From Caldilineales bacterium (GTDB lineage Bacteria; Chloroflexota; Anaerolineae; JAAEKA01): a stretch of DNA of 64,000 nucleotides. Of the stretch, positions 1 through 64,000 are shown piece by piece (the stretch's first letter is position 1; every line of letters begins with the position of its first letter). The translations under genes were made by a program, and so were the position numbers. Under the pieces are notes generated by a model. The model was not told the DNA's origin, did not search any database, and worked only from the letters and a program-made list of their open reading frames with translations. The stretch is taken from NCBI GenBank assembly GCA_041391245.1, contig JAWKOJ010000004.1, positions 691 through 64,690 of the forward strand, in the 5' to 3' direction.

Positions 1-101
1 CGGAAGCGACAGGTAAGGTTCTTTGGGTAGGGTGTAGAGGATGACCGATGGGTCTACATGCCATCGGAACCGATTGACGCTCTGACAAGGAGGCTTACCA
101 A

Positions 102-1178
102 ATGAACCGATCACGAACACTGTTCATCGTGCTCGCCGTGTTGCTGGCGCTGACAAGCTTCAGCGCAGCGGTTGCAGCGCCCGCTGAACTTGCAGATGTT
201 GCCGGGGTCGTGCAGGATCGGCCTGCGCGCGGCAATGTCGTTGTGGCCGACCGAGGCTCCGGCACGATCTCCGTCATCGATGTCGCCACGGATCAGGTCA
301 GCGCGACCGTCGCGCTTCCGGCCGGCCCCAATGCTCCCGAGCCAATGTACGTGGTGTACAGCAATGTCGCCAAGCGGGTCTTCGTCGGTGACCGCGCCAA
401 CGATCGCGTTGTCGTCTTCAACCCTGATGACTGGAGTGTGGAGGCAACCGTAGGCGCCGGCGCTGGCGTGTTTCACATGTGGATCGACCCGCAGGACAAG
501 CATTTGTGGGTCAACAACGACGTAGACAACACCGCGACCGTCATCGACCCCAAGACTCTGGAGGTGCTGGCAACAGTGCCGATGCCGGCCGACCTGGTCA
601 GCATGGGCGGCAAGCCCCACGACGTGGTGCTGGACACGCGGTATGCCTACGTCACGATGCTCGGCTTCGCCGGCTCTGATGACTATGTCGTCAAATTCGA
701 CAAGCGAACCTTGGCCGAAGTCGGCCGGGCGCCGGTTGGCAAGGACCCGCACGTGTCGCTGACGCTGCGCAACCACCTGTTGTACGTGCCCGCCCAGAAT
801 AGCAACGAACTGCGTGTGCTTGACCGGCGGACGCTGGACGTAGTGACGACCCTGGACATACCCGGCGCGCACGGCGCAGGCATGACCAGCCAGGGCAAGA
901 CATTCTACACCACCAACCTTACCGGCGGCGGCACTGACGCCTTGTCGGCTATCGACACGAAGACCAACACCGTCATCGGCTCCCCGGTCGACGCTCCGGC
1001 AATGGTGCCACACAACATCGCCCTCACGCCTGATGGCAGCAAGCTGTACGTGACCCATTCAGGGGCAGCAAGCGACCTCGTGTCGATCTACACCGCGGAC
1101 AGGCATGACCCGACCCCGGTCCTTGTCTCGACAGTGACCGTTGGCCTCAATCCGTTTGGACTTGCCTACGTACCATGA
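102..1178 (+). CDS. Secreted YVTN/YncE-type beta-propeller repeat protein
   Basis: 358-aa ORF with AAGGAGG just upstream of the ATG. N-terminal signal peptide (MNRSRTLFIVLAVLLALTSFSAAVAAPA). Repeated ~40-aa units typical of YVTN propellers: 'GTISVIDVATDQVSATVALPAG', 'TATVIDPKTLEVLATVPM', 'ELRVLDRRTLDVVTTLDIPG', 'LSAIDTKTNTVIGSPV', 'KLYVTHSG'. Confidence 0.7.
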   Translation: MNRSRTLFIVLAVLLALTSFSAAVAAPAELADVAGVVQDRPARGNVVVADRGSGTISVIDVATDQVSATVALPAGPNAPEPMYVVYSNVAKRVFVGDRANDRVVVFNPDDWSVEATVGAGAGVFHMWIDPQDKHLWVNNDVDNTATVIDPKTLEVLATVPMPADLVSMGGKPHDVVLDTRYAYVTMLGFAGSDDYVVKFDKRTLAEVGRAPVGKDPHVSLTLRNHLLYVPAQNSNELRVLDRRTLDVVTTLDIPGAHGAGMTSQGKTFYTTNLTGGGTDALSAIDTKTNTVIGSPVDAPAMVPHNIALTPDGSKLYVTHSGAASDLVSIYTADRHDPTPVLVSTVTVGLNPFGLAYVP

Positions 1179-1224
1179 CATCGAGCAGCCGGCCGGGCGG
1201 GGGCAGTCCAGGCCGGTAAACTGC

Positions 1225-1266
1225 AACGGGCCGGATCGCAGTTCTGCGATCCGGCCCGTTTTGTTG
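1225..1266 (+). terminator. Rho-independent terminator-like hairpin after the propeller gene
   Basis: 16-bp GC-rich stem (AACGGGCCGGATCGCA / TGCGATCCGGCCCGTT) with loop GTTC, followed by TTTTGTTG. It lies 47 nt after the stop codon, between convergent genes. Confidence 0.6.
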
Positions 1267-1286
1267 ATTCTTCGCAACCTGCCAGG

Positions 1287-1892
1287 TCAGGCAATTCCAG
1301 GCAGGTGTTGCAATGCCAGCCGCGTCGAGTCGACGATCAACCGGTGCTCGATTGCGTGAATCTGTCTCTCCAGGTCTTCCAGCGTGTCGCCAGCCTTGAT
1401 TGCAACTGCCGCACTCGCGATGACCTCGCCTGCATCGACTTCGGGAATGACCCAGTGTACCATGACGCCGGTGTGGTCGATCTTGCCCTGCTGAAACGCT
1501 TCGAAGGCGCGCTCGATGGCGTGTGTGCCAGGGAACTGGCCGGGCAGCGCGGGATGCAGGTTGATGACCTGTCCGGTGAAGCTGCTCAGAAAGAGCGGGC
1601 TGAGGATCAGCATCCAACCGGCCAACGCGATCAGGTCCGGCTCGAACGCGGCCACAAGGCGAGCCAGATCCTGGTCGTAGTCGCTGCGCGGCCGGCCAGC
1701 GGTCCGGTAGGGTGCCAGCGGAAATGTGACGGCAGGAATGCCGGCCCGCTCGGCCCGCGCCAGCCCGTAGGCATCGGCGCGGTTGGAGAAGACGGCCACG
1801 ATGCGGGCATCCAACTCTCCGTTTTCACAGGCGTCGATCAACGCCTGCAGATTGGTGCCGCTGCCGGAGATCATTACCACCAGGCGCTTCAT
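1287..1892 (-). CDS. purN: Phosphoribosylglycinamide formyltransferase
   Basis: 201 aa. N-terminus 'MKRLVVMISGSGTNLQALIDA', 'INLHPALPG' and 'PEVDAGEVI' match the PurN/formyl-transferase pattern. The start overlaps the purM stop by 4 bp (ATGA). Confidence 0.9.
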   Translation of the reverse strand: MKRLVVMISGSGTNLQALIDACENGELDARIVAVFSNRADAYGLARAERAGIPAVTFPLAPYRTAGRPRSDYDQDLARLVAAFEPDLIALAGWMLILSPLFLSSFTGQVINLHPALPGQFPGTHAIERAFEAFQQGKIDHTGVMVHWVIPEVDAGEVIASAAVAIKAGDTLEDLERQIHAIEHRLIVDSTRLALQHLPGIA

Positions 1893-2914
1893 GCGATCAC
1901 CACCCGCGGCCCGTCGCGGTGCGCTATGACTTCGCCCACCCGCCAGGCGTCGCCGCTCAGGACGCTCAACGCCTCGTCAGCCTGTTCGGGCGCCACCACG
2001 ACCAGCATTCCCAGTCCCAGGTTGAAGACGTGAGCCATCTCGTGGCTGTCGATCTGCCCCGTTCGCTGGATCACGTCAAACAGCGGCGGCGCCGGCCAGC
2101 TTCCCTGCTCCAGCCGCATGCCCAGTCCGTCAGCCAGGATGCGCGGCGGGTTGTCGATCAGCCCGCCGCCGGTGATGTGGGCGAGCCCGCGGATGTCAAC
2201 CGTTGCTTGCTGGAGTTGCTCGATGGCTGGCAGGTAGCAACGATGGGGCGCCAGCAGGGCCTCGCCAAGGGACGTGCCGAGTTCTGGCACGTCCATGGTC
2301 AGATCCCGGCCCTCGAAGACACGTCGCGCCAGGGAGTAGCCGTTGGTGTGCAGCCCTGACGACGCCAGGCCGATGACCACGTCTCCGGCCTGGATGCGGC
2401 TGCCGTCGATAAGCGCGGCGCGATCTACCACGCCAACCACTGTGCCGACCAGATCGAACTCGCCGGGCGCATAGATGCCGGGCATTTCGGCCGTCTCGCC
2501 GCCCAGCAGCGCGCAGCCGGTCGCCTGGCAGGCTGCCGCCGCGCCGCCGACCACTGCCGCGACCATCTGCGGGTCAAGCTTGCTGCAGGCGATGTAGTCT
2601 AGGAAGAAGAGCGGGCGTGCCCCTTGCACCAGGATGTCGTTGACGCAGTGGTTGACGATGTCGTGGCCGATCGTGTCGTAGCGGCCAAGCGCGCTGGCGA
2701 TCTTGGTCTTGGTGCCGACGCCGTCGGTAGACGCCACCAGCACCGGCGCCTGCATGTCACGCAGCACAGAGGCGTCGAACAACCCGCCAAACGCACCGAT
2801 CCCCAGCAACACCTCCGGTCCGTACGTCGCCCGCACCGCGTCGCGCATCAACTCGACCGCGCGCGCCCCGGATTCGATGTTCACACCGGCGTCCCGATAC
2901 TGAGAGGGCGTCAT
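1889..2914 (-). CDS. purM: Phosphoribosylformylglycinamidine cyclo-ligase (AIR synthetase)
   Basis: 341 aa. Contains 'YRDAGVNIESG', 'GIGAFGGLFD', 'STDGVGTKTKIA' and 'AHITGGGL', characteristic PurM motifs. Confidence 0.95.
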   Translation of the reverse strand: MTPSQYRDAGVNIESGARAVELMRDAVRATYGPEVLLGIGAFGGLFDASVLRDMQAPVLVASTDGVGTKTKIASALGRYDTIGHDIVNHCVNDILVQGARPLFFLDYIACSKLDPQMVAAVVGGAAAACQATGCALLGGETAEMPGIYAPGEFDLVGTVVGVVDRAALIDGSRIQAGDVVIGLASSGLHTNGYSLARRVFEGRDLTMDVPELGTSLGEALLAPHRCYLPAIEQLQQATVDIRGLAHITGGGLIDNPPRILADGLGMRLEQGSWPAPPLFDVIQRTGQIDSHEMAHVFNLGLGMLVVVAPEQADEALSVLSGDAWRVGEVIAHRDGPRVVIA

Positions 2915-2917
2915 GAC

Positions 2918-3910
2918 TCAGTTGTAGATGCTCTGCAAATCTTCCGGACTTTCCGCGGTCTCGATGCCTTCGTATACGGCGTGCAGAACCTCCAAATCAT
3001 CGATTCTGCGTATCTCCGGCAGCAGCCGCAAGCCCGCGCTGCCAAACCGCAGCTTGAGTCCAAGGTTGATTGCATCAAGCAAGCCTTGTCGACGTCCCTG
3101 GACAATCCCTTGTTGCAGTCCTTGTTGCAGTCCTTGCTGCAGTCCTTGCTGGATCCAGTTCTCGGCAATTGTAGACATGATCACAACTCCTTCTGGCCAC
3201 TGCTTCTCCATGGCCGCGCGCAAATCAGCCTCTGTGATGGTGCTGCTTCCGGTCACCAGATAGCGCAACACCGTCGCCACGAACTCTGCCGTGCTTTCAG
3301 TCATCGACAGTTTCTCCATCAGTTCGAAGAGGGCAGTCGCTTGCTCCAATCCATGATCGTCGTATATGTGCTTCATCGCCAAGAGCGCCAGACGCAACAT
3401 CATTTCGCCCTTGATCTCAGCATCGCTGAACCTCGTCAGGTCAACCAGCCAGTAGTGGAAGTCAGGGAAGTAGCCAAGCAGATCGCTCGGTCCATCATAC
3501 ATACCAGCCAGGTTCAAAGGAATCCGCCACTCGGGCTGGCCATGGTAGACGACCAACGGAATAATCGGCTGCAGACCGCCGGACGCCTTTGGCCAGCGCT
3601 GCCAGATGCGCACCATGTAGCGCAACAGCTGGATAGCTACGTTCACATCGGGGTAGCTCTTGTGCTCAAAGAGCACATAGACCGCAGCCGGTCGATTGTC
3701 CTTCAGGCGGACAGAAAAGAGCAGGTCTGAGTAGTGCGCGTGCAGGCTTTCATCGATGAACGTGTCGGCCTGCGGTTGCACCGACGACAGGTTTATCTGC
3801 GCCACAACCTCGGGCGGGAGATAGTTCCGCAGGAAGTCAGTGGCTACATCCTGGCGTGCCAGGCTTTGCCTGAAGAATCGATCGTGGGGATTGGTCAGAG
3901 TCTCGGCCAT
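2918..3910 (-). CDS. Rpn-family (YhgA-like) PD-(D/E)XK recombination-promoting nuclease / putative transposase
   Basis: 330 aa. N-terminus 'PHDRFFRQSLARQDVATDFLRNYLP'. D...ExK core ('YSDLLFSV'...'VYVLFEHKSYPD'). C-terminal helical tail with a (QQGL)n repeat, as in DUF4351-type tails. The gene is wedged 9 bp after purD and 3 bp before purM. Confidence 0.75.
   Translation of the reverse strand: MAETLTNPHDRFFRQSLARQDVATDFLRNYLPPEVVAQINLSSVQPQADTFIDESLHAHYSDLLFSVRLKDNRPAAVYVLFEHKSYPDVNVAIQLLRYMVRIWQRWPKASGGLQPIIPLVVYHGQPEWRIPLNLAGMYDGPSDLLGYFPDFHYWLVDLTRFSDAEIKGEMMLRLALLAMKHIYDDHGLEQATALFELMEKLSMTESTAEFVATVLRYLVTGSSTITEADLRAAMEKQWPEGVVIMSTIAENWIQQGLQQGLQQGLQQGIVQGRRQGLLDAINLGLKLRFGSAGLRLLPEIRRIDDLEVLHAVYEGIETAESPEDLQSIYN
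3108..3150. repeat. 12-bp tandem repeat (about 3.5 copies) inside the rpn-like gene
   Basis: ccttgttgcagt / ccttgttgcagt / ccttgctgcagt / ccttgct.., encoding QQGLQQGLQQGLQQG on the minus strand. Confidence 0.8.
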
Positions 3911-3919
3911 GGAGTTATT

Positions 3920-5215
3920 TTAGCCCAAGAGAGCCTTTGCGCCAATGTCACGGCGGAAATGCATGCCCTGGAACCGGATTTGGTTGATGCCGCGATAGGC
4001 CTGTGCCAGCGCCGCAGCCAGATTTTCGCCGGTGGCAGTGACGGCCAGCACACGGCCGCCGTTAGTGAGCACGCGGCCGTCATCGGACAGCCTGGTGCCG
4101 GCGTGAAACACTGCCACGTCGCGCAGCGCCTCAGCCGCAGCCAGGCCGCTGATCTCCCGGCCTTTCGGGTAGCTGCCGGGGTAACCCTCCGACGCTGCGA
4201 CCACGGTCGCGGCCGCGCCGGCATGCCAGCCCACATCCATTTGATCCAACGTTCCCTCAAGGCAAGCGTCGAACACATCCAGCAGGTCGCCGGCCAGCAG
4301 CGGCAGGATGACCTGCGTCTCCGGGTCGCCGAAGCGGCAGTTGAACTCCAACACCTTCGATCCGCCAGCGGTCAGCATCAACCCCGCGTAGAGGATTCCG
4401 GTGTATGGCGCGCCCTCAGCCCGCATGCCATCGACAGCAGCTTGCAGCACGTTGACGCGTACGTCTTCCAGCAACTCGGCCGTCATGACCGGCGCGGGCG
4501 CGTAGGCGCCCATGCCGCCTGTGTTCGGCCCCTGATCGCCGTCGAAGACCCGCTTGTGGTCCTGGGCGACCGGCATCAGCGACACGCTGCGGCCGTCGCA
4601 GAATGCCAGCACGGATGCTTCTGGCCCGGCCAGCCGTTCCTCGATCACCACCTCGTCGCCGGCGTCGCCGAAGGCACGCTCGACCATGACCTGGCGCAGC
4701 GCGGCCTCGGTTTCGGCCAACGACTCGGGCAGCAGCACCCCTTTGCCCGCTGCCAGCCCCGAGGCCTTGACCACAAGGGGGTAGTCGATCGTTCGGGCGT
4801 GGGCCATGGCGGCGTCAAAGTTCGTGAAGACGGCGTAGCGAGCGGTCGGAATGCCGTGGCGCTGCATGAACGCCTTGGCGAAGGCCTTGGAGGACTCCAG
4901 TTGCGCGGCGGCCTGGGTCGGGCCGAAACAGCGAATGCCCGCGGCGCGAAACGCATCGACCGCGCCAGCGGCCAGGGGCGCTTCCGGCCCGACCACGACC
5001 AGATCGACGGTCTTCTCTTTCGCCAGCCGCACCAGCGTTGCGATGTCGCCAGCGGCGGCGGAAACATTGCTGATCTTGCCGCCGGCCAGCGCTGTGCCGC
5101 CGTTTCCAGGCGCCACCAGCACCCCGGCCACGCGCGGCGACTGCGCCAGCTTCCACGCCAGCGCGTGCTCCCGCCCGCCGTTGCCGATCACCAACACGGA
5201 GTGGCCATGAGTCAT
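3920..5215 (-). CDS. purD: Phosphoribosylamine-glycine ligase
   Basis: Homology starts at the internal Met 'MTHGHSVLVIGNGGREHALAWKLAQS' (ATG at 5215, AAGGAG 8 nt upstream). ATP-grasp body with 'QLESSKAFAKAFM' and 'LEFNCRFGDPE'. The ORF-track extension to 5452 only translates the GA-rich spacer. Confidence 0.93.
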   Translation of the reverse strand: MTHGHSVLVIGNGGREHALAWKLAQSPRVAGVLVAPGNGGTALAGGKISNVSAAAGDIATLVRLAKEKTVDLVVVGPEAPLAAGAVDAFRAAGIRCFGPTQAAAQLESSKAFAKAFMQRHGIPTARYAVFTNFDAAMAHARTIDYPLVVKASGLAAGKGVLLPESLAETEAALRQVMVERAFGDAGDEVVIEERLAGPEASVLAFCDGRSVSLMPVAQDHKRVFDGDQGPNTGGMGAYAPAPVMTAELLEDVRVNVLQAAVDGMRAEGAPYTGILYAGLMLTAGGSKVLEFNCRFGDPETQVILPLLAGDLLDVFDACLEGTLDQMDVGWHAGAAATVVAASEGYPGSYPKGREISGLAAAEALRDVAVFHAGTRLSDDGRVLTNGGRVLAVTATGENLAAALAQAYRGINQIRFQGMHFRRDIGAKALLG

Positions 5216-5342
5216 GATAGTGCTCCTTGCGGGAAGGGAAGCGAGGGAAACAAGGGACAAAAGGGAATGAAGGGAAAAGGGAAGACAAGAGGACGCTTTC
5301 CTCTGAGACTTGCCCTCATTTCCCTTCTTTTCCTCCCTTTCC
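5216..5342 (-). other. Polypurine/polypyrimidine mirror spacer between purF and purD
   Basis: In mRNA sense, a ~50-nt GA-only arm (GGAAAGGGAGGAAAAGAAGGGAAAUGAGGGCAAG..) is followed by a ~70-nt CU-rich arm (..CUUGUCUUCCCUUUUCCCUUCAUUCCCUUUUGUCCCUUGUUUCCCUCGCUUCCCUUCCC). The arms can pair as a long imperfect hairpin. Confidence 0.5.
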
Positions 5343-6827
5343 TTATCCCCACACGCCCTCGAACGCCAGCTTCTCCTTTGACGTCCAGTACGCCTCCAGC
5401 CGTATCGGGTAGTTGCCGTTGAAGCAGGCGCTGCAATGTCCCGTCTCGACATCGATGCCGGACTCGACCGCGCGCAGCATGCCCTCGTGGGACAGGTAGG
5501 CCAGGCTGTCGGCGTCGATGTGCTGGCGGATCTCCTCGACCGTCTTGCTGAAGCCGATCAACTCCTCGCCGCGCGCCATGTCGATGCCCATGAAACAGGG
5601 ATGGCGCACGGGCGGCGAGCTGACGCGCACGTGGACCTCGGTTGCGCCGCCCTCGCGCAGCAACCGCACCAGCGGGCCGGACGTGTTGCCGCGCACGATG
5701 CTGTCGTCCACCAGCACCACCCGCTTGCCTTCCAGGTTGGCCCGCAGCGGGTTGTATTTTAGGTGTACCCCGGAGCGCCGCAGCCGGTCGTCGGGCTGGA
5801 TGAACGTCCGGCCGATGTAGCGGTTCTTGGTCAGCCCTTCGGTGTACGGGAGATCGGACGCGATGGCGTAGCCGATGGCGGCCGGTGTTGCCGAGTCGGG
5901 TACGCCAACCACGATGTCGGCGTCGGCCGGCGCCTCGCGGGCCAGCGCCTCGCCCAGCCGCTGCCTGACCCGGTGAACGCTCTGGTTTTCGATGACTGAG
6001 TCGGGGCGGGCAAAGTAGACGTACTCGAAGATGCAGAAAGCGCGGCTGGCAGGCGGCCGGTTGAACGGTCGAAGGCTGTGAACGCCCCTGTCGTCCAGTC
6101 GCACGATCTCGCCCGGCTCCACCTCGCGCACAAACTCAGCGCCGATGGTGCCCAGCGCGCACGACTCCGAGGCGACCACATAACCGGCCGGGTGCCCGTT
6201 GGCGGGGAGATGGCCGATGCAAAGCGGGCGCAGGCCCAGCGGATCGCGCACGGCAAACACCGCGTCCCGGGTCAGGATCACCAGCGAATAGGCGCCCTCG
6301 GCCTCCGCCATGAAGTTGCTGAGGCGCGCCTCCCAGTCTGGCCTGCCCGAAACCGCACCCGGCGCCGGCGCGGCCAGCATCTGCGTGATCACCTCGCTGT
6401 CGCTGGAGGAGATCAGCCCGACGCCGCGCTCCAGCAGGTTGCGGCGCAGCTCCAGCGCGTTGGTCAGGTTGCCGTTGTGGCCGACGCCCAGCGGGCCGTA
6501 CATCGTCTCGATCAGATAGGGCTGAACGTTGCGCAGGTGGCTGCCGCCTGTCGTGGAGTAGCGGTTGTGGCCAATGGCCAGATGGCCCTTCAGCGGGCGC
6601 AGGTTGTCCTCGTTGAAAACCTGATGCACCAGACCCATCCCCTTGTGCGAATAAGCGGCCCAGCCGTCACAGGTCGTGATGCCGGCGCTCTCCTGGCCGC
6701 GATGCTGCAACGCGTAGAGCGCGAAAAACGCCACCCGTGCGACATCACTGCCCGGCGCGTAGATGCCGAAAACGCCGCATGCTTCGTGCGGTCGGTCGAG
6801 GTCGTCGTCAAAGATGGGTTGGGTCAT
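5343..6827 (-). CDS. purF: Amidophosphoribosyltransferase
   Basis: Likely start is 'MTQPIFDDDLDRPHEACGVFGIYAPG' (ATG at 6827). Ntn Cys in 'ACGVFGI', 'HRGQESAGI', PRPP loop 'VVLVDDSIVRGNTS', C-terminal Cys cluster 'CSACFNGNYP'. The upstream extension to 6917 has no homology. Confidence 0.93.
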   Translation of the reverse strand: MTQPIFDDDLDRPHEACGVFGIYAPGSDVARVAFFALYALQHRGQESAGITTCDGWAAYSHKGMGLVHQVFNEDNLRPLKGHLAIGHNRYSTTGGSHLRNVQPYLIETMYGPLGVGHNGNLTNALELRRNLLERGVGLISSSDSEVITQMLAAPAPGAVSGRPDWEARLSNFMAEAEGAYSLVILTRDAVFAVRDPLGLRPLCIGHLPANGHPAGYVVASESCALGTIGAEFVREVEPGEIVRLDDRGVHSLRPFNRPPASRAFCIFEYVYFARPDSVIENQSVHRVRQRLGEALAREAPADADIVVGVPDSATPAAIGYAIASDLPYTEGLTKNRYIGRTFIQPDDRLRRSGVHLKYNPLRANLEGKRVVLVDDSIVRGNTSGPLVRLLREGGATEVHVRVSSPPVRHPCFMGIDMARGEELIGFSKTVEEIRQHIDADSLAYLSHEGMLRAVESGIDVETGHCSACFNGNYPIRLEAYWTSKEKLAFEGVWG

Positions 6828-6934
6828 GATGGTGGTAGTGTTTCCCGACTGAAACGTAATGCGTGAAACGGACACGGAGGCCCCGGAATCGCATGACTCG
6901 TCTCGCCTCCCAATCACGTCTCACGTTTCACGAT

Positions 6935-7414
6935 TCACTCCTCACGCAACGACCTGTCATCGTCCATGATCGTCTGCCGCGCGGCCTGCTGTGCACTCTG
7001 GATCCGCCCGCGCAGGGCCGGCTCGGCCAGGCTGAGGATCTTGGCGGCCAGCAGCGCCGCGCCCGACGGCTCCAGTACGACGGCTGGGGCGATGCCGGAG
7101 GGCATCCGCAGCGACGAGAACACGTCCGCGCCGCCGTAGCGGTCCGAGTAGGGCGGGCAGGCGATGACCGGCGCCGTGACCGCGCCGTCCACCAGACCGC
7201 TGAGGGCGTTGCTGCGCCCGGCGACGGTGATGTAGACCTTGGGTCGTGGGTCAGCTTCGTAGGCTGCCAGCACCTCGAGCGCGAAGTGCGGCGCCTTGTG
7301 CGCCGACGCAACCCGGATCTCGCTGGCGATGCCGAACGCAGCCAGCGCGTCAACGATAGCCTGCCCGTGTTTCAGGTCTGACTTGGAACCCATGATGATT
7401 GGGACAATAGCCAT
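6935..7414 (-). CDS. purE: PurE-family AIR carboxylase / N5-CAIR mutase
   Basis: 159 aa. Contains 'VPIIMGSKSDL', 'VASAHKAP' and 'PVIACP'. GAGGAG RBS upstream. No purK is visible in the window, so the class (I vs II) is not determinable here. Confidence 0.85.
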   Translation of the reverse strand: MAIVPIIMGSKSDLKHGQAIVDALAAFGIASEIRVASAHKAPHFALEVLAAYEADPRPKVYITVAGRSNALSGLVDGAVTAPVIACPPYSDRYGGADVFSSLRMPSGIAPAVVLEPSGAALLAAKILSLAEPALRGRIQSAQQAARQTIMDDDRSLREE

Positions 7415-7454
7415 TGTATCTCCTCATAGGAATAAAAGTGCGATAAACCGACTC

Positions 7455-7482
7455 GCACCCTGCACCCTGCACCCTGCACCCT
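7455..7482. repeat. Heptamer tandem repeat (GCACCCT)x4
   Basis: Four perfect copies lying 1 nt beyond the GNAT stop codon and 40 nt upstream of the purE start. In mRNA sense the unit is AGGGUGC x4. Confidence 0.85.
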
Positions 7483-7483
7483 T

Positions 7484-7951
7484 TCACGCCATCCGTTTGG
7501 ACATGATGTGCATGTGGCGGCGATAGGTGAAGCCCTGCGACTCGTAGAGGCGCTGCGCGGCCTGGTTGCCTTCTTCTACCTCGAGATGGAGCGCCTGTAT
7601 GCCGGTCGACCCGAGCAGCGCCTCGACCTGCTGCATGACAGCACGACCGATGCCCTGGCCGCGCACCTGTGACGCGATGAACAACTCGTCTACGAAGGCG
7701 TCCCTGCCGTAGAACTCCAGGCTGTAGCCGAACGTAACCACCACGTAGCCAACTGGCTGGCCGTCCAGGTGGATCATCCACCCGCGGCCCAGGCGGTCGG
7801 CTTCCAGCAGGCCCGCCAGAGCGGCAGCCCACGCAGTCTCGTCGGGCGGCACGTCATCGTTTTCGTACAGACCGTGCATGAACTGCACACACAGGTCGAG
7901 GTCGCGGCGGGTAATGGGTGTCAGGGCAACGTCCATGGAAGGCAGGTCCAC
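7484..7951 (-). CDS. GNAT-family N-acetyltransferase
   Basis: 155 aa. Acetyl-CoA pocket motif 'VRGQGIGRAVMQQVEALL' followed by 'LHLEVEEGNQAAQRLYESQGF'. Confidence 0.8.
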   Translation of the reverse strand: MDLPSMDVALTPITRRDLDLCVQFMHGLYENDDVPPDETAWAAALAGLLEADRLGRGWMIHLDGQPVGYVVVTFGYSLEFYGRDAFVDELFIASQVRGQGIGRAVMQQVEALLGSTGIQALHLEVEEGNQAAQRLYESQGFTYRRHMHIMSKRMA

Positions 7952-7990
7952 TGCGGGTCACGCCCTTGCGCACTTGCTTGTCCAGACGCC

Positions 7991-8947
7991 TCAACCTGCC
8001 AGCGCCCGCCTGATCCGTTCGGCGGCAGGTTGTGCTCCTGGCACGAACGCCTGCCCGGTTAGCCGCTCGTAGGCAGCAATGTAGCGCGCCGCGACCTGGG
8101 CGATGAACTCGGGCGGCATGGCCGGCGCGGGGCCGTCGCCGCGGTAGCCCTGGCCTACGAACCAAAGGCGCAAGAACTCCTTGTCGAAGTTCTCAGGCTC
8201 CTGATCGGTGGCCCGGGTCGCCTCGTAGCTGTCGGCGACCCAAAAGCGGCTTGAGTCGGGGGTGTGCACCTCGTCGATCAACGCCGGCTTGCCGTCGATC
8301 AGTCCAAACTCATACTTCGTGTCCACCAGAATCAGCCCGGCGCGGCGGGCGATCTGCTGGCCGCGTTTGAACACCGCCAGCGCCGCCTGCTGGATCTCCG
8401 CCCACAGCGCCGGCTCTACCAGCCCACGTTCAACCACCTCCGCCGAGGTCAGGCGCTCGTCGTGCGCGCCGCCCGTTGCCTTGGTGGTCGGTGTGATGAC
8501 CGGCTCCGGCAGCGGATCGTTCTTCTGCAAGCCAGCCGGCAGGTCGAGGCCGTAGGGGCGCTCCACACCGGCATTGTACAGCGTCCACAGCGAGGTCGAT
8601 GTCACGCCGGTGATGTAGCCGCGCACGATCACCTCGACCGGCAGGGCGCCTGCCTCGCGGGCGATCGTCACGTTGGGATCAGGCACGTCGATGACGTGGT
8701 TGGCCACGATGTCGCCGACCTGTTCGAACCACCATGCGGCCAGTTGGTTGAGTACCTGGCCCTTGAACGGGATCGCGCCCAGCACGCTGTCGAAAGCCGA
8801 CACGCGGTCCGTGGTGATCAGGATGCGCCGGTCGCCCTGCACGTAGATGTCGCGTACTTTGCCCTCACTGCGCGGCCCCAGCCCGGGCACGTCGGCCCGC
8901 AGCAGCGCGTGGGGGATGGCAGCGATGATCTCGTCGGTAGATACCAT
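7991..8947 (-). CDS. purC: Phosphoribosylaminoimidazole-succinocarboxamide (SAICAR) synthase, long form
   Basis: 318 aa. Contains 'EGKVRDIY', 'ITTDRVSAFD' and 'LILVDTKYEFG'. Confidence 0.92.
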   Translation of the reverse strand: MVSTDEIIAAIPHALLRADVPGLGPRSEGKVRDIYVQGDRRILITTDRVSAFDSVLGAIPFKGQVLNQLAAWWFEQVGDIVANHVIDVPDPNVTIAREAGALPVEVIVRGYITGVTSTSLWTLYNAGVERPYGLDLPAGLQKNDPLPEPVITPTTKATGGAHDERLTSAEVVERGLVEPALWAEIQQAALAVFKRGQQIARRAGLILVDTKYEFGLIDGKPALIDEVHTPDSSRFWVADSYEATRATDQEPENFDKEFLRLWFVGQGYRGDGPAPAMPPEFIAQVAARYIAAYERLTGQAFVPGAQPAAERIRRALAG

Positions 8948-8972
8948 GGATCCTCCGTGTCTCGGTGTTGGT

Positions 8973-9779
8973 TCAGAGCTGCGCTGCGTAGCGCACGCCG
9001 TTAATGAAGAGTGGCAGGCCCAGCAGGCCGCGCTCGCCGCGGTGGACGCGCGGGTGTTGCTGCGGCAGGATATGGTCCTCGGGGTGCGGCATCAGCCCCA
9101 GAATCGTCCCGCTGGCGTTGCAGATGCCCGCGATGCCGTTCTGCGATCCGTTAGGGTTCCACGGGTAGACAACATCGCTGGTAGTCACGGCTTCAGCCGC
9201 TTCCGGTGTGCTTGCGTAGCGCAGCGCGACCAAACCGGCGCGCTCAATGGCTGCCAGCGTCGTCGCGTCGCGCGCCACGAATTTGCCCTCGCCGTGGGCC
9301 ACCGGGCAGTAGATCGGCTCATCAAGCCCGGCGGTCCAGATGCTCGGGCTGGCCAGCTGCGGCTGGAGGTAGACCCAACGACACTCGAACCGCGCCGAGT
9401 CGTTGCGCGTCAGCGTCGCAAGCTGCGTTTCCGATCCATCCGGGGTAGCCAATCCTGGCAGCAGACCCGCCTTGACCAGGACCTGAAACCCGTTGCAGAT
9501 ACCGATGACCGGCCGCCCAGACTCGACGAACGCCTGGATCTGCTCGCCGAGTTGGTGGCGAAGCATCACCGCCCACAGCTTGCCCGCGCCCAGGTCGTCG
9601 CCGTAGCTGAACCCGCCCGGAAGCGCCAGCACCTGATAATCGGACAGCGATCGCTCGCCGGCAGCCAGTCGATTGAGGTGCACGATCTCAGGTGCGCCGC
9701 CGGCCAGCTCGAACGCCAGCGCTGCCTCGCGGTCGCGGTTGGTGCCCGTCGCGTGCAGGATCAGGATACGTGGTTTCAT
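8973..9779 (-). CDS. purQ: FGAM synthase glutaminase subunit
   Basis: Homology begins at 'MKPRILILHATGTNRDREAA' (ATG at 9779). Nucleophile elbow 'ICNGFQVLVKAGLLPG'; 'GLMPHPE' near the C-terminus. The ORF-track extension to 9926 is rejected. Confidence 0.9.
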   Translation of the reverse strand: MKPRILILHATGTNRDREAALAFELAGGAPEIVHLNRLAAGERSLSDYQVLALPGGFSYGDDLGAGKLWAVMLRHQLGEQIQAFVESGRPVIGICNGFQVLVKAGLLPGLATPDGSETQLATLTRNDSARFECRWVYLQPQLASPSIWTAGLDEPIYCPVAHGEGKFVARDATTLAAIERAGLVALRYASTPEAAEAVTTSDVVYPWNPNGSQNGIAGICNASGTILGLMPHPEDHILPQQHPRVHRGERGLLGLPLFINGVRYAAQL

Positions 9780-9839
9780 GAATGTCGGTGGCAAAGGCGG
9801 CCGGGCTGAGCCGGCAAGTTCAATGGGATGTCTTGGCAT

Positions 9840-9867
9840 AGTGTAGCCCTTTGGCCGGGTTTTGCAA
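9840..9867 (-). promoter_or_regulatory. Candidate sigma70-type promoter for the pur operon
   Basis: On the minus strand: TTGCAA (9867..9862), 16-nt spacer, TACACT (9845..9840), ~60 nt upstream of the purQ ATG. Pattern match only. Confidence 0.35.
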
Positions 9868-9938
9868 ACCAGGGCCTGCCCTGGACTGGCGGAACACAAT
9901 CCCCATTGCTTGACGAATGCGTTCAAAACACAGGTTGT

Positions 9939-9966
9939 TTGACGTTGAACGTGATGTAGGTAGAAT
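9939..9966 (+). promoter_or_regulatory. Candidate sigma70-type promoter for the FAAL-PKS gene
   Basis: TTGACG (9939..9944), 16-nt spacer, TAGAAT (9961..9966). Overlapped by the inverted repeat CGTTCAA (9920..9926) / TTGAACG (9945..9951). Pattern match only. Confidence 0.4.
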
Positions 9967-10158
9967 GAGCCATTCGAAGTTCATTGCCAGCAATGATATT
10001 CCGCGGGATTCGTCAACCGATCGCATCTATTTCACAAGAGTCGCGCGCGGCGCCATCGTTGAGCCGCACCGGCAGACAACCATCGCGGTGATCTCAGTGG
10101 CAACCTGTATCTGCAAGGTCACCCGGACTCGACCATCCACAAAGGACGGCCATTTCTT

Positions 10159-11751
10159 TTGTTTGCCTCATTGATCGACCTGCTTCATCGTCGGGCTGAA
10201 GAACAGCCTGATCAGTCAGCATATGTGTTTCTGGCAGACGGCGAGACCGACGAACATGTTGTTACCTACTCCGAGCTGGATCGGCAAGCGCGTGCCATCG
10301 CAGCTGTCTTGCAGGCGCGACACGCTGCCGGCACACGTGCACTGCTGCTCTACCCGCCGGGGCTGGACTACGTCGCTGCCTTCTATGGCTGCTTGTACGC
10401 TGGTGTGATCGCAGTCCCCGCCTATCCGCCGCGGCCGCGGCGACCCATGCCGCGCATCCAGGCCATCGTTGCCGACTGTCAGCCGTCCGTCGCGTTGACA
10501 GATGCCCGCATCCTGTCTGGCCTCGAGCACCGGCTGGCCGAGCTGCCAGACATGGACGCGCTGGATTGGATTGACACCACGGCCGTTGACTCAGCGTCGG
10601 CGGAGCGGTGGCGGCATGTGCCGGTCGCACCCGACGATCTGTCCTACTTGCAGTACACGTCCGGTTCCACCGCGACGCCCAAGGGCGTCATGGTCAGCCA
10701 CGGCAACCTTGACTTCACCCTGGCCGATCTTGACGCCGGGTCGGATGGCGAGGAGCCTTCCACCATGGTGACGTGGCTGCCGCCCTTCCACGATATGGGG
10801 CTGGTTTTTGGCATCCTGCTGCCGCTCTACGGCGGATATCCCTGCGTCATGATGGCGCCCGTCTCCTTCATCCAGCGGCCGTTGCGCTGGCTGCCGCGCT
10901 GTCCACCTACCGCGGCACCCATAGTGCCGCGCCAACTTCGCCTACGAGCTCTGTTTGGAGAAGATCAGGCCGGAGGAGCGCGCCGCTCTGAACCTGAGTC
11001 GCTGGCGCGTTGCCCTCAACGGCGCAGAGCCGGTGCGCAAGGATACCATGGATCGCTTCGCGGCTGCCTATGCCGCCAGCGGCTTTCGTCTCGATGCCTT
11101 CTCGCCCGGGTACGGGCTGGCCGAGGCGACCCTACAAGTCACCGGAATCCTGGCAGGCAGCGGCCCGACCGATCTGCTCGTGGATCCAGTTGCGTTGGAA
11201 AGGCACGAAGTCGTTCCAGCACTCGCTGGACAGACGGAGGCTCGCAGCCTGGTCGGCTACGAGCCGTCTCCCTTGCAGACGCGCTGGTGCATCGCCGACC
11301 CGGACCAGTTGACTGCCTGTGCTCCCGGCCGTGTCGGCGAGATCTGGGTGGCCGGTCCGGGCGTTGCCCAGGGCTACTGGAATCGCGCCCAGGCTACCCG
11401 CGAGACCTTTCAAGCGCACCTGGCGGACACCGGGGACGGCCCTTACCTGCGCACCGGCGACCTGGGGTTCGTGCACGACGGCAAGCTATACGTGACAGGC
11501 CGCATCAAGGACCTGATCATCGTCCGCGGGCGCAACCACTACCCGCAGGACATCGAGCTGACGGCCGAGCAGAGCCATCCGGCCCTCGAGCCGGGCGGCG
11601 GCGGCGTTCTCGCTGGAACGGAACGGTGAAGAGCGGGTCGCGCTGGTCTGCGAACTGCGGCGCGAACAGCGCAAGACCGACCCACAAGAGGTCATCGACG
11701 CGATCCGCCGGGCCGTGGCAGGGGAACACGAACTGCAGCTCTGCGCCGTAA
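10159..11751 (+). pseudogene. Fatty acyl-AMP ligase (FAAL) loading domain of the downstream PKS; frame broken three times (decay or indel errors)
   Basis: TTG start with AAAGGA upstream. Canonical FAAL sequence ('LQYTSGSTATPKGVMVSHGNL', 'WLPPFHDMGL') runs to '..SFIQRPLRWL' (~10893). Homology then continues in other frames: 'ALSTYRGTHSAAP'; 'NFAYELCLEKIRPEE...GDLGFVHDGKLYVTGRIKDLIIVRGRNHYPQDIE' (ORF 10955..11629); and 'AAFSLERNGEERVALVCELRR...SSGKIQR', in the frame of ORF 11715..18911. Confidence 0.8.
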
Positions 11752-14700
11752 CCCTGACTATGCCGGGCCAGATGCCCAACACCTCCAGCGGCAAGATCCA
11801 GCGCCAGGCTGCGCGCGCCATGTTCCTGGCGGACGAGTTCAAGACCCTGGGCCGGTGGATCGAACCAGAACACGAACCCAACCAGGGCGATCTTTCGCCT
11901 GAGCCTGCTCTGGGTGGCCTTTCGCCTGAGCCTGCTCGGGCCGGTCTCCGACCGAGTCCCGCTGAGATCGCGCCGATTGACCACCAGGATTCCAGAGACT
12001 TCCACGCGATCCGTGACTGGCTGGTGGCCCGCATCGTCGCGCAGGTCAAGGTGCCGCCCAGCCAGATCGATGTGCGCGAGCCACTGGATCGCTACGGTTT
12101 CGACTCGGTGGCGGCTGTCGCGATCACCGGTGAGTTGGGCGACTGGCTTGGACGCACGCTATCCCCCACCCTCTTCTATGAGTTCCCCACCGTGGAAGCC
12201 GTGGCGCGCCACCTGGCGGACCAGGCGGTCGTTGCGCTGCCAGACGACACGCCGCCCGGCGCCTCGTTGATTTCGCCCGGCGGCGGCCAGGAACCTGTCG
12301 CCATCATCGGCATCGGCGTGCGATTCCCCGGCGCGAACGGGCCGCAGGCGTTCTGGGAGCTGTTGCGCGACGGCATCGATGCCATCACCGAGGTGCCGCC
12401 TGACCGTTGGGACGGCCGTGCCTACTACGATCCCAACCCCGCCGCGCCGGGCAAGATGAATACCCGCTGGGGTGGCTTTCTGGAGCAGGTCGACCAATTC
12501 GACGCGGCTTTCTTTGGCATCACGCCGCGCGAGGCCGCGCGCATGGATCCGCAGCAGCGGTTGCTGATGGAGGTTGCCTGGGAAGCGCTGGAAGACGCCG
12601 GACAGGCGCCTGCCCGACTGGCCGGCCAGCGGATCGGCGTCTTTGTCGGCATCTCCAGCTTCGACTACGGCCTGTTGCAACTGGGCGACAACAGCTTGAG
12701 TGACGCCTACGCCGGCACCGGCAGTGCGCTCAGCATCGCTGCCAACCGCCTCTCCTACTTCTTCGACTGGCGTGGACCGAGTATGGCTGTGGACACAGCC
12801 TGCTCCTCGTCGCTGGTCGCGGTTCATCTGGCCTGTCAGAACCTGCGGCTGGGCGAGTGTGACATGGCTCTGGCGGCCGGGGTCAACCTGCTACTGTCGC
12901 CTGCGATGACGGTCAACTTCGCCAAGGCCGGCTTTATGGCGTCCGACGGGCGCTGCAAGCCGTTCGACGCCAGCGCCGACGGCTACGTGCGCAGCGAAGG
13001 CGCCGGGGTTGTCCTGCTCAAGCCGCTGTCGCGGGCGTTGGCCGACGGCGATCCGGTCTACGCCGTTGTGCGCGGCAGCGCGACCAACCAGGACGGCCGC
13101 AGCAACGGCCTGACGGCACCCAATCCCCAGTCCCAGATCGATGTGCTGCGCCGGGCGTACCGCCAGGCAGGCGTCTCTCCGGGCGACGTTCACTACGTGG
13201 AGACCCACGGCACCGGGACGCCGCTGGGTGATCCCATCGAGGCGCAGGCGCTGGGCGCAGTTCTGGGCGCGGGCCGGCCGGCCGGTCAGCCGGCGGCCAT
13301 TGGCTCGGTCAAGAGCAACATCGGCCACCTGGAGGCCGCCGCCGGAATCGCCGGGCTGATCAAGGTCGCGCTGGCGTTGAGACACGGCCAATTGCCGCCC
13401 AGCCTGCACTTCCGCGAGCCTAATCCCCTGATACCCTTCGAGGACCTGGCGCTGCGCGTCCAGCAGACGCTGTCCGACTGGCCGGTGGAGCCGTCCGCGG
13501 CATTGGCCGGCGTCAGCGCCTTTGGCTTCGGCGGCGCCAACGCCCACCTGGTCGTGCAGGGTCCGCCCGCGCGGCGCCCGCGGCTGGGTGCGGCTGCGTC
13601 GCGTGCTCAGGTGATTCCCCTGTCGGCGCGCAGCCCGGAAGCGCTGCGCGATCTGGCGCTGGCCTACCGCGGGTATCTCCATGCCGCGCCGTCTGGCCGC
13701 TTCGGCGACGTTGCCTACACGGCCGGCGTACGTCGCAACCATCACGATCACCGGCTGGCGCTGGTAGCTGACACGGCTGATCAGGCCGTGTCCCGGCTCG
13801 ACGCGTTTCTGGCCGGCCGCAACGCTAAGGGCCTGGAGTTTGGGCGCCGTCCGCGCCAACGGGCTGCACGCGTGGTCTTCGTTTTCTGTGGTCAGGGTTC
13901 GCACTGGTGGGCCATGGGCAGGCAGCTTCTGGCCGAAGAACCGGTCTTTCGCCGGACGGTGGAACGGTGTGACGCCTTGCTGCGCCCGCTGGCCGGCTGG
14001 AGCCTGCTTGCCGAGCTGACGGCGGACGAGGCCGACTCGCGGCTGGACTACACGACCTACGCGCAGCCGGCCATCTTCGCCGTGCAACTGGCGCTTGTCG
14101 AACTGTGGAGCACCTGGGGCATCACGCCCGACGCGGTGGTCGGCCACAGCATGGGCGAGGTCGCCGCAGCAGTGGCCGCCGGCATCCTCGACCTGCCCGA
14201 CGCGCTGCGCATTGTCTATCATCGCGGCCGGCTGATGGAGCAGGCACGCGGGACGGGCAGGCTGGTGGTCGTGGAGCTTAGCCCGGCCGAGGCTGAACTG
14301 GCTGTTGCCGGGCTGGACGACCGCATCGGCGTCGCGGTGGTCAACAGCCCCAATTCTGTGCTGCTGGGCGGCGAGACCGAAACGCTGGAGACGCTGGTCG
14401 GCAGCTTGCAGCGGCGCGGGGTTCATTGCCAGTACCTGTCGCTGGACTTCTCGTCACACAACCCGCAGATGGACCCCTATCTTGCGGAGATGGCCGGGTC
14501 GGTGGGCGAGGTCGTCTTGCGCCCGGCGGCCCTGCCACTGATCTCGACGGTTACCGGCCAGCCTGTCGGCGACACGTTGCTAGACGCGGGCTATTGGGCG
14601 CGCAACATTCGCGAGCCGGTACAGTTTGCTCAGGCGATGGAGTATCTGTTGCAGGACGGGTACGACACCTTCCTGGAGATCGGTCCGCATCCTGTGCTGG

Positions 14701-17700
14701 CGCCGGCCATCATGCAGAACATGCTGCATCACGGCGTCAGGGGAACCGTGTTGCCGTCGCTGCGGCTCAACCGGGACGACCGGAATGTCATGCTGCGCTC
14801 GCTGGCCGCGCTCTACGCAGGTGGCCGCGATCCCGACTGGTCAGCGCTGGCTGAACCGGACGCGCGGCCCGTCAGGTTGCCAACGTATCCCTGGCAGCGC
14901 GAGCGGTACTGGGTTGAAGATAGCCGGCCCGCCGGTCCACAGCCGGCGCCTCGTCCCGTTCCGATCAACGACCGTGCGACCCGACCGGCGGCGGGTGGAG
15001 ACGACAATCTGGTGTACGAGTTGGGGTGGATACCGCGCCAACTTGCCGGCAACGGTTCACAGGTTCCCCCGCGTGACGGAGCGGGCCGCTGGCTGATCTT
15101 TGCCGACCGTGGTGGGGTTGGTCAGGCCGTTGCCGGCCGCCTGCGCATGGAAGGCGACCGCTGTACGCTGGTCTTCGCTGGCGCAGAGTTCGCTCAATCG
15201 GGCGCTGACCACTTCCGGGTCGATCCTGCCAGGCCGAAGCACTTCTCACAGCTTCTGAACGCCGTGTTCGCCGATGACAAGGCGAGTTGGCGCGGCGTGC
15301 TGCACTTCTGGGCCCTGGACGCCGGGTCGCCGGAATCGGATGACAGCGCGCTGGTCGATGCCCAGACCCTCGGGTGCGGCAGCGTGCTGCATCTGGTGCA
15401 GGCGCTGGTTGCCGATCACTCCCCGACCTCCCTGCCGCTCTGGCTGGTGACACGTGGCGTTCAGCCCGTGGACGCCGCGCCGTCCGCCGAGTCGCTGGCG
15501 CAGTCGCCGCTGTGGGGGCTGGGGCGGGTTGTCGCACTGGAACATCCTGAGCTGTGGGGCGGCCTGATCGACCTGGAGCCGGGCGCGATGCGGGTCGACG
15601 CCGAGGATTTCCTCAACGCGATCCGCCACGCCGACGGTGAGGACCAGTTGGTCTTGCGCGGCCGCCGAACGTACGTGGCACGCCTGCTACGCGCCGAAGC
15701 GGTGTCCGGCGAGCACGCGACCGGCCGGATTCGACCCGATGCAACGTACCTCCTCACCGGTGGTCTGGGTGAGTTAGGGCTCGAGGCGGCGCGCTGGCTG
15801 GTGGACCGCGGCGCGACGAGCCTGGCGCTGCTGGGACGCACCCCGTTGACGCCGGGCAGCAAGGCCGCGGCCGCGGTGCGGGCGTTGGAGGAGAAGGGCG
15901 CCTCGGTGGCGACGCTGGCTGCTGACGTGGGCGACCGCGCACAAATGACCGCCGTGTTCGGCCAGATCGCCGCTACTCTGCCGCCGTTGCGTGGTATCGT
16001 CCATGGGGCAGGCGTTCTGGAGAATCGATCGCTGGCTGAACTGAGCCTGGAATCGCTGCACGCGACGATGCGGCCCAAGGTTGCCGGAACCTGGGTGCTG
16101 CAACAACTGGCTGGTGAACTGGACCTGGACTTCTTCCTGCTGTTCTCGTCCATGACGGCGGTCTTGGGCTGGCGCTACGCTGGCCACTACGCCGCGGCCA
16201 ACCATTTTCTCGACACCTTTGCGCACTATCGCCGGGGCGCCGGGCGGCTCGCCACGAGCATCAACTGGGGGCCGTGGGGCGAGGTCGGCATGGTCAGGCG
16301 CGGCCAACTGGAGGAAAGCTTCACGCGCATGGGGATTGCGCCGCTGCCGCCCGCGGCCGGCCTTACCCAGCTGCAGAAGCTAGTGGCCGCTGCGCCTACC
16401 CAGGCTGCGGTCATCGACGCCAACTGGGAACGGTTTGATGCGCTCTACCAGTCGATCCGGCCCACTCGCCTGCTCACGCAGCTTGATCCCTCTCCCGCAA
16501 CAAACCATACTGCTTCTGACCAGACGGTCGTGGAGCGGCTCAGTGCTGCGTCGTTCACCCAGTGGCAGGATATTCTGGCGGTGTTTCTGCGCCGCAAGGT
16601 CGCCCATGTGCTGCGCGTCGACCCGGACCAGGTGCCGGGCGATCTGAGCGTGGTCGAGCTAGGACTGGATTCTATCATGGCGATGGAGGTCACTTGGGCG
16701 TGCAACGAGGAGCTTTCCGTGCGGCTGATGCTGCGGGAGGTGTTCGAACAGCCGTCGCTAACCGCTCTCGCAGGCACGCTGGCCGAGAAGCTGGCCGAGA
16801 TGCCGTCGATGCGTGTCAACGGCAACGGGTCTGCAACACGCTGGGATGACTCTGCCGCGAACCCGCCACCTCATGTCAACGGCATGGCTGGCAGGCCAGC
16901 CGCTGAGATCAAGCCGGCAACGCCACCGGATGCTCTGACATCGCTGGTTCCGCTGCGGGCCAGGGGAACCAGGACGCCGTTGTTTCTGGTTCCCCCGGGA
17001 GCGAGCACCGTGTTGAGCTTTGGCGCGCTGGTGCAGTGTCTGGACGCTGACCAGCCGGTCTATGGGCTGGAGCCGCTGGGGATGGATGGCAGGCACCCGC
17101 CGCAGTGGCGGGTGGAGGATATGGCGTCCCACTACATCAATGAAATCATGACCGTTCAGCCTCGCGGTCCCTACCTCTTGGGCGGGCGCTGTTTCGGCGG
17201 GCTGGTCGCATTGGAGATGGCGCAGCAGTTGCGCGCCCAAGGGCAGCGAGTGGCGATGTTGGCAATCCTCGACACCCTCCAACCGCCCAAGCCCAGCTGG
17301 TTGCGAGATCAGTCGCCAGAGGGCCAGGAGGAGGATTCCAGCCTTGTGAGACGGATGGCAGGTCGCTGGGTGCGCAACACCTATCGGCTATGGAAACGAC
17401 TGACGATCACCGATGCGTTTACGCTGTACACGCTGAGGCAGGTGCTTCCTGAAGACCGTTTCCCCAACATACTGAGCGCGGAGGCGCGCCACATTCGCAA
17501 CACGGCGCGGGCGCACTACCAGGCCAACGAGTTGTACCTGCCGCGACTCTACGAGGGGCGGTTGACGCTCTTTTCCAACGCCGGCCACAACGGCAGCCAT
17601 CAACTCAACTGGGCCGCGCTGACTTCGCAGGCAGTGGACATCCATGTTGTCCCCGGCAACCACCTCACGATGTTCAAAGAACCGTATGTCCGCGTGCTGG

Positions 17701-18911
17701 CCGATGTGTTGACCAACACCATGGCGCAGGCCTTGCAGCGGGCCGAGTCTTCGAGGACACGCCGGACCGCGCTGAGCCCTGGCGTGGAGGCCGGCCAACT
17801 CGACGTTGCGATGCGGACGTCGGCGGTGCAGGTCCGCGACACGGATCACACCGTCCAGTTGTCCGATGATCGGCTGGAGCAGGGCATCTTGCAGGCATGT
17901 ACAGCCGTGTTTGGCGACCGGCCGGCCGGCGACGGTCGCATCCCGGACGTGGCGGAGTTTCCGTTTGTCGAGGCCTATCTGGCAGCGGAGTTGGCACGCT
18001 CGACGGGCCGAAGGTTTTCGACGGCCTCGATGATAGGGAAGCCTGCCGTCAGCCGGCTGGCCAGCCGGGCGGCCGACGACGGGAACCCTGCCGCTTCGGG
18101 CACGCTGGTGCCACTGAAACCGGCCGGCGCGCGGTCTCCGCTCTTCCTCGTGCCTGACATCGATCAGACGGCCGCCAGCCTGGTGAAGTTGGCCGGTCTG
18201 CTGGATGTGGGGCAACCCTGCTTTGGCTTTCAGCCGCCCGGCCTCGAGCCGGGTCAGCGACCCTTCGCCAGCATTGAGGAGATGGCAGCCGCTTTTGTGG
18301 ATGACATGCGACGGGTTCAGCCCCATGGTCCCTACGCTTTGGGCGGGATTGGCTTTGGCGGCATTGTGGCCTTCGAGATGGCGCAGCAGTTGGCGGCGAC
18401 TGGCGAGATTGTCTCACTGTTGGCCGTGCTGGATACCCTGGTGCCGCCCAACGCCACGCTGCACTACTGGTATCCACCGGCTTCCGTGGGTGCAAAGGGG
18501 CCCGCGCCGCGCTGGTTGGTGCAGCGAGCCATTGGTCGCCTGGTGTATCAGATACAGCGGCGTCAGCAGCGCGGCAGCATTCCGCGCCGCGCCCGGTCGC
18601 AGATGAGCTGGCCGCGCAGGTTTGGTCAGCGCTTCAGCCCTGCCACGCGCCGTATTCAGGCGATGTTGACGGCCCATTTTGAGGCGCGCTTGCGCTACCA
18701 ACCGCAGGTCTACCCCGGCAGGATTACCCTGTTCTCCAACGCCAAACACACCGGCGCGCATCAGGTCAAGTGGGCGCTGCTGACCGAGGTGGGCATGGAG
18801 ATCGAGGTGATTCCGGGCGATCACCGGTCCATCTTCAGACAGCCCGGCATCGCGGAGCTGGCCCACCGGCTGTCGATGCACCTGGAGCAGGCGCAGGCAG
18901 GGCCAGTCTGA
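11715..18911 (+). CDS. Type I PKS: (FAAL C-terminus)-ACP-KS-AT-KR-ACP-TE(Cys)-ACP-like-TE(Gly)
   Basis: - ACP1 'YGFDSVAAV' (Ser codon 12105..12107).
- KS 'DTACSSSL' (Cys 12801..12803), 'HGTGTPLGD', 'KSNIGHLEAAAG'.
- AT 'GHSMGE' (Ser 14148..14150), 'FSSH' (14448..14459).
- KR 'YLLTGGLGELG' and 'GHYAAANHF'; no DH or ER.
- ACP2 'LGLDSIMAME' (Ser 16671..16673).
- Two thioesterase folds follow. Confidence 0.9.
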   Translation: MAGEHELQLCAVTLTMPGQMPNTSSGKIQRQAARAMFLADEFKTLGRWIEPEHEPNQGDLSPEPALGGLSPEPARAGLRPSPAEIAPIDHQDSRDFHAIRDWLVARIVAQVKVPPSQIDVREPLDRYGFDSVAAVAITGELGDWLGRTLSPTLFYEFPTVEAVARHLADQAVVALPDDTPPGASLISPGGGQEPVAIIGIGVRFPGANGPQAFWELLRDGIDAITEVPPDRWDGRAYYDPNPAAPGKMNTRWGGFLEQVDQFDAAFFGITPREAARMDPQQRLLMEVAWEALEDAGQAPARLAGQRIGVFVGISSFDYGLLQLGDNSLSDAYAGTGSALSIAANRLSYFFDWRGPSMAVDTACSSSLVAVHLACQNLRLGECDMALAAGVNLLLSPAMTVNFAKAGFMASDGRCKPFDASADGYVRSEGAGVVLLKPLSRALADGDPVYAVVRGSATNQDGRSNGLTAPNPQSQIDVLRRAYRQAGVSPGDVHYVETHGTGTPLGDPIEAQALGAVLGAGRPAGQPAAIGSVKSNIGHLEAAAGIAGLIKVALALRHGQLPPSLHFREPNPLIPFEDLALRVQQTLSDWPVEPSAALAGVSAFGFGGANAHLVVQGPPARRPRLGAAASRAQVIPLSARSPEALRDLALAYRGYLHAAPSGRFGDVAYTAGVRRNHHDHRLALVADTADQAVSRLDAFLAGRNAKGLEFGRRPRQRAARVVFVFCGQGSHWWAMGRQLLAEEPVFRRTVERCDALLRPLAGWSLLAELTADEADSRLDYTTYAQPAIFAVQLALVELWSTWGITPDAVVGHSMGEVAAAVAAGILDLPDALRIVYHRGRLMEQARGTGRLVVVELSPAEAELAVAGLDDRIGVAVVNSPNSVLLGGETETLETLVGSLQRRGVHCQYLSLDFSSHNPQMDPYLAEMAGSVGEVVLRPAALPLISTVTGQPVGDTLLDAGYWARNIREPVQFAQAMEYLLQDGYDTFLEIGPHPVLAPAIMQNMLHHGVRGTVLPSLRLNRDDRNVMLRSLAALYAGGRDPDWSALAEPDARPVRLPTYPWQRERYWVEDSRPAGPQPAPRPVPINDRATRPAAGGDDNLVYELGWIPRQLAGNGSQVPPRDGAGRWLIFADRGGVGQAVAGRLRMEGDRCTLVFAGAEFAQSGADHFRVDPARPKHFSQLLNAVFADDKASWRGVLHFWALDAGSPESDDSALVDAQTLGCGSVLHLVQALVADHSPTSLPLWLVTRGVQPVDAAPSAESLAQSPLWGLGRVVALEHPELWGGLIDLEPGAMRVDAEDFLNAIRHADGEDQLVLRGRRTYVARLLRAEAVSGEHATGRIRPDATYLLTGGLGELGLEAARWLVDRGATSLALLGRTPLTPGSKAAAAVRALEEKGASVATLAADVGDRAQMTAVFGQIAATLPPLRGIVHGAGVLENRSLAELSLESLHATMRPKVAGTWVLQQLAGELDLDFFLLFSSMTAVLGWRYAGHYAAANHFLDTFAHYRRGAGRLATSINWGPWGEVGMVRRGQLEESFTRMGIAPLPPAAGLTQLQKLVAAAPTQAAVIDANWERFDALYQSIRPTRLLTQLDPSPATNHTASDQTVVERLSAASFTQWQDILAVFLRRKVAHVLRVDPDQVPGDLSVVELGLDSIMAMEVTWACNEELSVRLMLREVFEQPSLTALAGTLAEKLAEMPSMRVNGNGSATRWDDSAANPPPHVNGMAGRPAAEIKPATPPDALTSLVPLRARGTRTPLFLVPPGASTVLSFGALVQCLDADQPVYGLEPLGMDGRHPPQWRVEDMASHYINEIMTVQPRGPYLLGGRCFGGLVALEMAQQLRAQGQRVAMLAILDTLQPPKPSWLRDQSPEGQEEDSSLVRRMAGRWVRNTYRLWKRLTITDAFTLYTLRQVLPEDRFPNILSAEARHIRNTARAHYQANELYLPRLYEGRLTLFSNAGHNGSHQLNWAALTSQAVDIHVVPGNHLTMFKEPYVRVLADVLTNTMAQALQRAESSRTRRTALSPGVEAGQLDVAMRTSAVQVRDTDHTVQLSDDRLEQGILQACTAVFGDRPAGDGRIPDVAEFPFVEAYLAAELARSTGRRFSTASMIGKPAVSRLASRAADDGNPAASGTLVPLKPAGARSPLFLVPDIDQTAASLVKLAGLLDVGQPCFGFQPPGLEPGQRPFASIEEMAAAFVDDMRRVQPHGPYALGGIGFGGIVAFEMAQQLAATGEIVSLLAVLDTLVPPNATLHYWYPPASVGAKGPAPRWLVQRAIGRLVYQIQRRQQRGSIPRRARSQMSWPRRFGQRFSPATRRIQAMLTAHFEARLRYQPQVYPGRITLFSNAKHTGAHQVKWALLTEVGMEIEVIPGDHRSIFRQPGIAELAHRLSMHLEQAQAGPV
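11892..11937. repeat. 27-bp-period direct duplication in the FAAL-ACP linker
   Basis: ctttcgcctgagcctgctc occurs at 11892..11910 and again at 11919..11937, encoding 'LSPEPALGG LSPEPARAG'. Confidence 0.7.
16944..17745 (+). other. Thioesterase domain with Cys at the nucleophile elbow (GxCxG)
   Basis: 'RTPLFLVPPGAS'; 'QPRGPYLLGGRCFGGLVALEMAQQL' (TGT codon at 17190..17192); 'AILDT'; 'VVPGNHLTMF' (His codon 17661..17663). Confidence 0.75.
17874..18908 (+). other. Degenerate carrier-like segment plus second thioesterase fold with Gly at the nucleophile position
   Basis: 17874..18080 has carrier-protein spacing but 'FPFVEAYLAAEL' where GxDS(L/I) is expected. The TE fold from 18105 has 'RSPLFLVPD', 'QPHGPYALGGIGFGGIVAFEMAQQL' (GGC codon at 18351..18353) and 'VIPGDHRSIF'. 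Confidence 0.65.
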
Positions 18912-19062
18912 GAAAATCGTGTGATTTCCGTTGGTTGATATCCGTGCATATTGTGTGTTTCGTGGATCAACTGCGATGAAGGCTGCCCAGCATGAGCTAC
19001 AAAGAGCGACAAAATCGCTCACTTTCCACTGTTCTGTAGCCTAGAGAATGGAGATGTCTTAC

Positions 19063-19092
19063 TTGCATGATCCCACAGATGTGTGTTACACT
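19063..19092 (+). promoter_or_regulatory. Candidate promoter with extended -10 upstream of the ER-KS-AT-KR gene
   Basis: TTGCAT (19063..19068), 18-nt spacer, TGtTACACT (-10 hexamer at 19087..19092). Implies a ~260-nt leader. Pattern match only. Confidence 0.3.
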
Positions 19093-19354
19093 AGTTTTCG
19101 AACGAGTAAGCCAACGCAATAGACGCAGCGATCGAAGTAGTCAACGCGGGGATGGCAACTTCAGTCTTTTCGCTGTTGCCCGTTTGTTGCCTGTGCCACG
19201 GGCGAGTTCTTGCCGGTCAACCCTTCGGCGCCTTTCCTGATCCATGTTTTGCGAATGCAGCCGGATGTTGGGCCGGTTGTGCGTTCAAAGCACTGCCACT
19301 ACCGATGCCTGACTTGGGTCGCGATTGACCGCGACCGTTGTAGAAGACCATCAT

Positions 19355-22300
19355 ATGACGGACACACTTCAATCTATCGTCGTTACGCCTGTCGGCCAGT
19401 TGGAGCCTGCGCTGGCAATTGCCGCGACCCGCGCCGGCGCGTTGGGCTGCCTTGACCTTGAGTTCGCCGTCGACAATAGCGCTGCGCGCCGGGCTGTCAG
19501 GCGACTGGAGCAGCACGCCGGCGGACCGTATGGTGTCAAGGCCAGCTATCGCCAGACTGAACTTCTGGCGGCCTTGGACGATGGTTCTCTGCCGCGTTTG
19601 ACGTTTGTGCTACTCTCGGCTGACGGCGAGATCGATCGCGACGCGCTTCAGCGGCATGTGGAGGCAGCCCGCAGCCGCGGCCTGCGCGTGTTGCTCCAGG
19701 TCAGCGACATCCTCCTGGCTCAGACAGGTGAAGGCCTGGGAGTGGACGGCGTGGTGGCCAAGGGGCACGAGAGCGGCGGCTTCGTCGGCGAAGAGACGAC
19801 GTTCGTTCTGCTGCAGCGTTGCCTGATGCACCTGTCGTTGCCCGTCTTCGCCCATGGTGGAATCGGCCTGCACACCGCGGCTGCCTGTTACGCGGCCGGC
19901 GCGGCCGGCATCGTTCTCGACGCGCAGCTGGCGCTGGCCAAGGAGTCTCAACTGCCTGAAGCCGTCAAGGACGCCGTCGCATCCATGGACGGCAGTGAGA
20001 CCGTTTGTCTGGGCGCCGAGCTGGGGCAGGCCGTTCGTCTGTACAGGCGTCCACACACGGTGGCGACGAGACAGTTGGCGGAGACCGCATCTGCGCTGGA
20101 TAGTGAGGCGCAGAGCGACCGGCAGCAGGCCTGGCTGGACGCGGTAGAGAGCCGCATCGGCTGGGGCGATCTGGAGCAGCAGGCGTGGCCGTTGGGTCAG
20201 GACGCCGCCTTTGCACGCGCGCTGGCGGAACGCTATCACACCGTCGGCGGCATCTTGCAGGCCTATCGCGACAGCGTTGCCAGCCACATCGAGGCAGCGG
20301 CGCTCAGCCAGCCGCTGGATGCCGGTTCAGCGCTCGCGCAGTCCCACGGCACCCGTTATCCCATCGTTCAAGGACCTATGACGCGGGTCAGCGACACAGC
20401 CCGCTTTGCGTTCGACGTGGCCGAGGCTGGCGGACTGCCGTTCCTGGCGCTGGCGCTGATGCGCAAGGAGCAGGCCATGCCGGTGCTGGAGGAGACGAAA
20501 CACCTGTTGGGCGACCGTCCCTGGGGCGTGGGCATTCTGGGGTTCGTGCCGGCTGCCATACGCTCGCAGCAGCTTGAGGCCATTGCGGCGGTCGGACCCG
20601 ATTTTGCGATCATCGCCGGTGGCCGGCCCGATCAGGCCAAGACGCTGGAGAAGCAGGGCATCGCAACCTATCTGCACGTGCCGTCGCCCGCGCTGCTGCG
20701 GCTGTTCCTGGACGACGGCGCCAAGCGCTTCATCTTCGAGGGGCGCGAGTGCGGCGGACACGTTGGGCCGCGCGCCAGCTTCGTGCTCTGGAACGCCATG
20801 ATCGACGCGCTGCTGGCCCATTTCGACACCACCGGCGCCGATCCCGCAGCGTATCATATCCTTTTCGCTGGCGGGGTCCACGACTCGTTGTCGGCGCTGA
20901 TGGTGGCCAGCCTGGCCGGCCCGCTGGCCGAGCGAGGCGTGCGGATCGGCGTCCTCATGGGAACCGCCTATCTCTTCACCCACGAGGCGGTGACATCGGG
21001 CGCCATCACAGCACGCTACCAGCAGGAGGCTGTGCGCAGCAGGCAGACCGTGCTGGTCGAGTCGGGCGTCGGCCACATGACGCGCTGCCTGCCAACCCCC
21101 TTCGTCGAGGCGTTTGCGCAGCGCAAGCGCACCCTCGTTCAGGAAGGCGCGGACGGCGACCGTTTACGCCAGGAGCTGGAGGACCTGAACATTGGCCGCC
21201 TGCGCATGGCCAGCAAGGGGATCAACCGCAACCCTGACGCCCGCACCCAGCCCGGCGCTCCCGCCTACATCACGCTGGACGAGCAGGAACAATACCAGCA
21301 GGGCATGTACATGATCGGCCAGGTGGCGGGGCTGCGGGATGAGGTCTGCTCGCTGGAGGAGCTGCACCGGGAGGTGTCAGTGGCTGGCGCGCGGCGGCTG
21401 GCGAGCCTGGCTGCCACCCAGCAGCCTGCATCAACGGAGGCGCTCCTGCCGCCGCCGGCGCGTGTTGCCATCATCGGCATCGCCACTGTACTGCCTGGCG
21501 CCGCCGACTTGCAGACCTACTGGGAAAACATCCTTGACAAGGTCGATGCCATCAGCGAGATACCGGTCGAGCGCTTCGACTGGCGGCGCTACTACGATCC
21601 CGACAAGAGCGCCCGCGACAAGATCTACTCGCGCTGGGGCGGGTTCATCGACGATGTGCCGCTCAACCCGCTGGACTACGGCATGCCGCCCAACTCGATC
21701 CCCTCCATCGAGCCGATGCAACTGCTGATGCTGGAGGTCGTGCGCGCCGCGCTCAAGGACGCCGGCTATCTCGACCGCCCCTTTGCCCGCGAGCGGACTT
21801 CCGTGACAATGGCGGTCGGCGGCGGCCTGGGCGACCTGGGATTCAACTACGGCGTGCGCTCCTACTTGCCGCATTACCTGTCAGCCGCCTCTCAGGAGGT
21901 CATTGACAGGCTGGACGACGCTCTGCCGGAGTGGACCGAGGACTCGTTCCCCGGCATCCTGCTCAACGTGCTGGCCGGGCGGATCGCCAACCGCTTCAAC
22001 CTCAACGGACCGAATCTCGTCGTGGACGCCGCCTGCGGCTCGTCGCTGGCCGCACTCGATATCGCGGTCAAGGACCTGCAGACCCACCGAACCGACGTTG
22101 CCATCGTCGGCGGCGCCGACACGGTGCAAAGCCCATTCGGCTTCCTGGCTTTCAGCAAGACCCAGGCGCTGTCGCCGCGCGGCCGCTGCCGCCCCTTCGA
22201 CGTCGAGGCGGACGGAATCGCCATCAGCGAAGGGCTGGCAGTGGTGGTGCTGAAGCGTCTTGAGGACGCCGAGCGCGATGGCGACCGCATCTACGCGGTC

Positions 22301-25300
22301 ATCCAGGGTGTCGGTGCATCCAGCGACGGCCGCGACCGCAGCCTGACCGCGCCCCGGCCGCTGGGCCAGTTGCTGGCGCTGCGGCGAGCTTACGGCCAGG
22401 CTGGTTTCGACCCGGCGACGCTGAGTCTGATCGAGGCTCACGGCACCGGCACCCGGCTGGGCGACCAGGTCGAAGCCGAGGCGCTGGCGACTCTCTTCCA
22501 GGAATCGGGACTGGATCGACCGACCTGCGCAGTGGGTTCGGTCAAGTCGATGATCGGACACACCAAGAGCACGGCCGGGCTGGCCGGGATGATCAAGGTC
22601 GCCCTGGGTTTGTATCACAAGGTGCTTCCGCCGACGTTGGTGGACACGCCCAACCCCGACATCAGCCTCAACGGCAGCCCGATCTATGTCAACAGCGAGC
22701 CGCGTCCGTGGCTGCGACCTGACGACCGCGCGGCCCGGCGGGCAGGCGTCAGCGCGTTCGGCTTCGGCGGCACCAACTTCCACGCCGCGCTGGAGGAGTA
22801 CCGCGGCGACTATCTGCCGCGCAGCGCCAGCCGCCACACCTGGTCTGAGGAGATCGTTGTCCTGCGGGCAACCGATCGCGAGGGGTTGCTGGACGAGATC
22901 GACCGGCTGGCGGGCTGGCTGGAGGCCGGCAACACGCCGCCGCTGCGCCACCTGGCCTACACCATGGCTCGCCGCGCGCGCCGTGTTCGACAAGAGTCGG
23001 CGCTGACCCTGTCGTTGGTCGCCAGTTCGCTGGTGGATCTGCGCCAGATGTTGGCCATGGCCAGAAGCGAACTGCACGCGGGCGCCGACTTGATCCTGAA
23101 CCCGCAAGGAATCTACTTCGCCGACGAACCGCTGGGGCGAGCCGGCAAGGTGGCGTTCCTGTACCCCGGCCAGGGGTCACAGTACCCTAACATGCTGGCC
23201 GATCTGGTCATGCAGTTTCCGCATGTGGGTGAGCCGTTTGAGCGCGCCAATAGCCAGCTTGCCGGCAAACTGAAGCGGCCATTGGGCGAATACGTATACC
23301 CTGTTCCAGCCTACGACGACGACACGGCCAGCCGGCAGCGGGCTGAGTTGACCGACACGCGCATTGCGCAGCCGGCCCTGGGCGCAGCCGGGCTGGCGGT
23401 CAGCCGCTTCCTGGCGGCCGTGGGGCTGCAGCCCGACTTCGTTGCCGGGCACAGCTACGGCGAGCTGGTGGCCCTGTGCCAGGCGGGCGTCTTCGACGAG
23501 GACACGCTGTATGCGGTCTCGCTGGCCCGCGGGCAGTTCATGGCCGAGGCCACGGGCCCGGACTCCGGCACCATGGCGGCCGTCATCGCCGATCGGACCG
23601 TCGTCGAGGAGGTCATGCGCGGCTTGTCCGATGTGACGATCGCCAACCTCAACTCGCCGCGCCAGACGGTGATTTCCGGCCCGACGGCGGCTGTCGAACG
23701 CGCGGTCGAGGTGTTCATCCAGCGCGGCATCCAGGCCCGGCGCATTCCCGTTGCCTGCGCGTTCCACTCGCCGCTGGTCGAGCCGGCCCAGCAGCGGCTG
23801 GCCGAGTACCTGGAGGCTGTCGAGTTTCACCCGCCGCAGGTAGGTGTCTATTCCAACAGCCTGGGCGGCCCGTATCCCGACGATCCGGCGCAGATTCGTG
23901 ATGTCCTGTCGCGGCAACTGGCGCAGCCGGTGCGTTTCACCGAGGAGATCGAGGCGATGTACGCGGCCGGCGCGCGCATTTTCGTGGAGACCGGACCGCG
24001 CAGCGTGCTGACCGGGTTGGTGCACCAGATCCTGGGCAATCTGCCCCACCTGGCTGTGGCGGTCGACTCGGGCGGCCGCGGCTTATCGGCCGTCCAGCGG
24101 GCGCTGGCGCAGGTGATCGCCATCGGCGCAGACATCGACCTCAGCGTGCTCTACGAAGGCCGAGATGTGCAGGAGATCAGCCTCAACGCGCCCTACGCGG
24201 ATCCCGCCAGGGCAGCCTACGGTCCGACGACCTGGCTGGTCAACGGCGGGCGGGCGCGCCGCTGGCTCGATGTGGAGCGAGGGCTGCCGGAGCCGGTCGT
24301 CAAACCCCTCGACGTTGCGCTGGCGGCGAGTGCTGTGCCTGATCAGCCCGGCGTCTCTGCTGGGCAGCGCGAGCAGGTTGCCGAACCGCCGAGACCTGCG
24401 CCCGACCAGCCGCCGATCCCTGCCAAGCAGGTCGCAGCACAGCAGCAGAGCGCGCCGTTGCCGCAGGCCGCCGCTTACGGCGACGCGGCCCAGGTGATGG
24501 TCCAGACCCAGGAGTTAATGGCTCGTTTCCTGCAGATGCAGGCCAACGTGATGAGCAGTTATCTGGACGACGCTCCTCTGGCGCCTGCTCCTATCCTGCC
24601 TGGTGTTCCGGGTGGACAGACGGAGGTCACGCCGCCGGCTACGGAGCCGTTGCAGGCGGAGCCGGCGGCCGTGCTGAAGCGCCAGCCGCGGCTGCCCACG
24701 AGCCAGCCGGTCGCCGCCCCGTCGCCCATCCTGCGCTTCACGCTGGCCGCCGACCGGGCGCCGGTGATCAACGCAACGGCCGGCCTTGCGCCGGGCCGCG
24801 CGGTGCTGATTGCAGCCGACGCTTACGGCGTGGCGGACCAGGTGGCGGCGGCCCTGCGCGAGCAGGGTTACGACGCGGTGATAGTCCGTAACCGCCCGGC
24901 CAAGCATTCGAACGGCGCCAACGGGGCCAATGGCTCTGGCAGCAACGGGCGAGCCGCGCACTCAGATGACTGGCACTATGCGGCGACGCTGACGGACGGT
25001 GCAGATGTGAGGGCCGTGCTTTCGGCCGTTCGTCGCGAGCACGGGGCCATCGGCAGTCTGCTGTATCTGGCCGCCCTCAGCCCGGCGCAACCGTTCGCCG
25101 AGATGACGCTCGCCAGGTGGCAGCAACACGTCGAAGCTGATCTGGTCGCCTTCTTCAACCTGCTGCAGGACGTGCAGGCGGACCTGGTTGGCGCGGCCGC
25201 GGCCGGCGGAGCCTGCTTGCTGGCGGCAACGCAGATGGGCGGCGACTTTGCCGTTGGCGCTGAAAGCGCGGGCGACTTCTCGCCCGCGCAGGCCGGCATC

Positions 25301-25594
25301 GCCGGCTTGCTCAAGACGGCCGCGCACGAGTTGCCTGCAGTGCGCGCCAAGGTTGTCGACTTTGGCGCGACCGACGAAGCCAGCGAGCTTGCGCGGGCGA
25401 TTCTGGCCGAAACCGGCGCTGCCGACGGCTTGACAGAGGTCGGCTACCGCGACGGCGTGCGCACGATGATCACGCTGCGCCATGCGCCGGTCGATTCACG
25501 CCTGGCGAACACGGCAATCCTCGACGACCAGTGCGTGGTCCTGGTGACGGGCGGGGCGCGGCATCACGGCCAGCGTTGTGCAGGCGCTGGCTGA
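19355..25594 (+). CDS. PKS subunit: tandem NMO/PfaD-type enoylreductase domains-KS-AT-(KR N-terminal part); frame breaks at ~25556..25561
   Basis: Likely ATG at 19355 ('MTDTLQSIVVTPVGQ').
- ER-a: 'GVVAKGHESGGFVG', 'LPVFAHGGIGL'.
- ER-b from ~20342: 'YPIVQGPMTRVSD', 'EGRECGGHVGPRASF', 'GVLMGTAYLFTHE'.
- KS: 'VDAACGSSL' (Cys 22034..22036), 'HGTGTRLGD', 'KSMIGHTKSTAG'.
- AT: 'FLYPGQGSQYPNM', 'GHSYGE' (Ser 23453..23455), 'CAFH' (23756..23767).
- Pro/Ala linker, then KR 'VVLVTGGAR'.
- No carrier domain found. Confidence 0.88.
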   Translation: MTDTLQSIVVTPVGQLEPALAIAATRAGALGCLDLEFAVDNSAARRAVRRLEQHAGGPYGVKASYRQTELLAALDDGSLPRLTFVLLSADGEIDRDALQRHVEAARSRGLRVLLQVSDILLAQTGEGLGVDGVVAKGHESGGFVGEETTFVLLQRCLMHLSLPVFAHGGIGLHTAAACYAAGAAGIVLDAQLALAKESQLPEAVKDAVASMDGSETVCLGAELGQAVRLYRRPHTVATRQLAETASALDSEAQSDRQQAWLDAVESRIGWGDLEQQAWPLGQDAAFARALAERYHTVGGILQAYRDSVASHIEAAALSQPLDAGSALAQSHGTRYPIVQGPMTRVSDTARFAFDVAEAGGLPFLALALMRKEQAMPVLEETKHLLGDRPWGVGILGFVPAAIRSQQLEAIAAVGPDFAIIAGGRPDQAKTLEKQGIATYLHVPSPALLRLFLDDGAKRFIFEGRECGGHVGPRASFVLWNAMIDALLAHFDTTGADPAAYHILFAGGVHDSLSALMVASLAGPLAERGVRIGVLMGTAYLFTHEAVTSGAITARYQQEAVRSRQTVLVESGVGHMTRCLPTPFVEAFAQRKRTLVQEGADGDRLRQELEDLNIGRLRMASKGINRNPDARTQPGAPAYITLDEQEQYQQGMYMIGQVAGLRDEVCSLEELHREVSVAGARRLASLAATQQPASTEALLPPPARVAIIGIATVLPGAADLQTYWENILDKVDAISEIPVERFDWRRYYDPDKSARDKIYSRWGGFIDDVPLNPLDYGMPPNSIPSIEPMQLLMLEVVRAALKDAGYLDRPFARERTSVTMAVGGGLGDLGFNYGVRSYLPHYLSAASQEVIDRLDDALPEWTEDSFPGILLNVLAGRIANRFNLNGPNLVVDAACGSSLAALDIAVKDLQTHRTDVAIVGGADTVQSPFGFLAFSKTQALSPRGRCRPFDVEADGIAISEGLAVVVLKRLEDAERDGDRIYAVIQGVGASSDGRDRSLTAPRPLGQLLALRRAYGQAGFDPATLSLIEAHGTGTRLGDQVEAEALATLFQESGLDRPTCAVGSVKSMIGHTKSTAGLAGMIKVALGLYHKVLPPTLVDTPNPDISLNGSPIYVNSEPRPWLRPDDRAARRAGVSAFGFGGTNFHAALEEYRGDYLPRSASRHTWSEEIVVLRATDREGLLDEIDRLAGWLEAGNTPPLRHLAYTMARRARRVRQESALTLSLVASSLVDLRQMLAMARSELHAGADLILNPQGIYFADEPLGRAGKVAFLYPGQGSQYPNMLADLVMQFPHVGEPFERANSQLAGKLKRPLGEYVYPVPAYDDDTASRQRAELTDTRIAQPALGAAGLAVSRFLAAVGLQPDFVAGHSYGELVALCQAGVFDEDTLYAVSLARGQFMAEATGPDSGTMAAVIADRTVVEEVMRGLSDVTIANLNSPRQTVISGPTAAVERAVEVFIQRGIQARRIPVACAFHSPLVEPAQQRLAEYLEAVEFHPPQVGVYSNSLGGPYPDDPAQIRDVLSRQLAQPVRFTEEIEAMYAAGARIFVETGPRSVLTGLVHQILGNLPHLAVAVDSGGRGLSAVQRALAQVIAIGADIDLSVLYEGRDVQEISLNAPYADPARAAYGPTTWLVNGGRARRWLDVERGLPEPVVKPLDVALAASAVPDQPGVSAGQREQVAEPPRPAPDQPPIPAKQVAAQQQSAPLPQAAAYGDAAQVMVQTQELMARFLQMQANVMSSYLDDAPLAPAPILPGVPGGQTEVTPPATEPLQAEPAAVLKRQPRLPTSQPVAAPSPILRFTLAADRAPVINATAGLAPGRAVLIAADAYGVADQVAAALREQGYDAVIVRNRPAKHSNGANGANGSGSNGRAAHSDDWHYAATLTDGADVRAVLSAVRREHGAIGSLLYLAALSPAQPFAEMTLARWQQHVEADLVAFFNLLQDVQADLVGAAAAGGACLLAATQMGGDFAVGAESAGDFSPAQAGIAGLLKTAAHELPAVRAKVVDFGATDEASELARAILAETGAADGLTEVGYRDGVRTMITLRHAPVDSRLANTAILDDQCVVLVTGGARHHGQRCAGAG

Positions 25595-26399
25595 GCGCTA
25601 CCGGCCCACGGTCATCCTGGTCGGACGCTCGCCGGCGCCGCCGGAGCAGGAAGCCGCGGAGACTGCCAACCTGACGACGGCGCGCGAGATCAAGGCGGCG
25701 CTGCTGCGCGGCATGGGCAGCCAGGACAAGCCGGCCGCGCTGGCCGAGGTCGAGGCGGCCTATGGGCGTTTGCTGCGCGAGCGGGAGATGCGAAGCAATC
25801 TGCGTCGTCTGCAGCGCACCGGCGCCCGGGTCGAGTATCACTCGCTGGATGTGCGTGACGAGGCGGCGTTTGCGGCGCTGATCGAGGGCATCTACACGCG
25901 CTTTGGCCGCCTTGACGGCGTGATCCACGGTGCGGGCGTGGTCGAGGACAGACTGATCAAGGACAAGACGGTCGACTCGCTGCGGCGGGTAGTGAGCACC
26001 AAGGTGGACAGCGCCTTCGTCCTCAGCCGCTCGCTGCGGCCCGAGTCGCTCAAGTTCCTGGTGTTCTTCTCGTCGGTGAGCGGGCGCTTCGGCAACCGCG
26101 GCCAGGGCGACTATGCCGCGGCCAACGAGGTGCTCAACAAGCTGGCGGTGCTGCTGGATCGCGCCTGGCCGGCGCGCGTTGTGGCCATCAACTGGGGACC
26201 ATGGGATGCGGGCATGGTATCCGACGAGCTGCGCCGCCAGTTTCAACAGCGGGGAGTCAGCCTTGTGCCCGTCGATGCGGGGTCGCAGCGGTTGATCGAG
26301 GAGCTGAACGCCGGCCAGAAGCGCGCCCCCGAGGTGCTGATCTGCGGCGAGGACAACCAAGTCATGGCGCGCGCAGCGTCCACCAGGGTTGCCGGGTGA
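25578..26399 (+). CDS. Ketoreductase catalytic part, continuation of the 19355 gene in a shifted frame
   Basis: The shifted frame reads '(GITASV)VQALAERYRPTVILVGRS', i.e. the rest of the TGGARGIT Rossmann motif. Later 'HGAGVVEDRL', 'FFSSVSGRFGNRGQGDYAAANEVLNKLA' and 'INWGPWDAGMV'. Confidence 0.85.
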   Translation: MQALAERYRPTVILVGRSPAPPEQEAAETANLTTAREIKAALLRGMGSQDKPAALAEVEAAYGRLLREREMRSNLRRLQRTGARVEYHSLDVRDEAAFAALIEGIYTRFGRLDGVIHGAGVVEDRLIKDKTVDSLRRVVSTKVDSAFVLSRSLRPESLKFLVFFSSVSGRFGNRGQGDYAAANEVLNKLAVLLDRAWPARVVAINWGPWDAGMVSDELRRQFQQRGVSLVPVDAGSQRLIEELNAGQKRAPEVLICGEDNQVMARAASTRVAG

Positions 26400-26911
26400 C
26401 TTGATTGGATCTTATGGCTGTAATGGTGACTACCGCAGCAAGGGCCGGCATACAATTACCGCAACAAATCGATGTTGCCCCGCAATGTTGAATGCAAGGA
26501 TCACACAAACATAGATCCCGGCCTATGTTAGTACCTAATGCTGGAAACCGCGCCAGAATCGTTCAACATGCATCGTTGAACATATTGAAATCCCCACAAA
26601 GTTGTGAGCCGCTCCACCCTGGCTGTGCAGAGAGAACCAATCTTGCTTGAGTTCTCTCGTGCTCCCTAACCGGCGCTATTAAAGTTATCGGCCGCACGAA
26701 TCCGCGTGATTGGTGGCAGTGGTTTTGGCTTTGTTGGGAAAACGACGCGCGGACTTGAGGCAACTTCACCGTAAGAACACAAGAAACCGCGGTATTGACA
26801 TCGCAAGATGAGTTCACCACACCGATACTGTCCTGTCAACGACACGGCAGGACGGTTGCGGTACCAAGAGACTCTTTTTCAATACCTGTGCAACCATCAG
26901 GCATCTGAGAA

Positions 26912-29900
26912 ATGACAGGAATATCAGCATTGAGCGAAAGAGCGGACCCCGCCAGCCGGGGAGTTGCCATCATCGGGATGTCATGCATGTTTCCCGGTGC
27001 GAAGGACCTGGCGACGTTCTGGCAGAACATCGTCGACAAAGTAGATGCAGTCACTGATCCTCCTCCAGAGGCGTGGGAGTCGAACATCTTCTATGATCCT
27101 TCATCGGCTGCCAACGACCGCGTTTATTGCAAGAAGGGAGGCTTTCTTGGCCCGCTGGCCGAGTTCAACCCATTGGACTACGGGATCATGCCGATTGGTC
27201 TGGACGGGGGCGAGCCGGATCAATGGCTGGCGCTCAAGCTGGCCTACGACGCGCTGGCCGATGCCCGCTACTTAGACCGCCTGAAGGAAAACTCGGACGA
27301 GCGACACCGCACAGCGGTCATTCTGGGCAAGGGAACCTATCTGAACCGGGGTAACCTCAACATGGTTCAGCACAGCCTGGTGGTTGACCAGACGCTGCAA
27401 GTTCTGCAATCCCTCCATCCTGAGTACGGCGAGGAGGACTTGCAGGCGGTGCGCGCCGAGCTGAAGCGCAAGCTGCCGCCTTTCGACGCCGGGACTGCCC
27501 CCGGACTCGTGCCGAACATTGCCGCCGGCCGCATCGCCAACCGGCTCGACCTGATGGGACCCTCGTACACGGTGGACGCGGCCTGCGCCTCGTCGCTGAT
27601 AGCGGTCGAGATCGCGCTGCGCGACCTGGAGAGTGGGCGCTGCGATCTGGCGCTGGTTGGCGGCGCCCAGGTAACGACGCCGATTCCGATCCTGACGCTG
27701 TTCTCACAATTGGGCGCGCTCTCGCGCCAGGAGCAGATCCGGCCGTTCGATGCGGCTGCCGACGGTACCATCCTCTCAGAAGGGATCGGCATGCTGGTGC
27801 TCAAGCGGGAGGAAGATGCCATACGCGACGGCGACCGCATCTATGCGGTCATCAAGGGCGCCGGCTCCTCCAGCGATGGCCGCGCGATGAGCGTACTCAC
27901 GCCGCGGTTGGAGGGCGAGGTGTTGGCGCTGCGGCTGGCCTACGAGAACGCGGGTATCGACCCGGCAACCGTCGGCCTGATCGAAGCTCACGGAACGGGG
28001 ACGCTGGTCGGCGACGCGACCGAGATCGAGGCGTTGCGCATGGTCTTTGGCGAGCGCGAGGGAGCGGTTGCCCGCACAGCGCTGGGCACTGTCAAGTCGA
28101 TGATCGGCCATACCATGCCCGCCGCCGGCGTCGCGGGCATCATCAAGGCGGCGCTGGCGCTGCACAACAAGGTGCTGCCGCCGACCATCCACTGCGAGAC
28201 GCCGAATCCGAAGCTGGGGCTGGAAGACTCGAACTTCTATCTGAACTCGGAGTCCCGCCCGTGGATCCGCAACCGCGAGACACCGCGCCGCGCCGGAGTG
28301 AACGCGTTTGGCTTTGGCGGCGTCAACGCCCACGTCGTGCTGGAGGAGGCGCAACCGCTGACCGGTGCAGACTCCACCAGCCATCTGAACGCATGGGACA
28401 GCGAGGTCGTCGTCGTGGCCGCGGCAGACCGGGACGGGCTGCTCGAAGCGGCCGCCGATCTGGTTGCCTTTCTGAACAGCGTTCCAGACCTGGAAAGCCC
28501 TGGCTTTAGCCTGCTGGACCTTGCCTGGACCGTGAACCGGGGTGCGGGCGAACAACCCGTCCGGCTGGCGGTGGTGGCAACCTCGGTCAGCGACCTGCGC
28601 GACAAGCTGGCGCGGGCCGTCGAACGGCTGCAGAAGCCCGATACCCGCCGCATCAAGGATGTGCGCGGCATCTACTTCTTCGAGGAGCCGTTCTATCCGC
28701 AGGGCAAGCTGGCTTTCCTTTTCCCCGGCGAGGGATCACAGTATCCCAACATGCTGGCCGACCTGGCGATACATTTCCCGGAGGTCAGAACCGCCTTTGA
28801 CCGCATCGACCGCATCTTTGCCGGCCATCCGCGGGGCTACGTGCCCAGCGATTTCATCTTCCCGGCGCCCGGGCTGCCCGAGGATTCTGTGGTTGCCCGG
28901 CAGCTTTGGGAGATCGACGGCGCGGTGGAGGCAGTGCTGACCGGCAACGCCGCGATGCACGCGCTGCTGCTAAAGCTGGGCGTGCAGCCTGACGCGATGG
29001 TCGGTCACAGCACGGGAGAGTACTCGGCTCTGCTGGCGTCCGGCATGATCGCGGTCGGCGAGGACGAGTTTGTGGGCCGCTATCTGCTTAACCTCAACCA
29101 GATGTACGAGGAGGTGACGCAGGACAACAACGTGCCGCGGGCGTTTATGCTGGCGGTGGGCGCGGGACTGGACACGGTTGCCCCACTGGTCGAGCAGGCC
29201 GGCGACCGCGTGTTCGTGGGCATGGACAACTGCCCGCACCAGTCGGTGGTGGTGGGCGACGAAGCGGCGCGCGATGGCCTGACCGCGGCCATGAACGCCG
29301 AAGGGTTGATCTACGAGAGCCTGCGTTTCGACCGCGCCTACCACACACCCCTGTTTCAGCCTTACAGCAGTCTTTTCGAGGATTTCTACACGCAGCTTCC
29401 GTTGGCCGCGCCGGGTGTCACCACCTATTCCTGCGTGACGGCCGCGCCCTTTGGCGATAGCCCGGACGATATTCGGACGCTGGCCGTGGCAAACTGGGTC
29501 AACCGGGTGCGTTTCCGCGAGACGGTTCAGGCGATGTACGACGACGGTGTGCGCATCTTTGTCGAGGTCGGCGCGCGCGGCAATCTGACAGCGTTCGTTG
29601 GTGATGTCCTGAGAGGCCAGCCCCATCTGGCCGTGCCTGCCAACATTCAGCAGCGCTCGGGCATTACCCAACTCAACCATCTGGCTGCGCTGCTGTGCGC
29701 CCAGGGTGTGCCGGTGGATCTGGAGTTCCTCTACGCACGCCGGCGCCCGCAAGCCGTGAACCTGTCAGGTGCGCCGAAAGGGCAACGAAAAGGTACGCTG
29801 AAGCTGGCCTCAGGCTGGGCCGGCATGGAGGTTTCTCCAGATGCAGCAAAGCAGATTCGCGGCCGGCTGGCCGGCAATCCCGCCATCGGTCAGCACAGCC

Positions 29901-32419
29901 CAGCGCCGCGCGCTGCGGCGCCAGCTACTTCGCCGCGACAGCAACACAAGGAAGAGAATGCAGCTGAAATGACTCACACTTCACAAGCCAATGGAAACCA
30001 GGGTGGTCTACGCCCACAAGCGCCGCCGGATACAGCCGCCCCGTTGCTCACCCAGGCAGCGGTGGATGGCCGCACGTTGGTCATGCAGAGCCATCTGCAA
30101 CTGATGGACCAGTTCTTGCGTACCCAGGAGACGTTGGTGCAGCAGTTCCTTTCGGGTTCTCCCGCGCCGGCGAGCACTGCCTATCGGCCCAACCTGATGC
30201 CTGCTTCGCCGTCACCGGTGGTGGCGCCTGCAGCGCCACCCGTTCAGCCGGCGCCGCCGCAGCCCCTGGCCGTTCCGGCCTCGGTGCAAGAGCCGGCGGT
30301 TCCGTCCTGGACCATGCCGCCGGCAGAGGCATCACAGCCGCCGGATCTGAAGGATCTGCTGCTGAACCTGGTGAGCGACAAGACGGGCTATCCGGTGGAG
30401 GTGCTGTCGCTGAACGCCAACCTGGAGGCCGACCTCGGCATCGACTCGATCAAGCGGGTCGAGATATTGGGCGCGTTCAACCAGGAGACGGGTCTCGTGG
30501 AAGGCGACACCATGGAACAGGTCTCAGCACTGAAGACGTTGGGGGCGATTCTTGATTTTTTTCGCTTGACGGCCACCCCGCAGACCAAACCGCCCGCGGG
30601 TTGGCCGTCCTCTCCCCTGCCGGCTCCCTCGCCTGACCTGCCGAGACGCATGCCATTCATGCGAGACACGCGCGCGTTCGTGCCGGGCCAGGAGTTGGAC
30701 GCTCTGTGCCCGCTGGACGTCAACGAAGATCTGTTCATGCGCGACCACACGCTGGGCCGCGACATATCCCGTCTGGACGCCGATCTGCTGGCGTTGCCCA
30801 TCGTGCCGCTAACCGTCACCATGGAGATCATGGCGGAGGCAGCGGCTGTGCTGGCGCCGGAAATGGTGCTGACAGGGATGCGCAACTTGCGCGCCTACCG
30901 CTGGATCATCCTGGAAGAAGGCCGAGGCACGTTGCAGGTGACCGCCAGGCGGCGGGCAAGCGAGCACGGCGCCGAGTTCGACGTCGTGGTGCGCGCCCTG
31001 CCGGGAGGCGATGCGGCGGAGCCTTCTGGCCTGCTGCCGGCCGTGGCTGAAGGGATTATGGTGTTCGCACCTGGCTATCCTGAGCCACCGGCCGTGCCGC
31101 CGCTGGTGTTGCAGGACGAGCGGCCCAGCCGGTGGCAGCCTGAGCTGCTCTATCGCGATGGGATGTTCCATGGGCCGGCGTTTCGCGCCGTCACGTCGAT
31201 CGAGCGGGTGGGCAGCAACGGTCTGACGGCGACGATGGAAGCGCTGCCAACCGACAAGTTCCTGCGCTCGAACGCCAGTCCTGACTTCATCGCCGAACCG
31301 ATCGTTCTCGACGCTGCCGGCCAGTTGGTAGGATTCTGGACGCTGGAGACGCTGGAGCAGGGCTTTGTGGTCTTTCCGTATCACCTGGACGCGCTGCACT
31401 TCTACGGGCCGCCGCTGCCAGCGGGCGAGCGGGTGACCTGCCAGGTCGGCACGACGCTGCTGGAAAACCTGCAGATGACCTCCGACATCGACATCCTGGA
31501 CGAGGCAGGTCGGTTGCGCATGCGGCTGGAGGCGTGGGACGACAAAAGGTTCGACATTCCGCGCCCGTTCTATCGCTTCATCCTCAGCCGCGGCGAGGCG
31601 CAGCTCAGCGAGCCGTGGACTGCGCCCCTGGCAGGCTATCCGGCAGGAGACGCATACCGCGCCCGCAAGATCAGCGGATTCCCCGCTGGCTTTTTCCAGG
31701 CCCACTACGGGCTGTGGGAGAAGACTCTGGCGCACCTGGTGCTGACGCGGTCTGAGCGGCAGGTTTGGCGCGGCATGACCGGCGCCGACCGGCGGCGCAC
31801 CGACTGGCTGCTGGGGCGCGTGGCAGCCAAGGAGGCGCTTGCCGTTTATCTGCACGATGTGTATAATCTGCCACTCAAGCCAGCGGACATCGAGATCTCT
31901 ACCGACGAACGCGGGAGCCCGTATGTGACGGGCGATTGGCTGCCAGCAACAGATCAGCCAATCGCGGTCACTATTGCCCACGCGGGCGGGGTCGCCGTGG
32001 CCGTGGCCGGGCAGGTGCGCAACGACGGCCGGATGCCGGGAATCGGCGTCGATCTGGAGCCGGTGCAGCGGCAGGACGCCTCCTTCGCCGACGTGGCGTT
32101 CACCAGGCAGGAACAGTTGCTGCTTGCTGACCTGGGCGATCCCCAGGTGGACAAATGGCCGTTGCGAGTATGGTGCGCCAAAGAAGCAGTCGGCAAGGCG
32201 TTGGGCTATGGGTTGGCGGCCGGCCCGCACAGCGTCACTGTTGAACGGGTCGACACGGACAGCGGTTTTGTCACCATGAACCTGGCGGGAACGCTGGTCG
32301 ATCTGTTCCCCAACCTGTCAGGCGAGAAGATCGCTGCCTATACCGCGCGTGAGAACGGCTATGTGCTCGCCAGTGTTCTCGGTCGCGAAGCGCAGCAACC
32401 AGCGCACGGTGACTCGTAA
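26912..32419 (+). CDS. PKS subunit KS-AT-ACP-DH-PPTase (PUFA-synthase / enediyne-PKSE-like layout, no KR)
   Basis: - KS: 'VDAACASSL' (Cys 27584..27586), 'HGTGTLVGD', 'KSMIGHTMPAAG'.
- AT: 'FLFPGEGSQYPNM', 'GHSTGE' (Ser 29009..29011), 'RAYH' (29333..29344).
- Long Pro/Ala/Gln linker.
- ACP: 'LEADLGIDSIKRVEILGAF' (Ser 30446..30448).
- DH: 'FMRDHTLGR...LPIVP' (His 30746..30748) and 'LDAAGQL'.
- C-terminal Sfp-type PPTase. Confidence 0.88.
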   Translation: MTGISALSERADPASRGVAIIGMSCMFPGAKDLATFWQNIVDKVDAVTDPPPEAWESNIFYDPSSAANDRVYCKKGGFLGPLAEFNPLDYGIMPIGLDGGEPDQWLALKLAYDALADARYLDRLKENSDERHRTAVILGKGTYLNRGNLNMVQHSLVVDQTLQVLQSLHPEYGEEDLQAVRAELKRKLPPFDAGTAPGLVPNIAAGRIANRLDLMGPSYTVDAACASSLIAVEIALRDLESGRCDLALVGGAQVTTPIPILTLFSQLGALSRQEQIRPFDAAADGTILSEGIGMLVLKREEDAIRDGDRIYAVIKGAGSSSDGRAMSVLTPRLEGEVLALRLAYENAGIDPATVGLIEAHGTGTLVGDATEIEALRMVFGEREGAVARTALGTVKSMIGHTMPAAGVAGIIKAALALHNKVLPPTIHCETPNPKLGLEDSNFYLNSESRPWIRNRETPRRAGVNAFGFGGVNAHVVLEEAQPLTGADSTSHLNAWDSEVVVVAAADRDGLLEAAADLVAFLNSVPDLESPGFSLLDLAWTVNRGAGEQPVRLAVVATSVSDLRDKLARAVERLQKPDTRRIKDVRGIYFFEEPFYPQGKLAFLFPGEGSQYPNMLADLAIHFPEVRTAFDRIDRIFAGHPRGYVPSDFIFPAPGLPEDSVVARQLWEIDGAVEAVLTGNAAMHALLLKLGVQPDAMVGHSTGEYSALLASGMIAVGEDEFVGRYLLNLNQMYEEVTQDNNVPRAFMLAVGAGLDTVAPLVEQAGDRVFVGMDNCPHQSVVVGDEAARDGLTAAMNAEGLIYESLRFDRAYHTPLFQPYSSLFEDFYTQLPLAAPGVTTYSCVTAAPFGDSPDDIRTLAVANWVNRVRFRETVQAMYDDGVRIFVEVGARGNLTAFVGDVLRGQPHLAVPANIQQRSGITQLNHLAALLCAQGVPVDLEFLYARRRPQAVNLSGAPKGQRKGTLKLASGWAGMEVSPDAAKQIRGRLAGNPAIGQHSPAPRAAAPATSPRQQHKEENAAEMTHTSQANGNQGGLRPQAPPDTAAPLLTQAAVDGRTLVMQSHLQLMDQFLRTQETLVQQFLSGSPAPASTAYRPNLMPASPSPVVAPAAPPVQPAPPQPLAVPASVQEPAVPSWTMPPAEASQPPDLKDLLLNLVSDKTGYPVEVLSLNANLEADLGIDSIKRVEILGAFNQETGLVEGDTMEQVSALKTLGAILDFFRLTATPQTKPPAGWPSSPLPAPSPDLPRRMPFMRDTRAFVPGQELDALCPLDVNEDLFMRDHTLGRDISRLDADLLALPIVPLTVTMEIMAEAAAVLAPEMVLTGMRNLRAYRWIILEEGRGTLQVTARRRASEHGAEFDVVVRALPGGDAAEPSGLLPAVAEGIMVFAPGYPEPPAVPPLVLQDERPSRWQPELLYRDGMFHGPAFRAVTSIERVGSNGLTATMEALPTDKFLRSNASPDFIAEPIVLDAAGQLVGFWTLETLEQGFVVFPYHLDALHFYGPPLPAGERVTCQVGTTLLENLQMTSDIDILDEAGRLRMRLEAWDDKRFDIPRPFYRFILSRGEAQLSEPWTAPLAGYPAGDAYRARKISGFPAGFFQAHYGLWEKTLAHLVLTRSERQVWRGMTGADRRRTDWLLGRVAAKEALAVYLHDVYNLPLKPADIEISTDERGSPYVTGDWLPATDQPIAVTIAHAGGVAVAVAGQVRNDGRMPGIGVDLEPVQRQDASFADVAFTRQEQLLLADLGDPQVDKWPLRVWCAKEAVGKALGYGLAAGPHSVTVERVDTDSGFVTMNLAGTLVDLFPNLSGEKIAAYTARENGYVLASVLGREAQQPAHGDS
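31742..32416 (+). other. Fused Sfp-type 4'-phosphopantetheinyl transferase domain
   Basis: 'GRVAAKEALAVYL', 'GIGVDLEPV' and 'WCAKEAVGKALG', the classical PPTase motifs, at the C-terminus of the 26912 gene. Confidence 0.8.
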
Positions 32420-32541
32420 GCAGAGAATTGGAAGCGGTCAGATGGTGTGCGGCATTGCCAGGCGCGATGAGCCGGTCACAGGCCGTCAATGCCCAACCAC
32501 CTCTCTGTCCACAAGAAGGCAAACAGCAAACACTCAAACCT

Positions 32542-32847
32542 ATGCAACCTATTACACGAACCGAAGTTTGGGACGCAACATTGCGTCTGTTGGAGCAACT
32601 GTCCGAAGATTGGGACTATGACGACGAGATAACCGGCGAAACCTGGCTGTTCTCCGAGCTGGGTTTCCAGTCGCTGGATGCCGTTGTGCTGGGCAACACG
32701 TTGCAGGAGCGATTCGGCCGCCCGATCCCCTTCGCCGACCTCCTGGTAGACATCGGGCAACGGCCGGTCAACGACGTGACGGTCGACGAGTGGGTCGATT
32801 TCACTACCAAAAGCCTGCAATCCTACGACCTTGAAAAGGCATCATGA
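32542..32847 (+). CDS. Discrete acyl carrier protein
   Basis: ~101 aa from the ATG at 32542 ('MQPITRTEVWDATLRLLEQL'). Attachment motif 'ELGFQSLDAVVLGNTL' (Ser codon 32671..32673). The stop overlaps the next gene's ATG (ATGA). Confidence 0.75.
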   Translation: MQPITRTEVWDATLRLLEQLSEDWDYDDEITGETWLFSELGFQSLDAVVLGNTLQERFGRPIPFADLLVDIGQRPVNDVTVDEWVDFTTKSLQSYDLEKAS

Positions 32848-34454
32848 GCAAGAAGACGGTGTTAGTTGGGTTGGACGGCGCCACCTTCACACTCCTTGAT
32901 CCCTTCATGGAGCAAGGCGTGATGCCGTTCCTGAAGTCGTTTGTCGAGCGCGGGGTGCGGGCCGAGCTGCGCAGCGTTGTGCCGCCGCTCACTCCGCCTG
33001 CCTGGACAACGGTGCTTACCGGCCGTTCTCCCGGCCACCATGGAATCTTCGATTTCTTCCAGGCTGATGGGCCTGGCAGCAAGGCTATCAGGCTGGCAAC
33101 CTCGGGCGACATCCAGGTCGATCACGTCGCTGAGATGGTCAACCGGGGCGGAAAGCGGGCTACGGTTGTCAACTTCCCGGTTCACTTTCCGCCGCCTGCT
33201 ATCGACGGCGTGGTCATCGCCGGCTGGATGCCGTGGCGGCAACTGCGGCTTGGCTGCCATCCGCCCGATCTCTACGACCGGCTCAAGCAACTGCCGAACT
33301 TCAGCCCGCGCGAGCTGGCCATGGATATGGCACTGGAAGCCAGGGCGACCGAAGGGTGCGATGAGGCAGAGTACGTGGAGTGGGTCGGGCTGCACACGCG
33401 CCGCGAGGAGCGCTGGTTGGACGTGCTTGGCTATCTGCTCGATGACGAACCCAGCGACCTGACTGCTGTGCTGCTGGACGGCCCGGACAAGGTGCAGCAT
33501 CTCTGCTGGCGGTTTCTCGATCCGGCGCTGTGGCCGGCCGAGCCGACCGCCGAAGAGGTTCGCATTCGCGAGGCAAGCATCGGCTACTACCGGCGGCTGG
33601 ACAACATCCTGGCCGCGCTGGTTGACAAGGCCGGGCCCGATGCCACGGTGGTCATGGTTTCGGATCACGGCTTCGGCGCCTCCACTGAAGTCTTCCACGT
33701 CAACAGTTGGCTGGAACGGGCCGGCTATCTGGCGTGGTCGCAGGACGTGGCAGCGCAACTGGGCGAGGGCGACACGCTGGGCATGGGACACCTCTCGCGG
33801 CACAGCCGCTGGCTGGACTGGGAACGGACCACAGCCTACGTCTCCACGCCGACCAGCAACGGCATCCACATCGTGCGCGCCGAACAACATGGCGGGCGCG
33901 GCGTGGCGGCAGCGGACTACGATCGCTTCCGCGCCGAACTGGTGGACGCGCTGCTGGGCTATGTGGACGAGCGCGACGGCAAACCGGTGGTGACAGCCGT
34001 GGCAACGCGGGAGGAGGCATTCGACGGCGCCGCAGGGGCGCTGGCTCCCGACCTCACGCTGACGCTGCGCGATGGCGGATTGGTGTCGATCCTGCCCTCC
34101 AGCGAGATCGTGGCGCCCCGGCCACAGCCGGTCGGCACGCACCGGCCGCTGGGCGTGTTCCTGGCTGCCGGCCCCGGCATCCGCCAGGGAGCATCCATCG
34201 AGGAGCTGTCGCTGGTGGACGTGACGCCGATCCTCCTGTACAGCCTGGGTATCGCCTTGCCCGATGATCTGGAGGGACACGTGCCTGTCGACATGGTTAC
34301 GCCGGAGCAACTGGCCAGCCATCCGGTCGAGGTGGATGGGCGGCAGCCGGCCAGCCGTGAGGATCGGAGCAGCGCAAGCCAACAGATCCTGTATGACGAC
34401 GAAGCAGAGGCGATTTTGTTAGCACGATTACGAGAGTTGGGCTATGTCGAATAG
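32844..34454 (+). CDS. Alkaline-phosphatase-superfamily enzyme (type I phosphodiesterase/nucleotide pyrophosphatase-like)
   Basis: 536 aa. N-terminus 'VLVGLDGATFTLLDPFM', nucleophile region 'PPLTPPAWTTVLTGRSPGHHGI', later 'VVMVSDHGFG'. Pattern of the PF01663/COG3379 type. Confidence 0.7.
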   Translation: MSKKTVLVGLDGATFTLLDPFMEQGVMPFLKSFVERGVRAELRSVVPPLTPPAWTTVLTGRSPGHHGIFDFFQADGPGSKAIRLATSGDIQVDHVAEMVNRGGKRATVVNFPVHFPPPAIDGVVIAGWMPWRQLRLGCHPPDLYDRLKQLPNFSPRELAMDMALEARATEGCDEAEYVEWVGLHTRREERWLDVLGYLLDDEPSDLTAVLLDGPDKVQHLCWRFLDPALWPAEPTAEEVRIREASIGYYRRLDNILAALVDKAGPDATVVMVSDHGFGASTEVFHVNSWLERAGYLAWSQDVAAQLGEGDTLGMGHLSRHSRWLDWERTTAYVSTPTSNGIHIVRAEQHGGRGVAAADYDRFRAELVDALLGYVDERDGKPVVTAVATREEAFDGAAGALAPDLTLTLRDGGLVSILPSSEIVAPRPQPVGTHRPLGVFLAAGPGIRQGASIEELSLVDVTPILLYSLGIALPDDLEGHVPVDMVTPEQLASHPVEVDGRQPASREDRSSASQQILYDDEAEAILLARLRELGYVE

Positions 34455-34476
34455 CCGGACAAGGAGCGAGTAGCCA

Positions 34477-35343
34477 GTGGGAAATGTCGAAGTCAATGGA
34501 GTCAACCTGCATTACTGGACGGTTGGCGAGGGGCCGGATATCGTCATGTTGCATGGTCTGGGCGGCAATCTTGCCATCTGGCACATGCGCGTGGTGCCGT
34601 TGCTGCGGGATCGATACAGATTAACCAGTTTTGACATGCGCGGCCATGGACGCAGCGGGATGCCGGCCACCGGCTATACGACCCGCGATATTGCCGAGGA
34701 TCTTCTCCAACTGATGGATGCGTTGGGCATCGAGAAGGCGCATCTGGCCGGCCACAGCATGGGCGCCGATGTGTCGCTGCACTTCGCCATGTGCTATCCG
34801 GAACGGGCTGACCGGCTGGTGCTGGTCGAAGCCGGCCTGCCGGCGCTGGTAGCGGCGCGCAAGGACGCTACGTGGATCGGGTGGGACTATTGGGCTGAGA
34901 TGATCGAGAAATACACCGGGGAGCCGGTGCCGCCGGAAAGCCGCACCGACTACCGCTACCTGCTGCACCAGAGCCTCAAGGTGCCGATCATGTTCGGCCC
35001 GTCGGCAGGCAAGTCGCGCCGCCGGCAGGACAAGTTCAAAGCGCTGCTGGACGATACGACCTTGATCGAGGATTACGAGGTGGTCGGCGAGTTAACGCTG
35101 GAGAACATCGCCACCGTGCCGCATCCCAAGCTGCTGATGTACGAGCAGGGGTCGCCCTACATGGGCACCTTCTACGAGATCTGCGAGGTCGCGACCAACT
35201 ACGAAACGGTCGTCCTGCCACCCACCAGGCTGCGCCACTTCTTCCCGCTGGAGAAGCCAGAGATTCTGGCAGCCCACATCGAGGAGTTCTGCAGACCGGA
35301 CCACGAGATCGTGAATGGTCGTCAACTCGACCCCATCCTATGA
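34477..35343 (+). CDS. Alpha/beta-fold hydrolase
   Basis: 288 aa, GTG start. Contains 'IVMLHGLGGN' and nucleophile elbow 'LAGHSMGADV'. 4-bp overlap with the next gene. Confidence 0.8.
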   Translation: MGNVEVNGVNLHYWTVGEGPDIVMLHGLGGNLAIWHMRVVPLLRDRYRLTSFDMRGHGRSGMPATGYTTRDIAEDLLQLMDALGIEKAHLAGHSMGADVSLHFAMCYPERADRLVLVEAGLPALVAARKDATWIGWDYWAEMIEKYTGEPVPPESRTDYRYLLHQSLKVPIMFGPSAGKSRRRQDKFKALLDDTTLIEDYEVVGELTLENIATVPHPKLLMYEQGSPYMGTFYEICEVATNYETVVLPPTRLRHFFPLEKPEILAAHIEEFCRPDHEIVNGRQLDPIL

Positions 35344-36224
35344 CCGACAGCATCTCGCAACAGCACCGGCCGGCCAACGTGTTGATCACCGGCGCCGGCA
35401 CCGGTCTTGGCCTGCAAGCATCGCTTGCGTTGGCCGGGCGCGGGTTCAACGTCTATGCCAGCGTGCTGGATGCCGATCAGCAGGCGCGCGTGATGCAGGA
35501 AGCGCTGGAGCATGGTGTGACCGTGCACGCCCCGCTCCTGGACGTCACCGACGAGGCCGCAGTTCAGGCGACCATCGACGATATCCTGACCAACGACGGT
35601 GAACTTCTGGGCGTTGTCCACAACGCTGGCATCAGCCTGCGCGGCTATTTCGAGGACTGCGACGACGAGATCCGGCGGGTCTTTGAGGTGAATCTGTACG
35701 GCGCCATGACTGTCACGCGGGCAGTTCTGCCTCACATGCGCGCGGCGCGGCGCGGCCGGCTGATCTTCGTCAGCTCCATCGGCGCACGCGTCGCATCCAT
35801 GGGCAGAACAGCCTACTGCGCCAGCAAGTTCGCGCTGGAAGGCTTCGCCGAGTCGCTGATGCAGGAGGTGACTCCGCTGGGGCTGCATGTCAGCATCGTC
35901 GAGCCGGCTATCATAAAGACCGAGCGCTGGACCGTTCACCGCGGCATCGCCCGACGGGCGCAGGATCCGGCCAGCGCGTACCATGACTGGTTTCAACGCC
36001 AGGAGCAACTGGCAGACGAGTTGGTACGGACCTCGCCCACGACCCCTGAGCAGGTGGCCGATACCATCTATCGGGCGCTGACGGAGAAAAAGCCACGGTT
36101 GCGCTACGTCGTCGGACGGCGGGCGCGGCTGGTGGTTGCGCTGCGGCGTTATGCGCCGGCAGAACTGTTCGAGCGTGTGTACTTCGGTGAAGCAATGCGT
36201 CGGGTAACCGGGGCGCGAACTTAA
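35340..36224 (+). CDS. Classical short-chain dehydrogenase/reductase
   Basis: 294 aa. Contains 'VLITGAGTGLG', 'HNAGI' and catalytic 'AYCASKFALEG' (YxxxK intact). Confidence 0.85.
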   Translation: MTDSISQQHRPANVLITGAGTGLGLQASLALAGRGFNVYASVLDADQQARVMQEALEHGVTVHAPLLDVTDEAAVQATIDDILTNDGELLGVVHNAGISLRGYFEDCDDEIRRVFEVNLYGAMTVTRAVLPHMRAARRGRLIFVSSIGARVASMGRTAYCASKFALEGFAESLMQEVTPLGLHVSIVEPAIIKTERWTVHRGIARRAQDPASAYHDWFQRQEQLADELVRTSPTTPEQVADTIYRALTEKKPRLRYVVGRRARLVVALRRYAPAELFERVYFGEAMRRVTGART

Positions 36225-36278
36225 GCGGTCTTTCTGATACCGCTTTTGAAATATCTCTATCGGACAGGAAACCTCTGA

Positions 36279-37316
36279 ATGTTCTCAAAACTGCGTGCCG
36301 TCAATCTGCTCGGACCTACCCTGGCCGCCCGCATCGGCAAGAGCAAGGAGTTGAGCAACAGCACGATCCGCGGCTACTACGCAACGCAGGTGCTGATTGC
36401 GCTGATCGATGTCGGGTTCATCGATGCGTTGGCTGCCGGCGATACGATCTCAGTCGGTTCATTCGCCCGATCTGAGAACCTCGATGCGACGATCCTGCAG
36501 TCCTTGTGCGACTACGCCTATGAGCTGGGGTACCTGGACCGGAGAGACCCGGGATACATGCTCAGTCAAAAGGGTGTGCTTGTCAACGAGTTGATCAAGG
36601 GCGCGCTGTTGTCAGTCCATGCATATGCAGATATCTTCAACAACCTGGATAGCCTGCTGCGCGGAGAGTCGGCCTATGGCGTGAACATCACGCGCAAGTC
36701 GAAGTACGTGGCCATCGGCAGCGGCTATTCGGCGCAGGTGCTGGCAATTCCGGTGTTGTCCAGGCTTCTTCTGGAACATAAACGCACGCGTATCCTTGAC
36801 CTGGCCTGCGGCGACGCCACATTTCTGGTCAACATGTGCGCCAGCAGCCCGCAGTTCAGCGGCTATGGCGTAGACATCGCTCCCGAGGCGGTCGAGGCCG
36901 GTAATCAGCAGCTTGCCGCGCGCGGTTTCAAGGATCGCGTCCAACTGGTGGTCGCCGACATGTTTGCGATGGATGGTTCGTTTGGCGAGGTTGGCGCCAT
37001 CGATGCAACCACGTGCGTCTATGCGCTGCACGAGTTTCTCAGCGACGACAACGAGCGGCTGATGTCGCTGCTCAGGAAGTACCGGACACGTTTTCCCGGC
37101 GTGCCGCTGGTCGTATGCGAGGTGATTCGCCACTCGCCCGCCGAGTTGCGCAGCAAGCCGGGCGGCGTGATGGAGATTCAACTGCTGCACGACCTGTCCA
37201 ACCAGCGGTTGGCGACCCGCGGCGAGTGGCAGGAGATATTCCGGCAGGCGGGCTTCGCCAATGTGGATGAAACATATCTGGACTTCGCCCGCACGGCGGT
37301 CTTTGTAGCAGGTTGA
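36279..37316 (+). CDS. Class I SAM-dependent methyltransferase
   Basis: 345 aa. SAM motif I 'ILDLACGDATFL'. N-terminal helical region as in small-molecule O-/C-methyltransferases. Confidence 0.75.
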   Translation: MFSKLRAVNLLGPTLAARIGKSKELSNSTIRGYYATQVLIALIDVGFIDALAAGDTISVGSFARSENLDATILQSLCDYAYELGYLDRRDPGYMLSQKGVLVNELIKGALLSVHAYADIFNNLDSLLRGESAYGVNITRKSKYVAIGSGYSAQVLAIPVLSRLLLEHKRTRILDLACGDATFLVNMCASSPQFSGYGVDIAPEAVEAGNQQLAARGFKDRVQLVVADMFAMDGSFGEVGAIDATTCVYALHEFLSDDNERLMSLLRKYRTRFPGVPLVVCEVIRHSPAELRSKPGGVMEIQLLHDLSNQRLATRGEWQEIFRQAGFANVDETYLDFARTAVFVAG

Positions 37317-37430
37317 GCATTCATCCTGGTTGAGCCGGGTCTGTGCACAGCCACCGGGCGGCGAATTGCACAGAGCAGCGACACCAGTTTAGATGCATCT
37401 GCGACATTCGAACGTTCAAGAGGAGACTCC

Positions 37431-38297
37431 TTGGTGACTGATAGTGTTTTGGTAACTGGCATTTCCACCGGATTTGGCCAGGAGATCGCCCTGATGCTGG
37501 GCGAACGCGGGTACACCGTGTACGGGACCGTGCGCAACATGGATCTCAAGCCGCAACTGGAAGACCTGGCAGCGAAACGCACCGCTGACCTGCGGGTCGT
37601 CTACATGGATGTGACCGATCAGGCCTCCATTGACGCCGTAGTGAAGCAGATTGTCGCGGAGTATGGCACGATCTATGGCGTGGTCAACAACGCCGGGATA
37701 CTGCTGCGGGGCTATTTCGAGGATCTGACCGACGGCGAGATTCGCCACCTGTTCAACACCAACTTCTTTGGCACTCTGGCGGTGACGCGCGCTGTTCTGC
37801 CGGCTATGCGTACGGCGCGGCGCGGCCGCGTGGTGGTCATCTCCTCGGTGGCCGGCAGGATTGGCTCGCCCTCGGGCAGCGCCTACAGCGCCTGCCGCTT
37901 TGCCCAGGAGGGCTTCGCCGAATCGTTGCGCCAGGAGATGCAACCGCTAGGCGTGTACGTCAGTCTCATCGAGCCGGGCATTACCAAGACCGACACATGG
38001 AAGCGCGGCACTGCATCGGGTGCTGGGGCGAACACCTCGAACCCTGACAGCCCGTATTATCAGTGGTTCAAACAGTCGCAGGCGCTTTTCTACAACGCGA
38101 TGGAGTCCTCGCGGATCACGGTCGAGGACGTCGCCGGCGCCGTACACCGGGCGATCAGCGAGCCGCAGCCGCGGTGGCGCTATACGATCGGCCCGCGGGC
38201 GCGACTCGTAATCAACGCGCGCCGATATATCCCTGGAGAGCTGTTCGAGCGTTTCTACTTTGGTGCGATCATGCGCCGGGTGACTCGCTCGGGCTGA
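37431..38297 (+). CDS. SDR paralogue of 35340..36224 with YxxxR in place of YxxxK
   Basis: 288 aa. Collinear with the first SDR ('VLVTGISTGFG', 'NNAGI', 'FEDLTDGEIRHLFNTNFFG') but the catalytic region reads 'AYSACRFAQEG'. Confidence 0.8.
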   Translation: MVTDSVLVTGISTGFGQEIALMLGERGYTVYGTVRNMDLKPQLEDLAAKRTADLRVVYMDVTDQASIDAVVKQIVAEYGTIYGVVNNAGILLRGYFEDLTDGEIRHLFNTNFFGTLAVTRAVLPAMRTARRGRVVVISSVAGRIGSPSGSAYSACRFAQEGFAESLRQEMQPLGVYVSLIEPGITKTDTWKRGTASGAGANTSNPDSPYYQWFKQSQALFYNAMESSRITVEDVAGAVHRAISEPQPRWRYTIGPRARLVINARRYIPGELFERFYFGAIMRRVTRSG

Positions 38298-38337
38298 TTC
38301 GATAGACTCCTTCGAAATAGAACTTGGAGATTATTGC

Positions 38338-40401
38338 ATGACAGAGCGACCGGCGGCCGGGACTGTTCCCGTGTTAACGCCTTCTCAGTTGACCCAGAAC
38401 GACTCGTTTTACGCCGCAGACGATCTGGTTTTCCGCCAGGCGGCTCCACAAGGGTTTGGAGATCGGCAAAACAGTTGGGCATGGAGTATGTACTGGTGGA
38501 AGGGAAAGCTCTATGTCGGAACCAACCGCGCCTGGCACTGCGCTGAGCATGCCGGTTTGAATTCGGCTTTCCCCCTGTTTATCAAGTATCCACCCAAGGA
38601 TCCCGATGCGCAGTGCACGCCCGATCCCACGGAACTGCCGCTGCGGGCCGAGATCTGGTGCTGGACGCCGGGCAATGACAGTTGGGAGCGGCTCTACCAG
38701 TCGCCTCAGGATGTTGCGATTCCGGGCAAATCGGGCAAGCTGACGGCACGTGAGGTTGGGTATCGCTACATGGCCGAGTTCACCGAGCCGGATGGGACGG
38801 AAGCGCTCTATGTCTCCGGTGTCAACGCCCGTTTCATCTTTCGCCCTGTCCCGTCGCCGCGCATCCTGCGCTCGGTGGACGGGAAAACCTTCGAGCCATT
38901 GCCGCAGGATGCCGGAACTTTCATGGGCACGCTGGACAAGTGCTCTTTCCGTACGCTGGTGGTTTACAAGGATCGATTGTTTGTCCACGTCGGTTCGGTG
39001 CGCGGCGAGGGGATCATCCTCGAATCGACCGATCCCGCGCGCGGCAACGACAGCTTCCACCAGATTAGCCCGAAGGATATGCGCGCCTTTGAAATGGTGG
39101 CCTACAATGGATACCTGTATGTCGGGCTGCGCGACCCGAAGAAAGGATACTCGGTTTGCAAGACCGACGCCACTGGCTCGGCGCCCTACCGATTTACGAC
39201 GGTGGTAGAGCCAGGCGCGTTTGCCTCAAACCCATCGTTTAGCGTGATCAGCATGTTCGTCTTTCGGGATCGGCTGTTTGTCGGCACCGACCGCCCGGGC
39301 GAGATCATTCGTATCAATCCCGACGACACATGGGATCTGGTGTGCGGAGCGCCGCGCGAGACGCCCGATGGATGGAAATACCCGCTCAGCGGGCTGGATA
39401 CAGGCTTCGGCAACTGGCTCAACGCCCATATCTGGCGTATGCAGGAGTACAACGGCCGGCTTTATATCGGCACCTGGAACATGGCGACCGATTTCCGCCG
39501 CGTGGCCGATGCCGATGCCTATCTGCGCCCCCACTACGGCTTCGACCTGTTTGAAACCGCTGACGGCTGGCATTTCACACCCGTCACTACCAGCGGTTTC
39601 GGCGATATCTACTCCAACGGCGTTCGTTCCTTCGCCAGCACCCCGCACGGCCTGTTCGTGGGAACAGCCAACAAGTGGCAGGGGTTGCGTGTGTGGCGGG
39701 GAACTGAGCGTGCTGGCGCATCTGAGTTGGACCGTTCTCCGCGAGCGCCGTTGCGCCTGGAGGCAGAAACGGTCGACAATCGGGTGATTCTTTCGTGGGA
39801 AGACCCGGGTTCAGCGGGCCGCTATCGGGTCTATCGAGCGCAGGTAACTAACATCCGCGACCAGGTGATGTCCAACTCCTTCATGACGCGCATGATGCGG
39901 ATCATGAAGACGATTCTGTTCTTTATGCCCGATCTGTACGTGCCGCCTGTTCCGCAAGAGTTGTGGGTTCCCGGCGCATACGAGGAGATCGCTGAAACCG
40001 ATCAGTGGTTCTGGAGCGATAGCAATGTCTCACCGGGCGCGCGCTACCAGTACCTGGTGCGAGCAGTGGACGCCACAGGGTCGCTTTCGACGGACTCAAA
40101 CATTGTCTCGGCGCCCTATCTTTCCCCCGCGGTTACTTTTGACAGGGTGCTGAAGGAGACTGCCTCACTCCCTGCGGCAACGGAAGAAATGGCGACCGGA
40201 TCGGTCAGCGAGGCAAAGCAGAGGCTTGACGGCGGCGATATGATCGGCGCGCTGGCGCGGCTGGAAGATCTGGCTGGCAAGCTGGCAGACTATCCGGCCG
40301 ATCAACCCGCCCTGGTCGATGACGTGCAGGTGTTGGTTGCAAAGCTTCAGCGCCGAGTTTTGCTGCATCAGGCGGGTGTGTTGGCACACTCGGCGCTGTA
40401 G
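38338..40401 (+). CDS. Conserved hypothetical protein, propeller-like repeats + Fn3-like + helical tail (paralogue A)
   Basis: 687 aa, GGAG RBS, no signal peptide seen. Contains 'PQGFGDRQNSWAWSMYWWKGKLYVGTNRAWHCAE' and recurring '(L/F)(Y/F)(V/I)GT' strands. Also 'IRINPDDTWDLVCGAPRETPDGWKYPLSG' and 'VILSWEDPGSAGRYRVYRA'. No family recognised. Confidence 0.6.
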   Translation: MTERPAAGTVPVLTPSQLTQNDSFYAADDLVFRQAAPQGFGDRQNSWAWSMYWWKGKLYVGTNRAWHCAEHAGLNSAFPLFIKYPPKDPDAQCTPDPTELPLRAEIWCWTPGNDSWERLYQSPQDVAIPGKSGKLTAREVGYRYMAEFTEPDGTEALYVSGVNARFIFRPVPSPRILRSVDGKTFEPLPQDAGTFMGTLDKCSFRTLVVYKDRLFVHVGSVRGEGIILESTDPARGNDSFHQISPKDMRAFEMVAYNGYLYVGLRDPKKGYSVCKTDATGSAPYRFTTVVEPGAFASNPSFSVISMFVFRDRLFVGTDRPGEIIRINPDDTWDLVCGAPRETPDGWKYPLSGLDTGFGNWLNAHIWRMQEYNGRLYIGTWNMATDFRRVADADAYLRPHYGFDLFETADGWHFTPVTTSGFGDIYSNGVRSFASTPHGLFVGTANKWQGLRVWRGTERAGASELDRSPRAPLRLEAETVDNRVILSWEDPGSAGRYRVYRAQVTNIRDQVMSNSFMTRMMRIMKTILFFMPDLYVPPVPQELWVPGAYEEIAETDQWFWSDSNVSPGARYQYLVRAVDATGSLSTDSNIVSAPYLSPAVTFDRVLKETASLPAATEEMATGSVSEAKQRLDGGDMIGALARLEDLAGKLADYPADQPALVDDVQVLVAKLQRRVLLHQAGVLAHSAL

Positions 40402-40418
40402 ATGGTGGAGATATAACG

Positions 40419-42557
40419 ATGAGTGATACAACAGGTGTGACTATGAAGCGAAGATCCGTGTTGGGTATTCTTGGCGGCGCGCTGATCGCTGCTGTGCTCA
40501 TGATTGTGTTGATGGCGCCGTTGGACGTCCTGGCGGGATATCCACCCGACGCAGACGACTTTGTGTCGATGGCTCCCCAGGGGTTTGGCGATCGCCAGAA
40601 CAGCTGGCCGTGGTCGATGCAATGGTGGAACGGCTATCTCTACGTTGGGACCAATCGGGCATGGCACTGCGCCGAGACAGCATCGTTCCATAACCTGTTT
40701 CCTGGCAGCGTGACCTACCCGCCCGATGATCCCGACATGGAGTGTCCCGAGGATCCGGAGGACATTCCGGCTCAGGCTGAAATCTGGCGTTGGTCCCCGG
40801 GGACCAACGCCTGGCAGCGAGTCTACCAGTCTCCCAACGACGTGCTCCTGGCCAGCGGCAAGTACACATCGCGCGATATCGGCTTCCGCGGCATGACGGT
40901 ATACACCGAAACCAACGGAACCGAGGCGCTTTATGTCACCGGCGTGGCAGCCAAGTTCATCAACTTCGAGGGCGCGCGCGACCTGCCACCGCCGCGCATT
41001 CTGCGCACCACCGATGGACTGAACTGGGAGGCCGTGCCGCAGACGCCGGGCACCGGGTTGGGTGATTTCCCCTGGGCCAGCCTGCGCAATCCATTCGTCG
41101 ACAAGGGGCGTCTCTACGCGATCGGCGGCTTCGCCCAGGGCAGCGGCGTTCTCCTCGAATCGTCTGACCCGGCCGCCGGCGACGATTCTTACGGCGTTGT
41201 CAGCGCCTGGGGGATGCTGGCGTCGGCCGGCGCGCCCTTCAACAACCAGTTGTATGTGTCAACCCAGAGTCTGAGCGGCTACAAGATCTACCGCACCGAC
41301 AACAGCGGAAGCGCGCCGTATTCCTATACGCAGGTGATCAACAACGGCGGCTATCTGAGCAGGCCAAACAACGAGGTACTGTCCATGATGGAGTACAACG
41401 GCCGGCTCTATGCGGGGGGCAACGGCGTAGTCTTTCGTGGTACGCCAGCCGAGCTGATCCGCATTAACCCCGACGACACGTGGGACGTAGTTGTGGGTGA
41501 TCCGCGCGACACGCCGGACGGCTGGAAATACCCTCTCAGTGGCTTCACTTCGGGATTTGGCAACGATTACAACGGGCACATGTGGCGCCTCGAGTCCTAC
41601 GAGGATAACCTGTTTGTTGGAACCTTTGACAGCTCGACGGTCTACAAAGATGATCCGGTGCTGGAACCAATTCTGCGCGACCTGATGGGCTTCGATCTGT
41701 GGCGCTCGCCCGATGGCACCGAGTTCTACTCAATCACAACTCAGGGGTTCGGCGACAAGTTCAACTTCGGCGTTCGATCGATGGAAGCCACACCCGCGGG
41801 ACTCTTCGTCGGCGCGGCGAACTACTACTACGGGCTGCAGATCTGGCGCGCCCCGCAGATGCGGCATGTCTTCATGCCGTCGGTGGTGACAGGGCAGGGC
41901 GCCCGAGCCGCCGGCCAGCCGGCTGCCTATGGGCCGTCCATGAGCGCCAACTGGCGCAGCCACGTGGAAACGGCCACAACGGGCGATGGGGTTGTCGTCT
42001 CATGGGAACCGGCGGCCGGCGCCGCGCGCTACCGCGTCATGCGCTCCTCGTTGATCACCCTGTCTGCGGCGGACTACCCCAGCCTCGACGCTGACATGAC
42101 AGCATGGGGCAAGCCGGTAGAGGTCGGTGAGACGACGGACGCGTACTTCAAAGACAGCACTGCAGCGGCCGGCCGGAAATATGTCTACGTTGTCGAAGCT
42201 CTCGGCAATGCGGGAGAGGTCGTCCGGTCGAACGTGGCGCCTGCGCCTGCCATGAAGCCGCCGGCCACCTGTGCGGCGATTGCCGGCAAGATATCAGACT
42301 ACAGCACGCGCGGCAGGATCGCGGGTGACACGAATGATCTGATCATGTCTGATCTGACCGCTGCGCAGACAAGCGCGGCAGCGGCGCAGTATGCCGACGC
42401 CGCTGCGACGCTGATCGGCCTGCAGCATAAGATCGAACAAGCGGACCCGTCCATGATGACCGAATGGGAAGCCGAGGATCTGGGAACGCTGTTGAGCAGG
42501 TTGGTCCGGCAGCTATCGCTCATCCAGTCCGGCGCACTCCCGGCTGAAGCGCTGTAG
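40419..42557 (+). CDS. Conserved hypothetical protein, membrane-anchored/secreted paralogue B of 38338..40401
   Basis: 712 aa. N-terminal hydrophobic segment 'RRSVLGILGGALIAAVLMIVLMAPL'. Shares 'PQGFGDRQNSWPWSMQWWNGYLYVGTNRAWHCAE', 'IRINPDDTWDVVVGDPRDTPDGWKYPLSG' and 'VVVSWEPAAGAARYRVMRS' with paralogue A. Confidence 0.6.
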   Translation: MSDTTGVTMKRRSVLGILGGALIAAVLMIVLMAPLDVLAGYPPDADDFVSMAPQGFGDRQNSWPWSMQWWNGYLYVGTNRAWHCAETASFHNLFPGSVTYPPDDPDMECPEDPEDIPAQAEIWRWSPGTNAWQRVYQSPNDVLLASGKYTSRDIGFRGMTVYTETNGTEALYVTGVAAKFINFEGARDLPPPRILRTTDGLNWEAVPQTPGTGLGDFPWASLRNPFVDKGRLYAIGGFAQGSGVLLESSDPAAGDDSYGVVSAWGMLASAGAPFNNQLYVSTQSLSGYKIYRTDNSGSAPYSYTQVINNGGYLSRPNNEVLSMMEYNGRLYAGGNGVVFRGTPAELIRINPDDTWDVVVGDPRDTPDGWKYPLSGFTSGFGNDYNGHMWRLESYEDNLFVGTFDSSTVYKDDPVLEPILRDLMGFDLWRSPDGTEFYSITTQGFGDKFNFGVRSMEATPAGLFVGAANYYYGLQIWRAPQMRHVFMPSVVTGQGARAAGQPAAYGPSMSANWRSHVETATTGDGVVVSWEPAAGAARYRVMRSSLITLSAADYPSLDADMTAWGKPVEVGETTDAYFKDSTAAAGRKYVYVVEALGNAGEVVRSNVAPAPAMKPPATCAAIAGKISDYSTRGRIAGDTNDLIMSDLTAAQTSAAAAQYADAAATLIGLQHKIEQADPSMMTEWEAEDLGTLLSRLVRQLSLIQSGALPAEAL

Positions 42558-42574
42558 GGCCGGGAGGATCTGTC

Positions 42575-43924
42575 TTGGCACGGTTCCTGCTTGCCTGCTA
42601 TCCCATCGCGGGACATCGCACTCCCAACATCGCAGTCGGCCACGATCTTGCGGCGCGGGGCCACGATGTTGCGATCTACAGCGGCTCCCTGGCGCGCCCG
42701 TCTGTCGAGCAGGCCGGCTTCGAGTTCATTCCCTATGCTGAGGAGGTTGATGAACGCATCACGGACATTCTCCTGGCCAGGGACGAGGCATCCTTCGCTG
42801 GTAGCGTTTCGATGAAGCGGGCCTCGGCCCTGGATTTCAGGAAGACCAGCGCGGTGATGAGCGACTGGTTTCTGTCAACGGTTCCCCAGCAGGTCAGTGA
42901 CCTGCAAGTCGCAATCGACCGGTGGCATCCCGATGTTCTGGTAACCGACATCAGCCTTTTTGGTCCGATCCTCATCCTGAAGGAACTTGTTTCCATACCG
43001 GTCGCCGTCTTTTGTGTGCTCATCGCCTGCCCGCTGCCCGGCCCGGACGCGCCTACCTGGGGCCGCGGGCTGCCGGCGCCTCGCAATCGGCGCACGCGGC
43101 TGCGCTCGACGGTGGAGCGGCTCGCCCAGGATCGGGTGTTGGCGCGATTCCGTGCGGATGCCAACCAACTGAGGGCTGACTATGGGTTGGCGCCGCTGGA
43201 CGAGACAGTGACAGCCTATTCGGGCAAGACTCCGCTGTACATGGTCGCTAGCGCGCCGGAGTTGGACTACAACCGGCAGGACCTGCCGCCGTCGGTGCAA
43301 TACGTTGGCCCATGTCTCTGGCACGGGGCAGGGCAGCAAGACGTTCCGGACTGGCTGGCCGCGCTGGCCGCGCGCCAACGCCCGGTCATCCATGTGACAG
43401 AAGGCACTGTCCACCTGCGCAAGCCGGTGGTGCTGGGCGCCGCTGCCCAGGGGTTGGGCGGCATGAATGCAGATGTCATCATGACTACCGGCCAGCAGCG
43501 CGATCCGGAGTCGCTCGAGCTTGGCCCGCTGGCCGACAACATCCGCGTCGAGAGCTTCGTGTCGCATGGCGCGTTGTTTCCGCATACCGATGTCGTCATC
43601 ACCACCGGCGGCGCGGGCACGGTGTTGACCGCGTTGACATTCGGTGTCCCGTTGATTGTGGTCCCGACCGGATGGGACCTGCCGGAAAGCGCGCAGCGCG
43701 TGGCCGAATGCGGCGCGGGTGTGCGCATCGACCCCAAGAACTGCACCGCGGAGAGCCTGCGGGCAGCCGTAGAACTGTTGTTGAACGACCCGTCCTATCG
43801 CGAGAACGCGCGGCGGGTGGGCGCAGCACTGGCCCGGCAGGGCGGGCCGGCGCGTGCGGCTGAGCTGCTGGAGCGGCTCGCACCAGCGCAGTCTTTGACT
43901 GATATCGATGAGCTTTCGTACTAA
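42575..43924 (+). CDS. GT1-family (MGT/UDP-glycosyltransferase-like) glycosyltransferase
   Basis: 449 aa, TTG start. N-terminus 'FLLACYPIAGHRTPNIAVGHDLAARGHDV'. C-terminal donor-binding region 'FVSHGALFPHTDVVITTGGAGTVLTALTFGVPLIVVPTGWDLPESAQRV'. Confidence 0.8.
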   Translation: MARFLLACYPIAGHRTPNIAVGHDLAARGHDVAIYSGSLARPSVEQAGFEFIPYAEEVDERITDILLARDEASFAGSVSMKRASALDFRKTSAVMSDWFLSTVPQQVSDLQVAIDRWHPDVLVTDISLFGPILILKELVSIPVAVFCVLIACPLPGPDAPTWGRGLPAPRNRRTRLRSTVERLAQDRVLARFRADANQLRADYGLAPLDETVTAYSGKTPLYMVASAPELDYNRQDLPPSVQYVGPCLWHGAGQQDVPDWLAALAARQRPVIHVTEGTVHLRKPVVLGAAAQGLGGMNADVIMTTGQQRDPESLELGPLADNIRVESFVSHGALFPHTDVVITTGGAGTVLTALTFGVPLIVVPTGWDLPESAQRVAECGAGVRIDPKNCTAESLRAAVELLLNDPSYRENARRVGAALARQGGPARAAELLERLAPAQSLTDIDELSY

Positions 43925-43939
43925 TCCAGGAGAAATGAG

Positions 43940-44968
43940 ATGAAGGTTCTGGTAACAGGTGGGTGCGGGTTCCTCGGATCCCACACCTGTGAGTTTTACG
44001 CCAAGCGGGGAGACCAGGTTGTCTCCTACGACAACATGACCAAGTACGAACTGAAAAGAACCGGCTACGGCAGCGACCGGGCGCGCAACTTCAACTGGGA
44101 CTACCTCTCCAGTCTTGGCGTCGAGATGGTGCGCGGCGATGTGCGCGACCATGAACAGTTGCTTGACAGCGCCGCCGGTGTTGATTTCATTATCCATACC
44201 GCAGCCCAACCGGCAATGACGATCTCCATCGAAGATCCCGACCTGGACTTTTCGACCAATGTGTTAGGAACCTACAACGTGTTGGCAGTCGCCAGACAAC
44301 TGCGGGTGCCTGTGGTCTACTGTTCGTCGATCCACGTCTACGGCAACGCCATCAACGACACATTGGTGGAATCCGACACGCGCTACCTGCGTACACCGGC
44401 CGAGATCGACGAGTCGCATCCACTTCTGGAGGGACTAGTCACACCGCTGCATGCCTCCAAGCGCACCGGCGAGATCTACCTGCAGTCCTTTGTGGACACC
44501 TACAAGATCGAAGCGGCGGCCTTCAGGCTGACTGGATTGTATGGGACGCGGCAGTTCGGCGGCGAAGATCACGGCTGGGTTGCCAACTTTGCTATTCGCT
44601 CCGTACTGGGATGGCCTATCACCCTTTTCGGCACCGGCAAGCAGGTGCGTGACATTCTGTTCGCTCCCGACGCGGTGGCGGCTTTCCACGCATTCTACGA
44701 GCGCCGCAGACCGGGCATCTACAATATCGGCGGCGGCGAGGGCCACTCGATCTCACTGCAGGAGTGTATCGATCTGATCGGTGAGATTCTGGGCCGGGAG
44801 CCTGATGTGACGTTGAAGGACAAGCGGCTGGGCGACCTGTGGTACTTCATCTGTGACATCTCCAAGGCCCGGCGCGAGTTGGGCTGGCAGCCGCTAGTTG
44901 CGCCCAAGGAAGGGGTCAGCAACCTGATCCAGTGGATCAGCGACAACCGTGATTGTTTCCAGCAATGA
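43940..44968 (+). CDS. Extended-SDR NAD-dependent sugar epimerase, CDP-paratose/tyvelose 2-epimerase-like
   Basis: 342 aa. Contains 'MKVLVTGGCGFLGSH', 'GTGKQVRDILF' and 'YNIGGG'. The expected 'SPYGxSK' reads 'TPLHASK' (Tyr position is Leu). The family call is from my recollection of RfbE-type sequences. Confidence 0.7.
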   Translation: MKVLVTGGCGFLGSHTCEFYAKRGDQVVSYDNMTKYELKRTGYGSDRARNFNWDYLSSLGVEMVRGDVRDHEQLLDSAAGVDFIIHTAAQPAMTISIEDPDLDFSTNVLGTYNVLAVARQLRVPVVYCSSIHVYGNAINDTLVESDTRYLRTPAEIDESHPLLEGLVTPLHASKRTGEIYLQSFVDTYKIEAAAFRLTGLYGTRQFGGEDHGWVANFAIRSVLGWPITLFGTGKQVRDILFAPDAVAAFHAFYERRRPGIYNIGGGEGHSISLQECIDLIGEILGREPDVTLKDKRLGDLWYFICDISKARRELGWQPLVAPKEGVSNLIQWISDNRDCFQQ

Positions 44969-44990
44969 GAGGCAGCGCAAGGAGACTGGC

Positions 44991-45731
44991 ATGAAAGCGT
45001 TGGTTTTGGCAGGCGGACGCGGGTCACGGCTCGAAGGGGTCACGGACGACAAGAACAAATGCATGCACGAGTTCCGCGGCCAGCCGCTGATCGAGTACAG
45101 CCTGCAGAATGCCGTTCGAGCCGGAGTGAGCGAGATCATCATCGTGGTCAGCTATCGCGCCGAGTCGATCATCAACCATTTCGGCAACTGCTATGGCGAC
45201 ACGCCCGTCAAGTATGTGATTCAATGGGAGCGCAAAGGGCTGGTGCATGCTATCGAGTGCTGCCAGGACGCGATCGGCGGCTCTGACTTCATGATCTTCC
45301 TGGCCGATGAGATCCTGTTCGAGCCGCGCCACGAGGCCTTGATGGAGCGCTTCCGCGCTCAGGATGTCTTCGCGATCTGCGGTGTCGTGCAGGTAGCGGA
45401 CCTGTCGCAGATCAGCAAGACCTACGCCATCATCTACAGCGACACCGACAACCGCATCTTCCGGTTGATCGAGAAGCCCCGGAATCCCATTAACGCTCTG
45501 ATGGGCACCGGCAACTGTGTGTTCAGAAACGAGATCTTTGACTATATTCAGTACACTCCCATCAATCAGAAGCGCGGCGAGAAAGAGCTGCCCGACCTGA
45601 TCCAGTGTGCGGTCGATGATGGTCGCCTGGTGAAGTACTTCGACATCGGCGGCACCTACATCAACATCAACACGGGCGATGATCTCCAGCGGCTAGAAAG
45701 CTACGAAAACGGCCGCGGGCCGGCCGGCTAG
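44991..45731 (+). CDS. Sugar-phosphate nucleotidyltransferase
   Basis: Start at 'MKALVLAGGRGSRL' (ATG 44991, GGAG upstream), the GGxGxRL signature of the NTP-transferase fold. The ORF-track start at 44949 is rejected. Confidence 0.8.
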   Translation: MKALVLAGGRGSRLEGVTDDKNKCMHEFRGQPLIEYSLQNAVRAGVSEIIIVVSYRAESIINHFGNCYGDTPVKYVIQWERKGLVHAIECCQDAIGGSDFMIFLADEILFEPRHEALMERFRAQDVFAICGVVQVADLSQISKTYAIIYSDTDNRIFRLIEKPRNPINALMGTGNCVFRNEIFDYIQYTPINQKRGEKELPDLIQCAVDDGRLVKYFDIGGTYININTGDDLQRLESYENGRGPAG

Positions 45732-45748
45732 CTGGCTGGTGAGTTGGT

Positions 45749-47452
45749 ATGTGTCGCCATACGATTTGGATGTTGCGCACCGCCGCTCTCGCTATGCTGA
45801 TCGCGGTCACGGCGGTGGTGTCTGCATGCGGCAGTCCGGTTTCGCCTGGCGACCCGGCACCGGTTACGGAGACAGTTGTGGTATCAGTGGATTCGGCTAT
45901 CGTTGAACGTTCTGTCACGCGGCAGCTCTTGGGTCAGGCTGTCTGGTATTCGTGGCAGGCTTATGCCTGGGATAGCTCGATGGGCGCTACCGTGCCTGCC
46001 TTTCTGGACCAATTTGCCGGCCTCGGAGCAGGCATTCTGGGCCACTATCCCGGCGTCGGCGTCATCACGCATGATTTTCACTGGAAGAACATGATTGGTC
46101 CCGTTGATCGGCGAACGGATCCAACACCGCGACAGTCGAGCTTCGATACGCCCCGCTTTCTGGAGTTCGGACCGGACGAGTACGGTCAGATGCTGGAGGA
46201 GTATCGCACCGCCACCGGACTGCCGGTCGATGGCTCGATACAGGTCAACATCGTCAACGGCACGGCGGAGGAAGCGGCCGACTGGGTCGAGTACATGAAC
46301 GCACCGAACGACGGTTCAAATCCGGGCGGCGGCACGGATTGGGCCAGGGTGCGGGCTCAGAACGGTCATCCGCAGCCCTACGGAATCCGTTACTGGGAAC
46401 TGGGCAACGAACCGAATTTCACGGCCTCAAACATCGGCAGCCTGACTGCCGAGGAGTATGTGAGTCGCATACAATCGTTCGTTCCGCGGATGAAACAGCG
46501 CGATCCGTCCATCCAGGTGATGGCCTTCGTCAATCCCTTTGAGATCGGCCAGGCTGCCAAGATAGGCACGGCAACCAGGGATATCGCGGCTGGTAACGGC
46601 TTGACCTGGAGCCAACTTGTGATCCGCGACGCAGGAGAGCTGCTCGACGGCCTGTATTTTCACTGGTACGGCGGCTGGAACGACCTCCGCACCAAATACG
46701 AGTTCCTGATGACCTCTATGAACACCGGGTTGGCCCCGCTGCTGGACCGCATTGCCGGTGATGTAGCCAGGTTCGCGCCCTCCGATGCGGCGCGCGCCCG
46801 GCTTGGCCGGATCATGATTACGGAGTGGAACCCGTACGGCGGCTGGGTCAGGCCGCTGGCAAAAGGCACGGCGCTGCAAGGCGCCATCGCGTATTCGCGT
46901 ACGTTGCACGAGATGGCATCGCGGGATGATGTGGTCGGCGCGATCCATGAGGGGCTCTTCGCGCCCTTCCCTGATCCTGCGATGAGGCCGCGGCTGGCCG
47001 ACATCCGCGAGGGCTATGTCCTCTTCCGGGGTCAGGCGGACCAATCTGCGGTGATGGGTACGGCCGCAGCGGCCGTCGCGCAGCTTTGGTCCGAGGCGTT
47101 TCAACCCAATGTCGTTCAGGTCAAGGCGCAGCCAGGGCCGATGTTCAGCAACGGTGTTCCGGCGCTGGATGTCACGGCGCTGCAGTCAGACGACGGCGCG
47201 GCCCTTAGCGTGATCGTAACCAACGCCGCGAGGTCGCCTGTGTCCTTGCAGGTCAATCTGAGCGGCCATGCTGGCGGCGCAGCCACGCTGCTGACCGTGT
47301 CCGGCAGCAGTCTTTCCGACAACAACTCCTGGAAGGAACCCAACAAGGTGGCGCTGAACCGCAGCACGCTTGCTATCAGTGATCCGGGGGCCATCACAAT
47401 GAACGTTCGCGGGTACTCGGTGCAGGCGTTGCTGATAGGAAGCGCGCGATGA
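45749..47452 (+). CDS. Clan GH-A glycoside hydrolase, probable lipoprotein
   Basis: 567 aa. Lipobox 'AVVSAC'. Acid/base-type 'IRYWELGNEPN' and nucleophile-type 'IMITEWN' motifs, the (beta/alpha)8 retaining glycosidase pattern (GH51/39/79-like). Confidence 0.65.
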   Translation: MCRHTIWMLRTAALAMLIAVTAVVSACGSPVSPGDPAPVTETVVVSVDSAIVERSVTRQLLGQAVWYSWQAYAWDSSMGATVPAFLDQFAGLGAGILGHYPGVGVITHDFHWKNMIGPVDRRTDPTPRQSSFDTPRFLEFGPDEYGQMLEEYRTATGLPVDGSIQVNIVNGTAEEAADWVEYMNAPNDGSNPGGGTDWARVRAQNGHPQPYGIRYWELGNEPNFTASNIGSLTAEEYVSRIQSFVPRMKQRDPSIQVMAFVNPFEIGQAAKIGTATRDIAAGNGLTWSQLVIRDAGELLDGLYFHWYGGWNDLRTKYEFLMTSMNTGLAPLLDRIAGDVARFAPSDAARARLGRIMITEWNPYGGWVRPLAKGTALQGAIAYSRTLHEMASRDDVVGAIHEGLFAPFPDPAMRPRLADIREGYVLFRGQADQSAVMGTAAAAVAQLWSEAFQPNVVQVKAQPGPMFSNGVPALDVTALQSDDGAALSVIVTNAARSPVSLQVNLSGHAGGAATLLTVSGSSLSDNNSWKEPNKVALNRSTLAISDPGAITMNVRGYSVQALLIGSAR

Positions 47453-48432
47453 GTGATTCGGTCACGCTGGACCGCAGCGATCGCGATACCCGGTACGACG
47501 ACCTGCTGGCCGATGTGGACTTCCGCCCCGTGTTCGTCATGGGCGACCATCGCAGCGGCACGACCATTCTGTACAAGATTCTGGGCGCGACCGGTTGTTT
47601 CAACATCGTCACCGTCTATCACATCGCCCGCTTCAATCGGCTGGTCTACGATCATGTGAACCGGTGCGGCGGTGAGTCCAGGGAGGAGTTGAACGACTAT
47701 CTGCGCGCACACGGTATGCAGGATCGGGTTTTCGACCGGATGACGGTAGACGCGGATACGCCGGAGGAATATGGCTTCATCCTGCGCAACGGCGGCGCGC
47801 GCCCGCAGTTGAAGCCGGACAACGTGGCTGACCTGGTGACCCTCTGCAAGAAGCTGCAGCTCACGTCGGGCAACACCATGCCCATCCTTCTCAAGAACCC
47901 GTGGGATTACTTTCGGAATTTTCTGTATGTCAAGCAGGTGTTTCCTGACAGCAAGTTTATCTTCATTCACCGCTACCCGCCGCCGGTGATCAACTCGCAG
48001 ATGACGACCATGCACTCACTGCTCAGCGCGAGAAACGAGTATGTTGCGCTGGTGGCCGATTGGTACGATGCGCTCTTCCGCCAGCCGGCACGCCTGGCGC
48101 TGACCCGCTTCATGTTCTCTTCGCACTTCGACCTCGGGCTGCGTTGGGCTGTGCGCCACGTGCAACGCGCGGTAGATTACTACCTGGAACATTCCCCCTA
48201 TCTTCCCGGCGAGGATTGTGTTACCATACGGTATGAAGACCTGTGCGCTGATCCTGGTGGAACGGTTGACGGCATCATGCAGGCGCTGGAACTGAACGGC
48301 TACGCGGACATCGACTACGCCCGCTATATCAAGGCGCGCGATGTGCCGCTGGCAGACTCGCTGGCGCGCCGCTGGCCCAAGATCAGCCGCTCGCTGAAAC
48401 CTTATCTGGACCGGTTTGGATATGAGGCATAG
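47449..48432 (+). CDS. PAPS-dependent sulfotransferase family protein
   Basis: 327 aa. 5'-PSB loop 'VMGDHRSGTTILYKIL'. Candidate 3'-PB 'IFIHRYPPPVINS'. ATGA overlap with the glycosidase gene. Confidence 0.7.
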   Translation: MSDSVTLDRSDRDTRYDDLLADVDFRPVFVMGDHRSGTTILYKILGATGCFNIVTVYHIARFNRLVYDHVNRCGGESREELNDYLRAHGMQDRVFDRMTVDADTPEEYGFILRNGGARPQLKPDNVADLVTLCKKLQLTSGNTMPILLKNPWDYFRNFLYVKQVFPDSKFIFIHRYPPPVINSQMTTMHSLLSARNEYVALVADWYDALFRQPARLALTRFMFSSHFDLGLRWAVRHVQRAVDYYLEHSPYLPGEDCVTIRYEDLCADPGGTVDGIMQALELNGYADIDYARYIKARDVPLADSLARRWPKISRSLKPYLDRFGYEA

Positions 48433-48442
48433 GAAGACCCCG

Positions 48443-50446
48443 ATGAAGGCGATGATCGTGCGAATCCTGCTGGCTCTGGCGGTACTTGCCGGTGTCGTTG
48501 GCGCACCTGCGCCTGCGCGGGCCGAGCAGTTTCGCCAGACGCTCCCGCCAGATCCGCAGCCATTGCCACGCACCGGCGATTGCGTCGTTGACAACATCTT
48601 CTACGGGACGGTGCCGCCCGGTGGGGACGACGCGCCCGTGCTGGTCTTCGTCCACGGTCTCTCCGGGCTGGCGCTGGACTGGTGGACCGACCAGACCTAT
48701 GCCGGGCTGAACGAGATGTACGCCCGGGCCTACAACGCCGGCTATCGGACCGCCTTCGTCAACCTCAACGTCGATGACAACACGCCGCCCAGTTGTGCCG
48801 TGGAGCGGCGGCCTGCCAACGACAACTATGTGAACGGTGCAGTGCTGGCGCAGCAACTGGACGCCATCACTGAGCACTACGCGGTCACCAAGGTCGATAT
48901 CATAGCTCACTCCAAGGGCGGCATCGACGCGCAGACAGCTATCGTCTGGTCGGGTGCGTACGACAAGGTGCGCAGTCTGTTCACCATGGGCACGCCTCAT
49001 CAGGGGTCGATTCTTGTTGACCAGCTTTGGAGCCCCGAGGGAACCTGGCTGGCCGGGCTGCTGGGGCAGCTTGACGATGCCACCTACTCCATGCAGACGC
49101 CCGTGATGCAGCAGTTCAGGTCTGTCACCGATCCGATGACGAACGACGACGGCGTGGACTACTACACCGGCGCGGGCAACTATTGGGACGTGCGTGGGCT
49201 GCCCATTCTGCGGCTGACCGGCAACTGGTTGCAGAACCACCCTGATGGCGGCGACAACGACGCGGTCGTCACTGTCAACAGCACCGACCTGCCGGGCGCA
49301 TCATCACTCTTCCTGGAGCCGTGGACCCACATCGAACTCTACATGGGCCAAAACTCCTTCGAGCGCATCAAGCCGTATCTGCCGGTGAACCTCAACGCGC
49401 CTGCTACGGTTGCGATCAACGGGCCGGCTATCGGCGTTGTCAACCGAGACTACACGTTCACGGCCACGACCACGCCTGGTTATGTCAGTGTGCCGCTGAC
49501 CTACACCTGGCAGGCTACCGATCTCGCCACGCTGGAGGTTGTTGGCGGGATCAGCGATGCCCGCACGCTCCGTTGGCAACGACCCGGACTGAAGGGAGTC
49601 AAGGTCACGGTTGCCAACCCTGCAGGCACTGTCTCGACCACCCAGTATCTGTATGTCTATCCGAACACGGGTCAGATCCGGGTCGTGCAACTGCCGCTGG
49701 TGCTTTATCAAGCGCCGCGCAGCGCCGCGCCTCGTGTGCCGTCGTCTACCGGCGATGCTGCCCCTCCCGTATCCGTTTCATCTGTTGATGGTCCGCCTGC
49801 TTCCGCCCTGCTGAGCCAGATCGCGCGCGGCGGTTTGCTGGGCGACTCTGCTGTCGAGACGATCCCCATCGAGCCGCAAGCTGCGGCCGCGAACGTCATG
49901 CTGCTGGCTTCCGATGAGACTGTAACGCCCAGCCTGCGTGCCCCTGACGGGACAGTCTATTCGCTGGAACCGGTGTCTACCGAAGGTGCGGTACTGTTCG
50001 AAGGCGCGGCTGCCTGGCAGGCTGATCTGCCGCATCCACAGCCGGGCAATTGGCAATTGCTGCTGGACGGTCCTGCCGGTGCAGCTTACTACGCCCTGGT
50101 AACGTTGGACAGCAGCCTGGACGTTGCACTGACAGGCTTTCCCGGCACGGCACTATCTGCCAACCAGTCGATTCGCCTGCATGCATCAGTGCAAGACGGC
50201 GATCAAGCTCGGGTCGATGCAGTGACGCTCACGACGACCGATGAAGGTCGCGGGATGGATGAGTCGCAGCGCAGCGTGGTGTCGGCAGCAGGCGCGACGC
50301 TGGATGTTCGGGCGAGTGGACTGAGCGGCGTACACGGCGCGACGGTTCGGATCGTCGGCGAGACGGCGGACGGATACGCGTTCGAGCGAACCTATTCCCG
50401 GTCGCTGATGGTTGCGGTTCCGGGAGAGCCTGCCAATGGGCCGTGA
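48443..50446 (+). CDS. Secreted lipase/esterase-like alpha/beta hydrolase with PKD-like insert (paralogue A)
   Basis: Signal peptide 'MKAMIVRILLALAVLAGVVGAPAPARA'. Contains 'PVLVFVHGLSGLALDWW' and nucleophile elbow 'IIAHSKGGIDAQ'. PKD-like segment 'INGPAIGVVNRDYTFTATTT..YTWQATD'. Confidence 0.65.
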   Translation: MKAMIVRILLALAVLAGVVGAPAPARAEQFRQTLPPDPQPLPRTGDCVVDNIFYGTVPPGGDDAPVLVFVHGLSGLALDWWTDQTYAGLNEMYARAYNAGYRTAFVNLNVDDNTPPSCAVERRPANDNYVNGAVLAQQLDAITEHYAVTKVDIIAHSKGGIDAQTAIVWSGAYDKVRSLFTMGTPHQGSILVDQLWSPEGTWLAGLLGQLDDATYSMQTPVMQQFRSVTDPMTNDDGVDYYTGAGNYWDVRGLPILRLTGNWLQNHPDGGDNDAVVTVNSTDLPGASSLFLEPWTHIELYMGQNSFERIKPYLPVNLNAPATVAINGPAIGVVNRDYTFTATTTPGYVSVPLTYTWQATDLATLEVVGGISDARTLRWQRPGLKGVKVTVANPAGTVSTTQYLYVYPNTGQIRVVQLPLVLYQAPRSAAPRVPSSTGDAAPPVSVSSVDGPPASALLSQIARGGLLGDSAVETIPIEPQAAAANVMLLASDETVTPSLRAPDGTVYSLEPVSTEGAVLFEGAAAWQADLPHPQPGNWQLLLDGPAGAAYYALVTLDSSLDVALTGFPGTALSANQSIRLHASVQDGDQARVDAVTLTTTDEGRGMDESQRSVVSAAGATLDVRASGLSGVHGATVRIVGETADGYAFERTYSRSLMVAVPGEPANGP

Positions 50447-51767
50447 GCGCGCCGTGACGAGCCGCCGCCAGTTCCTGAAGCTGGGCGCGGCCGGTCTGGT
50501 AGCTGCCGCGTTTCCATGGCCCCTTCAGGCCGCGTCCGGCTACCGGGTTGGGGTTGGCCGCAGCTCGGACCCGTACGCGGCCACCCTGCGGGCGATCAGC
50601 GCCAGCACGGAATGGCAGCCCGGGTTGGTTGCGGGCCGGACGGTGCTGATCAAGCCGAATCTGGTGGTGGTTGCCAGTCCCGACTCGGGCGCGGTCACCG
50701 ATCCACAGGTTGTGCGGGCCGTTGTCGATCTGGCGCTGGGCGCAGGCGCTGCGCAAGTCAAGATCGTCGAGGGCTATCCAGGTGGCTCTAGCTTCACTGC
50801 TTGCGGCTACGGCTTTCTGGACAACTACGGCGGCACGGGCCGCGTGTCGCTGGTCGATTTGGACAGCCAGCCGGCGCTGCTGGCTCCGGTAACAGGCGGT
50901 CTGGCGTACCGGCAGATTACCATGCCTGAGTTGACGCTGGCTCCAGACACCTACCTGATCAGCGTCGCGAAGCTGAAGACCCACAGTGAGGCGCTGGCGA
51001 CCCTGGCGACCAAGAACGTTTTTGGCCTGCCGCCTTTGGCCCCGTACAAGCCGCCCCAGGAAAACGGGCGTTTTGCCATGCACTATCGCGGCTTGCATCA
51101 GGCGACCGTGGACATCAACCTGACGCGACCCATCGATTTTGCCGTGGTCGATGGGATCTGGGGCATGGAAGGTTACGGGCCGTTCAGTGGCGCACCGGTG
51201 AGAATGAACATCGTCGTCGCGGGTCGTAACCCGGTGGCGGTCGACCGGGTTTGTCTGGAGGCGATGGAAGTCGCGCAGCCCCTGGTTCAACACCTGACCT
51301 ACGCAGCGCGTCTGGGGCTTGGCCCGGCCGACCTTGGCAGCGTGCAGGTTCGGGGCGATTCTCTCACAACACGCGCTTTCAGCCTGCCGCTGTTCCCGCC
51401 TCAGGTTGAGTATCCCAGGCTGGACAGGCCCGTTTTCTATCCGGCCGGCGGGCAGGAGACCACAGCCAGTTTCACCGTCAGCCGCCCGTGTGTCTATCGC
51501 GTTGCCGTGGTGCGCACGTCCGATACGGTGATGGATGTGGAACACGTTCGCCTGCTGCGCGGCTGGACGGGCACGCAAGCTGGCAGCATCGTTCTGTCGT
51601 GGGACGGGCGCGACGATCAGGGCGCGTTGGTTGCTCCCGGACTGTACACCGTGCGCGTCGAAGCTGATGGCGGCCAGCCGGCGCGTAACGCATTCGCTAC
51701 CGCACCAGTCGAGGTGGTGGCGCAGCCGATTGTCCGCCGCGTCTTCCTTCCTATGATCGCCCGTTAG
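50436..51767 (+). CDS. Tat-signal DUF362 domain protein with FlgD-Ig-like C-terminus
   Basis: Twin-arginine signal 'TSRRQFLKLGAAGLVAAA'. DUF362-type blocks 'VLIKPNLV', 'KLKTHSEALATLATKNVFG' and 'VVDGIWGMEGYGP'. C-terminus 'LSWDGRDDQGALVAPGLYTVRVEA'. The start could be 50412 or 50436. Confidence 0.65.
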   Translation: MGRERAVTSRRQFLKLGAAGLVAAAFPWPLQAASGYRVGVGRSSDPYAATLRAISASTEWQPGLVAGRTVLIKPNLVVVASPDSGAVTDPQVVRAVVDLALGAGAAQVKIVEGYPGGSSFTACGYGFLDNYGGTGRVSLVDLDSQPALLAPVTGGLAYRQITMPELTLAPDTYLISVAKLKTHSEALATLATKNVFGLPPLAPYKPPQENGRFAMHYRGLHQATVDINLTRPIDFAVVDGIWGMEGYGPFSGAPVRMNIVVAGRNPVAVDRVCLEAMEVAQPLVQHLTYAARLGLGPADLGSVQVRGDSLTTRAFSLPLFPPQVEYPRLDRPVFYPAGGQETTASFTVSRPCVYRVAVVRTSDTVMDVEHVRLLRGWTGTQAGSIVLSWDGRDDQGALVAPGLYTVRVEADGGQPARNAFATAPVEVVAQPIVRRVFLPMIAR

Positions 51768-51806
51768 GCCAACCGCGGGTTACAAGACCGACAGCAGGAG
51801 ATCCAG

Positions 51807-53285
51807 ATGACCACCGAATCCATTCCGGTCCCGTCAAATTTGGCGACGCCTACAGCATCATCCGCGAGCGCGCTGCGCTTGCACACCAAGGTGCTTTATG
51901 GCATCGGTGAGATCAGCAATTCGATCAAGTCCTATGCCTTTGGCCTGCTGCTCCTGTTCTTCTACACCTCAGTGTTGGGGCTGCCAGGCACGCTGGTCGG
52001 CGCTGCGACTGCCATCACGCTGGTGTGGGACTCGCTGATCGACCCGCTGATCGGTCACTGGTCGGACCGGGTTCACATTCGCTTCGGACGCCGCCACTCC
52101 TTCATGGTCGTGGGCGCGGTCAGTATGGGCCTGTTCTTCTTTCTGATCTTCAACCCGCCGGCCGGGCTGGCAGCCGGGGCACTGTTTGCATGGCTCATGG
52201 TGACCAACATCCTGCTGCGCACGTCCAACTCGGTCTACATGGTCCCCTACCATGCTCTGGGCGCGGAGTTGAGCGACGACTACAATGAGCGGACCTCCAT
52301 TACCGGTATCCGCGCGGCGCTCTCGCTTTTTGGAACGCTGCTTGTTGCCGGTCTGGTCTTTGTCGTCTTCTTTCCCAACGTGACTCCGGGCGTCGATCCC
52401 AAGTTCAACGTGGGCGGCTACTCGTCCATGGGCATGGCGCTGGGCATCGCTATCACGGTCCTCGGGTTGATCGCTGTGGCTGGCACACTTTCCCAGCGGT
52501 CACGGCTGGTTGAGCCATTAAAGTCGGACGACGACGAGACCGGCTTTTTTGGCGGACTGCTGTTGGCGCTGAAGGACCAGTCATTTCTTGTGCTTGTGAT
52601 CTCTTCGTCGATCTTCTTCCTGGCCAGTGTCATCAATGCGACCCTTGCGGTACACTATCTGACCTACTATGCACAGATCACCGACAGCCGCGCGCTGAGC
52701 CTGTTCACGCTGAGCTTCTACGTTGGAGCGCTGGTAGGCGCGTTTGTCTGGACGCGGGTGTCGAAGCGGGTCGAAAAGCAGCGGCTGTTCATCGTCAACA
52801 CCCTGATCCTGGCGGTGATCATGTCGGCTGCTTACTGGCTCGTGGGGCCGGGCCATCTGCTGGGCACGGGCAATGTGACGCCGCTGATCATTGGCAACAC
52901 GCTGGGCGGCTTCTTTGCGGCCGCGCTGTGGGTGGTTCCTGCGTCGATGGTGGCTGACGTGACCGACGAGGACGAGTTACGGACCGGCAAGAAACGCTCT
53001 GGCACCTTCTTCGGCATCAACTCCTTTTTCGTGCAGGAAGCGACGGCGATTGCGGTGCTTGTCACCGGCGTCTTGATCGACCACTTTGCCGGCCTGGTGC
53101 CCGGACAGGTGGCGCAATCGGGGCAGACCGTCGAGCGGCTGGCGATGTTGTTCGCCCTCCTGCCGGCCGCCCTGTACATCGTGGCGGCGCTTCTCATGTT
53201 TCGCTATCGTCTCACGCGCCAGCGCGTTGCCGAGATTCGTGTTCAACTGGAATCACTTCATAGTGGAGGAGAGACCCATGTCTAG
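51807..53285 (+). CDS. MFS transporter, glycoside-pentoside-hexuronide (GPH)-type symporter
   Basis: 492 aa with ~12 hydrophobic segments. GPH signature 'LVWDSLIDPLIGHWSDR'. AGGAG RBS. Confidence 0.75.
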   Translation: MTTESIPVPSNLATPTASSASALRLHTKVLYGIGEISNSIKSYAFGLLLLFFYTSVLGLPGTLVGAATAITLVWDSLIDPLIGHWSDRVHIRFGRRHSFMVVGAVSMGLFFFLIFNPPAGLAAGALFAWLMVTNILLRTSNSVYMVPYHALGAELSDDYNERTSITGIRAALSLFGTLLVAGLVFVVFFPNVTPGVDPKFNVGGYSSMGMALGIAITVLGLIAVAGTLSQRSRLVEPLKSDDDETGFFGGLLLALKDQSFLVLVISSSIFFLASVINATLAVHYLTYYAQITDSRALSLFTLSFYVGALVGAFVWTRVSKRVEKQRLFIVNTLILAVIMSAAYWLVGPGHLLGTGNVTPLIIGNTLGGFFAAALWVVPASMVADVTDEDELRTGKKRSGTFFGINSFFVQEATAIAVLVTGVLIDHFAGLVPGQVAQSGQTVERLAMLFALLPAALYIVAALLMFRYRLTRQRVAEIRVQLESLHSGGETHV

Positions 53286-54969
53286 CAAACTGAGCGCCAA
53301 ACTGGCAGCGCGCGGCCTCCTAGCTTTCTTGGTGCTGGTCATTGTATCGATCACGGCGGTTCCGGTCTACGCCGATCCGCCCGATCCACAGCCGCTGCCG
53401 GCGACCGGAAACTGCTACCGTGACAACATCTTTTACGGCGCCGTGCCGCCCGGCGGCCAGAACGCCCCGGTTATCGTCTTTGTCCACGGCTACAGCGGGC
53501 TGGCTATCGACTGGTGGCTGCGCGTACCTCCCGTCTTCGACAACGACATGTACGTGCGCGCCTACAATGCCGGCTATCGCACGGCCTTTGTCAACCTGAA
53601 TGTCGATCCCGCGGCGGCCAACTGCGCAGTGGTCCGGACACCCGCCAAGAGCACTATCTACAATGGCTTCGTTCTGGGGCTGCAACTACAGGCGATCACC
53701 CAGCACTATGGTGTTGCGAAGGTTGATATCGTGGCGCACTCCAAGGGCGGCATCGATAGCCAATCCGCTGTCCTCTGGTTTGGCGGCGCAGCCAGGGTGC
53801 GCAATATCTTTACACTGAGCAGCCCGCATCAGGGGAGTTTGCTGGCCGATCTGCTCTGGAGTCCCCAGGGCGCAGCGCTGGGTTGGCTGCTGGGCCGCCG
53901 AGACGACGGCACCTTCAGCATTCGCACCGGGTCGATGCAACTCTTCCGTGCAGTAGCCGATCCCAGCCCAGTGGACGACTTGGTCGCCTACCATTCTGCC
54001 GCCGGCACCGAGTGGCGCAACGGTGGCCCCGGCCTGGCAATTACGGGTGCGTGGCTGGAAGCTCAGCCCACCGGCGGCATCAACGATGGGGCCGTAACGG
54101 TCAACAGCACCTACTTGCCCTATGCCAGCACCCTGTTCCAGCAGCCTTGGGATCACCTGCAAATGTACATGGGAAGGAACGCCTTCCCCTACATCCTGGC
54201 TGCCTTGCAGGGCAGTGCGGCGCCCGAGCCGGCGAGTTTGGCGGCTCCCGGCGCTTCGCACTCGCTGTTTTTGCCCTCTCTGGGCAAGGCATACCGTCCG
54301 GCCGCGCCGGTGAACGCGGCAATGCTGCCTGCCATTGTGCATGGCGGATCGCTCGCGGCGCCGCTGCATGAGGAACTGCCCATCGAGCCGCAGGTTCGGT
54401 CGGTACAGTTCAAGCTGTACACGTCCGGCTCAGGACTGGACGCCGCGATGGTTGGCCCGGACGGCACGGTCTACCCCTTCGGCGCTGCGCCGGCAGCCGG
54501 TTATGGCCTGCCGCAGATGGCCGCCATCCAGCAGGTCACCGTCCGGCAGCCCGGCGCCGGCCAGTGGCGGCTGCGCGTAAACGGCCCGGGCAGCGGCGGT
54601 TACCTGCTGACCGCCGATCTGGACAGCCCGCTGCGCGTTCAGTTGGGAGGGCTGCCTGACCGCGTGTTGTCGCCTGGCGCAACGCTGCACCTGTCCGCGG
54701 CCGGCCAGCCGGCCGGCGCGCTGGATATCCAGCGGCTCGCGGTCCAGCTCTCGTCAGCGTCGGGCAACATCACGACGCTGTCGGCGGGCGCCGCGAACCT
54801 CGACGTGCCGCTGCCAAACGAACAAGGCATCCAGGGCTTCTCGGCTACGGTGAGCGGCGAGACCAGCGGCTTCCCCTTCGAGCGCACCTACGTTCGTTCG
54901 GTGGCTGTGGTCGATCTTGCAGCGCTGGCGGGCGATCCCTGGCGACTCGATCAGCTCCTGCGGCCGTAG
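53278..54969 (+). CDS. Secreted lipase/esterase-like alpha/beta hydrolase (paralogue B)
   Basis: Start 'MSSKLSAKLAARGLLAFLVLVIV' (ATG 53278, overlapping the MFS stop). Contains 'PVIVFVHGYSGLAIDWW' and 'IVAHSKGGIDSQ'. Collinear with 48443..50446 but lacks the PKD-like insert. Confidence 0.65.
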   Translation: MSSKLSAKLAARGLLAFLVLVIVSITAVPVYADPPDPQPLPATGNCYRDNIFYGAVPPGGQNAPVIVFVHGYSGLAIDWWLRVPPVFDNDMYVRAYNAGYRTAFVNLNVDPAAANCAVVRTPAKSTIYNGFVLGLQLQAITQHYGVAKVDIVAHSKGGIDSQSAVLWFGGAARVRNIFTLSSPHQGSLLADLLWSPQGAALGWLLGRRDDGTFSIRTGSMQLFRAVADPSPVDDLVAYHSAAGTEWRNGGPGLAITGAWLEAQPTGGINDGAVTVNSTYLPYASTLFQQPWDHLQMYMGRNAFPYILAALQGSAAPEPASLAAPGASHSLFLPSLGKAYRPAAPVNAAMLPAIVHGGSLAAPLHEELPIEPQVRSVQFKLYTSGSGLDAAMVGPDGTVYPFGAAPAAGYGLPQMAAIQQVTVRQPGAGQWRLRVNGPGSGGYLLTADLDSPLRVQLGGLPDRVLSPGATLHLSAAGQPAGALDIQRLAVQLSSASGNITTLSAGAANLDVPLPNEQGIQGFSATVSGETSGFPFERTYVRSVAVVDLAALAGDPWRLDQLLRP

Positions 54970-55026
54970 AGCACAATCAGCAACCCGATTACCTGCCAGT
55001 CCTCTGGCTTCCTTTTGGAGACAAAC

Positions 55027-56464
55027 ATGACAATGAAACGACGCCTTTTTCTGATCGCAGCACTGATCGGCGCGCTGCTCCCCGGAGCGGTTTTCGCGGG
55101 CAGCCACGCCGATGAAGCGACGCCGCCAGCCGAAGTCAGCGCGCTGGATCGCACGCGCGAGCCGGTGATCATCGCCGGTCTGTTCAACGGCCGGCCGGTC
55201 AACCAGATATTCGTCTATCGCTGGAACGCGGGCGCCTGGGAGCAGATTCCGTTCCAAATCGATGAGCGCAACGCGGCGGGCGACTATGTTCCAAACGAAG
55301 ACGGCATCATGGACAGCAATGATGAGTTGGTGTTCATGTCGGGCGACACAGGGACGCTGGCCAGCGGCTCAATCGGCAGTGCGCTACCGGTCAGTGGCGT
55401 GTGGTATCGTGCCGAGGTGACCAATCCGCTCAACCCGTCGTCCAAAGGCTGGGTCTACATCGTTCATTCCACATCGCTGTCGGTCACCAATCCCACCGAT
55501 TACGTCAGCTACAACGCCGGCAACCTGCGGGTCAGCACGGCCAACTATGCGCTGGGCTGGGCCGCTTCCGGGCATAACGGCCTCGACTACATGAGCATGT
55601 TCGGTGGCGGCGACATCCTGGACCGCACGAAGCTGCGCATCGATTACCGTTTCATCGTGCTGATCCATCTCACGGAGAACGACTTCCAGCAGGAGAACGT
55701 CGTGTTGATCAAGGACGGCCGCGTGCGTGCGTTGGTCAAGCGAGGCGGGACTGTGACGGAGAACTATCAGTCGTACGCCAGCACAACGTTCCCCGTCGAT
55801 CTGCGCTCTCTCCCCGGAAACCTGGAGCAGGTGCGGACTTCGGTTGATCTGGCCGCAGGTGTGACCGGCACCTACTACGACGAAAACAACGCAGGCGGCA
55901 AGCCGATCGATGGGGTACCGGACAATGTGGCCCAAACGCCGTTCTCGCAGGCGTGGCGGCAGATCACAGTTGGCGCCGGTTCCAACATTCAGGTGGCTGA
56001 GGCTGACCGAACTGGGCGGCGTGCGCAAACATTACTACAAGGACGACTCGGCTGTCGATCCGGCAGATACCGGCGACCAGCGATCTTTTGGCGACTCGGG
56101 GTTTGAAGTAACCAATCCCTCCAGCAAGAACTTTACGATCACTACCGGCCAATACTTCATTCCGGCCGCGCAGGGCAACCAGGGCGCGACGTACAACCAG
56201 TATTTTCTCAACCCGCTGCAGGTAACGACCGCGGTCCGAAGCACAGTTCAGCACCTTCTTGCCCTCGCTGAAGAAACAGTAAACAACGCCTTTATCGGCG
56301 ACGGTGATCTCTATACGGCCAGAGTACATCAGTGCTCTGGCCGTTCAGTCTCTGCGCTGTGGAATCGTCCCTCATCCCGCCTTTCATGCTGCTATCGACT
56401 TCACGAGGCGTTTGGCGCAGTTCTCTTGCAGGAAGGGACTACAGAATGTAGGGAAGTATTGTAA
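55027..56464 (+). CDS. Secreted hypothetical protein, frame break near 55996
   Basis: ATG at 55027 after GGAG. Signal peptide 'MTMKRRLFLIAALIGALLPGAVFAG'. Coding-looking sequence switches from the frame of ORF 55015..56106 ('..ITVGAGSNIQVAE') to that of ORF 55910..56464 ('LTELGGVRKHYYKDDSAVDPADTGD..'). The 3' end is uncertain because the tail looks non-protein-like. Confidence 0.5.
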
Positions 56465-56811
56465 TCAAATTCTGGTTTTTATTTTCGCAAGGGAGCAGGA
56501 GAGGAGCGTCATCTACGATATACAGTATGTGCGACGCGGGAACGTCCTCTATATAGTATTGCCTAACTAAATGGCCCGACCATCTGACGGGAAACGGTTG
56601 GTTGTCTCGCTGCCGGCCATTGACCTGAAGATTTTTCTATGTTTTAATGTCAGTATCCCGTTTTGAATGATCTTGCGTTCGGGCAAATCGCATATTGTCT
56701 ATGGGGCAATGCCGGCCAATGGGTCTTACGCTGTTGACCACAGGACAGTTCCTGGCACAAACCATCAATTCCAGGCCAGGGATTGCATCTTGCTATAGGA
56801 GGAATAAGGCG

Positions 56812-59360
56812 ATGCATAGTCAGAAGGGTATGCCCATGTGTAAACAGGTTGGGCTATTCTGTCGTGCCGGTCTGCTGGCGTTGCTGGCGGTCGTCCTTGC
56901 GGCGCCGGTCGGGGCTCCTGCGGCTTCCGGTCAACAACCCGAAGCACCTCAGGGGTCCCCACCCGCGTTCGGATCAGCCAATACGGGCCAGGCAACCGAC
57001 AACGGTGATGACGGTGTCACCATCGGTCTGCCGGCAGGGACAACGTCGGGCGACCTGCTCCTGGCGTTCATTGTTTCCGATGGAATCGAGACCATCGGCG
57101 CGCCGGACGGCTGGGCCGAAGTCAATCAGGCATACAGCGGCCAGTCGTCCAACAATGTGACCGTGGCGCTGTTCAGGAAGTTTGCCAGCGGTTCCGAGCC
57201 AGCCAATTACAGCTTCACCTGGACCAGCCAACAGGGCGTCGGTGCAATCCTGCGCTACACAGGCGTTGATCCGTCCAGCCCGATCGATGTCTGCAGGGCG
57301 CCCAGAACGGCAACAGCAACGGTTGTACCGCACCGGCCGTCGCATCCACCGTTGCGGACACCATGGTGGTGCGGCTGTGCGGCGCTGAGGGCAGCTACTC
57401 AAGCATGAGTCCGCCACCCGGAACAAGCGAGCGCGCCGACCTGGAGTCCGGCAGCAGCAACACGGACTCCGCTGCGCTGGGTGCGGCTGATGCAACGCAA
57501 GCAGCAGTTGGCTCCACCGGCAACGGGGTGTTCAATCTCTCAGGCTCCGGCAGCACGCCCTGGCGCGCCCTGACAGTGGTCCTGCGGCCGGCGACCACTG
57601 AACCGGTACCGCCTGCTTGCCGCACGAAGATCGACTTCGAAGCAGACGCACAGGGTCTGCCGATGACAACCGGCCAGATCATCGATGATGAATGGACCGC
57701 CTGGGGCATCACGGTAACGACCAACGATCCGGTCAACCATCCTGCCATGGTTTTCGACAGCGCTGCGCCGACGGGCGGCGATCCCGACCTCGGCACGCCA
57801 AACCAGGATTTTGGCGGTCCGGGTATCGGCTTTGGCGGCTCTGCTGGCCAGCCGGGAGAGAACAGTCTTGCTCTTGGCAAGATACTGATCATCTCGGAGG
57901 ATGGCGATTCTTCGGATCCCGACGACAACGCCGGCGGTGGAATGATCTTCTTCGACTATGCCGCCGATGTGACCATCGACTCGTTGGAGATTCTCGACAT
58001 CGAGGAGACGGCAGCAGCGTATGTGCGGGTGTATGATGCCGGCAATACGCTGTTGAAGCAGGTGGCCATCCAAACGCTTGGCGACAACAGCTATCAAACT
58101 GTGGTTGTTGACCAGAGCGGCGTGCGTCGGCTCGAGATTGATTTTGCCGGCAGCGGCGGCGTGCCTTCGGTGACACAATCGCTGCCGCTGTTGGGTTGTC
58201 TTGGCGACTACGTTTGGCACGACGACAATCGCGACCAGAACGAGGACTACGGCGTGGAGAATCCGATCGCCGGCGTGCGGGTGCGACTCCTCAGGAAGGT
58301 CGGCGCTTCGTTAACGCTGTTCAGGATAACGACGACCGATGCCAACGGTTTCTACCTCTTCGACAAGCTGGAGGCGGGCGACTACATCGTCGATGTCAAC
58401 GAGTTCGATCTGTTCACCTACTTCCCCGGCGGATTTACCATCACGACCTTCAACGAGCCGTACAGCTACGCTCTGGCAGCGGGCGAAGAACATCGGGAAG
58501 CCGACTTCGGCTATGACAACCTGGACGGTGAGGTCGCGCTGGGCGACTGGGTGTGGTACGATGTCGATGGCAACGGGCTGCAGGATGACGGCGGGCCGGA
58601 CGACGTCGGTATTCCCTGTGTCACCGTGGAACTGCTGGACAACAGCGGCGCGCCAATCGGACTTACCAACACTGATAGCTGGGGCATCTACCACTACTAC
58701 GGATTGCCGCCGGGCTCCTACTCAACGCGCGTCTATCCGCAGGACCCCGACATCGACGCCTTCATCCTCTGGAAAACGGCCGGATCTCCCGACCCAACGT
58801 GCAGCATTGACGATCTGCCAACGGCTGCGCCGCGAGCGCCTATCACTACCCCACCTGAGAAGTCCACTGATCTGCCCGACCCGGGCGACTATGACTGGAC
58901 GCTGGACTACGGGTTCACAGACGCGCCTCTGGCGGTCAGCCTGGCCAGCTTCGATGCCCAGGCTGACGCAGGTGCTGTCCGTGTCAACTGGGAGACGGTC
59001 AGCGAGCTGAACAACGCCGGATTCAACCTTTACCGCGGCTCCAGCACAGCTCCGGAGATTCTGCTCGCAAACGTGCCTTCAGCTACTCCCGGCGCCAGCT
59101 ACGGTGCTGCCTACGAGTGGACGGACGCTGACGTTGTCGCCGGCGATGTCTACTGGTACTGGCTGGAGGACGTTGACTTCAACGGCGCCACGACCCTGCA
59201 TGGGCCGGTGAGCGCGCAGGCCGCTGCCCCCACCGCGGTGACTCTGGGAGTGTTTGATGCTGCTTCGACAGCATCGCCCGGCGGCGGCTATCTGCTCGCT
59301 GCCATCGCGGCCCTGGTGCTGTTGCTACGCGGCCGGCGGGCGAGAAGTCTGGCCCGGTAG
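56812..59360 (+). CDS. Large secreted/surface protein with SdrD-B-like (Cna-B type) domains and C-terminal membrane anchor; frame break near 57292
   Basis: AGGAGGA RBS with ATG at 56812. Signal peptide 'LLALLAVVLAAPVGAPAASG'. Sequence continues across frames ('..SSPIDV' | 'QGAQNGNSNGCTAPAVASTVADTMVVRLCG'). 'GDYVWHDDNRDQNED..TTTDANGFYLFDKLEAGDYIV' and 'GDWVWYDVDGNGLQDD' repeats. C-terminus 'GGGYLLAAIAALVLLLRGRRARSLAR'. Confidence 0.65.
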
Positions 59361-59371
59361 CGGCGCGGGAC

Positions 59372-62300
59372 TTACACGGAACGCAAGACACCGGCGTCGA
59401 CCGACGCCGGTGTCTTGCGTTCCGCCCACGATAGTTGCTGGTTTTGCCAGGCATCACTGACCTGTGCCAGCGATGCGGCCGCTACCGCTTGCCCGCTTCG
59501 TCCGATCAGAGCAACTACGGCATCTGCTGTCACAACGCCCACAGGTGCGACGGGCAAGCCGGTCATCGTCTCAATGAACGTTTCGACGTCCTGCGGTGCA
59601 ATCTCAACCAGGAAGCGGCCCAGCGACTCGCAGAACGCGATGGTCGCGTCGCTCAGGTCACCAGTCTGCGGCACATCGGCCAGCCGCAGTTCGATGCCGT
59701 GTCCGCCGGCCAGCGCCATCTCCGCCGCCGCAACCGCCAGCCCGCCCTCCGAGCAGTCGTGGCAGGCCCGCACCAGGCCGGCTGCGATGGCGCGGTGCAG
59801 GGTGCGGTACAGTTCGAGGGCGCGCCTTCCCTCACCCCAACCCTCTCCCAAGGGGAGAGGGAGCAGGAAGCCAGAGACACCCTCTCCGTCGGATGTTCCC
59901 TCTCCCACAGGGAGCAGGAAGCCAGAGACACCCTCTCCGTCGGATGTTCCCTCTCCCACAGGGAGCAGGAAGCCAGAGACACCCTCTCCGTCGGATGTTC
60001 CCTCTCCCTGTGGGAGAGGGTTAGGGTGAGGGAAGTTCCGCCACCAACTCGACCCACCCATTTCTCCCGCGTCTCTCCGATCGCGTAGATCAGATCCCGG
60101 CAGCCTTCAGATCCAGTGTCACGGTCCGGGCAACGTCGGGCACGACCGCCAACGCCGAAATCACCAGCGTCCCCGGAATGGCGTGCTTCTGGCCGTCGGC
60201 GCCGGTGTATTCGTTGTTGAGGCTGTCCTTGCCGGAGACGAACGGCGCACCGTAGGCGACCGCGGCGTCATGGCACCCCTGCGCACAGCGCACCAGGCTG
60301 CCCAGGCGATCGGGCAGATTGGGGTTGCCCCAGGCGAAGTTGTCCAGCAACGCCACCTGGTCCGGATCGGCGCCTACCGCGACCACGTTGCGCATCGCCT
60401 CGTCCACCGCAGCCCAGGCCATGTGATAGGGATCCAGGTCGGTGAAGAACGGGTTGACCCCGACCGCGAGTGCGACGCCACGGACTGGGCTGATGGACCG
60501 GTAAATTGGTAGATTAGTAGATTGGGGGAGAGACAACCCGTCCGCGGGCACAAGTCGTGTGTCTAAGGGAACGATGACGGCTGCGTCGCTGGGGCCGTGG
60601 TTGCGGATGCCGGTGAACGGCTTGACCACTGTGCCGCCCTGTACCTCGTGGTCGTACTGGCGCACCACAGCCTCCTTGCTGCGGGTTTCTGGCGCGGCCA
60701 GCAGCGCCAGCAGCGCGCCGGTCAGATCGCCGGCTTCTGGCTGCTGCCGGACAGGTGTTGCCGCAGGAGACGACCACTCGGCTTGCAGATGCCGCCGCGG
60801 GATACCGTCGTGCAGGAATGTGCAGTCCAGCGCGCCCACAACCTCGCCCTGATAGCGGATCGTCAGCCGGCCGTCGCCGGTGAACTCGCCCAGCGCGGTT
60901 GCCTCCACATCCAGACTGGCGCAGATCGCTTGCAGCCGCGGCCAGTTGGAAGGCGGCACGGCCAGCACCATGCGCTCCTGCGCCTCGCTGAGCCAGATCT
61001 CCCACGGGCGCAGGCCGGGGTACTTCAGCGGGGCGCGCTCCAGGTGGACCTCGGCGCCCAGCGCCTCGCCCATCTCGCCCACGGCCGAGGACAGCCCGCC
61101 CGCGCCGCAGTCGGTGATGGCGCTGTACAACCCCTCGTCGCGTGCGATCAGGATCGCCTCCAGCGTCTGCTTCTCGTGGATCGGATGGCCGATCTGCACC
61201 GAGCTGCTGGCGATTTCGCCCGTCTGATGATCCATCTCCATGCTGGAGAAGGTCGCGCCGCGCAGCCCGTCGCGGCCGGTGCGGCCGCCCATGACGACCA
61301 CCAGATCGCCGGCTTGCGGCTCGGTGCGGTGCGAACCGTTTGGCAGAATCCCCAGGCAGCCGCAGAACACCAGCGGGTTCGCTGTGTAGCCGGGGTCGTA
61401 GAGGATTGCGCCGTTGACGGTCGGGATGCCCATCTTGTTGCCGTAGTCCTCGATGCCCGCCACCACGCCGTCCTGGATGCGCCGCGGGTGCAGCACGCCG
61501 GCCGGCAGCTGGTCAGGCGGCAGGTCCTGGGGACCAAAGCAGAGGATGTCGGTGTTGGCGATCGGCCTGGCGCTGACGCCGATCACGTCGCGCACTACCC
61601 CGCCCACACCTGTGTTGGCGCCGCCGAACGGCTCCAGCGCCGATGGGTGGTTGTGGGTCTCGACCTTGAACGCAAGGTCGAAGGTATCGTCGAAGGCCAC
61701 GATGCCCGCGTTGTCAACAAACGCTGAGCACACCCAGGGTTTGTTCGCCTTTTCGGTAGCGGCGCGGATGTAGGTCTTGAGGATCGAGTCGATCTGCTGC
61801 TCGCGCACGACCCCGCGAGCGTCCGTCTCGCGGTAGTCGATCAGCGCCTTGAAGGTCTTGTGGACGCAGTGCTCCGACCACGTTTGCGCCAGCGTCTCCA
61901 GTTCGACGTCGGTCGGCTCGCGGCTTTCCTCGCGGTAGTACGTTTGAATCGCCTGCATTTCTGCCAGGTCCAGCGACAGCCGCCGCTCGCGGCTGATCGC
62001 AAGCAACTGCTCGGGCGTGGCTCCGGTCAGCGGGATCGTCTCGACCCAGGCGCGCGGTCCGGCGTCAGCCTGCGCCACGAAAGGCGGCAGGACTCGCCGG
62101 TTGACCGTCCACGTCTGGATCACCTCGTTGGCCAACAGGCTGGCAGCAACGCGTTGGACTGTTGCGTGGGACAGCTCGCCGGCGAGGTCGTAGCGCTGGC
62201 CGGTGGCGACCTTGGCCAGCCCGCTGACGCCGATCAGCGCCGCGCCGGCCAGCAGGTTCTCAGCCACGCTGTCGGTGACTCCCGGGTGCAGCGTCACTTC

Positions 62301-62564
62301 TACCGACCAGCGGCCGGCTGGCAGTTCCGGCGAATCGTCCGCGAGGGGGAACCAGCGAATGTGCTCAACCACCGGATCGTGCAGCAGCGTGTTGCTCAGC
62401 CGGCTGACGGCCGCTTCGTCCAGATCACCCTTGAGGAAGTAGAGATCGGTGACCGTCAGCGATTGTACGCGAGTCACGCCCAGGCTGGCAGCCTGGCGGC
62501 GCAGACTCTCGCCCCGGACATCGGCCTCTCCTGGTTTGATTGAGACTTCGACGCGATAGATCAT
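59372..62564 (-). CDS. purL: PurS-PurS-PurL fusion (FGAM synthase II), with two frame breaks (60096..60098, 60066..60068) and an in-frame repeat insertion
   Basis: ORF 60090..62564 contains two PurS-like modules ('[20 protein letters not shown]..', '[30 protein letters not shown]'). It then has PurL motifs '[10 protein letters not shown]' and '[26 protein letters not shown]'. After '..LDLKAAG' homology continues as '[10 protein letters not shown]' and then 'EMGGSSWW...[19 protein letters not shown]' (ORF 59372..60061) in successive frames. Confidence 0.85.
59377..59424. other. Perfect 23-bp-stem palindrome at the convergent gene junction
   Basis: CGGAACGCAAGACACCGGCGTCG-AC-CGACGCCGGTGTCTTGCGTTCCG. 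It starts 17 nt after the surface-protein stop and lies inside the last 17 codons of the purL ORF. No U-tract on either strand. Confidence 0.6.
59829..60032. mobile_element. MITE-like element: 33-bp terminal inverted repeats flanking 3 x 51-bp tandem units, inserted in-frame in purL
   Basis: Left arm CCCTCACCCCAACCCTCTCCCAAGGGGAGAGGG (59829..59861) is the near-exact reverse complement of right arm CCCTCTCCCTGTGGGAGAGGGTTAGGGTGAGGG (60000..60032). Internal units start at 59862, 59913 and 59964. Total 204 bp = 68 codons with no stop in the purL frame ('[12 protein letters not shown]([17 protein letters not shown])x3..WGEGR'). Coordinates are anchored on the ORF track and may be off by 1. Confidence 0.7.
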
Positions 62565-62580
62565 GAATGGGTTGCTCGCG

Positions 62581-64000
62581 CTAGGGTCTATGAGTGACCA
62601 ACGGCAGGTAGGTTGCGTGGGGCTGCCGCGTCAGGTCCAGCAGCACGTCCAGCCCGCCGTGGCCGTCGGCCACATAAACCAGGCCGTCCACTGCCACGTC
62701 CCATGCCTCGCCGGCCGTGTCGTAGCTGGCGGTCTGCATGGGCGCAGTGGGTGTGGACACGTCGATGCCGCGCAGGACGCCGTCGGCCAGATAGGCGGTC
62801 GAGCCATCCAAGGCAACGCCCAGCGCGAGACCGTGGGAGGACGCCGCACCGATGAACCTCGGATTGGCCGGATCGCTGATGTCAACGATACGCAGGCCGG
62901 AGTTGCGGCCGTCCGCCACGTATGCCAGGTCGCCGGACACGGCTACGTCCATGGACCATTTGCGCAGCCGGACGAAGCCGGTCTCCACTGGGTTGGTCGG
63001 ATCGGTGACATCCACAACCCGCAGGCCGCCGGGACCGTCGGCAACGTAGGCGAAGTTGCCCTGCACCGCGACGCCTTCGACGTTCCACTGCATCACCAGA
63101 TGACCCAGTTCGAACGGGTTGGTCGGGTCCGAGATGTCGAGGATCCGCAATCCGGCCACCTGGTCGGCCAGGTAGAGGCGGTCACCGGCGACCGCGCTGG
63201 CCGACGCCCAGCCGGGCAGATCGTAAAAGCCGATCTCGGTTGGTGCAGTGGGATCGCTGACATCCATGATGCGCAAGCCGGCCGTGGCTGCCGAGAGGTA
63301 GGCGAGGTCGTCGCGCACTGTCACGGCCTCGACGAAGTCAGGAAGCTCAGCGACGCCGACCTGGACCGGTTTCGACGGGTTGCTCACATCGGCGATGCGG
63401 AAGCCGTCCAGGCCTGATGCCAGATACGCGTAGCCGCCAGCAACCGCCAGCGATTCTGACGTAACCGGGTGGGTCGATCAGGCCGGACATTGCCGGCGAC
63501 GTGGGATCGGGAGCGGTGAAGGCGATCAGCGACAACGTGTCGGCAATGTATCCCTGCCCGGGCGCCTGATCTATGTCGCGGGCATCTCCGGGCGTCTCCA
63601 GGTGGCCCGTTTCCACCGGTAGCGCGGGGTTGCTGGCGTCGATGATGCGCAGCCCGCCCGGCCCGTCGGCTAGCTGAACCCTCATGCCGGACGCAGTCAT
63701 GAAGGCTGTCAGGTCGTACGCTACGCCGGGGCTGTCGAGCGATCCCACGATTGCAGGTGCGGTCGGATCGGCGATGTCCACGACCTGCAGTCCGCTGATG
63801 CTGTCGGCAACGTAGGCGTAGGTGTCATGCACGGCGACGCCGGCGGCAAAGTCCGGCGTCTGAACTGCGCCCAGCAGCACCGGATGGGCCGGGTCGCCCA
63901 GGCTGGCGATGCTCAGCCCGGCGCCGTCGGCTATGAAGAGGCGGCCCTCGCTGACGGCAACGCCCACGGGCGTCCCGCCGGTCTCCAGGGTGTCCACCAG
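62581..64000 (-). CDS. LVIVD-repeat beta-propeller protein (5' end beyond the window), frame break near 63466
   Basis: Repeats of the type '[25 protein letters not shown]', '[25 protein letters not shown]' and '[25 protein letters not shown]'. ORFs 63347..63997 and 62581..63387 join as '..GLIDPPG' | '[33 protein letters not shown]..'. The stop lies 16 nt upstream of the purL start. Confidence 0.8.

Follow-up and report, generated by a model that had tools for sequence, protein, structure and literature searches.

The window analyzed here, a stretch of 64,000 nucleotides from a metagenome-assembled genome (MAG) of a Caldilineales bacterium (Chloroflexota), carries a long run of genes on its plus strand, to which all genes described below belong. 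An initial annotation had placed a PKS cluster with sugar, methyl, and sulfate tailoring at positions 10159 to 48432, and all of the PKS domains and tailoring genes were recovered there on a single strand and in the same order by ORFs and Pfam and NCBIfam scans. The ATGA overlaps are genuine at positions 32844, 35340, and 47449, and most of the gaps are as tiny as described (≤54 nt), but 413 nt separate PKS1 from PKS2, 512 nt PKS2 from PKS3, and 114 nt the methyltransferase from SDR2. The proposed extent holds for the gene content, but the same-strand run goes on past 48432, to position 59360, and the conserved, operon-like block covers about 46 kb, from about 10.2 to 56 kb (upper end about 56 to 59 kb). 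It is flanked by purL and purQ and thereby located inside the pur operon.

The first gene, PKS1 (10159 to 18911), reproduces the expected order AMP-binding (FAAL)-ACP-KS-AT-KR-ACP-TE-x-TE, in which x is a degenerate ACP-like linker. Judged from its domains, PKS1 is an ordinary cis-AT module, and its FAAL-ACP-KS-AT-KR-ACP layout is that of Ols/CurM and FadD32/Pks13, in agreement with the earlier description as a FAAL-primed lipid-type module. Its AT carries the motif GHSMG...FSSH, and since FSSH is unusual, the extender unit is only putative. The Cys of GGRCFGG in the first thioesterase, TE1, aligns with the nucleophile Ser of PDB entry 7crn; the second, TE2, has a Gly at the nucleophile position and is hence dead, and both residues are conserved in the relatives L001 and L002. 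PKS1 is a single gene, which is broken here by two apparent 1-nt frameshifts in the FAAL region (about 10893 to 10934 and about 11574 to 11715); in the closest relative, L001, the ortholog is one intact gene encoding 2920 aa.

PKS2 (19325 to 26399) is likewise one gene and lacks an ACP; Pfam and NCBIfam gave the anticipated order ER-ER-KS-AT-KR with an extra SDR-like region between AT and KR. The tandem ER domains, previously called PfaD-type, are present but are better described as FabK-like: both NMO/FabK-like domains exceed the Pfam cutoff, and the FabK model TIGR03151 (86 and 63 bits) was their sole NCBIfam match at E ≤ 0.001, with no match to any PfaD-family model. A frameshift at about 25560 lies within TGGARGIT, the Rossmann motif of the KR, and the L001 ortholog is a single gene of 2354 aa. 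A noncoding spacer (26400 to 26911; 512 nt, 50% GC, no ORF) follows, which is not repeated elsewhere and found no match in any fetched locus; L001 lacks it, and its PKS2 and PKS3 genes overlap. PKS3 (26912 to 32419) has the order KS-AT-ACP-DH-PPTase, again as annotated, is 100% identical to an NCBI protein from a Caldilineales MAG, and has thousands of homologs of the same architecture. Pfam detected a single PP-binding domain in PKS3 and no tandem ACPs, only a PS-DH and no FabA-type DH, and no KR between ACP and DH; the PPTase is Sfp/HetI-like, with a weak HetI match. The best model for the KS-AT regions of PKS2 (854 bits) and PKS3 (684 bits) was PfaA (TIGR02813), in line with the proposed PUFA-synthase branch, but because both scores stay below the cutoff of 1010.1, these proteins are PfaA-like rather than members of the family. 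Cys-His-His is retained in all three KS domains of the locus, as is the GHSxG Ser in the AT domains. The free ACP downstream of PKS3 (PP-binding; 32542 to 32847) probably starts with Met at 32542 in an ORF that opens at 32428, and its Ser is invariant in LGFQSLD among five orthologs.

The stop codon of the free ACP overlaps, as ATGA, the start of AlkP (32844 to 34454; Pfam Phosphodiest PF01663, 131 bits), a cytoplasmic enzyme of the alkaline phosphatase superfamily. Foldseek matched its AF2 model (pLDDT 90.5) best to the Xanthomonas NPP (Xac NPP, TM 0.68), followed by ENPP1/3/5/6 and PhnA, and the residues D11, T50, D212/D215, H219, D274, H275, and H433 are invariant; AlkP belongs to the NPP fold with a two-metal site and a Thr nucleophile. 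Next comes the alpha/beta hydrolase abH (34477 to 35343; Pfam) with its Ser nucleophile in GHSMG, a candidate off-loading thioesterase or acyltransferase whose PDB sequence matches are esterases, epoxide hydrolases, and dehalogenases. The GHSxG motif is kept in 31 of 33 ortholog matches, and in L031 and L048 an abH homolog follows a TE-less FAAL-PKS. SDR1 (35340 to 36224; Pfam adh_short), a classical SDR with weak similarity to KdsR-type ketoreductases, completes this group of core genes. AlkP is the universal core gene of the cluster family, with at least 51% identity among the best 120 matches, and its immediate upstream neighbor is an ACP homolog in 64 of 71 loci from metagenomes; AlkP-anchored loci contain abH in 26 of 27 and SDR1 in 23 of 27 cases. 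Among the non-PKS proteins, this NPP-like enzyme and Par, described below, are the two with the strongest conservation. The invariant mini-core comprises the PPTase, the free ACP, the NPP-fold AlkP enzyme, the Ser hydrolase, and the SDR, often with an MFS_2 transporter. This cassette, rather than the large PKSs, is the most conserved part of the cluster family, a point that had gone unmentioned in the initial annotation.

The tailoring genes follow in the order originally listed. The SAM-dependent methyltransferase MT (36279 to 37316; Pfam), whose best NCBIfam match is 2-ketoarginine C-methyltransferase (133 bits, below the cutoff), is an accessory gene that travels with the classical SDR2 (37431 to 38297; Pfam and NCBIfam); it adjoins an SDR in most of the loci with an MT (L001 to L004, L007, L008, L013, L022, L046, L059, L066, and L087). 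The two paralogs of unknown function are ParA (38338 to 40401) and ParB (40419 to 42557), which are 39% identical. According to its AF2 model (pLDDT 89.8), ParA consists of a beta-propeller, an Ig/FN3-like domain, and a C-terminal helical bundle; it matched nothing in Pfam or NCBIfam and had no significant sequence match in PDB, and Foldseek returned generic propellers only. ParA lacks a signal peptide, ParB has an N-terminal signal/anchor segment, and a hydrophobic N terminus is found in 21 of 38 homologs. The Par family is large, with 742 representative clusters at E ≤ 1e-30.

The GT1-family glycosyltransferase (42575 to 43924; Pfam; TIGR01426 MGT, 168 bits) is macrolide-GT/EryCIII-like and represents the most conserved tailoring gene, which is also present in 9 of 13 non-type-II AlkP-anchored loci. 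The adjacent SDR (43940 to 44968; Pfam Epimerase) is of the NDP-sugar epimerase/dehydratase type, and in place of the annotated CDP-paratose epimerase, its best models are dTDP-glucose 4,6-dehydratase and GalE, all below cutoff; orthologs are found in L003 (89%) and L066 (73%). It is followed by an AglF-/RmlA-like sugar-1-phosphate nucleotidyltransferase (44949 to 45731; Pfam NTP_transferase), with orthologs in L003, L006, and L066, and by a clan GH-A/GH51-like glycosidase, GH (45749 to 47452; Pfam ASD1_dom; ArfA, 70 bits), with a lipoprotein-type signal (N terminus ...VSACGSP) and orthologs in L003 and L066. The last of the listed genes encodes a PAPS-type sulfotransferase, ST (47449 to 48432; Pfam Sulfotransfer_3), whose sequence does not resemble that of the CurM/Ols sulfotransferase in PDB at E ≤ 1, the only hits being weak matches to Teg12/Teg14.

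Beyond position 48432, the block continues with genes that are suggestive of export. A PGAP1-like alpha/beta hydrolase, PGAP1a (48416 to 50446; Pfam; orthologs in L003, L006, and L008), is followed by a DUF362 protein that carries a TAT signal as well as a FlgD-Ig-like domain (50412 to 51767; Pfam; orthologs in L003, L008, L024, L049, L071, and L073) and by an MFS_2 (GPH-type) transporter (51807 to 53285; Pfam MFS_2, 291 bits), a candidate exporter or flippase that is present in 17 of 27 AlkP-anchored loci. A second PGAP1-like hydrolase (53278 to 54969, likely start Met 53278; Pfam) has homologs adjoining Par in L011, L014, L025, L103, L138, and L139. The exported protein unk55 (55015 to 56106), for which no Pfam match was found, is probably the last conserved gene of the block, with homologs of 33 to 41% in L006, L012, L014, and L029. 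Signal peptides were predicted for ParB, GH, PGAP1a, the DUF362 protein (TAT), and unk55. The frameshifts, the pair of Cys-type and dead TEs, the downstream exported proteins with MFS_2, and the position in the pur operon were absent from the initial annotation.

The linkage of these genes is conserved well beyond Caldilineales. Of 29 genome loci that were anchored on Par and spanned 20 kb or more, 22 contained any PKS gene, 22 GT1, 19 abH, 18 PKS3, 17 AlkP, 14 MFS_2, and 7 ST, and ST orthologs were additionally present in L059 and L060. The relatives belong to Chloroflexota, Acidobacteriota, Thermodesulfobacteriota, and Alphaproteobacteria, and all of them are MAGs. L003 and the window are colinear over the stretch between PKS3 and MFS_2, both included, L001 and L002 have PKS1 through ParB in common with it, and L066 repeats GT-Epim-NTPtr-Par-GH at 48 to 73% identity. 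The more distant L059 and L060 (46 to 48% identity) keep PKS2-PKS3-ACP-AlkP-abH; L059 additionally retains SDR, MT, SDR, GT, and ST, and L060 retains ST but has reductases at the expected place of the GT; NAD_binding_4 proteins are also encoded in L060. In a peat-soil variant, a lone KS replaces the large PKSs, and PAPS synthase and arylsulfotransferases are added; a PHP protein is a further addition in variant clusters. Like the recurrence of the ST, these additions fit a sulfur theme. Within 10 kb, however, this "type II" variant lacks GT, Par, and ST, and the term "glycolipid" therefore applies to a subfamily only and not to the whole family. The locus defines a conserved cross-phylum gene cluster family with a recognizable core.

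Overall, we consider it somewhat probable that the block is one biosynthetic locus for an exported, glycosylated long-chain polyketide/fatty-acid lipid, to which this organism probably also adds sulfate. The interpretation given in the initial annotation is partly supported. The full reduction capacity (two ERs, KR, and DH) together with the FAAL points to a lipid-like chain; we infer in which order the PKS steps take place, what the GT glycosylates, and what ST sulfates. PKS2 and PKS3 would iterate together, with the in-cis and/or the free ACP, and use malonyl units to assemble a long acyl chain that is for the most part reduced, and the PPTase domain would self-prime the carrier proteins. 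Processing or off-loading of the ACP-bound intermediate may fall to abH and to the NPP-fold enzyme, whose gene shows translational coupling to that of the free ACP, and SDR1 may reduce a leftover keto group. The FAAL would then reactivate a free fatty acid and load it onto the first ACP of PKS1, whose KS-AT-KR would add one C2 unit from the putative extender to give a 3-hydroxyacyl-ACP, and the Cys-type TE1 would release the chain or transfer it to an acceptor, a logic that resembles Ols and FadD32/Pks13. GT1 would attach a sugar from an NDP-sugar made by the nucleotidyltransferase and the epimerase/dehydratase, and the MT-SDR2 pair and the PAPS-type sulfotransferase would decorate the product. 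MFS_2 could move it out of the cytoplasm, and outside, the ParB propeller, GH, the PGAP1-like hydrolases, and the DUF362 protein may act on or bind it.

The same chemistry might also yield a secreted specialized metabolite instead of an envelope lipid, for example a biosurfactant or a polyketide glycoside of the antibiotic type. The affiliation of the GT with the macrolide-GT family, the MFS exporter, the strong variation in tailoring among relatives (MT/SDR2, one or two GTs, ST, and a halogenase-like gene in variants), and the patchy cross-phylum spread typical of horizontally spread biosynthetic gene clusters would fit such a product. However, the core is strongly conserved, as the AlkP identities show, the codon composition is fully host-like, several cell surface proteins are co-conserved with the core, and Pfam scans revealed no resistance or regulator gene in the block; we regard this variant as rather unlikely, yet as the most serious competitor of the envelope lipid.

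An Ols/CurM-type hydrocarbon pathway, in which ST would sulfonate the 3-hydroxyacyl-ACP in trans, a decarboxylative elimination by TE/abH would give a terminal alkene, and the sugar genes would be unrelated, appears improbable. The first six domains of PKS1 are those of Ols, a PAPS-type ST is located within the block, the ST gene of L060 lies directly between PKS3 and ACP-AlkP-abH, and the peat variant joins KS, ACPs, SDR, abH, and PAPS synthase with a PHP protein, possibly a PAP phosphatase. Yet, as noted above, the ST shows no detectable sequence similarity to the CurM/Ols enzyme, its gene is 30 kb away from PKS1, and many relatives that keep the GT do not have it; PKS1 ends in a Cys-type TE and a dead copy and not in a CurM-type TE, and GT1 as the most conserved tailoring gene requires a hydroxylated acceptor.

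It is less probable still that the cluster is a decaying pseudogene remnant. If the two frameshifts in the FAAL region and the one in the KR of PKS2 were real, this copy would be inactive, but the housekeeping gene purL is broken by the same kind of 1-nt indel (between LDLKAAG and DLIYAIGET), and those in PKS1 and PKS2 are therefore probably assembly errors. In-frame stops and deletions are absent elsewhere, all catalytic motifs are intact, and so are the L001 orthologs. That the genes for PKS, sugar, and sulfate functions form separate loci adjacent by chance is very hard to believe: the epimerase, nucleotidyltransferase, and GH genes occur in few relatives only (L003, L066, and partly L006), and the 413- and 512-nt gaps could hold separate promoters, but distant relatives of at least four phyla repeatedly show PKS, GT, sugar-nucleotide, and sulfotransferase genes linked to each other, with the same partners in varying order, so that the scenario in which they are never linked is rejected and the arrangement, being conserved across phyla, is far beyond chance, as expected for the single linked locus proposed initially.

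The invariant cassette raises a more speculative thought. It could encode carrier-protein chemistry that is so far undescribed, with the NPP-fold enzyme acting on an ACP-tethered intermediate, a view that we hold only tentatively and think rather unlikely. The enzyme could in this case either cleave the phosphopantetheine phosphodiester or transfer a phosphoryl/sulfuryl group from a nucleotide donor, e.g., PAPS. If true, uncultured bacteria of soil, peat, and sludge would widely produce lipids of a new class, either sulfated or phosphorylated, and the Par propellers would form a new protein family that handles lipids outside the cytoplasm. In soil, peat, and activated sludge, members of Chloroflexota and Acidobacteriota rank with the most abundant bacteria that are uncultured, and to our knowledge, their envelope lipids and specialized metabolites are poorly known. 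Heterologous expression and environmental lipidomics can be directed specifically at this cluster family, and an abundant sulfated glycolipid as its product could explain orphan environmental lipids. The locus also highlights two large protein families, the ACP-coupled NPP-fold enzyme and the Par beta-propellers, whose roles are constrained by the gene context.

The impression that the cluster matches no characterized pathway was upheld, as none with this architecture was found in the open-access literature. The combination of ER-ER-KS-AT-KR and KS-AT-ACP-DH-PPTase is absent from the 20 "secondary lipid synthase" types, A to T, of Shulse and Allen 2011 (PMC3098273). The locus shares with the PUFA synthases (PfaABCD/E) the PfaA-like KS-AT, an FMN-type ER of the trans-acting style, a dedicated PPTase, and presumably iterative lipid synthesis, whereas it has no chain-length factor and no FabA-type DH pair, one ACP instead of a tandem array, and an ER that is duplicated and fused. 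A KS-CLF pair is absent because both PfaA-like KS domains are active (Cys-His-His). Enediyne PKSEs combine KS-AT-ACP-KR-DH-PPTase in one protein; in comparison, PKS3 lacks a detectable KR, two ERs are present, unlike in PKSE, and no enediyne cassette (E3/E4/E5 and E10 thioesterase) was found among the neighbor annotations.

The Hgl pathway of Nostocales employs HglE/PfaA-like PKSs, the HetI PPTase, and the glycosyltransferase HglT; a long, mostly reduced chain that keeps hydroxyl/keto groups is converted by an HglB-type thioester reductase to a fatty alcohol, glycosylated, and exported to the envelope via DevBCA/HgdD. At the level of genes, PfaA-like iterative KS-AT proteins and the Sfp/HetI-type PPTase are common to both systems, and the predicted product of the locus would likewise be a long, mostly reduced chain with remaining hydroxyl or keto groups that is glycosylated and exported. 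In contrast, the PPTase of the locus is fused to a PKS and the tandem ERs to a KS, the hosts are not cyanobacteria, the GT is GT1/MGT-type, and the transporter is MFS_2, with no DevBCA-type exporter seen; an HglB-type NAD_binding_4 reductase was not detected among the window proteins except as a secondary match of the NDP-sugar epimerase. The FAAL-PKS module, the NPP-like enzyme, the Par propellers, and the sulfotransferase are additions relative to Hgl.

PKS1 is identical to Ols/CurM (FAAL-ACP-KS-AT-KR-ACP-ST-TE) in its first six domains, and a PAPS-type sulfotransferase is likewise part of the cluster, but as a separate, distant gene without detectable CurM ST similarity, and the module with its Cys-type and dead TEs sits in a much larger glycolipid-type cluster. 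In mycobacteria, a FAAL gives a long acid to a PKS, a terminal TE/alpha/beta hydrolase can acyltransfer onto a sugar, and a sulfated glycolipid is exported through its own dedicated transporter. The FAAL-PKS1 logic resembles that of FadD32/Pks13 and sulfolipid-1, and the KS-AT of PKS1 matches the models of Pks13 (NF040607) and Pks2 (NCBIfam), although with 1031.9 and 865 bits, i.e., far below the cutoffs of 2100 and 2400. The sulfolipid-1 locus encodes the FAAL FadD23, Pks2, the sulfotransferase Stf0, the acyltransferases PapA/Chp1, and MmpL8 (PMC3318749). The locus described here differs from this system in having neither PapA-type acyltransferases nor MmpL, in the integration of its KR, and in chain-building PKSs that are PfaA-like and not Mas-like.

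The plus-strand locus is genuine: a coherent biosynthetic unit that is conserved. Its two paralogous beta-propeller proteins, ParA and ParB, which are 39% identical, were used as a specific probe for relatives, and a scan in which each GTDB species was represented by one genome revealed 56 loci, all of them (56/56) in MAGs. They are distributed among Chloroflexota (Caldilineae, Anaerolineae, Ardenticatenales, Chloroflexales, and Herpetosiphonaceae), Acidobacteriota (Bryobacteraceae, Solibacter, Terriglobia, and Vicinamibacterales), Thermodesulfobacteriota ("Deltaproteobacteria"), and Alphaproteobacteria (Stellaceae and Methylocapsa), and one resides on a 3-kb contig binned as Nitrospira. A recurring cassette was identified by tblastn with the window proteins. 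It begins with the polyketide synthase PKS3 (KS-AT-ACP-DH-PPTase), a free ACP, the NPP-fold enzyme AlkP, the alpha/beta hydrolase abH, and SDR1, optionally followed by the SAM-methyltransferase MT and SDR2, and continues with one or two copies of the glycosyltransferase GT1, one to three Par genes, an optional PAPS-type sulfotransferase (ST), and finally the transporter MFS_2. The FAAL-containing PKS1 is located either upstream or downstream of this cassette, and the related locus L003 shows the gene order of the window from PKS3 through MFS_2. Among the 29 Par-anchored loci that span 20 kb or more, any PKS gene and GT1 were each found in 22, abH in 19, PKS3 in 18, ACP, AlkP, and SDR1 in 17 each, MFS_2 in 14, and ST in 7. 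Independent gene calls recovered the same core in L059 and L060, whose PKS3 homologues share 48% and 46% identity, respectively; both encode an ST, and L059 also encodes a GT. The series GT-Epim-NTPtr-Par-GH, i.e., including an epimerase/dehydratase-type SDR, a sugar nucleotidyltransferase, and a glycosidase, is present again in L066 (48 to 73% identity), and the sugar-nucleotide genes thus also belong to the cluster. In the distant relative L059, an IS630-type transposase (DDE_3 plus HTH_Tnp_IS630; positions 23939-24800) directly follows ST and cuts the cluster ahead of a 796-aa gene. Three NAD-dependent epimerase/NAD_binding_4-type reductases (859, 332, and 613 aa) are located after abH in L060 (19383-24783), where they occupy the place of the SDR, MT, and GT of the window, a possible sign that one branch of the family forms aldehydes or alcohols.

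AlkP in metagenome contigs served as a second anchor to avoid the bias of Par anchoring. An ACP homologue is located directly upstream of AlkP in 64 of 71 loci, and the downstream neighbors include abH (26/27) and SDR1 (23/27) in loci with at least 6 kb of downstream sequence, as well as GT1 in 9 of the 13 loci outside the peat-soil type. This latter variant comprises 30 AlkP-anchored loci that lack the large PKSs, GT, and Par, most of them from a single peat-soil clade. Its gene order (L120, 1-18900; also L092-L130 of the same clade) is two ASST genes, a second AlkP-family gene, a bifunctional ATP-sulfurylase/APS-kinase, a lone KS, ACP, a PPTase fused to the "free" ACP, AlkP, abH, MFS_2, SDR1, and a PHP-domain protein, with a flavin halogenase-like gene close by; L024 and L099, two genome loci, are relatives of this variant. 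No canonical PAPS sulfotransferase was found in this cluster and its kin, although PAPS synthase is present. Since the peat-soil variant dispenses with the large PKSs, GT, and Par, the invariant core of the family consists of PPTase, ACP, the NPP-like enzyme, the Ser hydrolase, and an SDR, often accompanied by MFS_2. Genes for sulfate activation or sulfate transfer recur around this core, and ASST-like genes adjoin Par in three loci (L011, L019, and L020).

The genes and domains listed in the initial annotation were reproduced by ORF listing and Pfam/NCBIfam scans. Its description of a run with tiny gaps or ATGA overlaps is correct for the overlaps, but two gaps are larger (413 and 512 nt). 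The 512-nt spacer (26400-26911) between PKS2 (ER-ER-KS-AT-KR) and PKS3, two genes that overlap in the closest relative, is noncoding with 50% GC, is not repeated elsewhere in the window, matches none of the fetched loci, and could represent either an internal promoter region or what is left of an insertion. The end of the block had been set at 48432, but the same-strand run extends farther, with a PGAP1-like hydrolase carrying a signal peptide, a DUF362 protein with a TAT signal, MFS_2, a second PGAP1-like hydrolase, an exported unknown protein, and two nonconserved genes. The latter, an unknown protein (56695-57408, +) and an SdrD_B-repeat surface protein (57363-59360, +) that is the last gene before purL, have no homologue in any related locus and therefore probably do not belong to the conserved cluster.

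The domains of the PKS core were likewise recovered, but comparison with orthologues revealed that FAAL plus PKS1 and ER-PKS2 are each a single gene (2920 and 2354 aa, respectively, in the related locus L001). PKS2 starts with two FabK/NMO-type ER domains, each of which exceeds the Pfam cutoff by itself. Cys-His-His is retained in all three KS domains, so no chain-length factor is encoded. The AT motifs are GHSMG...FSSH in PKS1, which is unusual, GHSYG...CAFH in PKS2, and GHSTG...RAYH in PKS3. The terminal TE-x-TE of PKS1 (FAAL-ACP-KS-AT-KR-ACP-TE-x-TE) is present as annotated, but the nucleophilic Ser is absent from both domains: TE1 has Cys (GGRCFGG) at the position of the nucleophilic Ser of PDB 7crn, TE2 has Gly (GGIGFGG), and both residues are kept in L001 and L002. 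On visual inspection of the linker, this terminus resembles a duplicated ACP-TE unit. The FAAL protein of L002 consists of FAAL-ACP-TE-TE only, from which the extension module would seem to be optional and the FAAL unit a device for activation and transfer.

AlkP (model pLDDT, 90.5) is most similar in Foldseek to NPPs (Xanthomonas NPP and ENPP1/3/5/6) and phosphonoacetate hydrolase. Its two-metal site and Thr nucleophile are invariant across 35 homologues, the best 120 matches are all at least 51% identical, and the protein has no signal peptide. The start of AlkP overlaps the stop of ACP in the window, L001, L002, L059, and L060. By analogy with NPP-family chemistry, candidate substrates are the ACP-phosphopantetheine phosphodiester, PAPS/APS, acyl-AMP, and NDP-sugars. 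The Ser hydrolase abH has a conserved GHSxG motif, and in Acidobacteriota loci its homologue follows a FAAL-ACP-KS-AT-KR-ACP protein without TE, which fits an off-loading role. The ParA model (pLDDT, 89.8) comprises a beta-propeller, an Ig/FN3-like domain, and a helical bundle; its Foldseek matches are generic propellers only (query-normalized TM of ≤0.36) and do not assign a function. A divergent arylsulfotransferase (ASST) propeller was rejected on the basis of a profile-profile probability of 0.2%. About half of the Par homologues, including ParB, carry an N-terminal signal or anchor that is absent from ParA-type copies. The family comprises 742 representative clusters at an E value of ≤1e-30. 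Many representatives (P0364-P0501) are 950 to 1700 aa long with a Par region that begins near residue 300, indicative of an extra N-terminal domain that is absent from the window copies.

The best explanation of the locus, to which we assign slightly better than even chances, is the formation of a glycosylated, decorated, and exported long-chain lipid, each step being deduced from gene anatomy. PKS2 and PKS3, which between them supply KS, AT, KR, DH, and two ERs, would jointly act as an iterative synthase whose carrier proteins may be self-primed by the PPTase domain, and would deliver a long, mostly reduced chain. After processing or release by abH, the NPP-like enzyme, and SDR1, the free acid could be reactivated by FAAL and extended by PKS1 with one C2 unit and ketoreduction, and the Cys-TE may hydrolyze or transfer the resulting 3-hydroxyacyl chain. 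Glycosylation by GT1 would draw on a locally made NDP-sugar, MT/SDR2 and ST may decorate the product, and MFS_2 would export it, so that exported Par, GH, PGAP1-like hydrolases, and DUF362 could handle it outside the cell. The specific proposal of a 1,2-diol glycoside of Thermomicrobium/Roseiflexus was dropped, because the 56 Par-anchored genome loci include no cultured diol producer. An unlikely but serious alternative is that the product is not an envelope lipid but a glycoside secreted as a surfactant or antibiotic-like compound. An Ols/CurM-like alkene pathway is harder to defend, since ST is unrelated, distant, and dispensable, whereas GT is near-universal. That the cluster is a decaying set of pseudogenes is quite improbable. 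Frame changes are present at ~10893-10934 and ~11574-11715 (FAAL plus PKS1) and at ~25560 (ER-PKS2, inside the KR motif TGGARGIT), but a 1-nt shift of this kind also affects the housekeeping gene purL (~60061-60090, at LDLKAAG|DLIYAIGET), and four apparent 1-nt frameshifts per 64 kb therefore point to assembly indel errors, so that annotating this contig by ORFs will break genes apart. A chance juxtaposition can practically be dismissed, as the linkage in Par- and AlkP-anchored loci rejects a scenario without any linkage of PKS with sugar/sulfate genes and bears out the proposal of one locus.

The block is flanked by the two halves of a minus-strand purine operon and sits between purL (purS-purL, 59372-62564, -) and purQ (8973-9926, -), which are separated by ~49 kb of opposite-strand genes; purQ is followed by purC, a GNAT gene, purE, purF, purD, a YhgA-type transposase, purM, and purN. 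The GC content of the window is ~64%, and the block does not differ from the pur and host genes in GC or GC3. A recent horizontal transfer, as judged by composition, was therefore rejected, and the insertion into the pur operon, if it is an insertion at all, is old. No pur genes were found beside the cluster within the fetched flanks of relatives. Scans of the window detected no tRNA, and thus no tRNA-linked integration site, and no Rfam family. The YhgA-like putative transposase between purD and purM (Transposase_31, E value of 2e-58; 2918-3910, -) represents a second interruption of the operon. For PKS3 and AlkP of the window, NCBI lists proteins with 100% identity from "MAG: Caldilineales bacterium," encoded on a 266-kb contig.

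The initial annotation could not match the locus to a characterized pathway, and searches of the open-access literature found no equivalent; "uncharacterized" is provisional. The searches were directed at Chloroflexi PKSs with PfaD/PPTase domains, at domain strings, at hglE-KS, at FAAL plus ST plus GT, at Chloroflexi diol lipids, and at sulfolipids of Acidobacteria or Chloroflexi, and they yielded no characterized cluster. None of the 20 published secondary-lipid cluster types (A-T; Shulse and Allen, PMC3098273) matches. The interest of the locus lies less in its PKS domains than in a cross-phylum cassette with an ACP-coupled NPP-fold enzyme, in the large Par family without an assigned function, and in the confinement of the whole family, so far, to uncultured bacteria. 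Unlike PUFA synthases, the locus scores below the PfaA model cutoff and lacks a chain-length factor, tandem ACPs, and a FabA-type DH. It remains far under the cutoffs of the Pks13 and Pks2 models, has no enediyne cassette, and differs from Ols/CurM by the lack of a fused ST and a CurM-type TE; ST as a CurM/Ols-like activating sulfotransferase was rejected because there is no sequence similarity. The locus is a variant of known PfaA/HglE-type lipid PKSs. By analogy, it may work like a blend of the heterocyst-glycolipid/PUFA "secondary lipid" synthases, the FAAL-PKS modules of Ols or FadD32/Pks13, and, as a third comparison system, the mycobacterial sulfoglycolipid loci (PMC3318749).

Follow-up and report, generated by a model that had tools for sequence, protein, structure and literature searches.

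The TEs of ObiF and SulM combine a cysteine nucleophile with an aspartate that is shifted to a later strand, and in ObiF a glycine occupies position +27 from the nucleophile (PMC6668435, PMC11298585). AB3403 has a cysteine with the aspartate in its conventional position (PMC11298585). Beyond ObiF and SulM, a literature search found nothing on PKSs with cysteine thioesterases (Cys-TEs), on tandem TEs in which a partner is dead, or on Chloroflexi with Ols-like genes. Ols of Synechococcus PCC 7002 and the terminal module of CurM share the domain order FAAL-ACP-KS-AT-KR-ACP-ST-TE, in which ST is a sulfotransferase. Tandem TEs occur in the lysobactin, arthrofactin, and teixobactin systems, where both domains keep the serine and a short linker lies between them. 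The TE of Pks13 works as an acyltransferase that passes mycolic acid to trehalose.

Here we describe a gene in a 64,000-nucleotide stretch of DNA from a Caldilineales bacterium (the window). On balance, we think it probable that this gene encodes an Ols-like FAAL-PKS without a sulfotransferase, in which a first TE with a cysteine nucleophile (TE1) off-loads the chain, a degenerate carrier (PCP0) acts as a spacer, and a second TE domain (TE2) is a pseudo-enzyme partner.

Domain organization of the FAAL-PKS gene

The release region forms the C terminus of a 2398-aa open reading frame (positions 11715 to 18911; this and the domains of the gene described below are on the + strand), for which Pfam gives the order ACP-KS-AT-KR-ACP-TE-TE with DH absent. 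The same gene also encodes the FAAL loading domain, at 10159 to 11850 (Pfam AMP-binding on the open reading frame from 10159 to 11751). It is followed by the loading carrier protein ACP1 (12018 to 12215; Pfam PP-binding, aa 102 to 167), which keeps its serine in YGFDSVAA, by the ketosynthase (12291 to 13412; ketoacyl-synt and Ketoacyl-synt_C, aa 193 to 566), and by the acyltransferase (13875 to 14807; Acyl_transf_1, aa 721 to 1031). The ketoreductase (15741 to 16280; Pfam KR, aa 1343 to 1522, with a KR-prefix/psi-KR match at aa 1098 to 1255) has a complete set of motifs in translation: TGGLGELG, Lys, Ser, Tyr, and Asn. Pfam found neither DH nor ER in the interval from AT to ACP2. The PKS-type carrier ACP2 (16593 to 16793; Pfam PP-binding) contains LGLDSIM, with the serine codon at 16671 to 16673, and is separated from TE1 by just 43 residues; no ST was found in the segment between the end of KR and TE1 (16281 to 16943). 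An earlier, sequence-only reading of this DNA had noted a KR but no DH ahead of TE1, and Pfam agrees: the module ahead of TE1, itself a TE with a cysteine nucleophile, is KR-only. FAAL-ACP-KS-AT-KR-ACP would make up a fatty-acid-primed PKS that carries out a single extension, and the resulting 3-hydroxyacyl chain would be passed from ACP2 to TE1.

The gene shares the order FAAL-ACP-KS-AT-KR-ACP with Ols and CurM. Unlike either, it has no ST and carries, after TE1, a PCP and a TE that are both dead; unlike CurM, its active TE is an NRPS-type Cys-TE rather than a decarboxylating Ser-TE. Pks13 is similar in being FAAL-fed and in handling a long-chain, β-functionalized acyl substrate, and its TE is both a PDB sequence match (E = 1.5e-10) and a Foldseek match. 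It differs in its serine nucleophile, its module without KR, and its single TE.

Orthologs were compared at L004, L001/P0001, L002/P0002, L005, P0121, P0122, and P0123. Mapping against L004 located three small deletions in the FAAL reading frame of the window, near 10885, 10930, and 11600, and the region was also examined by three-frame translation and a GC3 frame plot. By tblastn, the window FAAL is 70 to 73% identical to the intact FAAL of L004, with the match split over two frames. Together with one deletion near 25555, in the KR of the gene that follows, the window cluster has four frame-breaking deletions, and the gene may be inactive in the window genome on that account. All four are deletions of 1 to 2 nt within G/C runs, a pattern typical of consensus errors.

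TE1 and its cysteine nucleophile

TE1 (16944 to 17750) is a type I thioesterase with a predicted Cys-His-Asp triad; Pfam PF00975 matches two stretches of the 2398-aa open reading frame (E = 1.4e-43). Its elbow reads LLGGRCFGGLVALEMAQQL, with TGT at 17190 to 17192, and the triad consists of Cys1826 (17190 to 17192, TGT), Asp1853 (17271 to 17273), and His1983 (17661 to 17663). The motifs AILDT and PGNH are kept. In phmmer alignments, the cysteine falls on the catalytic serine of the skyllamycin TE (7crn, GWSLGS) and on the catalytic cysteine of AB3403 (4zxh, GGWCFGG). TE1 and TE2 both have an aspartate at nucleophile +27 and the histidine of a PGxH motif. AlphaFold2 modeled both TE cores with pLDDT above 90, and the cysteine of TE1 and the glycine of TE2 lie on the nucleophile column of 7crn and 4zxh. 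The sequence-only reading, which had placed TGT at the TE1 nucleophile position and noted that AILDT and PGNH are kept, was right about both the codon and the motifs, and the alignments bear it out.

The top 50 Foldseek matches are type I TEs throughout, and CurM TE is absent from them. AB3403, an uncharacterized C-A-T-TE protein of Acinetobacter baumannii (PDB 4zxh), is a top Foldseek match and the third-best PDB sequence match to TE1 (E = 3.5e-17). Like TE1, it has a GGxCFGG elbow and an aspartate at Cys+27. Unlike TE1, it has an HPxGG oxyanion loop (VPPGAST in TE1), an NRPS context, and a single TE.

Nucleophile residues across the TE sequence neighborhood were counted by HMM column. Cysteine occupies this column in 120 of 323 TE domains, so the earlier claim that Ser-to-Cys TEs are rare does not hold here. 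At seven independent loci, TE1 has cysteine encoded by TGT or TGC. In the first homolog set, TE1 and 43 of 44 Cys-TEs have the aspartate at +27. The nearest nonorthologous relatives of both TE1 and TE2 have GxCxG in every case, and the oxyanion loop VPP(G/A)x(S/T)T is confined to Cys-TEs (21 with cysteine, 0 with serine). Judged by these motifs, TE1 belongs to a true Cys-TE clade with a conventional triad. NRPS contexts of all kinds hold Cys-TEs of this clade, which are found at the C terminus of ordinary NRPS termination modules. Among cyanobacterial relatives, L065 is a stand-alone C-A-T-TE module whose neighborhood is uninformative.

From the analogy with ObiF and SulM, the sequence-only reading had suggested that TE1 may form a β-lactone or off-load a long-chain 3-hydroxy acid in another unusual way. 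For lactone closure, the 3-hydroxyl would attack the cysteine thioester to give a long-chain β-lactone. TE1 shares with both enzymes a cysteine nucleophile and a β-heteroatom substrate, the 3-hydroxyl being expected from a KR without a DH, and ObiF is a Cys-TE that closes a β-lactone (PMC6668435). The aspartate of TE1, however, is at +27, as in EntF and AB3403, and not on the later strand used by ObiF and SulM (PMC6668435, PMC11298585). There is also no detectable sequence match: a phmmer search of all PDB chains at E ≤ 10 returned 39 sequences, none of which was ObiF, SulM, or CurM TE, and a kinship of TE1 with any of these three was dropped. Cysteine is common in the clade in all kinds of NRPS contexts, the same release domains occur behind a FAAL-ACP that provides no β-hydroxyl (P0122) and behind an ST (L005), and the glycosylation enzymes of the cluster fit a free hydroxy acid or ester product. 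Lactone closure is very unlikely in light of these comparisons. If the conclusion is correct, GxCxG by itself does not predict β-lactone formation, and the position of the catalytic aspartate is more telling. We favor off-loading by a conventional triad, in which Cys1826, with His1983 and Asp1853, would hold the chain as a thioester acyl-enzyme and TE1 would release it, most likely by hydrolysis or by passing it to an acceptor oxygen or nitrogen.

A relic carrier and a TE domain without a nucleophile

The interval between the two TEs (17751 to 18083) consists of a linker and PCP0, a degenerate NRPS-type peptidyl carrier with a core at about 17874 to 18080. FPFVEAYL, which begins at 17958, is present as previously noted in place of GxDS, and none of the eight orthologs has a serine there. 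The position of the phosphopantetheine serine is occupied by proline in the window (AEFPF), L004, P0001, P0121, and P0122, by alanine in P0002, and by tyrosine in L005 and P0123. Against a PF00550 (PP-binding) cutoff of 20.8 bits, PCP0 scores 32.2 bits in P0002, 20.2 in L005, and 16.8 in L004, with no match in the window. A profile built from the eight orthologs scores 58 to 68 bits on NRPS PCPs and at most 3 bits on ACP2, which rules out a copy of ACP2; by this profile, PCP0 is an NRPS-type PCP by origin. A scan of JGI metagenomes for further PCP0-TE2 orthologs returned ordinary PCP-TE didomains only, at 28 to 39% identity. AlphaFold2 gave PCP0 a pLDDT of 38 to 54 and no confident fold. PCP0 would not be open to phosphopantetheinylation and may now serve mainly as a spacer.

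TE2 (also TE0; 18084 to 18908) is a TE fold without a nucleophile, as seen in alignments to 7crn and NocB. Its elbow reads ALGGIGFGGIVAFEMAQQL, with GGC at 18351 to 18353. The residues that correspond to the triad are Gly2213 (18351 to 18353, GGC), Asp2240 (18432 to 18434), and His2370 (18822 to 18824), and the motifs AVLDT and PGDH are kept. The glycine maps onto the catalytic serine of 7crn and the cysteine of 4zxh, and phmmer also aligned it with NocB. Coordinates and the alignment to 7crn thus confirm the earlier observation of GGC at the nucleophile position together with an intact PGDH. In eight orthologs, the nucleophile column of TE2 holds glycine or alanine (GGC, GGT, or GCC), and the oxyanion loop has changed from VPPGAST in TE1 to VPDIDQT. 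TE2 has conserved motifs of its own (PDID(Q/R)T, PPNATxxYWYPP, and HQVKWA) and shares the derived motif TLFSNxxHTGxHQxxWAxLT with TE1. Its best nonorthologous BLAST matches are TE1 domains (184 to 202 bits versus at most 171 for others), which points to TE2 as a paralog of TE1. The region had been read as a duplicated ACP-TE pair that probably serves as a noncatalytic scaffold or regulatory duplicate. The duplication holds for the TE half, TE2 being a paralog of TE1, and both key residues are missing in every ortholog; it does not hold for the carrier half, the carrier being of NRPS type by profile and no duplicate of ACP2.

Because PCP0 lacks the phosphopantetheine serine and TE2 lacks the nucleophile, neither a carrier role nor a covalent thioesterase role is possible for the pair. 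With the NRPS tandem TEs of lysobactin, arthrofactin, and teixobactin, the window gene has in common two consecutive C-terminal TE domains. It differs from them in a TE2 without a nucleophile, in the dead PCP between the TEs, and in a gap of 117 to 119 residues that holds the PCP0 relic. The enduracidin tri-TE, with three active Ser-TEs, is not comparable to this region.

Among the orthologs, cysteine is found wherever TE1 is covered, glycine or alanine in TE2 of all, and the PCP0 serine in none. Relative to L004, dN/dS is 0.12 for TE1, 0.16 for TE2, 0.17 for KR, 0.18 for AT, 0.34 for PCP0, and 1.3 for the linker. Purifying selection on TE2 matches that on the catalytic domains in strength, and the dN/dS of 0.16 indicates that TE2 is kept for a function rather than decaying. 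PCP0, at 35% identity to L004, evolves almost like a linker. These values bear on whether the odd residues simply reflect a decaying or misassembled gene without function. The three FAAL deletions, the KR deletion in the following gene, and an L001 contig broken up by many frameshifts would fit such decay. Against it, the 2398-aa frame is intact through the TE region, the L004 ortholog is an intact 2937-aa open reading frame with an unbroken FAAL, and the four window indels are of the consensus-error type. Moreover, the cysteine and the glycine or alanine are kept with synonymous codon changes in seven to eight independent assemblies, at dN/dS values of 0.12 to 0.16. We regard decay as scarcely credible. 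Pseudogene decay of TE2 in particular is ruled out by its dN/dS and by its 68% identity to L004 next to a linker at 20%, and sequencing error at TGT and GGC is ruled out by orthologs that carry TGT or TGC and GGC, GGT, or GCC.

Such conservation raises the possibility that TE2 is still an enzyme, one that works through its His-Asp pair and the new acidic loop and needs no covalent nucleophile. Such an enzyme might process the acid released by TE1, for instance by elimination, by decarboxylation, or by hydrolyzing an activated intermediate. Histidine and aspartate are retained in 8/8 orthologs, whereas nucleophile-less TE-like domains in other tandem proteins have mostly lost the histidine; selection on TE2 equals that on catalytic domains, TE2 has its own conserved motifs, and in L005 the release domains follow an activating sulfotransferase. 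However, the two residues sit in LDT and PGxH motifs that are also conserved for structural reasons, the oxyanion loop is remodeled, and a sulfotransferase that could make a leaving group is missing from the window lineage. To our knowledge, no type I TE fold is known to work without a nucleophile. Catalysis by TE2 is unlikely on these grounds. We infer instead that TE2 serves TE1 as a pseudo-enzyme partner, either structurally or by binding the substrate or the acceptor, rather than acting as a second thioesterase. The AlphaFold2 model of the 655-aa release region (pTM 0.53) gives no reliable interdomain geometry.

Reuse of the release cassette and its cluster setting

The TE(Cys)-PCP0-TE0 cassette follows ACP2 in the window. 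In the Ardenticatenaceae orthologs L005 and P0123, which resemble Ols and CurM further in that an ST is present, it stands behind an ACP and a sulfotransferase of the CurM/Ols type. This ST matches the CurM ST 4gbm (E = 1.5e-82) and 4gox (E = 4.8e-80), which we take to be the Ols ST. In P0122, the cassette comes directly after FAAL-ACP1, with no KS-AT-KR. The link previously drawn between release and a β-hydroxy substrate is not supported by these ACP-ST and FAAL-ACP contexts. In the P0122 architecture, plain hydrolysis would be a futile cycle, so acyl transfer is favored; P0122 could, however, be a nonfunctional deletion, which would weaken this argument.

The gene heads a PfaA-like "secondary lipid" cluster that includes glycosylation genes, with a GT1 glycosyltransferase and NDP-sugar genes downstream. 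The next two genes encode PfaA-like synthases (19325 to 26399 and 26912 to 32419), and the third gene of the cluster has a PPTase domain. The window, L004, L001, L164, and L166 all keep the order FAAL-PKS, PfaA-like 1, PfaA-like 2; the L164 type of cluster lacks the extension module. The conserved order is compatible with TE1 as a thiol-to-thiol relay that takes the fatty acyl or 3-hydroxyacyl chain from ACP and loads it onto a thiol in the two PfaA-like synthases, the first gene being a starter module rather than the end of the pathway. FAAL-ACP is a typical loading unit, fused straight to the cassette in P0122, and a thioester-to-thioester transfer is energy neutral and suits a cysteine nucleophile; fungal SAT domains use GXCXG for this reaction. 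Yet a CurM/Ols-type sulfotransferase stands right before TE1 in L005 and P0123, which implies termination chemistry, ACP-to-KS transfer between PKS proteins normally proceeds without a TE, and Cys-TEs of the clade end ordinary NRPS termination modules. A relay is slightly more doubtful still than catalysis by TE2, and we continue to favor off-loading by TE1 with TE2 as its pseudo-enzyme partner.

We entertain more tentatively, as an improbable but less remote extension, that TE(Cys)-PCP0-TE0 forms a portable cassette in its own right, in which the nucleophile-less TE is an obligatory partner that enables nonhydrolytic off-loading. If so, TE2 might bind the acyl acceptor or shield the reactive thioester, and the acyl chain could, for example, be transferred to an acceptor such as a sugar or a lipid or be relayed through thiols to the PfaA-like synthases. 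How the chain is released determines the chemistry of the finished polyketide or lipid, and pathway engineering favors TE domains as parts. An active Cys-TE and a pseudo-TE conserved behind three upstream architectures would be a new type of termination unit and would also exemplify a pseudo-enzyme domain within an assembly line.

An uncharacterized Anaerolineae lipid cluster is now tied to the olefin synthase (Ols/CurM) family. The tie suggests 3-hydroxy fatty acids or their glycosides as products in the window lineage; for Ardenticatenaceae, it suggests 1-alkenes or sulfated lipids.

Tandem TEs are present in 59 proteins of this sequence neighborhood, about 13 of which have a pseudo-TE partner whose nucleophile position is taken by Gly, Ala, Asp, Asn, or Gln. 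Elsewhere in the neighborhood, an ObiF-like Gly(+27) signature is seen in P0152, P0153, P0185, and P0190.

Gene architecture and frame integrity

The release region lies at the C terminus of a polyketide synthase (PKS) ORF on the plus strand (11715..18911; 2398 aa). Pfam identified ACP, KS, AT, KR, ACP, and two Thioesterase stretches in this ORF and no DH or ER. Its N terminus holds the last part of a fatty acyl-AMP ligase (FAAL) loading domain, the rest of which lies upstream in two other frames, indicating that the gene is FAAL-ACP-KS-AT-KR-ACP-TE1-X-TE2. Relative to the intact orthologue L004 (Anaerolineales HK-STAS-CHLO-17; a 2937-aa ORF), the window carries four frame-breaking deletions of 1-2 nt, every one in G/C runs. 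Three (1-2 nt; near 10885, 10930, and 11600) split the FAAL (10159..11850) over three reading frames. The fourth removes 2 nt from the TGGxxG Rossmann motif of the KR in the next gene (near 25555; about 25553..25557), leaving two ORFs (19325..25594 and 25578..26399) in place of the single ORF found in L004 (2350 aa) and in the related locus L164 (2318 aa). These deletions look like consensus error, although they may reflect real inactivation. The reading frame of the TE region is uninterrupted.

Two PfaA-like (PUFA-synthase-like) iterative synthases follow, a PfaD-type ER-KS-AT-KR protein (19325..26399) and a KS-AT-ACP-DH protein with a C-terminal phosphopantetheinyl transferase (PPTase) domain (26912..32419). 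These two genes and the FAAL-PKS gene are syntenic in L001, L004, L164, and L166. Beyond it, a plus-strand run of tailoring genes (32844..45731) encodes an alkaline-phosphatase-family protein, an alpha/beta hydrolase, two SDRs, a methyltransferase, a GT1 (EryCIII-like) glycosyltransferase, an NDP-sugar epimerase/dehydratase, and a nucleotidyl transferase. Two adjacent large ORFs in the cluster, 38338..40401 (687 aa) and 40419..42557 (712 aa), had no Pfam or NCBIfam match. Taken together, the tailoring genes suggest a glycosylated lipid product, which might reasonably be guessed to be a glycosylated hydroxy-lipid.

The cysteine nucleophile of TE1

A sequence-only reading of the region had placed Cys and Gly at the nucleophile positions of TE1 (16944..17750) and TE2 (18084..18908), respectively; its motif strings and codons were all found exactly where it put them, and phmmer alignment to all PDB chains bore out the assignment. 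TE1 GGRCFGG aligned with GWSLGS of the skyllamycin TE (7crn), with GWALGS of its Ser-to-Ala mutant (7dxo), and with GGWCFGG of AB3403 (4zxh), and TE2 GGIGFGG fell on the same column. In each domain an Asp stands at nucleophile+27, as in EntF and AB3403 (Cys1137/Asp1164, counted from the alignment), and the His of PGxH is retained. In an AlphaFold2 model of 16944..18908, both alpha/beta cores had pLDDT >90, with low confidence in the lids and inter-domain stretch; the Foldseek top 50 for the modelled region included the TEs of SkyXY, AB3403, EntF, Pks13, NocB, Vlm2, and FAS.

We scanned 185,579 species genomes and searched 1.84 billion cluster representatives exhaustively with phmmer; only a handful of orthologues emerged, all from Anaerolineae MAGs: L004, L001/P0001, L002/P0002, L166/P0121, L164/P0122, and, from Ardenticatenaceae, L005 and L165/P0123. 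The TE1 Cys is present in seven loci (TGT or TGC), and the TE2 column holds Gly (GGC or GGT) or Ala (GCC) in eight, which rules out sequencing error at either codon (17190..17192 and 18351..18353).

Cys-TEs had been described as rare. In the HMM-alignment column for 323 TE domains from 264 retrieved proteins, a sample biased to relatives of the query, the residue was Ser in 187, Cys in 120, Gly in 6, Asp in 5, Ala in 2, and Asn, Gln, or Thr in one domain each; a Cys nucleophile is ordinary within this query-biased neighborhood. The nearest relatives of TE1 and of TE2 are all GxCxG. Among the TE domains of P0001-P0120, a VPP(G/A)x(S/T)T loop after strand beta-3 occurred with Cys 21 times and with Ser 0 times, the loop of most Ser-TEs being of an H(P/A/G)xGG type. 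The Cys-TE clade might be recognized by this co-variation. With its GxCxG relatives and this loop, TE1 is a typical member of that clade, which is of considerable size and located mostly at the ends of NRPS modules (C-A-T-TE, A-T-TE, C-T-TE).

Beta-lactone formation, proposed earlier for TE1, is disfavored. In the beta-lactone- and beta-lactam-forming Cys-TEs ObiF and SulM the catalytic Asp is shifted to a later strand, with Gly at +27 in ObiF, whereas AB3403 combines Cys with a conventionally placed Asp (PMC6668435, PMC11298585). TE1 has Asp at +27, unlike ObiF, and its phmmer matches among PDB chains included no ObiF, SulM, or CurM TE even at E<=10. The ObiF-like signature (Cys plus Gly at +27) occurs instead in the related proteins P0152, P0153, P0185, and P0190, which are better candidates than TE1 of the window for unusual ring-forming release. 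These four have tandem TEs: about 20-30 residues after the Cys-TE, a second, TE-like domain carries Asp in place of the nucleophile and lacks the His wherever the sequence extends that far.

Origin and constraint of the carrier relic and TE2

The carrier-like stretch (core about 17874..18080) had no Pfam match in the window copy, but PP-binding scores of orthologues reached 32.2 bits in P0002, passing the threshold, and 20.2 bits in L005, just below it. In alignment with true PCPs, all eight orthologues lack the phosphopantetheine Ser and have Pro, Ala, or Tyr in its place. A profile built from these eight stretches scored 58-68 bits on NRPS PCPs preceding TEs in the TE family, the NCBIfam EntF model aligned residues 2088-2245 with EntF 1010-1170, and ordinary metagenome PCP-TE didomains were collinear with the stretch plus TE2, the alignment beginning at the relic's start. 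These results suggest that the stretch is a degenerate NRPS-type PCP (PCP0). A duplicate of ACP2 (16593..16793) was ruled out: against this domain, which lies in the same protein, the relic profile reached 1.3 bits.

The top non-orthologous BLAST matches of TE2 were TE1 domains of the same proteins (184-202 bits; any other TE, <=171), and both domains carry a derived motif, TLFSNxxHTGxHQxxWAxLT, not found in other relatives. TE2 is thus a paralogue of TE1, and the idea of a duplicated ACP-TE pair stands for the TE and fails for the carrier. TE2 differs in its oxyanion loop, where VPPGAST of TE1 is replaced by VPDID(Q/R)T (VPDDAGT in L005), and its lid carries a conserved motif not shared with TE1, PPNATxxYWYPP. 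The partial protein P0147 (479 aa) has a TE(Cys), a PCP with an intact GGHS serine, and a TE-like domain whose nucleophile position holds Gln; its TE-PCP-TE layout may have decayed less.

Against L004, identity and dN/dS were 87% and 0.09 for KS, 77% and 0.18 for AT, 71% and 0.17 for KR, 78% and 0.12 for TE1, and 68% and 0.16 for TE2. Constraint on TE2 therefore equals that on the catalytic domains, ruling out decay. Constraint on PCP0 is weak (35%, 0.34); the linker before it gave 20% and 1.3. The earlier idea that the carrier-TE2 pair is a non-catalytic partner holds.

Cassette portability and proposed release

Read by Pfam, orthologue architectures were of three kinds (TE2 is written TE0). 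The window, L004, L001, and P0121 have KR-ACP-TE(Cys)-PCP0-TE0(Gly). L005 and P0123 have KR-ACP-ST-TE(Cys)-PCP0-TE0(Ala), with a sulfotransferase (ST) between ACP2 and the Cys-TE (L005 9098..9889; P0123 residues 1048-1257) that matches the CurM ST (4gbm, E 1.5e-82) and 4gox (E 4.8e-80). P0122/L164 (GCA_034717495.1; L164 10001..14161; 1386 aa) is FAAL-ACP1-TE(Cys)-PCP0-TE0(Gly): the KS-AT-KR-ACP2 module is entirely missing, the sole ACP is the ACP1 orthologue, and the same two PfaA-like genes follow. The cassette would thus handle 3-hydroxy, probably 3-sulfooxy, and plain acyl chains. A purely hydrolytic TE in P0122 would cancel the work of the FAAL, which points to acyl transfer unless this form is a dead deletion.

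We propose that ACP2 would hand a 3-hydroxyacyl chain to Cys1826 of TE1, with His1983 and Asp1853 activating first the thiol and afterwards the attacking nucleophile. Release would give a free acid or, more likely because of P0122, an acceptor-bound ester or amide; PCP0 would be a spacer and TE0 a folded, conserved, non-nucleophilic partner of TE1. That TE1 is an active release catalyst, and PCP0-TE0 unable to act as carrier and thioesterase, is very probable. We are modestly confident of acyl-transfer chemistry and of a partner role for TE0, and the overall scheme is favored only slightly over its negation. The region combines known kinds (an Ols-like FAAL-PKS, a Cys-TE, and a tandem TE) in a new way, and enzymologists working on PKSs and NRPSs should find it moderately interesting.

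The olefin synthase/CurM architecture is FAAL-ACP-KS-AT-KR-ACP-ST-TE. The ST of L005 and P0123 marks the gene family as a relative of this type, from which it differs in carrying an NRPS-derived TE unit. The Ardenticatenaceae orthologues are thus Ols-like modules with a non-CurM TE unit, and such a module might lead to a terminal alkene or to a sulfated lipid.

What the first reader, a model, noticed from the sequence alone, without database searches (positions are those of the whole stretch)
19355..32419. Split iterative synthase: ER-ER-KS-AT-KR without any carrier domain, paired with KS-AT-ACP-DH-PPTase without KR
Seen:
- The 19355 gene starts with two NMO/PfaD-type TIM-barrel domains ('GHESGGFVG..FAHGGIGL' and 'GRECGGHVGP..FAGGVHD..LMGTAYLF'), then KS, AT and KR. 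I find no Ser-bearing carrier motif in it.
- The 26912 gene has KS, AT, a single PUFA-style ACP ('LGIDSIKRVEIL'), a DH and a fused Sfp-type PPTase.
- Both KS domains keep Cys-His-His and both ATs keep GHSxGE, so neither looks like a chain-length factor.

Established:
- KS-AT-ACP-KR-DH-PPTase is the enediyne PKSE layout.
- PUFA synthases use a separate PfaD ER.

Inference:
- The two proteins must share the single ACP (or the free ACP at 32542) and act as one fully reducing iterative machine.
- That is a domain distribution different from both the PKSE and Pfa archetypes.
Basis: partly seen in the sequence, partly recalled or inferred. Interest (0 to 1): 0.62.

Follow-up and report, generated by a model that had tools for sequence, protein, structure and literature searches.

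The report
Two-protein lipid synthase sharing one carrier
Two adjacent giant genes of an uncultured wastewater Chloroflexota bacterium encode a fatty-acid-synthase-like machine of a family catalogued in 2011 and related to the Azotobacter cyst-lipid synthase; its only unusual trait is that the first protein has lost its carrier domain and must use its partner's.

Summary
Gene A (19355..26399) reads ER-like, ER, KS, malonyl-AT, structural KR, KR, with no carrier domain in any frame. Gene B (26912..32419) reads KS, AT, one ACP, DH, Sfp-type PPTase, with no KR. A small free ACP follows (32542..32847).

The layout is not new. Shulse & Allen (2011) list ER-KS-MAT-ACP(1-3)-KR / KS-AT-PPTase / ACP as secondary-lipid synthase types M, N and O. 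Type P is the ArsA/ArsD fatty acid synthase of Azotobacter phenolic lipids. A is 40-45% identical to the ArsA-like protein of Beijerinckia indica pBIND02. B's DH-PPTase half aligns end to end with its ArsD-like protein.

What is particular here:
- A cleanly lacks the roughly 110-residue ACP that most relatives carry between AT and KR, yet is under purifying selection.
- The first ER copy never has the catalytic His in any relative.
- B's AT lacks the malonyl-binding Arg, as PfaB does.

The frame break in A's KR is absent from two public runs, so it is probably an assembly error.

Best reading: one iterative, fully reducing ArsA/ArsD-type synthase working on B's ACP. It feeds an orphan glycosylated, possibly sulfated, long-chain lipid pathway. 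This is a variant of a known kind, of modest interest.

The parts
19355..25594 (+). Gene A, first reading frame as written in the window (2079 aa from the ATG): ER-like, ER, KS, malonyl-AT, linker, structural KR. It ends 'VVLVTGGARHHGQRCAGAG*' because of the frame break.
19406..20263 (+). ER1, a FabK/NMO-type TIM-barrel domain. It lacks the catalytic His ('GHESGGFVG', Phe143) and the GPM motif. Likely a non-catalytic partner of ER2.
   Evidence: FabK E 2.4e-24; PDB FabK alignment; 0 of 91 relatives have His here; the motifs are defined in PMC13311796
20396..21364 (+). ER2, a FabK/PfaD-type enoyl reductase with 'YPIVQGPM' and 'GRECGGHVG' (His469).
   Evidence: (His in 91 of 91 relatives)
21461..22639 (+). 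KS of A. Cys894 (DAACGSS), His1029 (EAHGTGT) and His1069 (KSMIGHT); numbering from the ATG at 19355.
23156..24031 (+). AT of A, a malonyl transferase: GQGSQ, GHSYGE (Ser1367), ARGQFM (Arg kept), CAFH.
24032..24799 (+). Pro/Ala-rich linker where relatives carry one to five ACPs. No ACP here; there is a clean gap of about 110 residues in the alignment.
24800..25375 (+). Structural (pseudo-)KR subdomain, a weak adh_short match.
25555..25556 (+). Frame break inside the KR Rossmann motif (TGGAR|GITAS). Contigs of two public runs carry two extra bases here and read through.
   Evidence: the same pattern holds at the three FAAL frame breaks
25548..26399 (+). Gene A, second reading frame: catalytic KR (Lys152, Ser176, Tyr189 in 'KVDS', 'SSVSG', 'YAAAN'; numbering of this frame).
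   Evidence: PF08659 E 2e-37; PfaA profile positions 2016-2270; dN/dS 0.12-0.16
26400..26911 (.). 512-bp non-coding spacer between A and B, partly conserved in the closest species genome (L007). Most other relatives have overlapping A and B genes.
26912..32419 (+). Gene B (1835 aa): KS, Arg-less AT, ACP, DH, PPTase.
26957..28198 (+). KS of B: Cys225, His360, His400. A paralogue of A's KS (41% identity over KS-AT) that forms a separate clade.
28715..29614 (+). AT of B: GHSTGE (Ser700) and RAYH (His811) are kept. The malonyl-binding Arg is replaced by Leu ('LNLNQMY') and the Gln is lost. PfaB-like long-chain acyltransferase signature.
30329..30571 (+). The only ACP domain of the pair ('LGIDSIKRVEIL', Ser1179).
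30650..31552 (+). PS-type dehydratase (His1279; 'FHGP'; Asp1467 in 'LDAAGQ'), homologous to the N-terminal half of the ArsD-like protein.
31709..32371 (+). Sfp-type PPTase ('GVDLE', 'WCAKEAVGK'), homologous to the C-terminal half of the ArsD-like protein.
32542..32847 (+). Discrete ACP (101 aa; 'LGFQSLD', Ser44), conserved after gene B from Chloroflexota to Desulfobacterota.
32844..36224 (+). Conserved accessory trio. It comprises an alkaline-phosphatase-superfamily phosphodiesterase-like protein (32844..34454), an alpha/beta hydrolase (34477..35343) and an SDR of the 3-ketodihydrosphingosine-reductase-like subfamily (35340..36224).

Best explanation
Genes A and B are the two subunits of one iterative, fully reducing, type I fatty-acid-synthase-like 'secondary lipid' synthase. 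It belongs to the ArsA/ArsD lineage (Shulse & Allen types M-P).

Shown by sequence:
- A supplies a KS, a malonyl-specific AT, a KR and one competent FMN-type ER (ER2). ER2 is preceded by a conserved His-less ER-like domain (ER1).
- B supplies a second, paralogous KS, an AT without the malonyl-binding Arg and Gln, the only ACP of the pair, a PS-type DH and an Sfp-type PPTase.
- B's DH-PPTase half is the counterpart of ArsD.

Inferred mechanism:
1. B's PPTase primes B's ACP and the free ACP.
2. A's AT loads malonyl units onto B's ACP.
3. The KS domains extend the chain.
4. KR (A), DH (B) and ER2 (A) reduce each beta-keto group.
5. ER1 serves as the structural dimer partner of ER2.
6. B's PfaB-like AT moves the finished long chain off the ACP, perhaps onto the discrete ACP.
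7. The neighbouring hydrolase, SDRs, methyltransferase, glycosyltransferase and sulfotransferase then turn it into a decorated long-chain lipid of unknown structure.

In this Anaerolineae/Caldilineae lineage A has lost its own ACP, so it depends wholly on a carrier in trans. The frame break in A is most likely an assembly error.
For: Domains and catalytic residues.

No ACP in A.

A is kept by selection:
- dN/dS is 0.14-0.15 against the two nearest ACP-less relatives, and 0.12-0.16 behind the frame break.
- The ACP-less A sequences P0121-P0126 form one well-supported clade (100/99) nested among ACP-bearing ones.

An intact reading exists in public runs at full depth. The window's three other frame breaks behave the same way.

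Pairing of A and B:
- A and B are adjacent in L001-L007 and L075.
- The KS-A and KS-B clades are separated at 100/99 support and have parallel topologies.

Carrier position varies between relatives:
- A with ACPs and B without (L004).
- A without and B with, and no free ACP gene nearby (L005).
- Motif counts over 240 homologues.

Family link:
- The layout is catalogued in File S1 of PMC3098273.
- A is 45% identical (aa 5-1669) and 40% identical (aa 1861-2337) to the ArsA-like protein of B. indica pBIND02. The unaligned part is its two ACPs.
- B residues 1247-1820 align with residues 71-608 of the 629-aa ArsD-like protein (E 5e-61). That protein is itself PS-DH + ACPS.

PfaB parallel for B's AT.

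ER1/ER2: the catalytic His is absent in 0 of 91 ER1 copies and present in 91 of 91 ER2 copies. Its role, and ER dimerisation, are described in PMC13311796.
Against: - No biochemical data exist for any type M/N/O member, and the product is unknown.
- Which carrier A uses (B's ACP or the free ACP) is not decided by sequence.
- The role of the second KS-AT is unexplained. The characterised ArsA/ArsD relatives do without it, since the ArsD-like protein is only DH-PPTase.
- The off-loading role of B's AT rests on analogy with PfaB, which has GYSxG rather than GHSxG.
- The ER1-ER2 pairing is not shown: the AlphaFold model was poor (pLDDT 61.6, pTM 0.48).
- The two runs that show the intact frame come from one study and may include the sample the window was assembled from.
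- I could not compare sequences with the named type M/N/O reference organisms, only with type P.
Confidence: 0.75

Rival explanations
1. A and B are two separate synthases acting in sequence rather than one machine. A would work with the discrete ACP (32542..32847) to build a reduced chain. B would work on its own ACP for a later step, for example one or a few extra condensations and a dehydration.
For: - A discrete ACP is conserved right after B across phyla and is listed in the 2011 catalogue.
- KS-B and AT-B form their own paralogous lineage with a different AT active site.
- ArsA/ArsD-type systems work without any second KS-AT.
Against: - A has no DH, so it cannot finish a reductive cycle without B's DH.
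- B has no KR and no malonyl-competent AT, so its DH and KS need A's KR and AT.
- L005 pairs an ACP-less A with an ACP-bearing B and has no free ACP gene next to them.
- The family ACP profile does not recognise the free ACP, so it is a different carrier type.
Confidence: 0.13
2. Gene A is a decaying pseudogene. It would have lost its ACP and then suffered a frameshift in its KR, so the pair is no longer functional in this organism.
For: - The frame break at 25555/25556 truncates the KR as written.
- A lacks a domain that most relatives have.
Against: - Contigs of two public runs read through the break at full depth.
- All three other frame breaks of the window are likewise absent from those runs, which points to deletion errors in the assembly.
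- dN/dS is 0.12-0.16 in the KR part behind the break and 0.14-0.15 overall.
- ACP-less A genes of 2318-2357 aa are intact in several distinct relatives.
Confidence: 0.03
3. The pair is a PKSE-like (enediyne/polyene) or PUFA-type synthase. It would make a polyunsaturated chain rather than a saturated one.
For: - B's order KS-AT-ACP-DH-PPTase resembles PKSE minus its KR.
- The best NCBIfam model for both KS-AT regions is PfaA (TIGR02813; 854 and 684 bits).
- The ACP motif is PUFA-like.
Against: - Both PfaA scores are below the model's cut-off of 1010.
- There is no CLF, no FabA-type DH pair and no tandem ACPs.
- B's AT lacks the malonyl-binding Arg.
- DynE8 is only a weak hit (E 2e-9).
- A competent ER and KR are present.
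- The homologous ArsA system makes long saturated acyl chains.
- The neighbours are lipid-tailoring genes, and no further PKS or enediyne-type families appeared among them.
Confidence: 0.05

Closest known systems
ArsA/ArsD type I fatty acid synthase of the phenolic-lipid (alkylresorcinol) pathway. It is Shulse & Allen type P (Azotobacter vinelandii; Beijerinckia indica pBIND02).
   Same: - ArsA-like protein: pseudo-ER (no His), ER (His), KS, malonyl-AT, KR in the same order; 40-45% identical to A.
- ArsD-like protein: PS-DH + PPTase, collinear with B's C-terminal half (E 5e-61).
- The DH and PPTase are supplied by the second protein in both systems.
   Different: - ArsA-like proteins carry one or two ACPs; A has none.
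- The ArsD-like protein has no KS, AT or ACP.
- Type III PKS genes lie between arsA and arsD; none are present here.
- Here the neighbours are a free ACP, an AP-type phosphodiesterase, a hydrolase, SDRs, a methyltransferase, a glycosyltransferase and a sulfotransferase.
Secondary lipid synthase types M, N and O of Shulse & Allen 2011. Examples are Frankia, Renibacterium, Actinosynnema, Streptomyces avermitilis, Chryseobacterium, Chitinophaga, Dinoroseobacter, Gloeobacter and Parvularcula.
   Same: The three-gene layout ER-KS-MAT-ACPn-KR / KS-AT-PPTase / ACP. Products are uncharacterised.
   Different: - Every catalogued member has one to three ACPs in the first protein; here there are none.
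- The catalogue does not annotate the ACP and DH of the second protein or the duplicated ER.
- Sequence comparison with these named organisms could not be run here.
Pfa PUFA synthase (PfaA, PfaB, PfaC, PfaD, PfaE)
   Same: - PfaA-like KS-MAT...KR, with a PfaA profile match.
- PfaD/FabK-type FMN ER.
- PUFA-style ACP motif.
- An Arg-less and Gln-less AT like PfaB.
- A PPTase encoded with the synthase.
   Different: - No KS-CLF.
- No FabA-type DH pair.
- One ACP instead of four to nine.
- ER and PPTase are fused into the synthase proteins.
- PfaA profile scores are below the cut-off.
Enediyne PKSE (for example DynE8, CalE8, SgcE): KS-AT-ACP-KR-DH-PPTase
   Same: One polypeptide with KS, AT, a single ACP, a PS-type DH and a C-terminal Sfp-type PPTase.
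   Different: - B has no KR, and there is no room for one between ACP and DH.
- Its AT is not malonyl-type.
- It is always paired with an ER-bearing partner.
- The DynE8 AT is only a weak match.

Membership tests
ArsA/ArsD-type two-subunit secondary lipid synthase (Shulse & Allen types M-P) | The first protein begins with an FMN-type ER fused to KS-MAT and ends in KR. | tested here: met
   Pfam and NCBIfam domains. Same order as the B. indica ArsA-like protein. Layout listed in File S1.
ArsA/ArsD-type two-subunit secondary lipid synthase (Shulse & Allen types M-P) | One or more ACP domains in the first protein, between MAT and KR. | tested here: not met
   No ACP by Pfam, NCBIfam or a family-specific HMM in six frames. 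Clean gap against relatives. At cluster level an ACP is still present, on B and as a free gene.
ArsA/ArsD-type two-subunit secondary lipid synthase (Shulse & Allen types M-P) | The second protein ends in a PPTase (KS-AT-PPTase in types M/N/O; ArsD in type P). | tested here: met
   B is KS-AT-ACP-DH-PPTase. Its DH-PPTase half aligns with the whole ArsD-like protein (E 5e-61).
ArsA/ArsD-type two-subunit secondary lipid synthase (Shulse & Allen types M-P) | A discrete ACP gene directly downstream (types M/N/O). | tested here: met
   32542..32847, Ser kept, conserved in L001-L004 and L006. Listed in File S1.
ArsA/ArsD-type two-subunit secondary lipid synthase (Shulse & Allen types M-P) | Sequence homology to a catalogued member. 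| tested here: met
   B. indica pBIND02 (type P): 45% and 40% identity over two blocks of A. Its KS groups with the KS-A clade at moderate support, 86/52. The type M/N/O reference organisms were not available for comparison.
ArsA/ArsD-type two-subunit secondary lipid synthase (Shulse & Allen types M-P) | Makes long saturated acyl chains from malonyl-CoA that stay bound to the ACP. | not testable with these tools
   Known only for ArsA/ArsD, from papers. The primary papers are not held.
Enediyne PKSE | KR domain between ACP and DH in the same polypeptide. | tested here: not met
   No KR or SDR hit in B. About 25 residues separate the ACP from the DH.
Enediyne PKSE | Malonyl-specific AT. | tested here: not met
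   Arg replaced by Leu in all B homologues inspected.
Pfa PUFA synthase | KS-CLF didomain and a FabA-type DH pair (PfaC). | tested here: not met
   Both KS domains have Cys-His-His. Only one PS-type DH is found.
Pfa PUFA synthase | PfaA profile (TIGR02813) above its curated cut-off; tandem ACPs. | tested here: not met
   854 and 684 bits against a cut-off of 1010.1. A single ACP.

The most novel reading that the evidence does not exclude
The ACP-less A subunit works entirely in trans on the single ACP of B. On this reading the family's extra KS and Arg-less AT on B form a PfaB-like hand-over module. That module would pass the finished chain to the discrete ACP. The conserved alkaline-phosphatase-type phosphodiesterase, the hydrolase and the SDR would then release and process the chain by a route not yet described. 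The end product would be an unidentified class of glycosylated or sulfated long-chain lipids. Relatives occur at 535 or more places in the species-representative genome collection, across many phyla.
Probability: 0.15. Interest if true: 0.6.

Novelty: new variant of a known kind. Interest (0 to 1): 0.3.

Why it matters
The family is very widespread. ER-ER relatives were found at 535 or more places in the species-representative genome set, across Chloroflexota, Acidobacteriota, Planctomycetota, Actinomycetota, Desulfobacterota and others. Only the ArsA/ArsD branch has a known product.

This copy is a natural case in which one megasynthase subunit keeps all its catalytic domains but no carrier. 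That makes it a clean system for asking how an ACP on one polypeptide serves active sites on another.

Four features are testable handles on an orphan lipid pathway:
- the His-less ER copy, found across the family;
- the PfaB-like AT;
- the DH-PPTase identity of the ArsD-like protein;
- the conserved accessory cassette.

None of this overturns current understanding. The layout was catalogued in 2011.

Tried and rejected
- **Literature strings.** Searches for 'ER-KS-AT', 'KS-AT-ACP-DH-PPTase' and similar found nothing relevant. Searches on PUFA synthase with Chloroflexi or glycolipid gave only general papers.
- **Primary ArsA/ArsD papers.** The two PNAS papers are not held, so their content is cited second-hand.
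- **Search seeded with the Micromonospora sonchi homologue.** It found cultured holders (Micromonospora, Planctomyces sp. SH-PL62, Paludisphaera borealis, Isosphaeraceae EP7, Baekduia soli). It did not find the named type M reference organisms.
- **AlphaFold2 of ER1-ER2.** Run on a 7-sequence alignment, it gave pLDDT 61.6 and pTM 0.48. That is too poor to judge domain packing, so no fold search was run.
- **Rfam scan of the 512-bp A|B spacer.** Only a chance-level hit.
- **Cryptic ACP.** Searched for in other frames and in the spacer, and rejected.
- **PKSE, canonical Pfa and pseudogene readings.** Rejected; see the rival explanations.
Full report
**What is there**

The window carries a long co-directional gene cluster. 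Gene A opens at the ATG at 19355 (the ORF is open from 19325). Pfam and NCBIfam find:
- two FabK/NMO-type TIM-barrel regions;
- a KS (aa 713-1105 on the 19325 numbering);
- an AT (1278-1569);
- a weak SDR-like region (1826-2017).

The frame then stops at 25594 with 'VVLVTGGARHHGQRCAGAG*'. The next frame (25548..26399) continues 'GITASVVQALAERYRPTVILVGRS' and holds a strong KR (PF08659, E 2e-37; PfaA profile positions 2016-2270). Close relatives of 2318-2346 aa read 'VTGGARGITASVV' in a single frame. A is therefore one gene of about 2350 codons, 19355..26399, broken at 25555/25556.

Gene B (26912..32419, 1835 aa) has a KS, an AT, one PP-binding domain ('LGIDSIKRVEIL'), a PS-type DH and an ACPS-type PPTase. 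It has no KR. A small ACP gene follows at 32542..32847.

**Is the frame break real?**

Contigs of two public wastewater-metagenome runs cover the site at full depth (25 and 29.6). Both carry two extra bases behind 25555, which keeps one frame open. The three frame breaks that another first-stage note reported in the upstream FAAL domain are also places where these runs have one, one and two extra bases. All four breaks are thus deletions in the window relative to the population, which is the pattern of assembly error.

The KR part behind the break has dN/dS 0.12-0.16 against the two nearest relatives.

Caveat: the two runs come from one study and may include the source sample.

**Is there a hidden carrier in A?**

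No.
- Pfam and NCBIfam find nothing in the AT-KR linker.
- I built an HMM from 228 ACP segments of this family. I ran it without filters on all six frames of 19000-33000. The only hit is B residues 1140-1220 (E 1.8e-32). Nothing appears in A or in the 512-bp spacer.
- Relatives at 55-59% identity carry 'LEADLGIDSIKRVEILG' between AT and KR. Aligned with them, A and its closest relatives show a clean gap of about 110 residues.

Several distinct ACP-less A sequences exist and are intact (P0123-P0126; L001, L005, L007). In the KS tree, P0121-P0126 form one clade (100/99) nested among ACP-bearing sequences. Whole-gene dN/dS is 0.14-0.15. The loss is a kept state, not decay.

**Domain competence**

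- Both KS domains keep Cys-His-His.
- A's AT has GQGSQ, GHSYGE and the Arg in 'ARGQFM', the malonyl signature, throughout its homologues.
- B's AT keeps the Ser-His dyad. HMMER alignments to solved ATs put Leu where the carboxylate-binding Arg should be ('LNLNQMY'), and the upstream Gln is lost. This holds in all B homologues inspected.
- The same loss of the Gln-Arg pair defines PfaB, shown experimentally to handle long-chain acyl groups rather than malonyl (PMC12895367).
- B's DH has invariant His1279 and Asp1467. Its PPTase has invariant GxDxE and WxxKExxxK.
- A's KR keeps Lys, Ser and Tyr.

For the two ER copies:
- The second has 'YPIVQGPM' and 'GRECGGHVG'.
- The first reads 'GHESGGFVG' and lacks the GPM motif.
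- In 91 homologues with both motifs, the first copy never has His (Trp 42, Arg 25, Phe 11, Leu 8, Tyr 4, Ile 1). The second always does.
- That His is the proposed catalytic residue of FabK and PfaD, and these ERs act as dimers (PMC13311796).
- ER1 is nonetheless well conserved. I read it as a structural partner of ER2.
- An AlphaFold model was too poor to test this (pLDDT 61.6, pTM 0.48).

**Relatives and context**

The 120 best B homologues share its Pfam set and size. The 120 best A homologues are ER-ER-KS-AT with or without ACP, then KR, with or without DH. Neighbourhoods from Caldilineae, Anaerolineales and Deltaproteobacteria, and from unnamed metagenome contigs, show the same operon:
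- A, B, a small ACP;
- an alkaline-phosphatase-superfamily phosphodiesterase-like protein of about 536 aa;
- an alpha/beta hydrolase and an SDR;
- often a methyltransferase, a second SDR, an unknown protein of about 690 aa, a macrolide-type glycosyltransferase and a sulfotransferase (window genes).

The carrier moves between subunits:
- L004 has an A of 2913 aa with ACPs and a B of 1648 aa without one.
- L005 has an ACP-less A, an ACP-bearing B and no free ACP gene beside them.
- Motif counts give 0, 1 or 2 ACPs in 19, 83 and 18 A homologues, and in 16, 99 and 5 B homologues. Some of the zero counts are truncated sequences.

KS-A and KS-B form two clades separated at 100/99 support, with parallel internal branching. 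They span more than ten phyla and include cultured Micromonospora sonchi. Further cultured holders appear.

**Comparison with what is known**

The main text of Shulse & Allen 2011 does not spell out the layouts of types M-P. Earlier notes of this scan pointed to them. File S1 confirms them:
- 'ER-KS-MAT-ACP2-KR', 'KS-AT-PPTase', 'ACP' for Frankia, Renibacterium, S. avermitilis, Chryseobacterium, Dinoroseobacter and Gloeobacter (ACP3);
- 'ER-KS-MAT-ACP-KR' + 'PPTase' for Azotobacter vinelandii and Beijerinckia indica (type P).

A tblastn of ER1-ER2 against plasmids hit B. indica pBIND02 (43% identity over 99% of the query; E 2e-146). That locus encodes:
- a 2674-aa ER(Gln)-ER(His)-KS-AT-ACP-ACP-KR protein;
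- two type III PKS-like proteins;
- a 629-aa protein that Pfam resolves into PS-DH + ACPS;
- a glycosyltransferase and an ABC transporter.

A is 45% identical to the large protein over residues 5-1669 and 40% over 1861-2337. The unaligned block is its two ACPs. B residues 1247-1820 align with residues 71-608 of the 629-aa protein (E 5e-61). B is therefore a KS-AT-ACP module fused to an ArsD-like DH-PPTase.

ArsA is described as the fatty acid synthase that makes the long alkyl chain of the cyst phenolic lipids and hands it from its ACP to ArsB/ArsC.

PKSE membership fails: no KR and a non-malonyl AT. Canonical Pfa membership fails: no CLF, no FabA-type DH pair, one ACP, and PfaA profile scores below the cut-off.

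**Mechanism and verdict**

Shown:
- complementary domain sets on the two proteins;
- intact catalytic residues;
- constant pairing of the two genes;
- a mobile carrier position;
- homology to ArsA/ArsD.

Inferred:
- A and B form one iterative, fully reducing synthase that works on B's Ser1179 ACP.
- A's AT is the only malonyl loader.
- B's AT moves long chains, possibly to the free ACP.
- The downstream genes release, reduce, methylate, glycosylate and perhaps sulfate the product.

The role of the second KS is open. Its functional inference is the best reading. Its claim of a new layout is not upheld. The one unusual point is the complete loss of the carrier from the ArsA-like subunit in this Chloroflexota lineage. 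This is a variant of a known, largely uncharacterised kind.

Noticed in passing
window 10894, 10931, 11600 and 25555: All four frame breaks in the window are sites where contigs of two public wastewater runs carry one or two extra bases. Three are in the FAAL domain and one is in A's KR. The assembly seems to have systematic small deletions, so other apparent pseudogenes in this genome should be treated with care.
   Followed up: yes
window 19406-20263, and all A homologues: The first of the two ER domains never has the catalytic His across the family (Trp, Arg, Phe, Leu, Tyr, Ile or Gln instead). It also lacks the GPM motif, yet it is well conserved. The B. indica ArsA-like protein shows the same (Gln).
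   Followed up: partly
L087 25106-26995 (Beijerinckia indica pBIND02): Papers describe ArsD simply as a PPTase. The ArsD-like protein here is a PS-type dehydratase fused to a PPTase. The DH of the ArsA-type synthase would therefore be supplied in trans by the second protein.
   Followed up: partly
window 26400-26911; L007 about 17011-17385: A 512-bp non-coding spacer separates A and B. A shorter, partly similar spacer is present in the nearest species genome. In other relatives A and B overlap. It may hold an internal promoter or regulatory element. Rfam finds nothing.
   Followed up: partly
window 10159-18911: An upstream FAAL-ACP-KS-AT-KR-ACP-TE-TE polyketide synthase is present only in the closest relatives (L001, L007) and not in more distant clusters. 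It may prime the A/B system or further extend its product.
   Followed up: no
window 35340-38297: Both cluster SDRs match the 3-ketodihydrosphingosine-reductase-like subfamily (E 7e-46 and 6e-56). The methyltransferase between them resembles 2-ketoarginine C-methyltransferase (E 1e-38). This hints at methylation next to a keto group on a long chain, followed by reduction.
   Followed up: no
window 38338-42557: Two adjacent proteins of about 700 aa have no Pfam or NCBIfam match. A homologue of about 690 aa recurs in the same position in distant relatives (L001, L002, L003).
   Followed up: no
window 42575-48432: The cluster continues with a macrolide-family glycosyltransferase, a sugar epimerase/dehydratase, a nucleotidyltransferase, a glycosidase-like protein and a sulfotransferase. 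A glycosyltransferase plus sulfotransferase pair also follows the synthase in L006.
   Followed up: no
L006 967-9978: In another long contig the A gene is split into three ORFs (2160, 92 and 597 aa). This is probably another assembly frameshift rather than a natural split.
   Followed up: no
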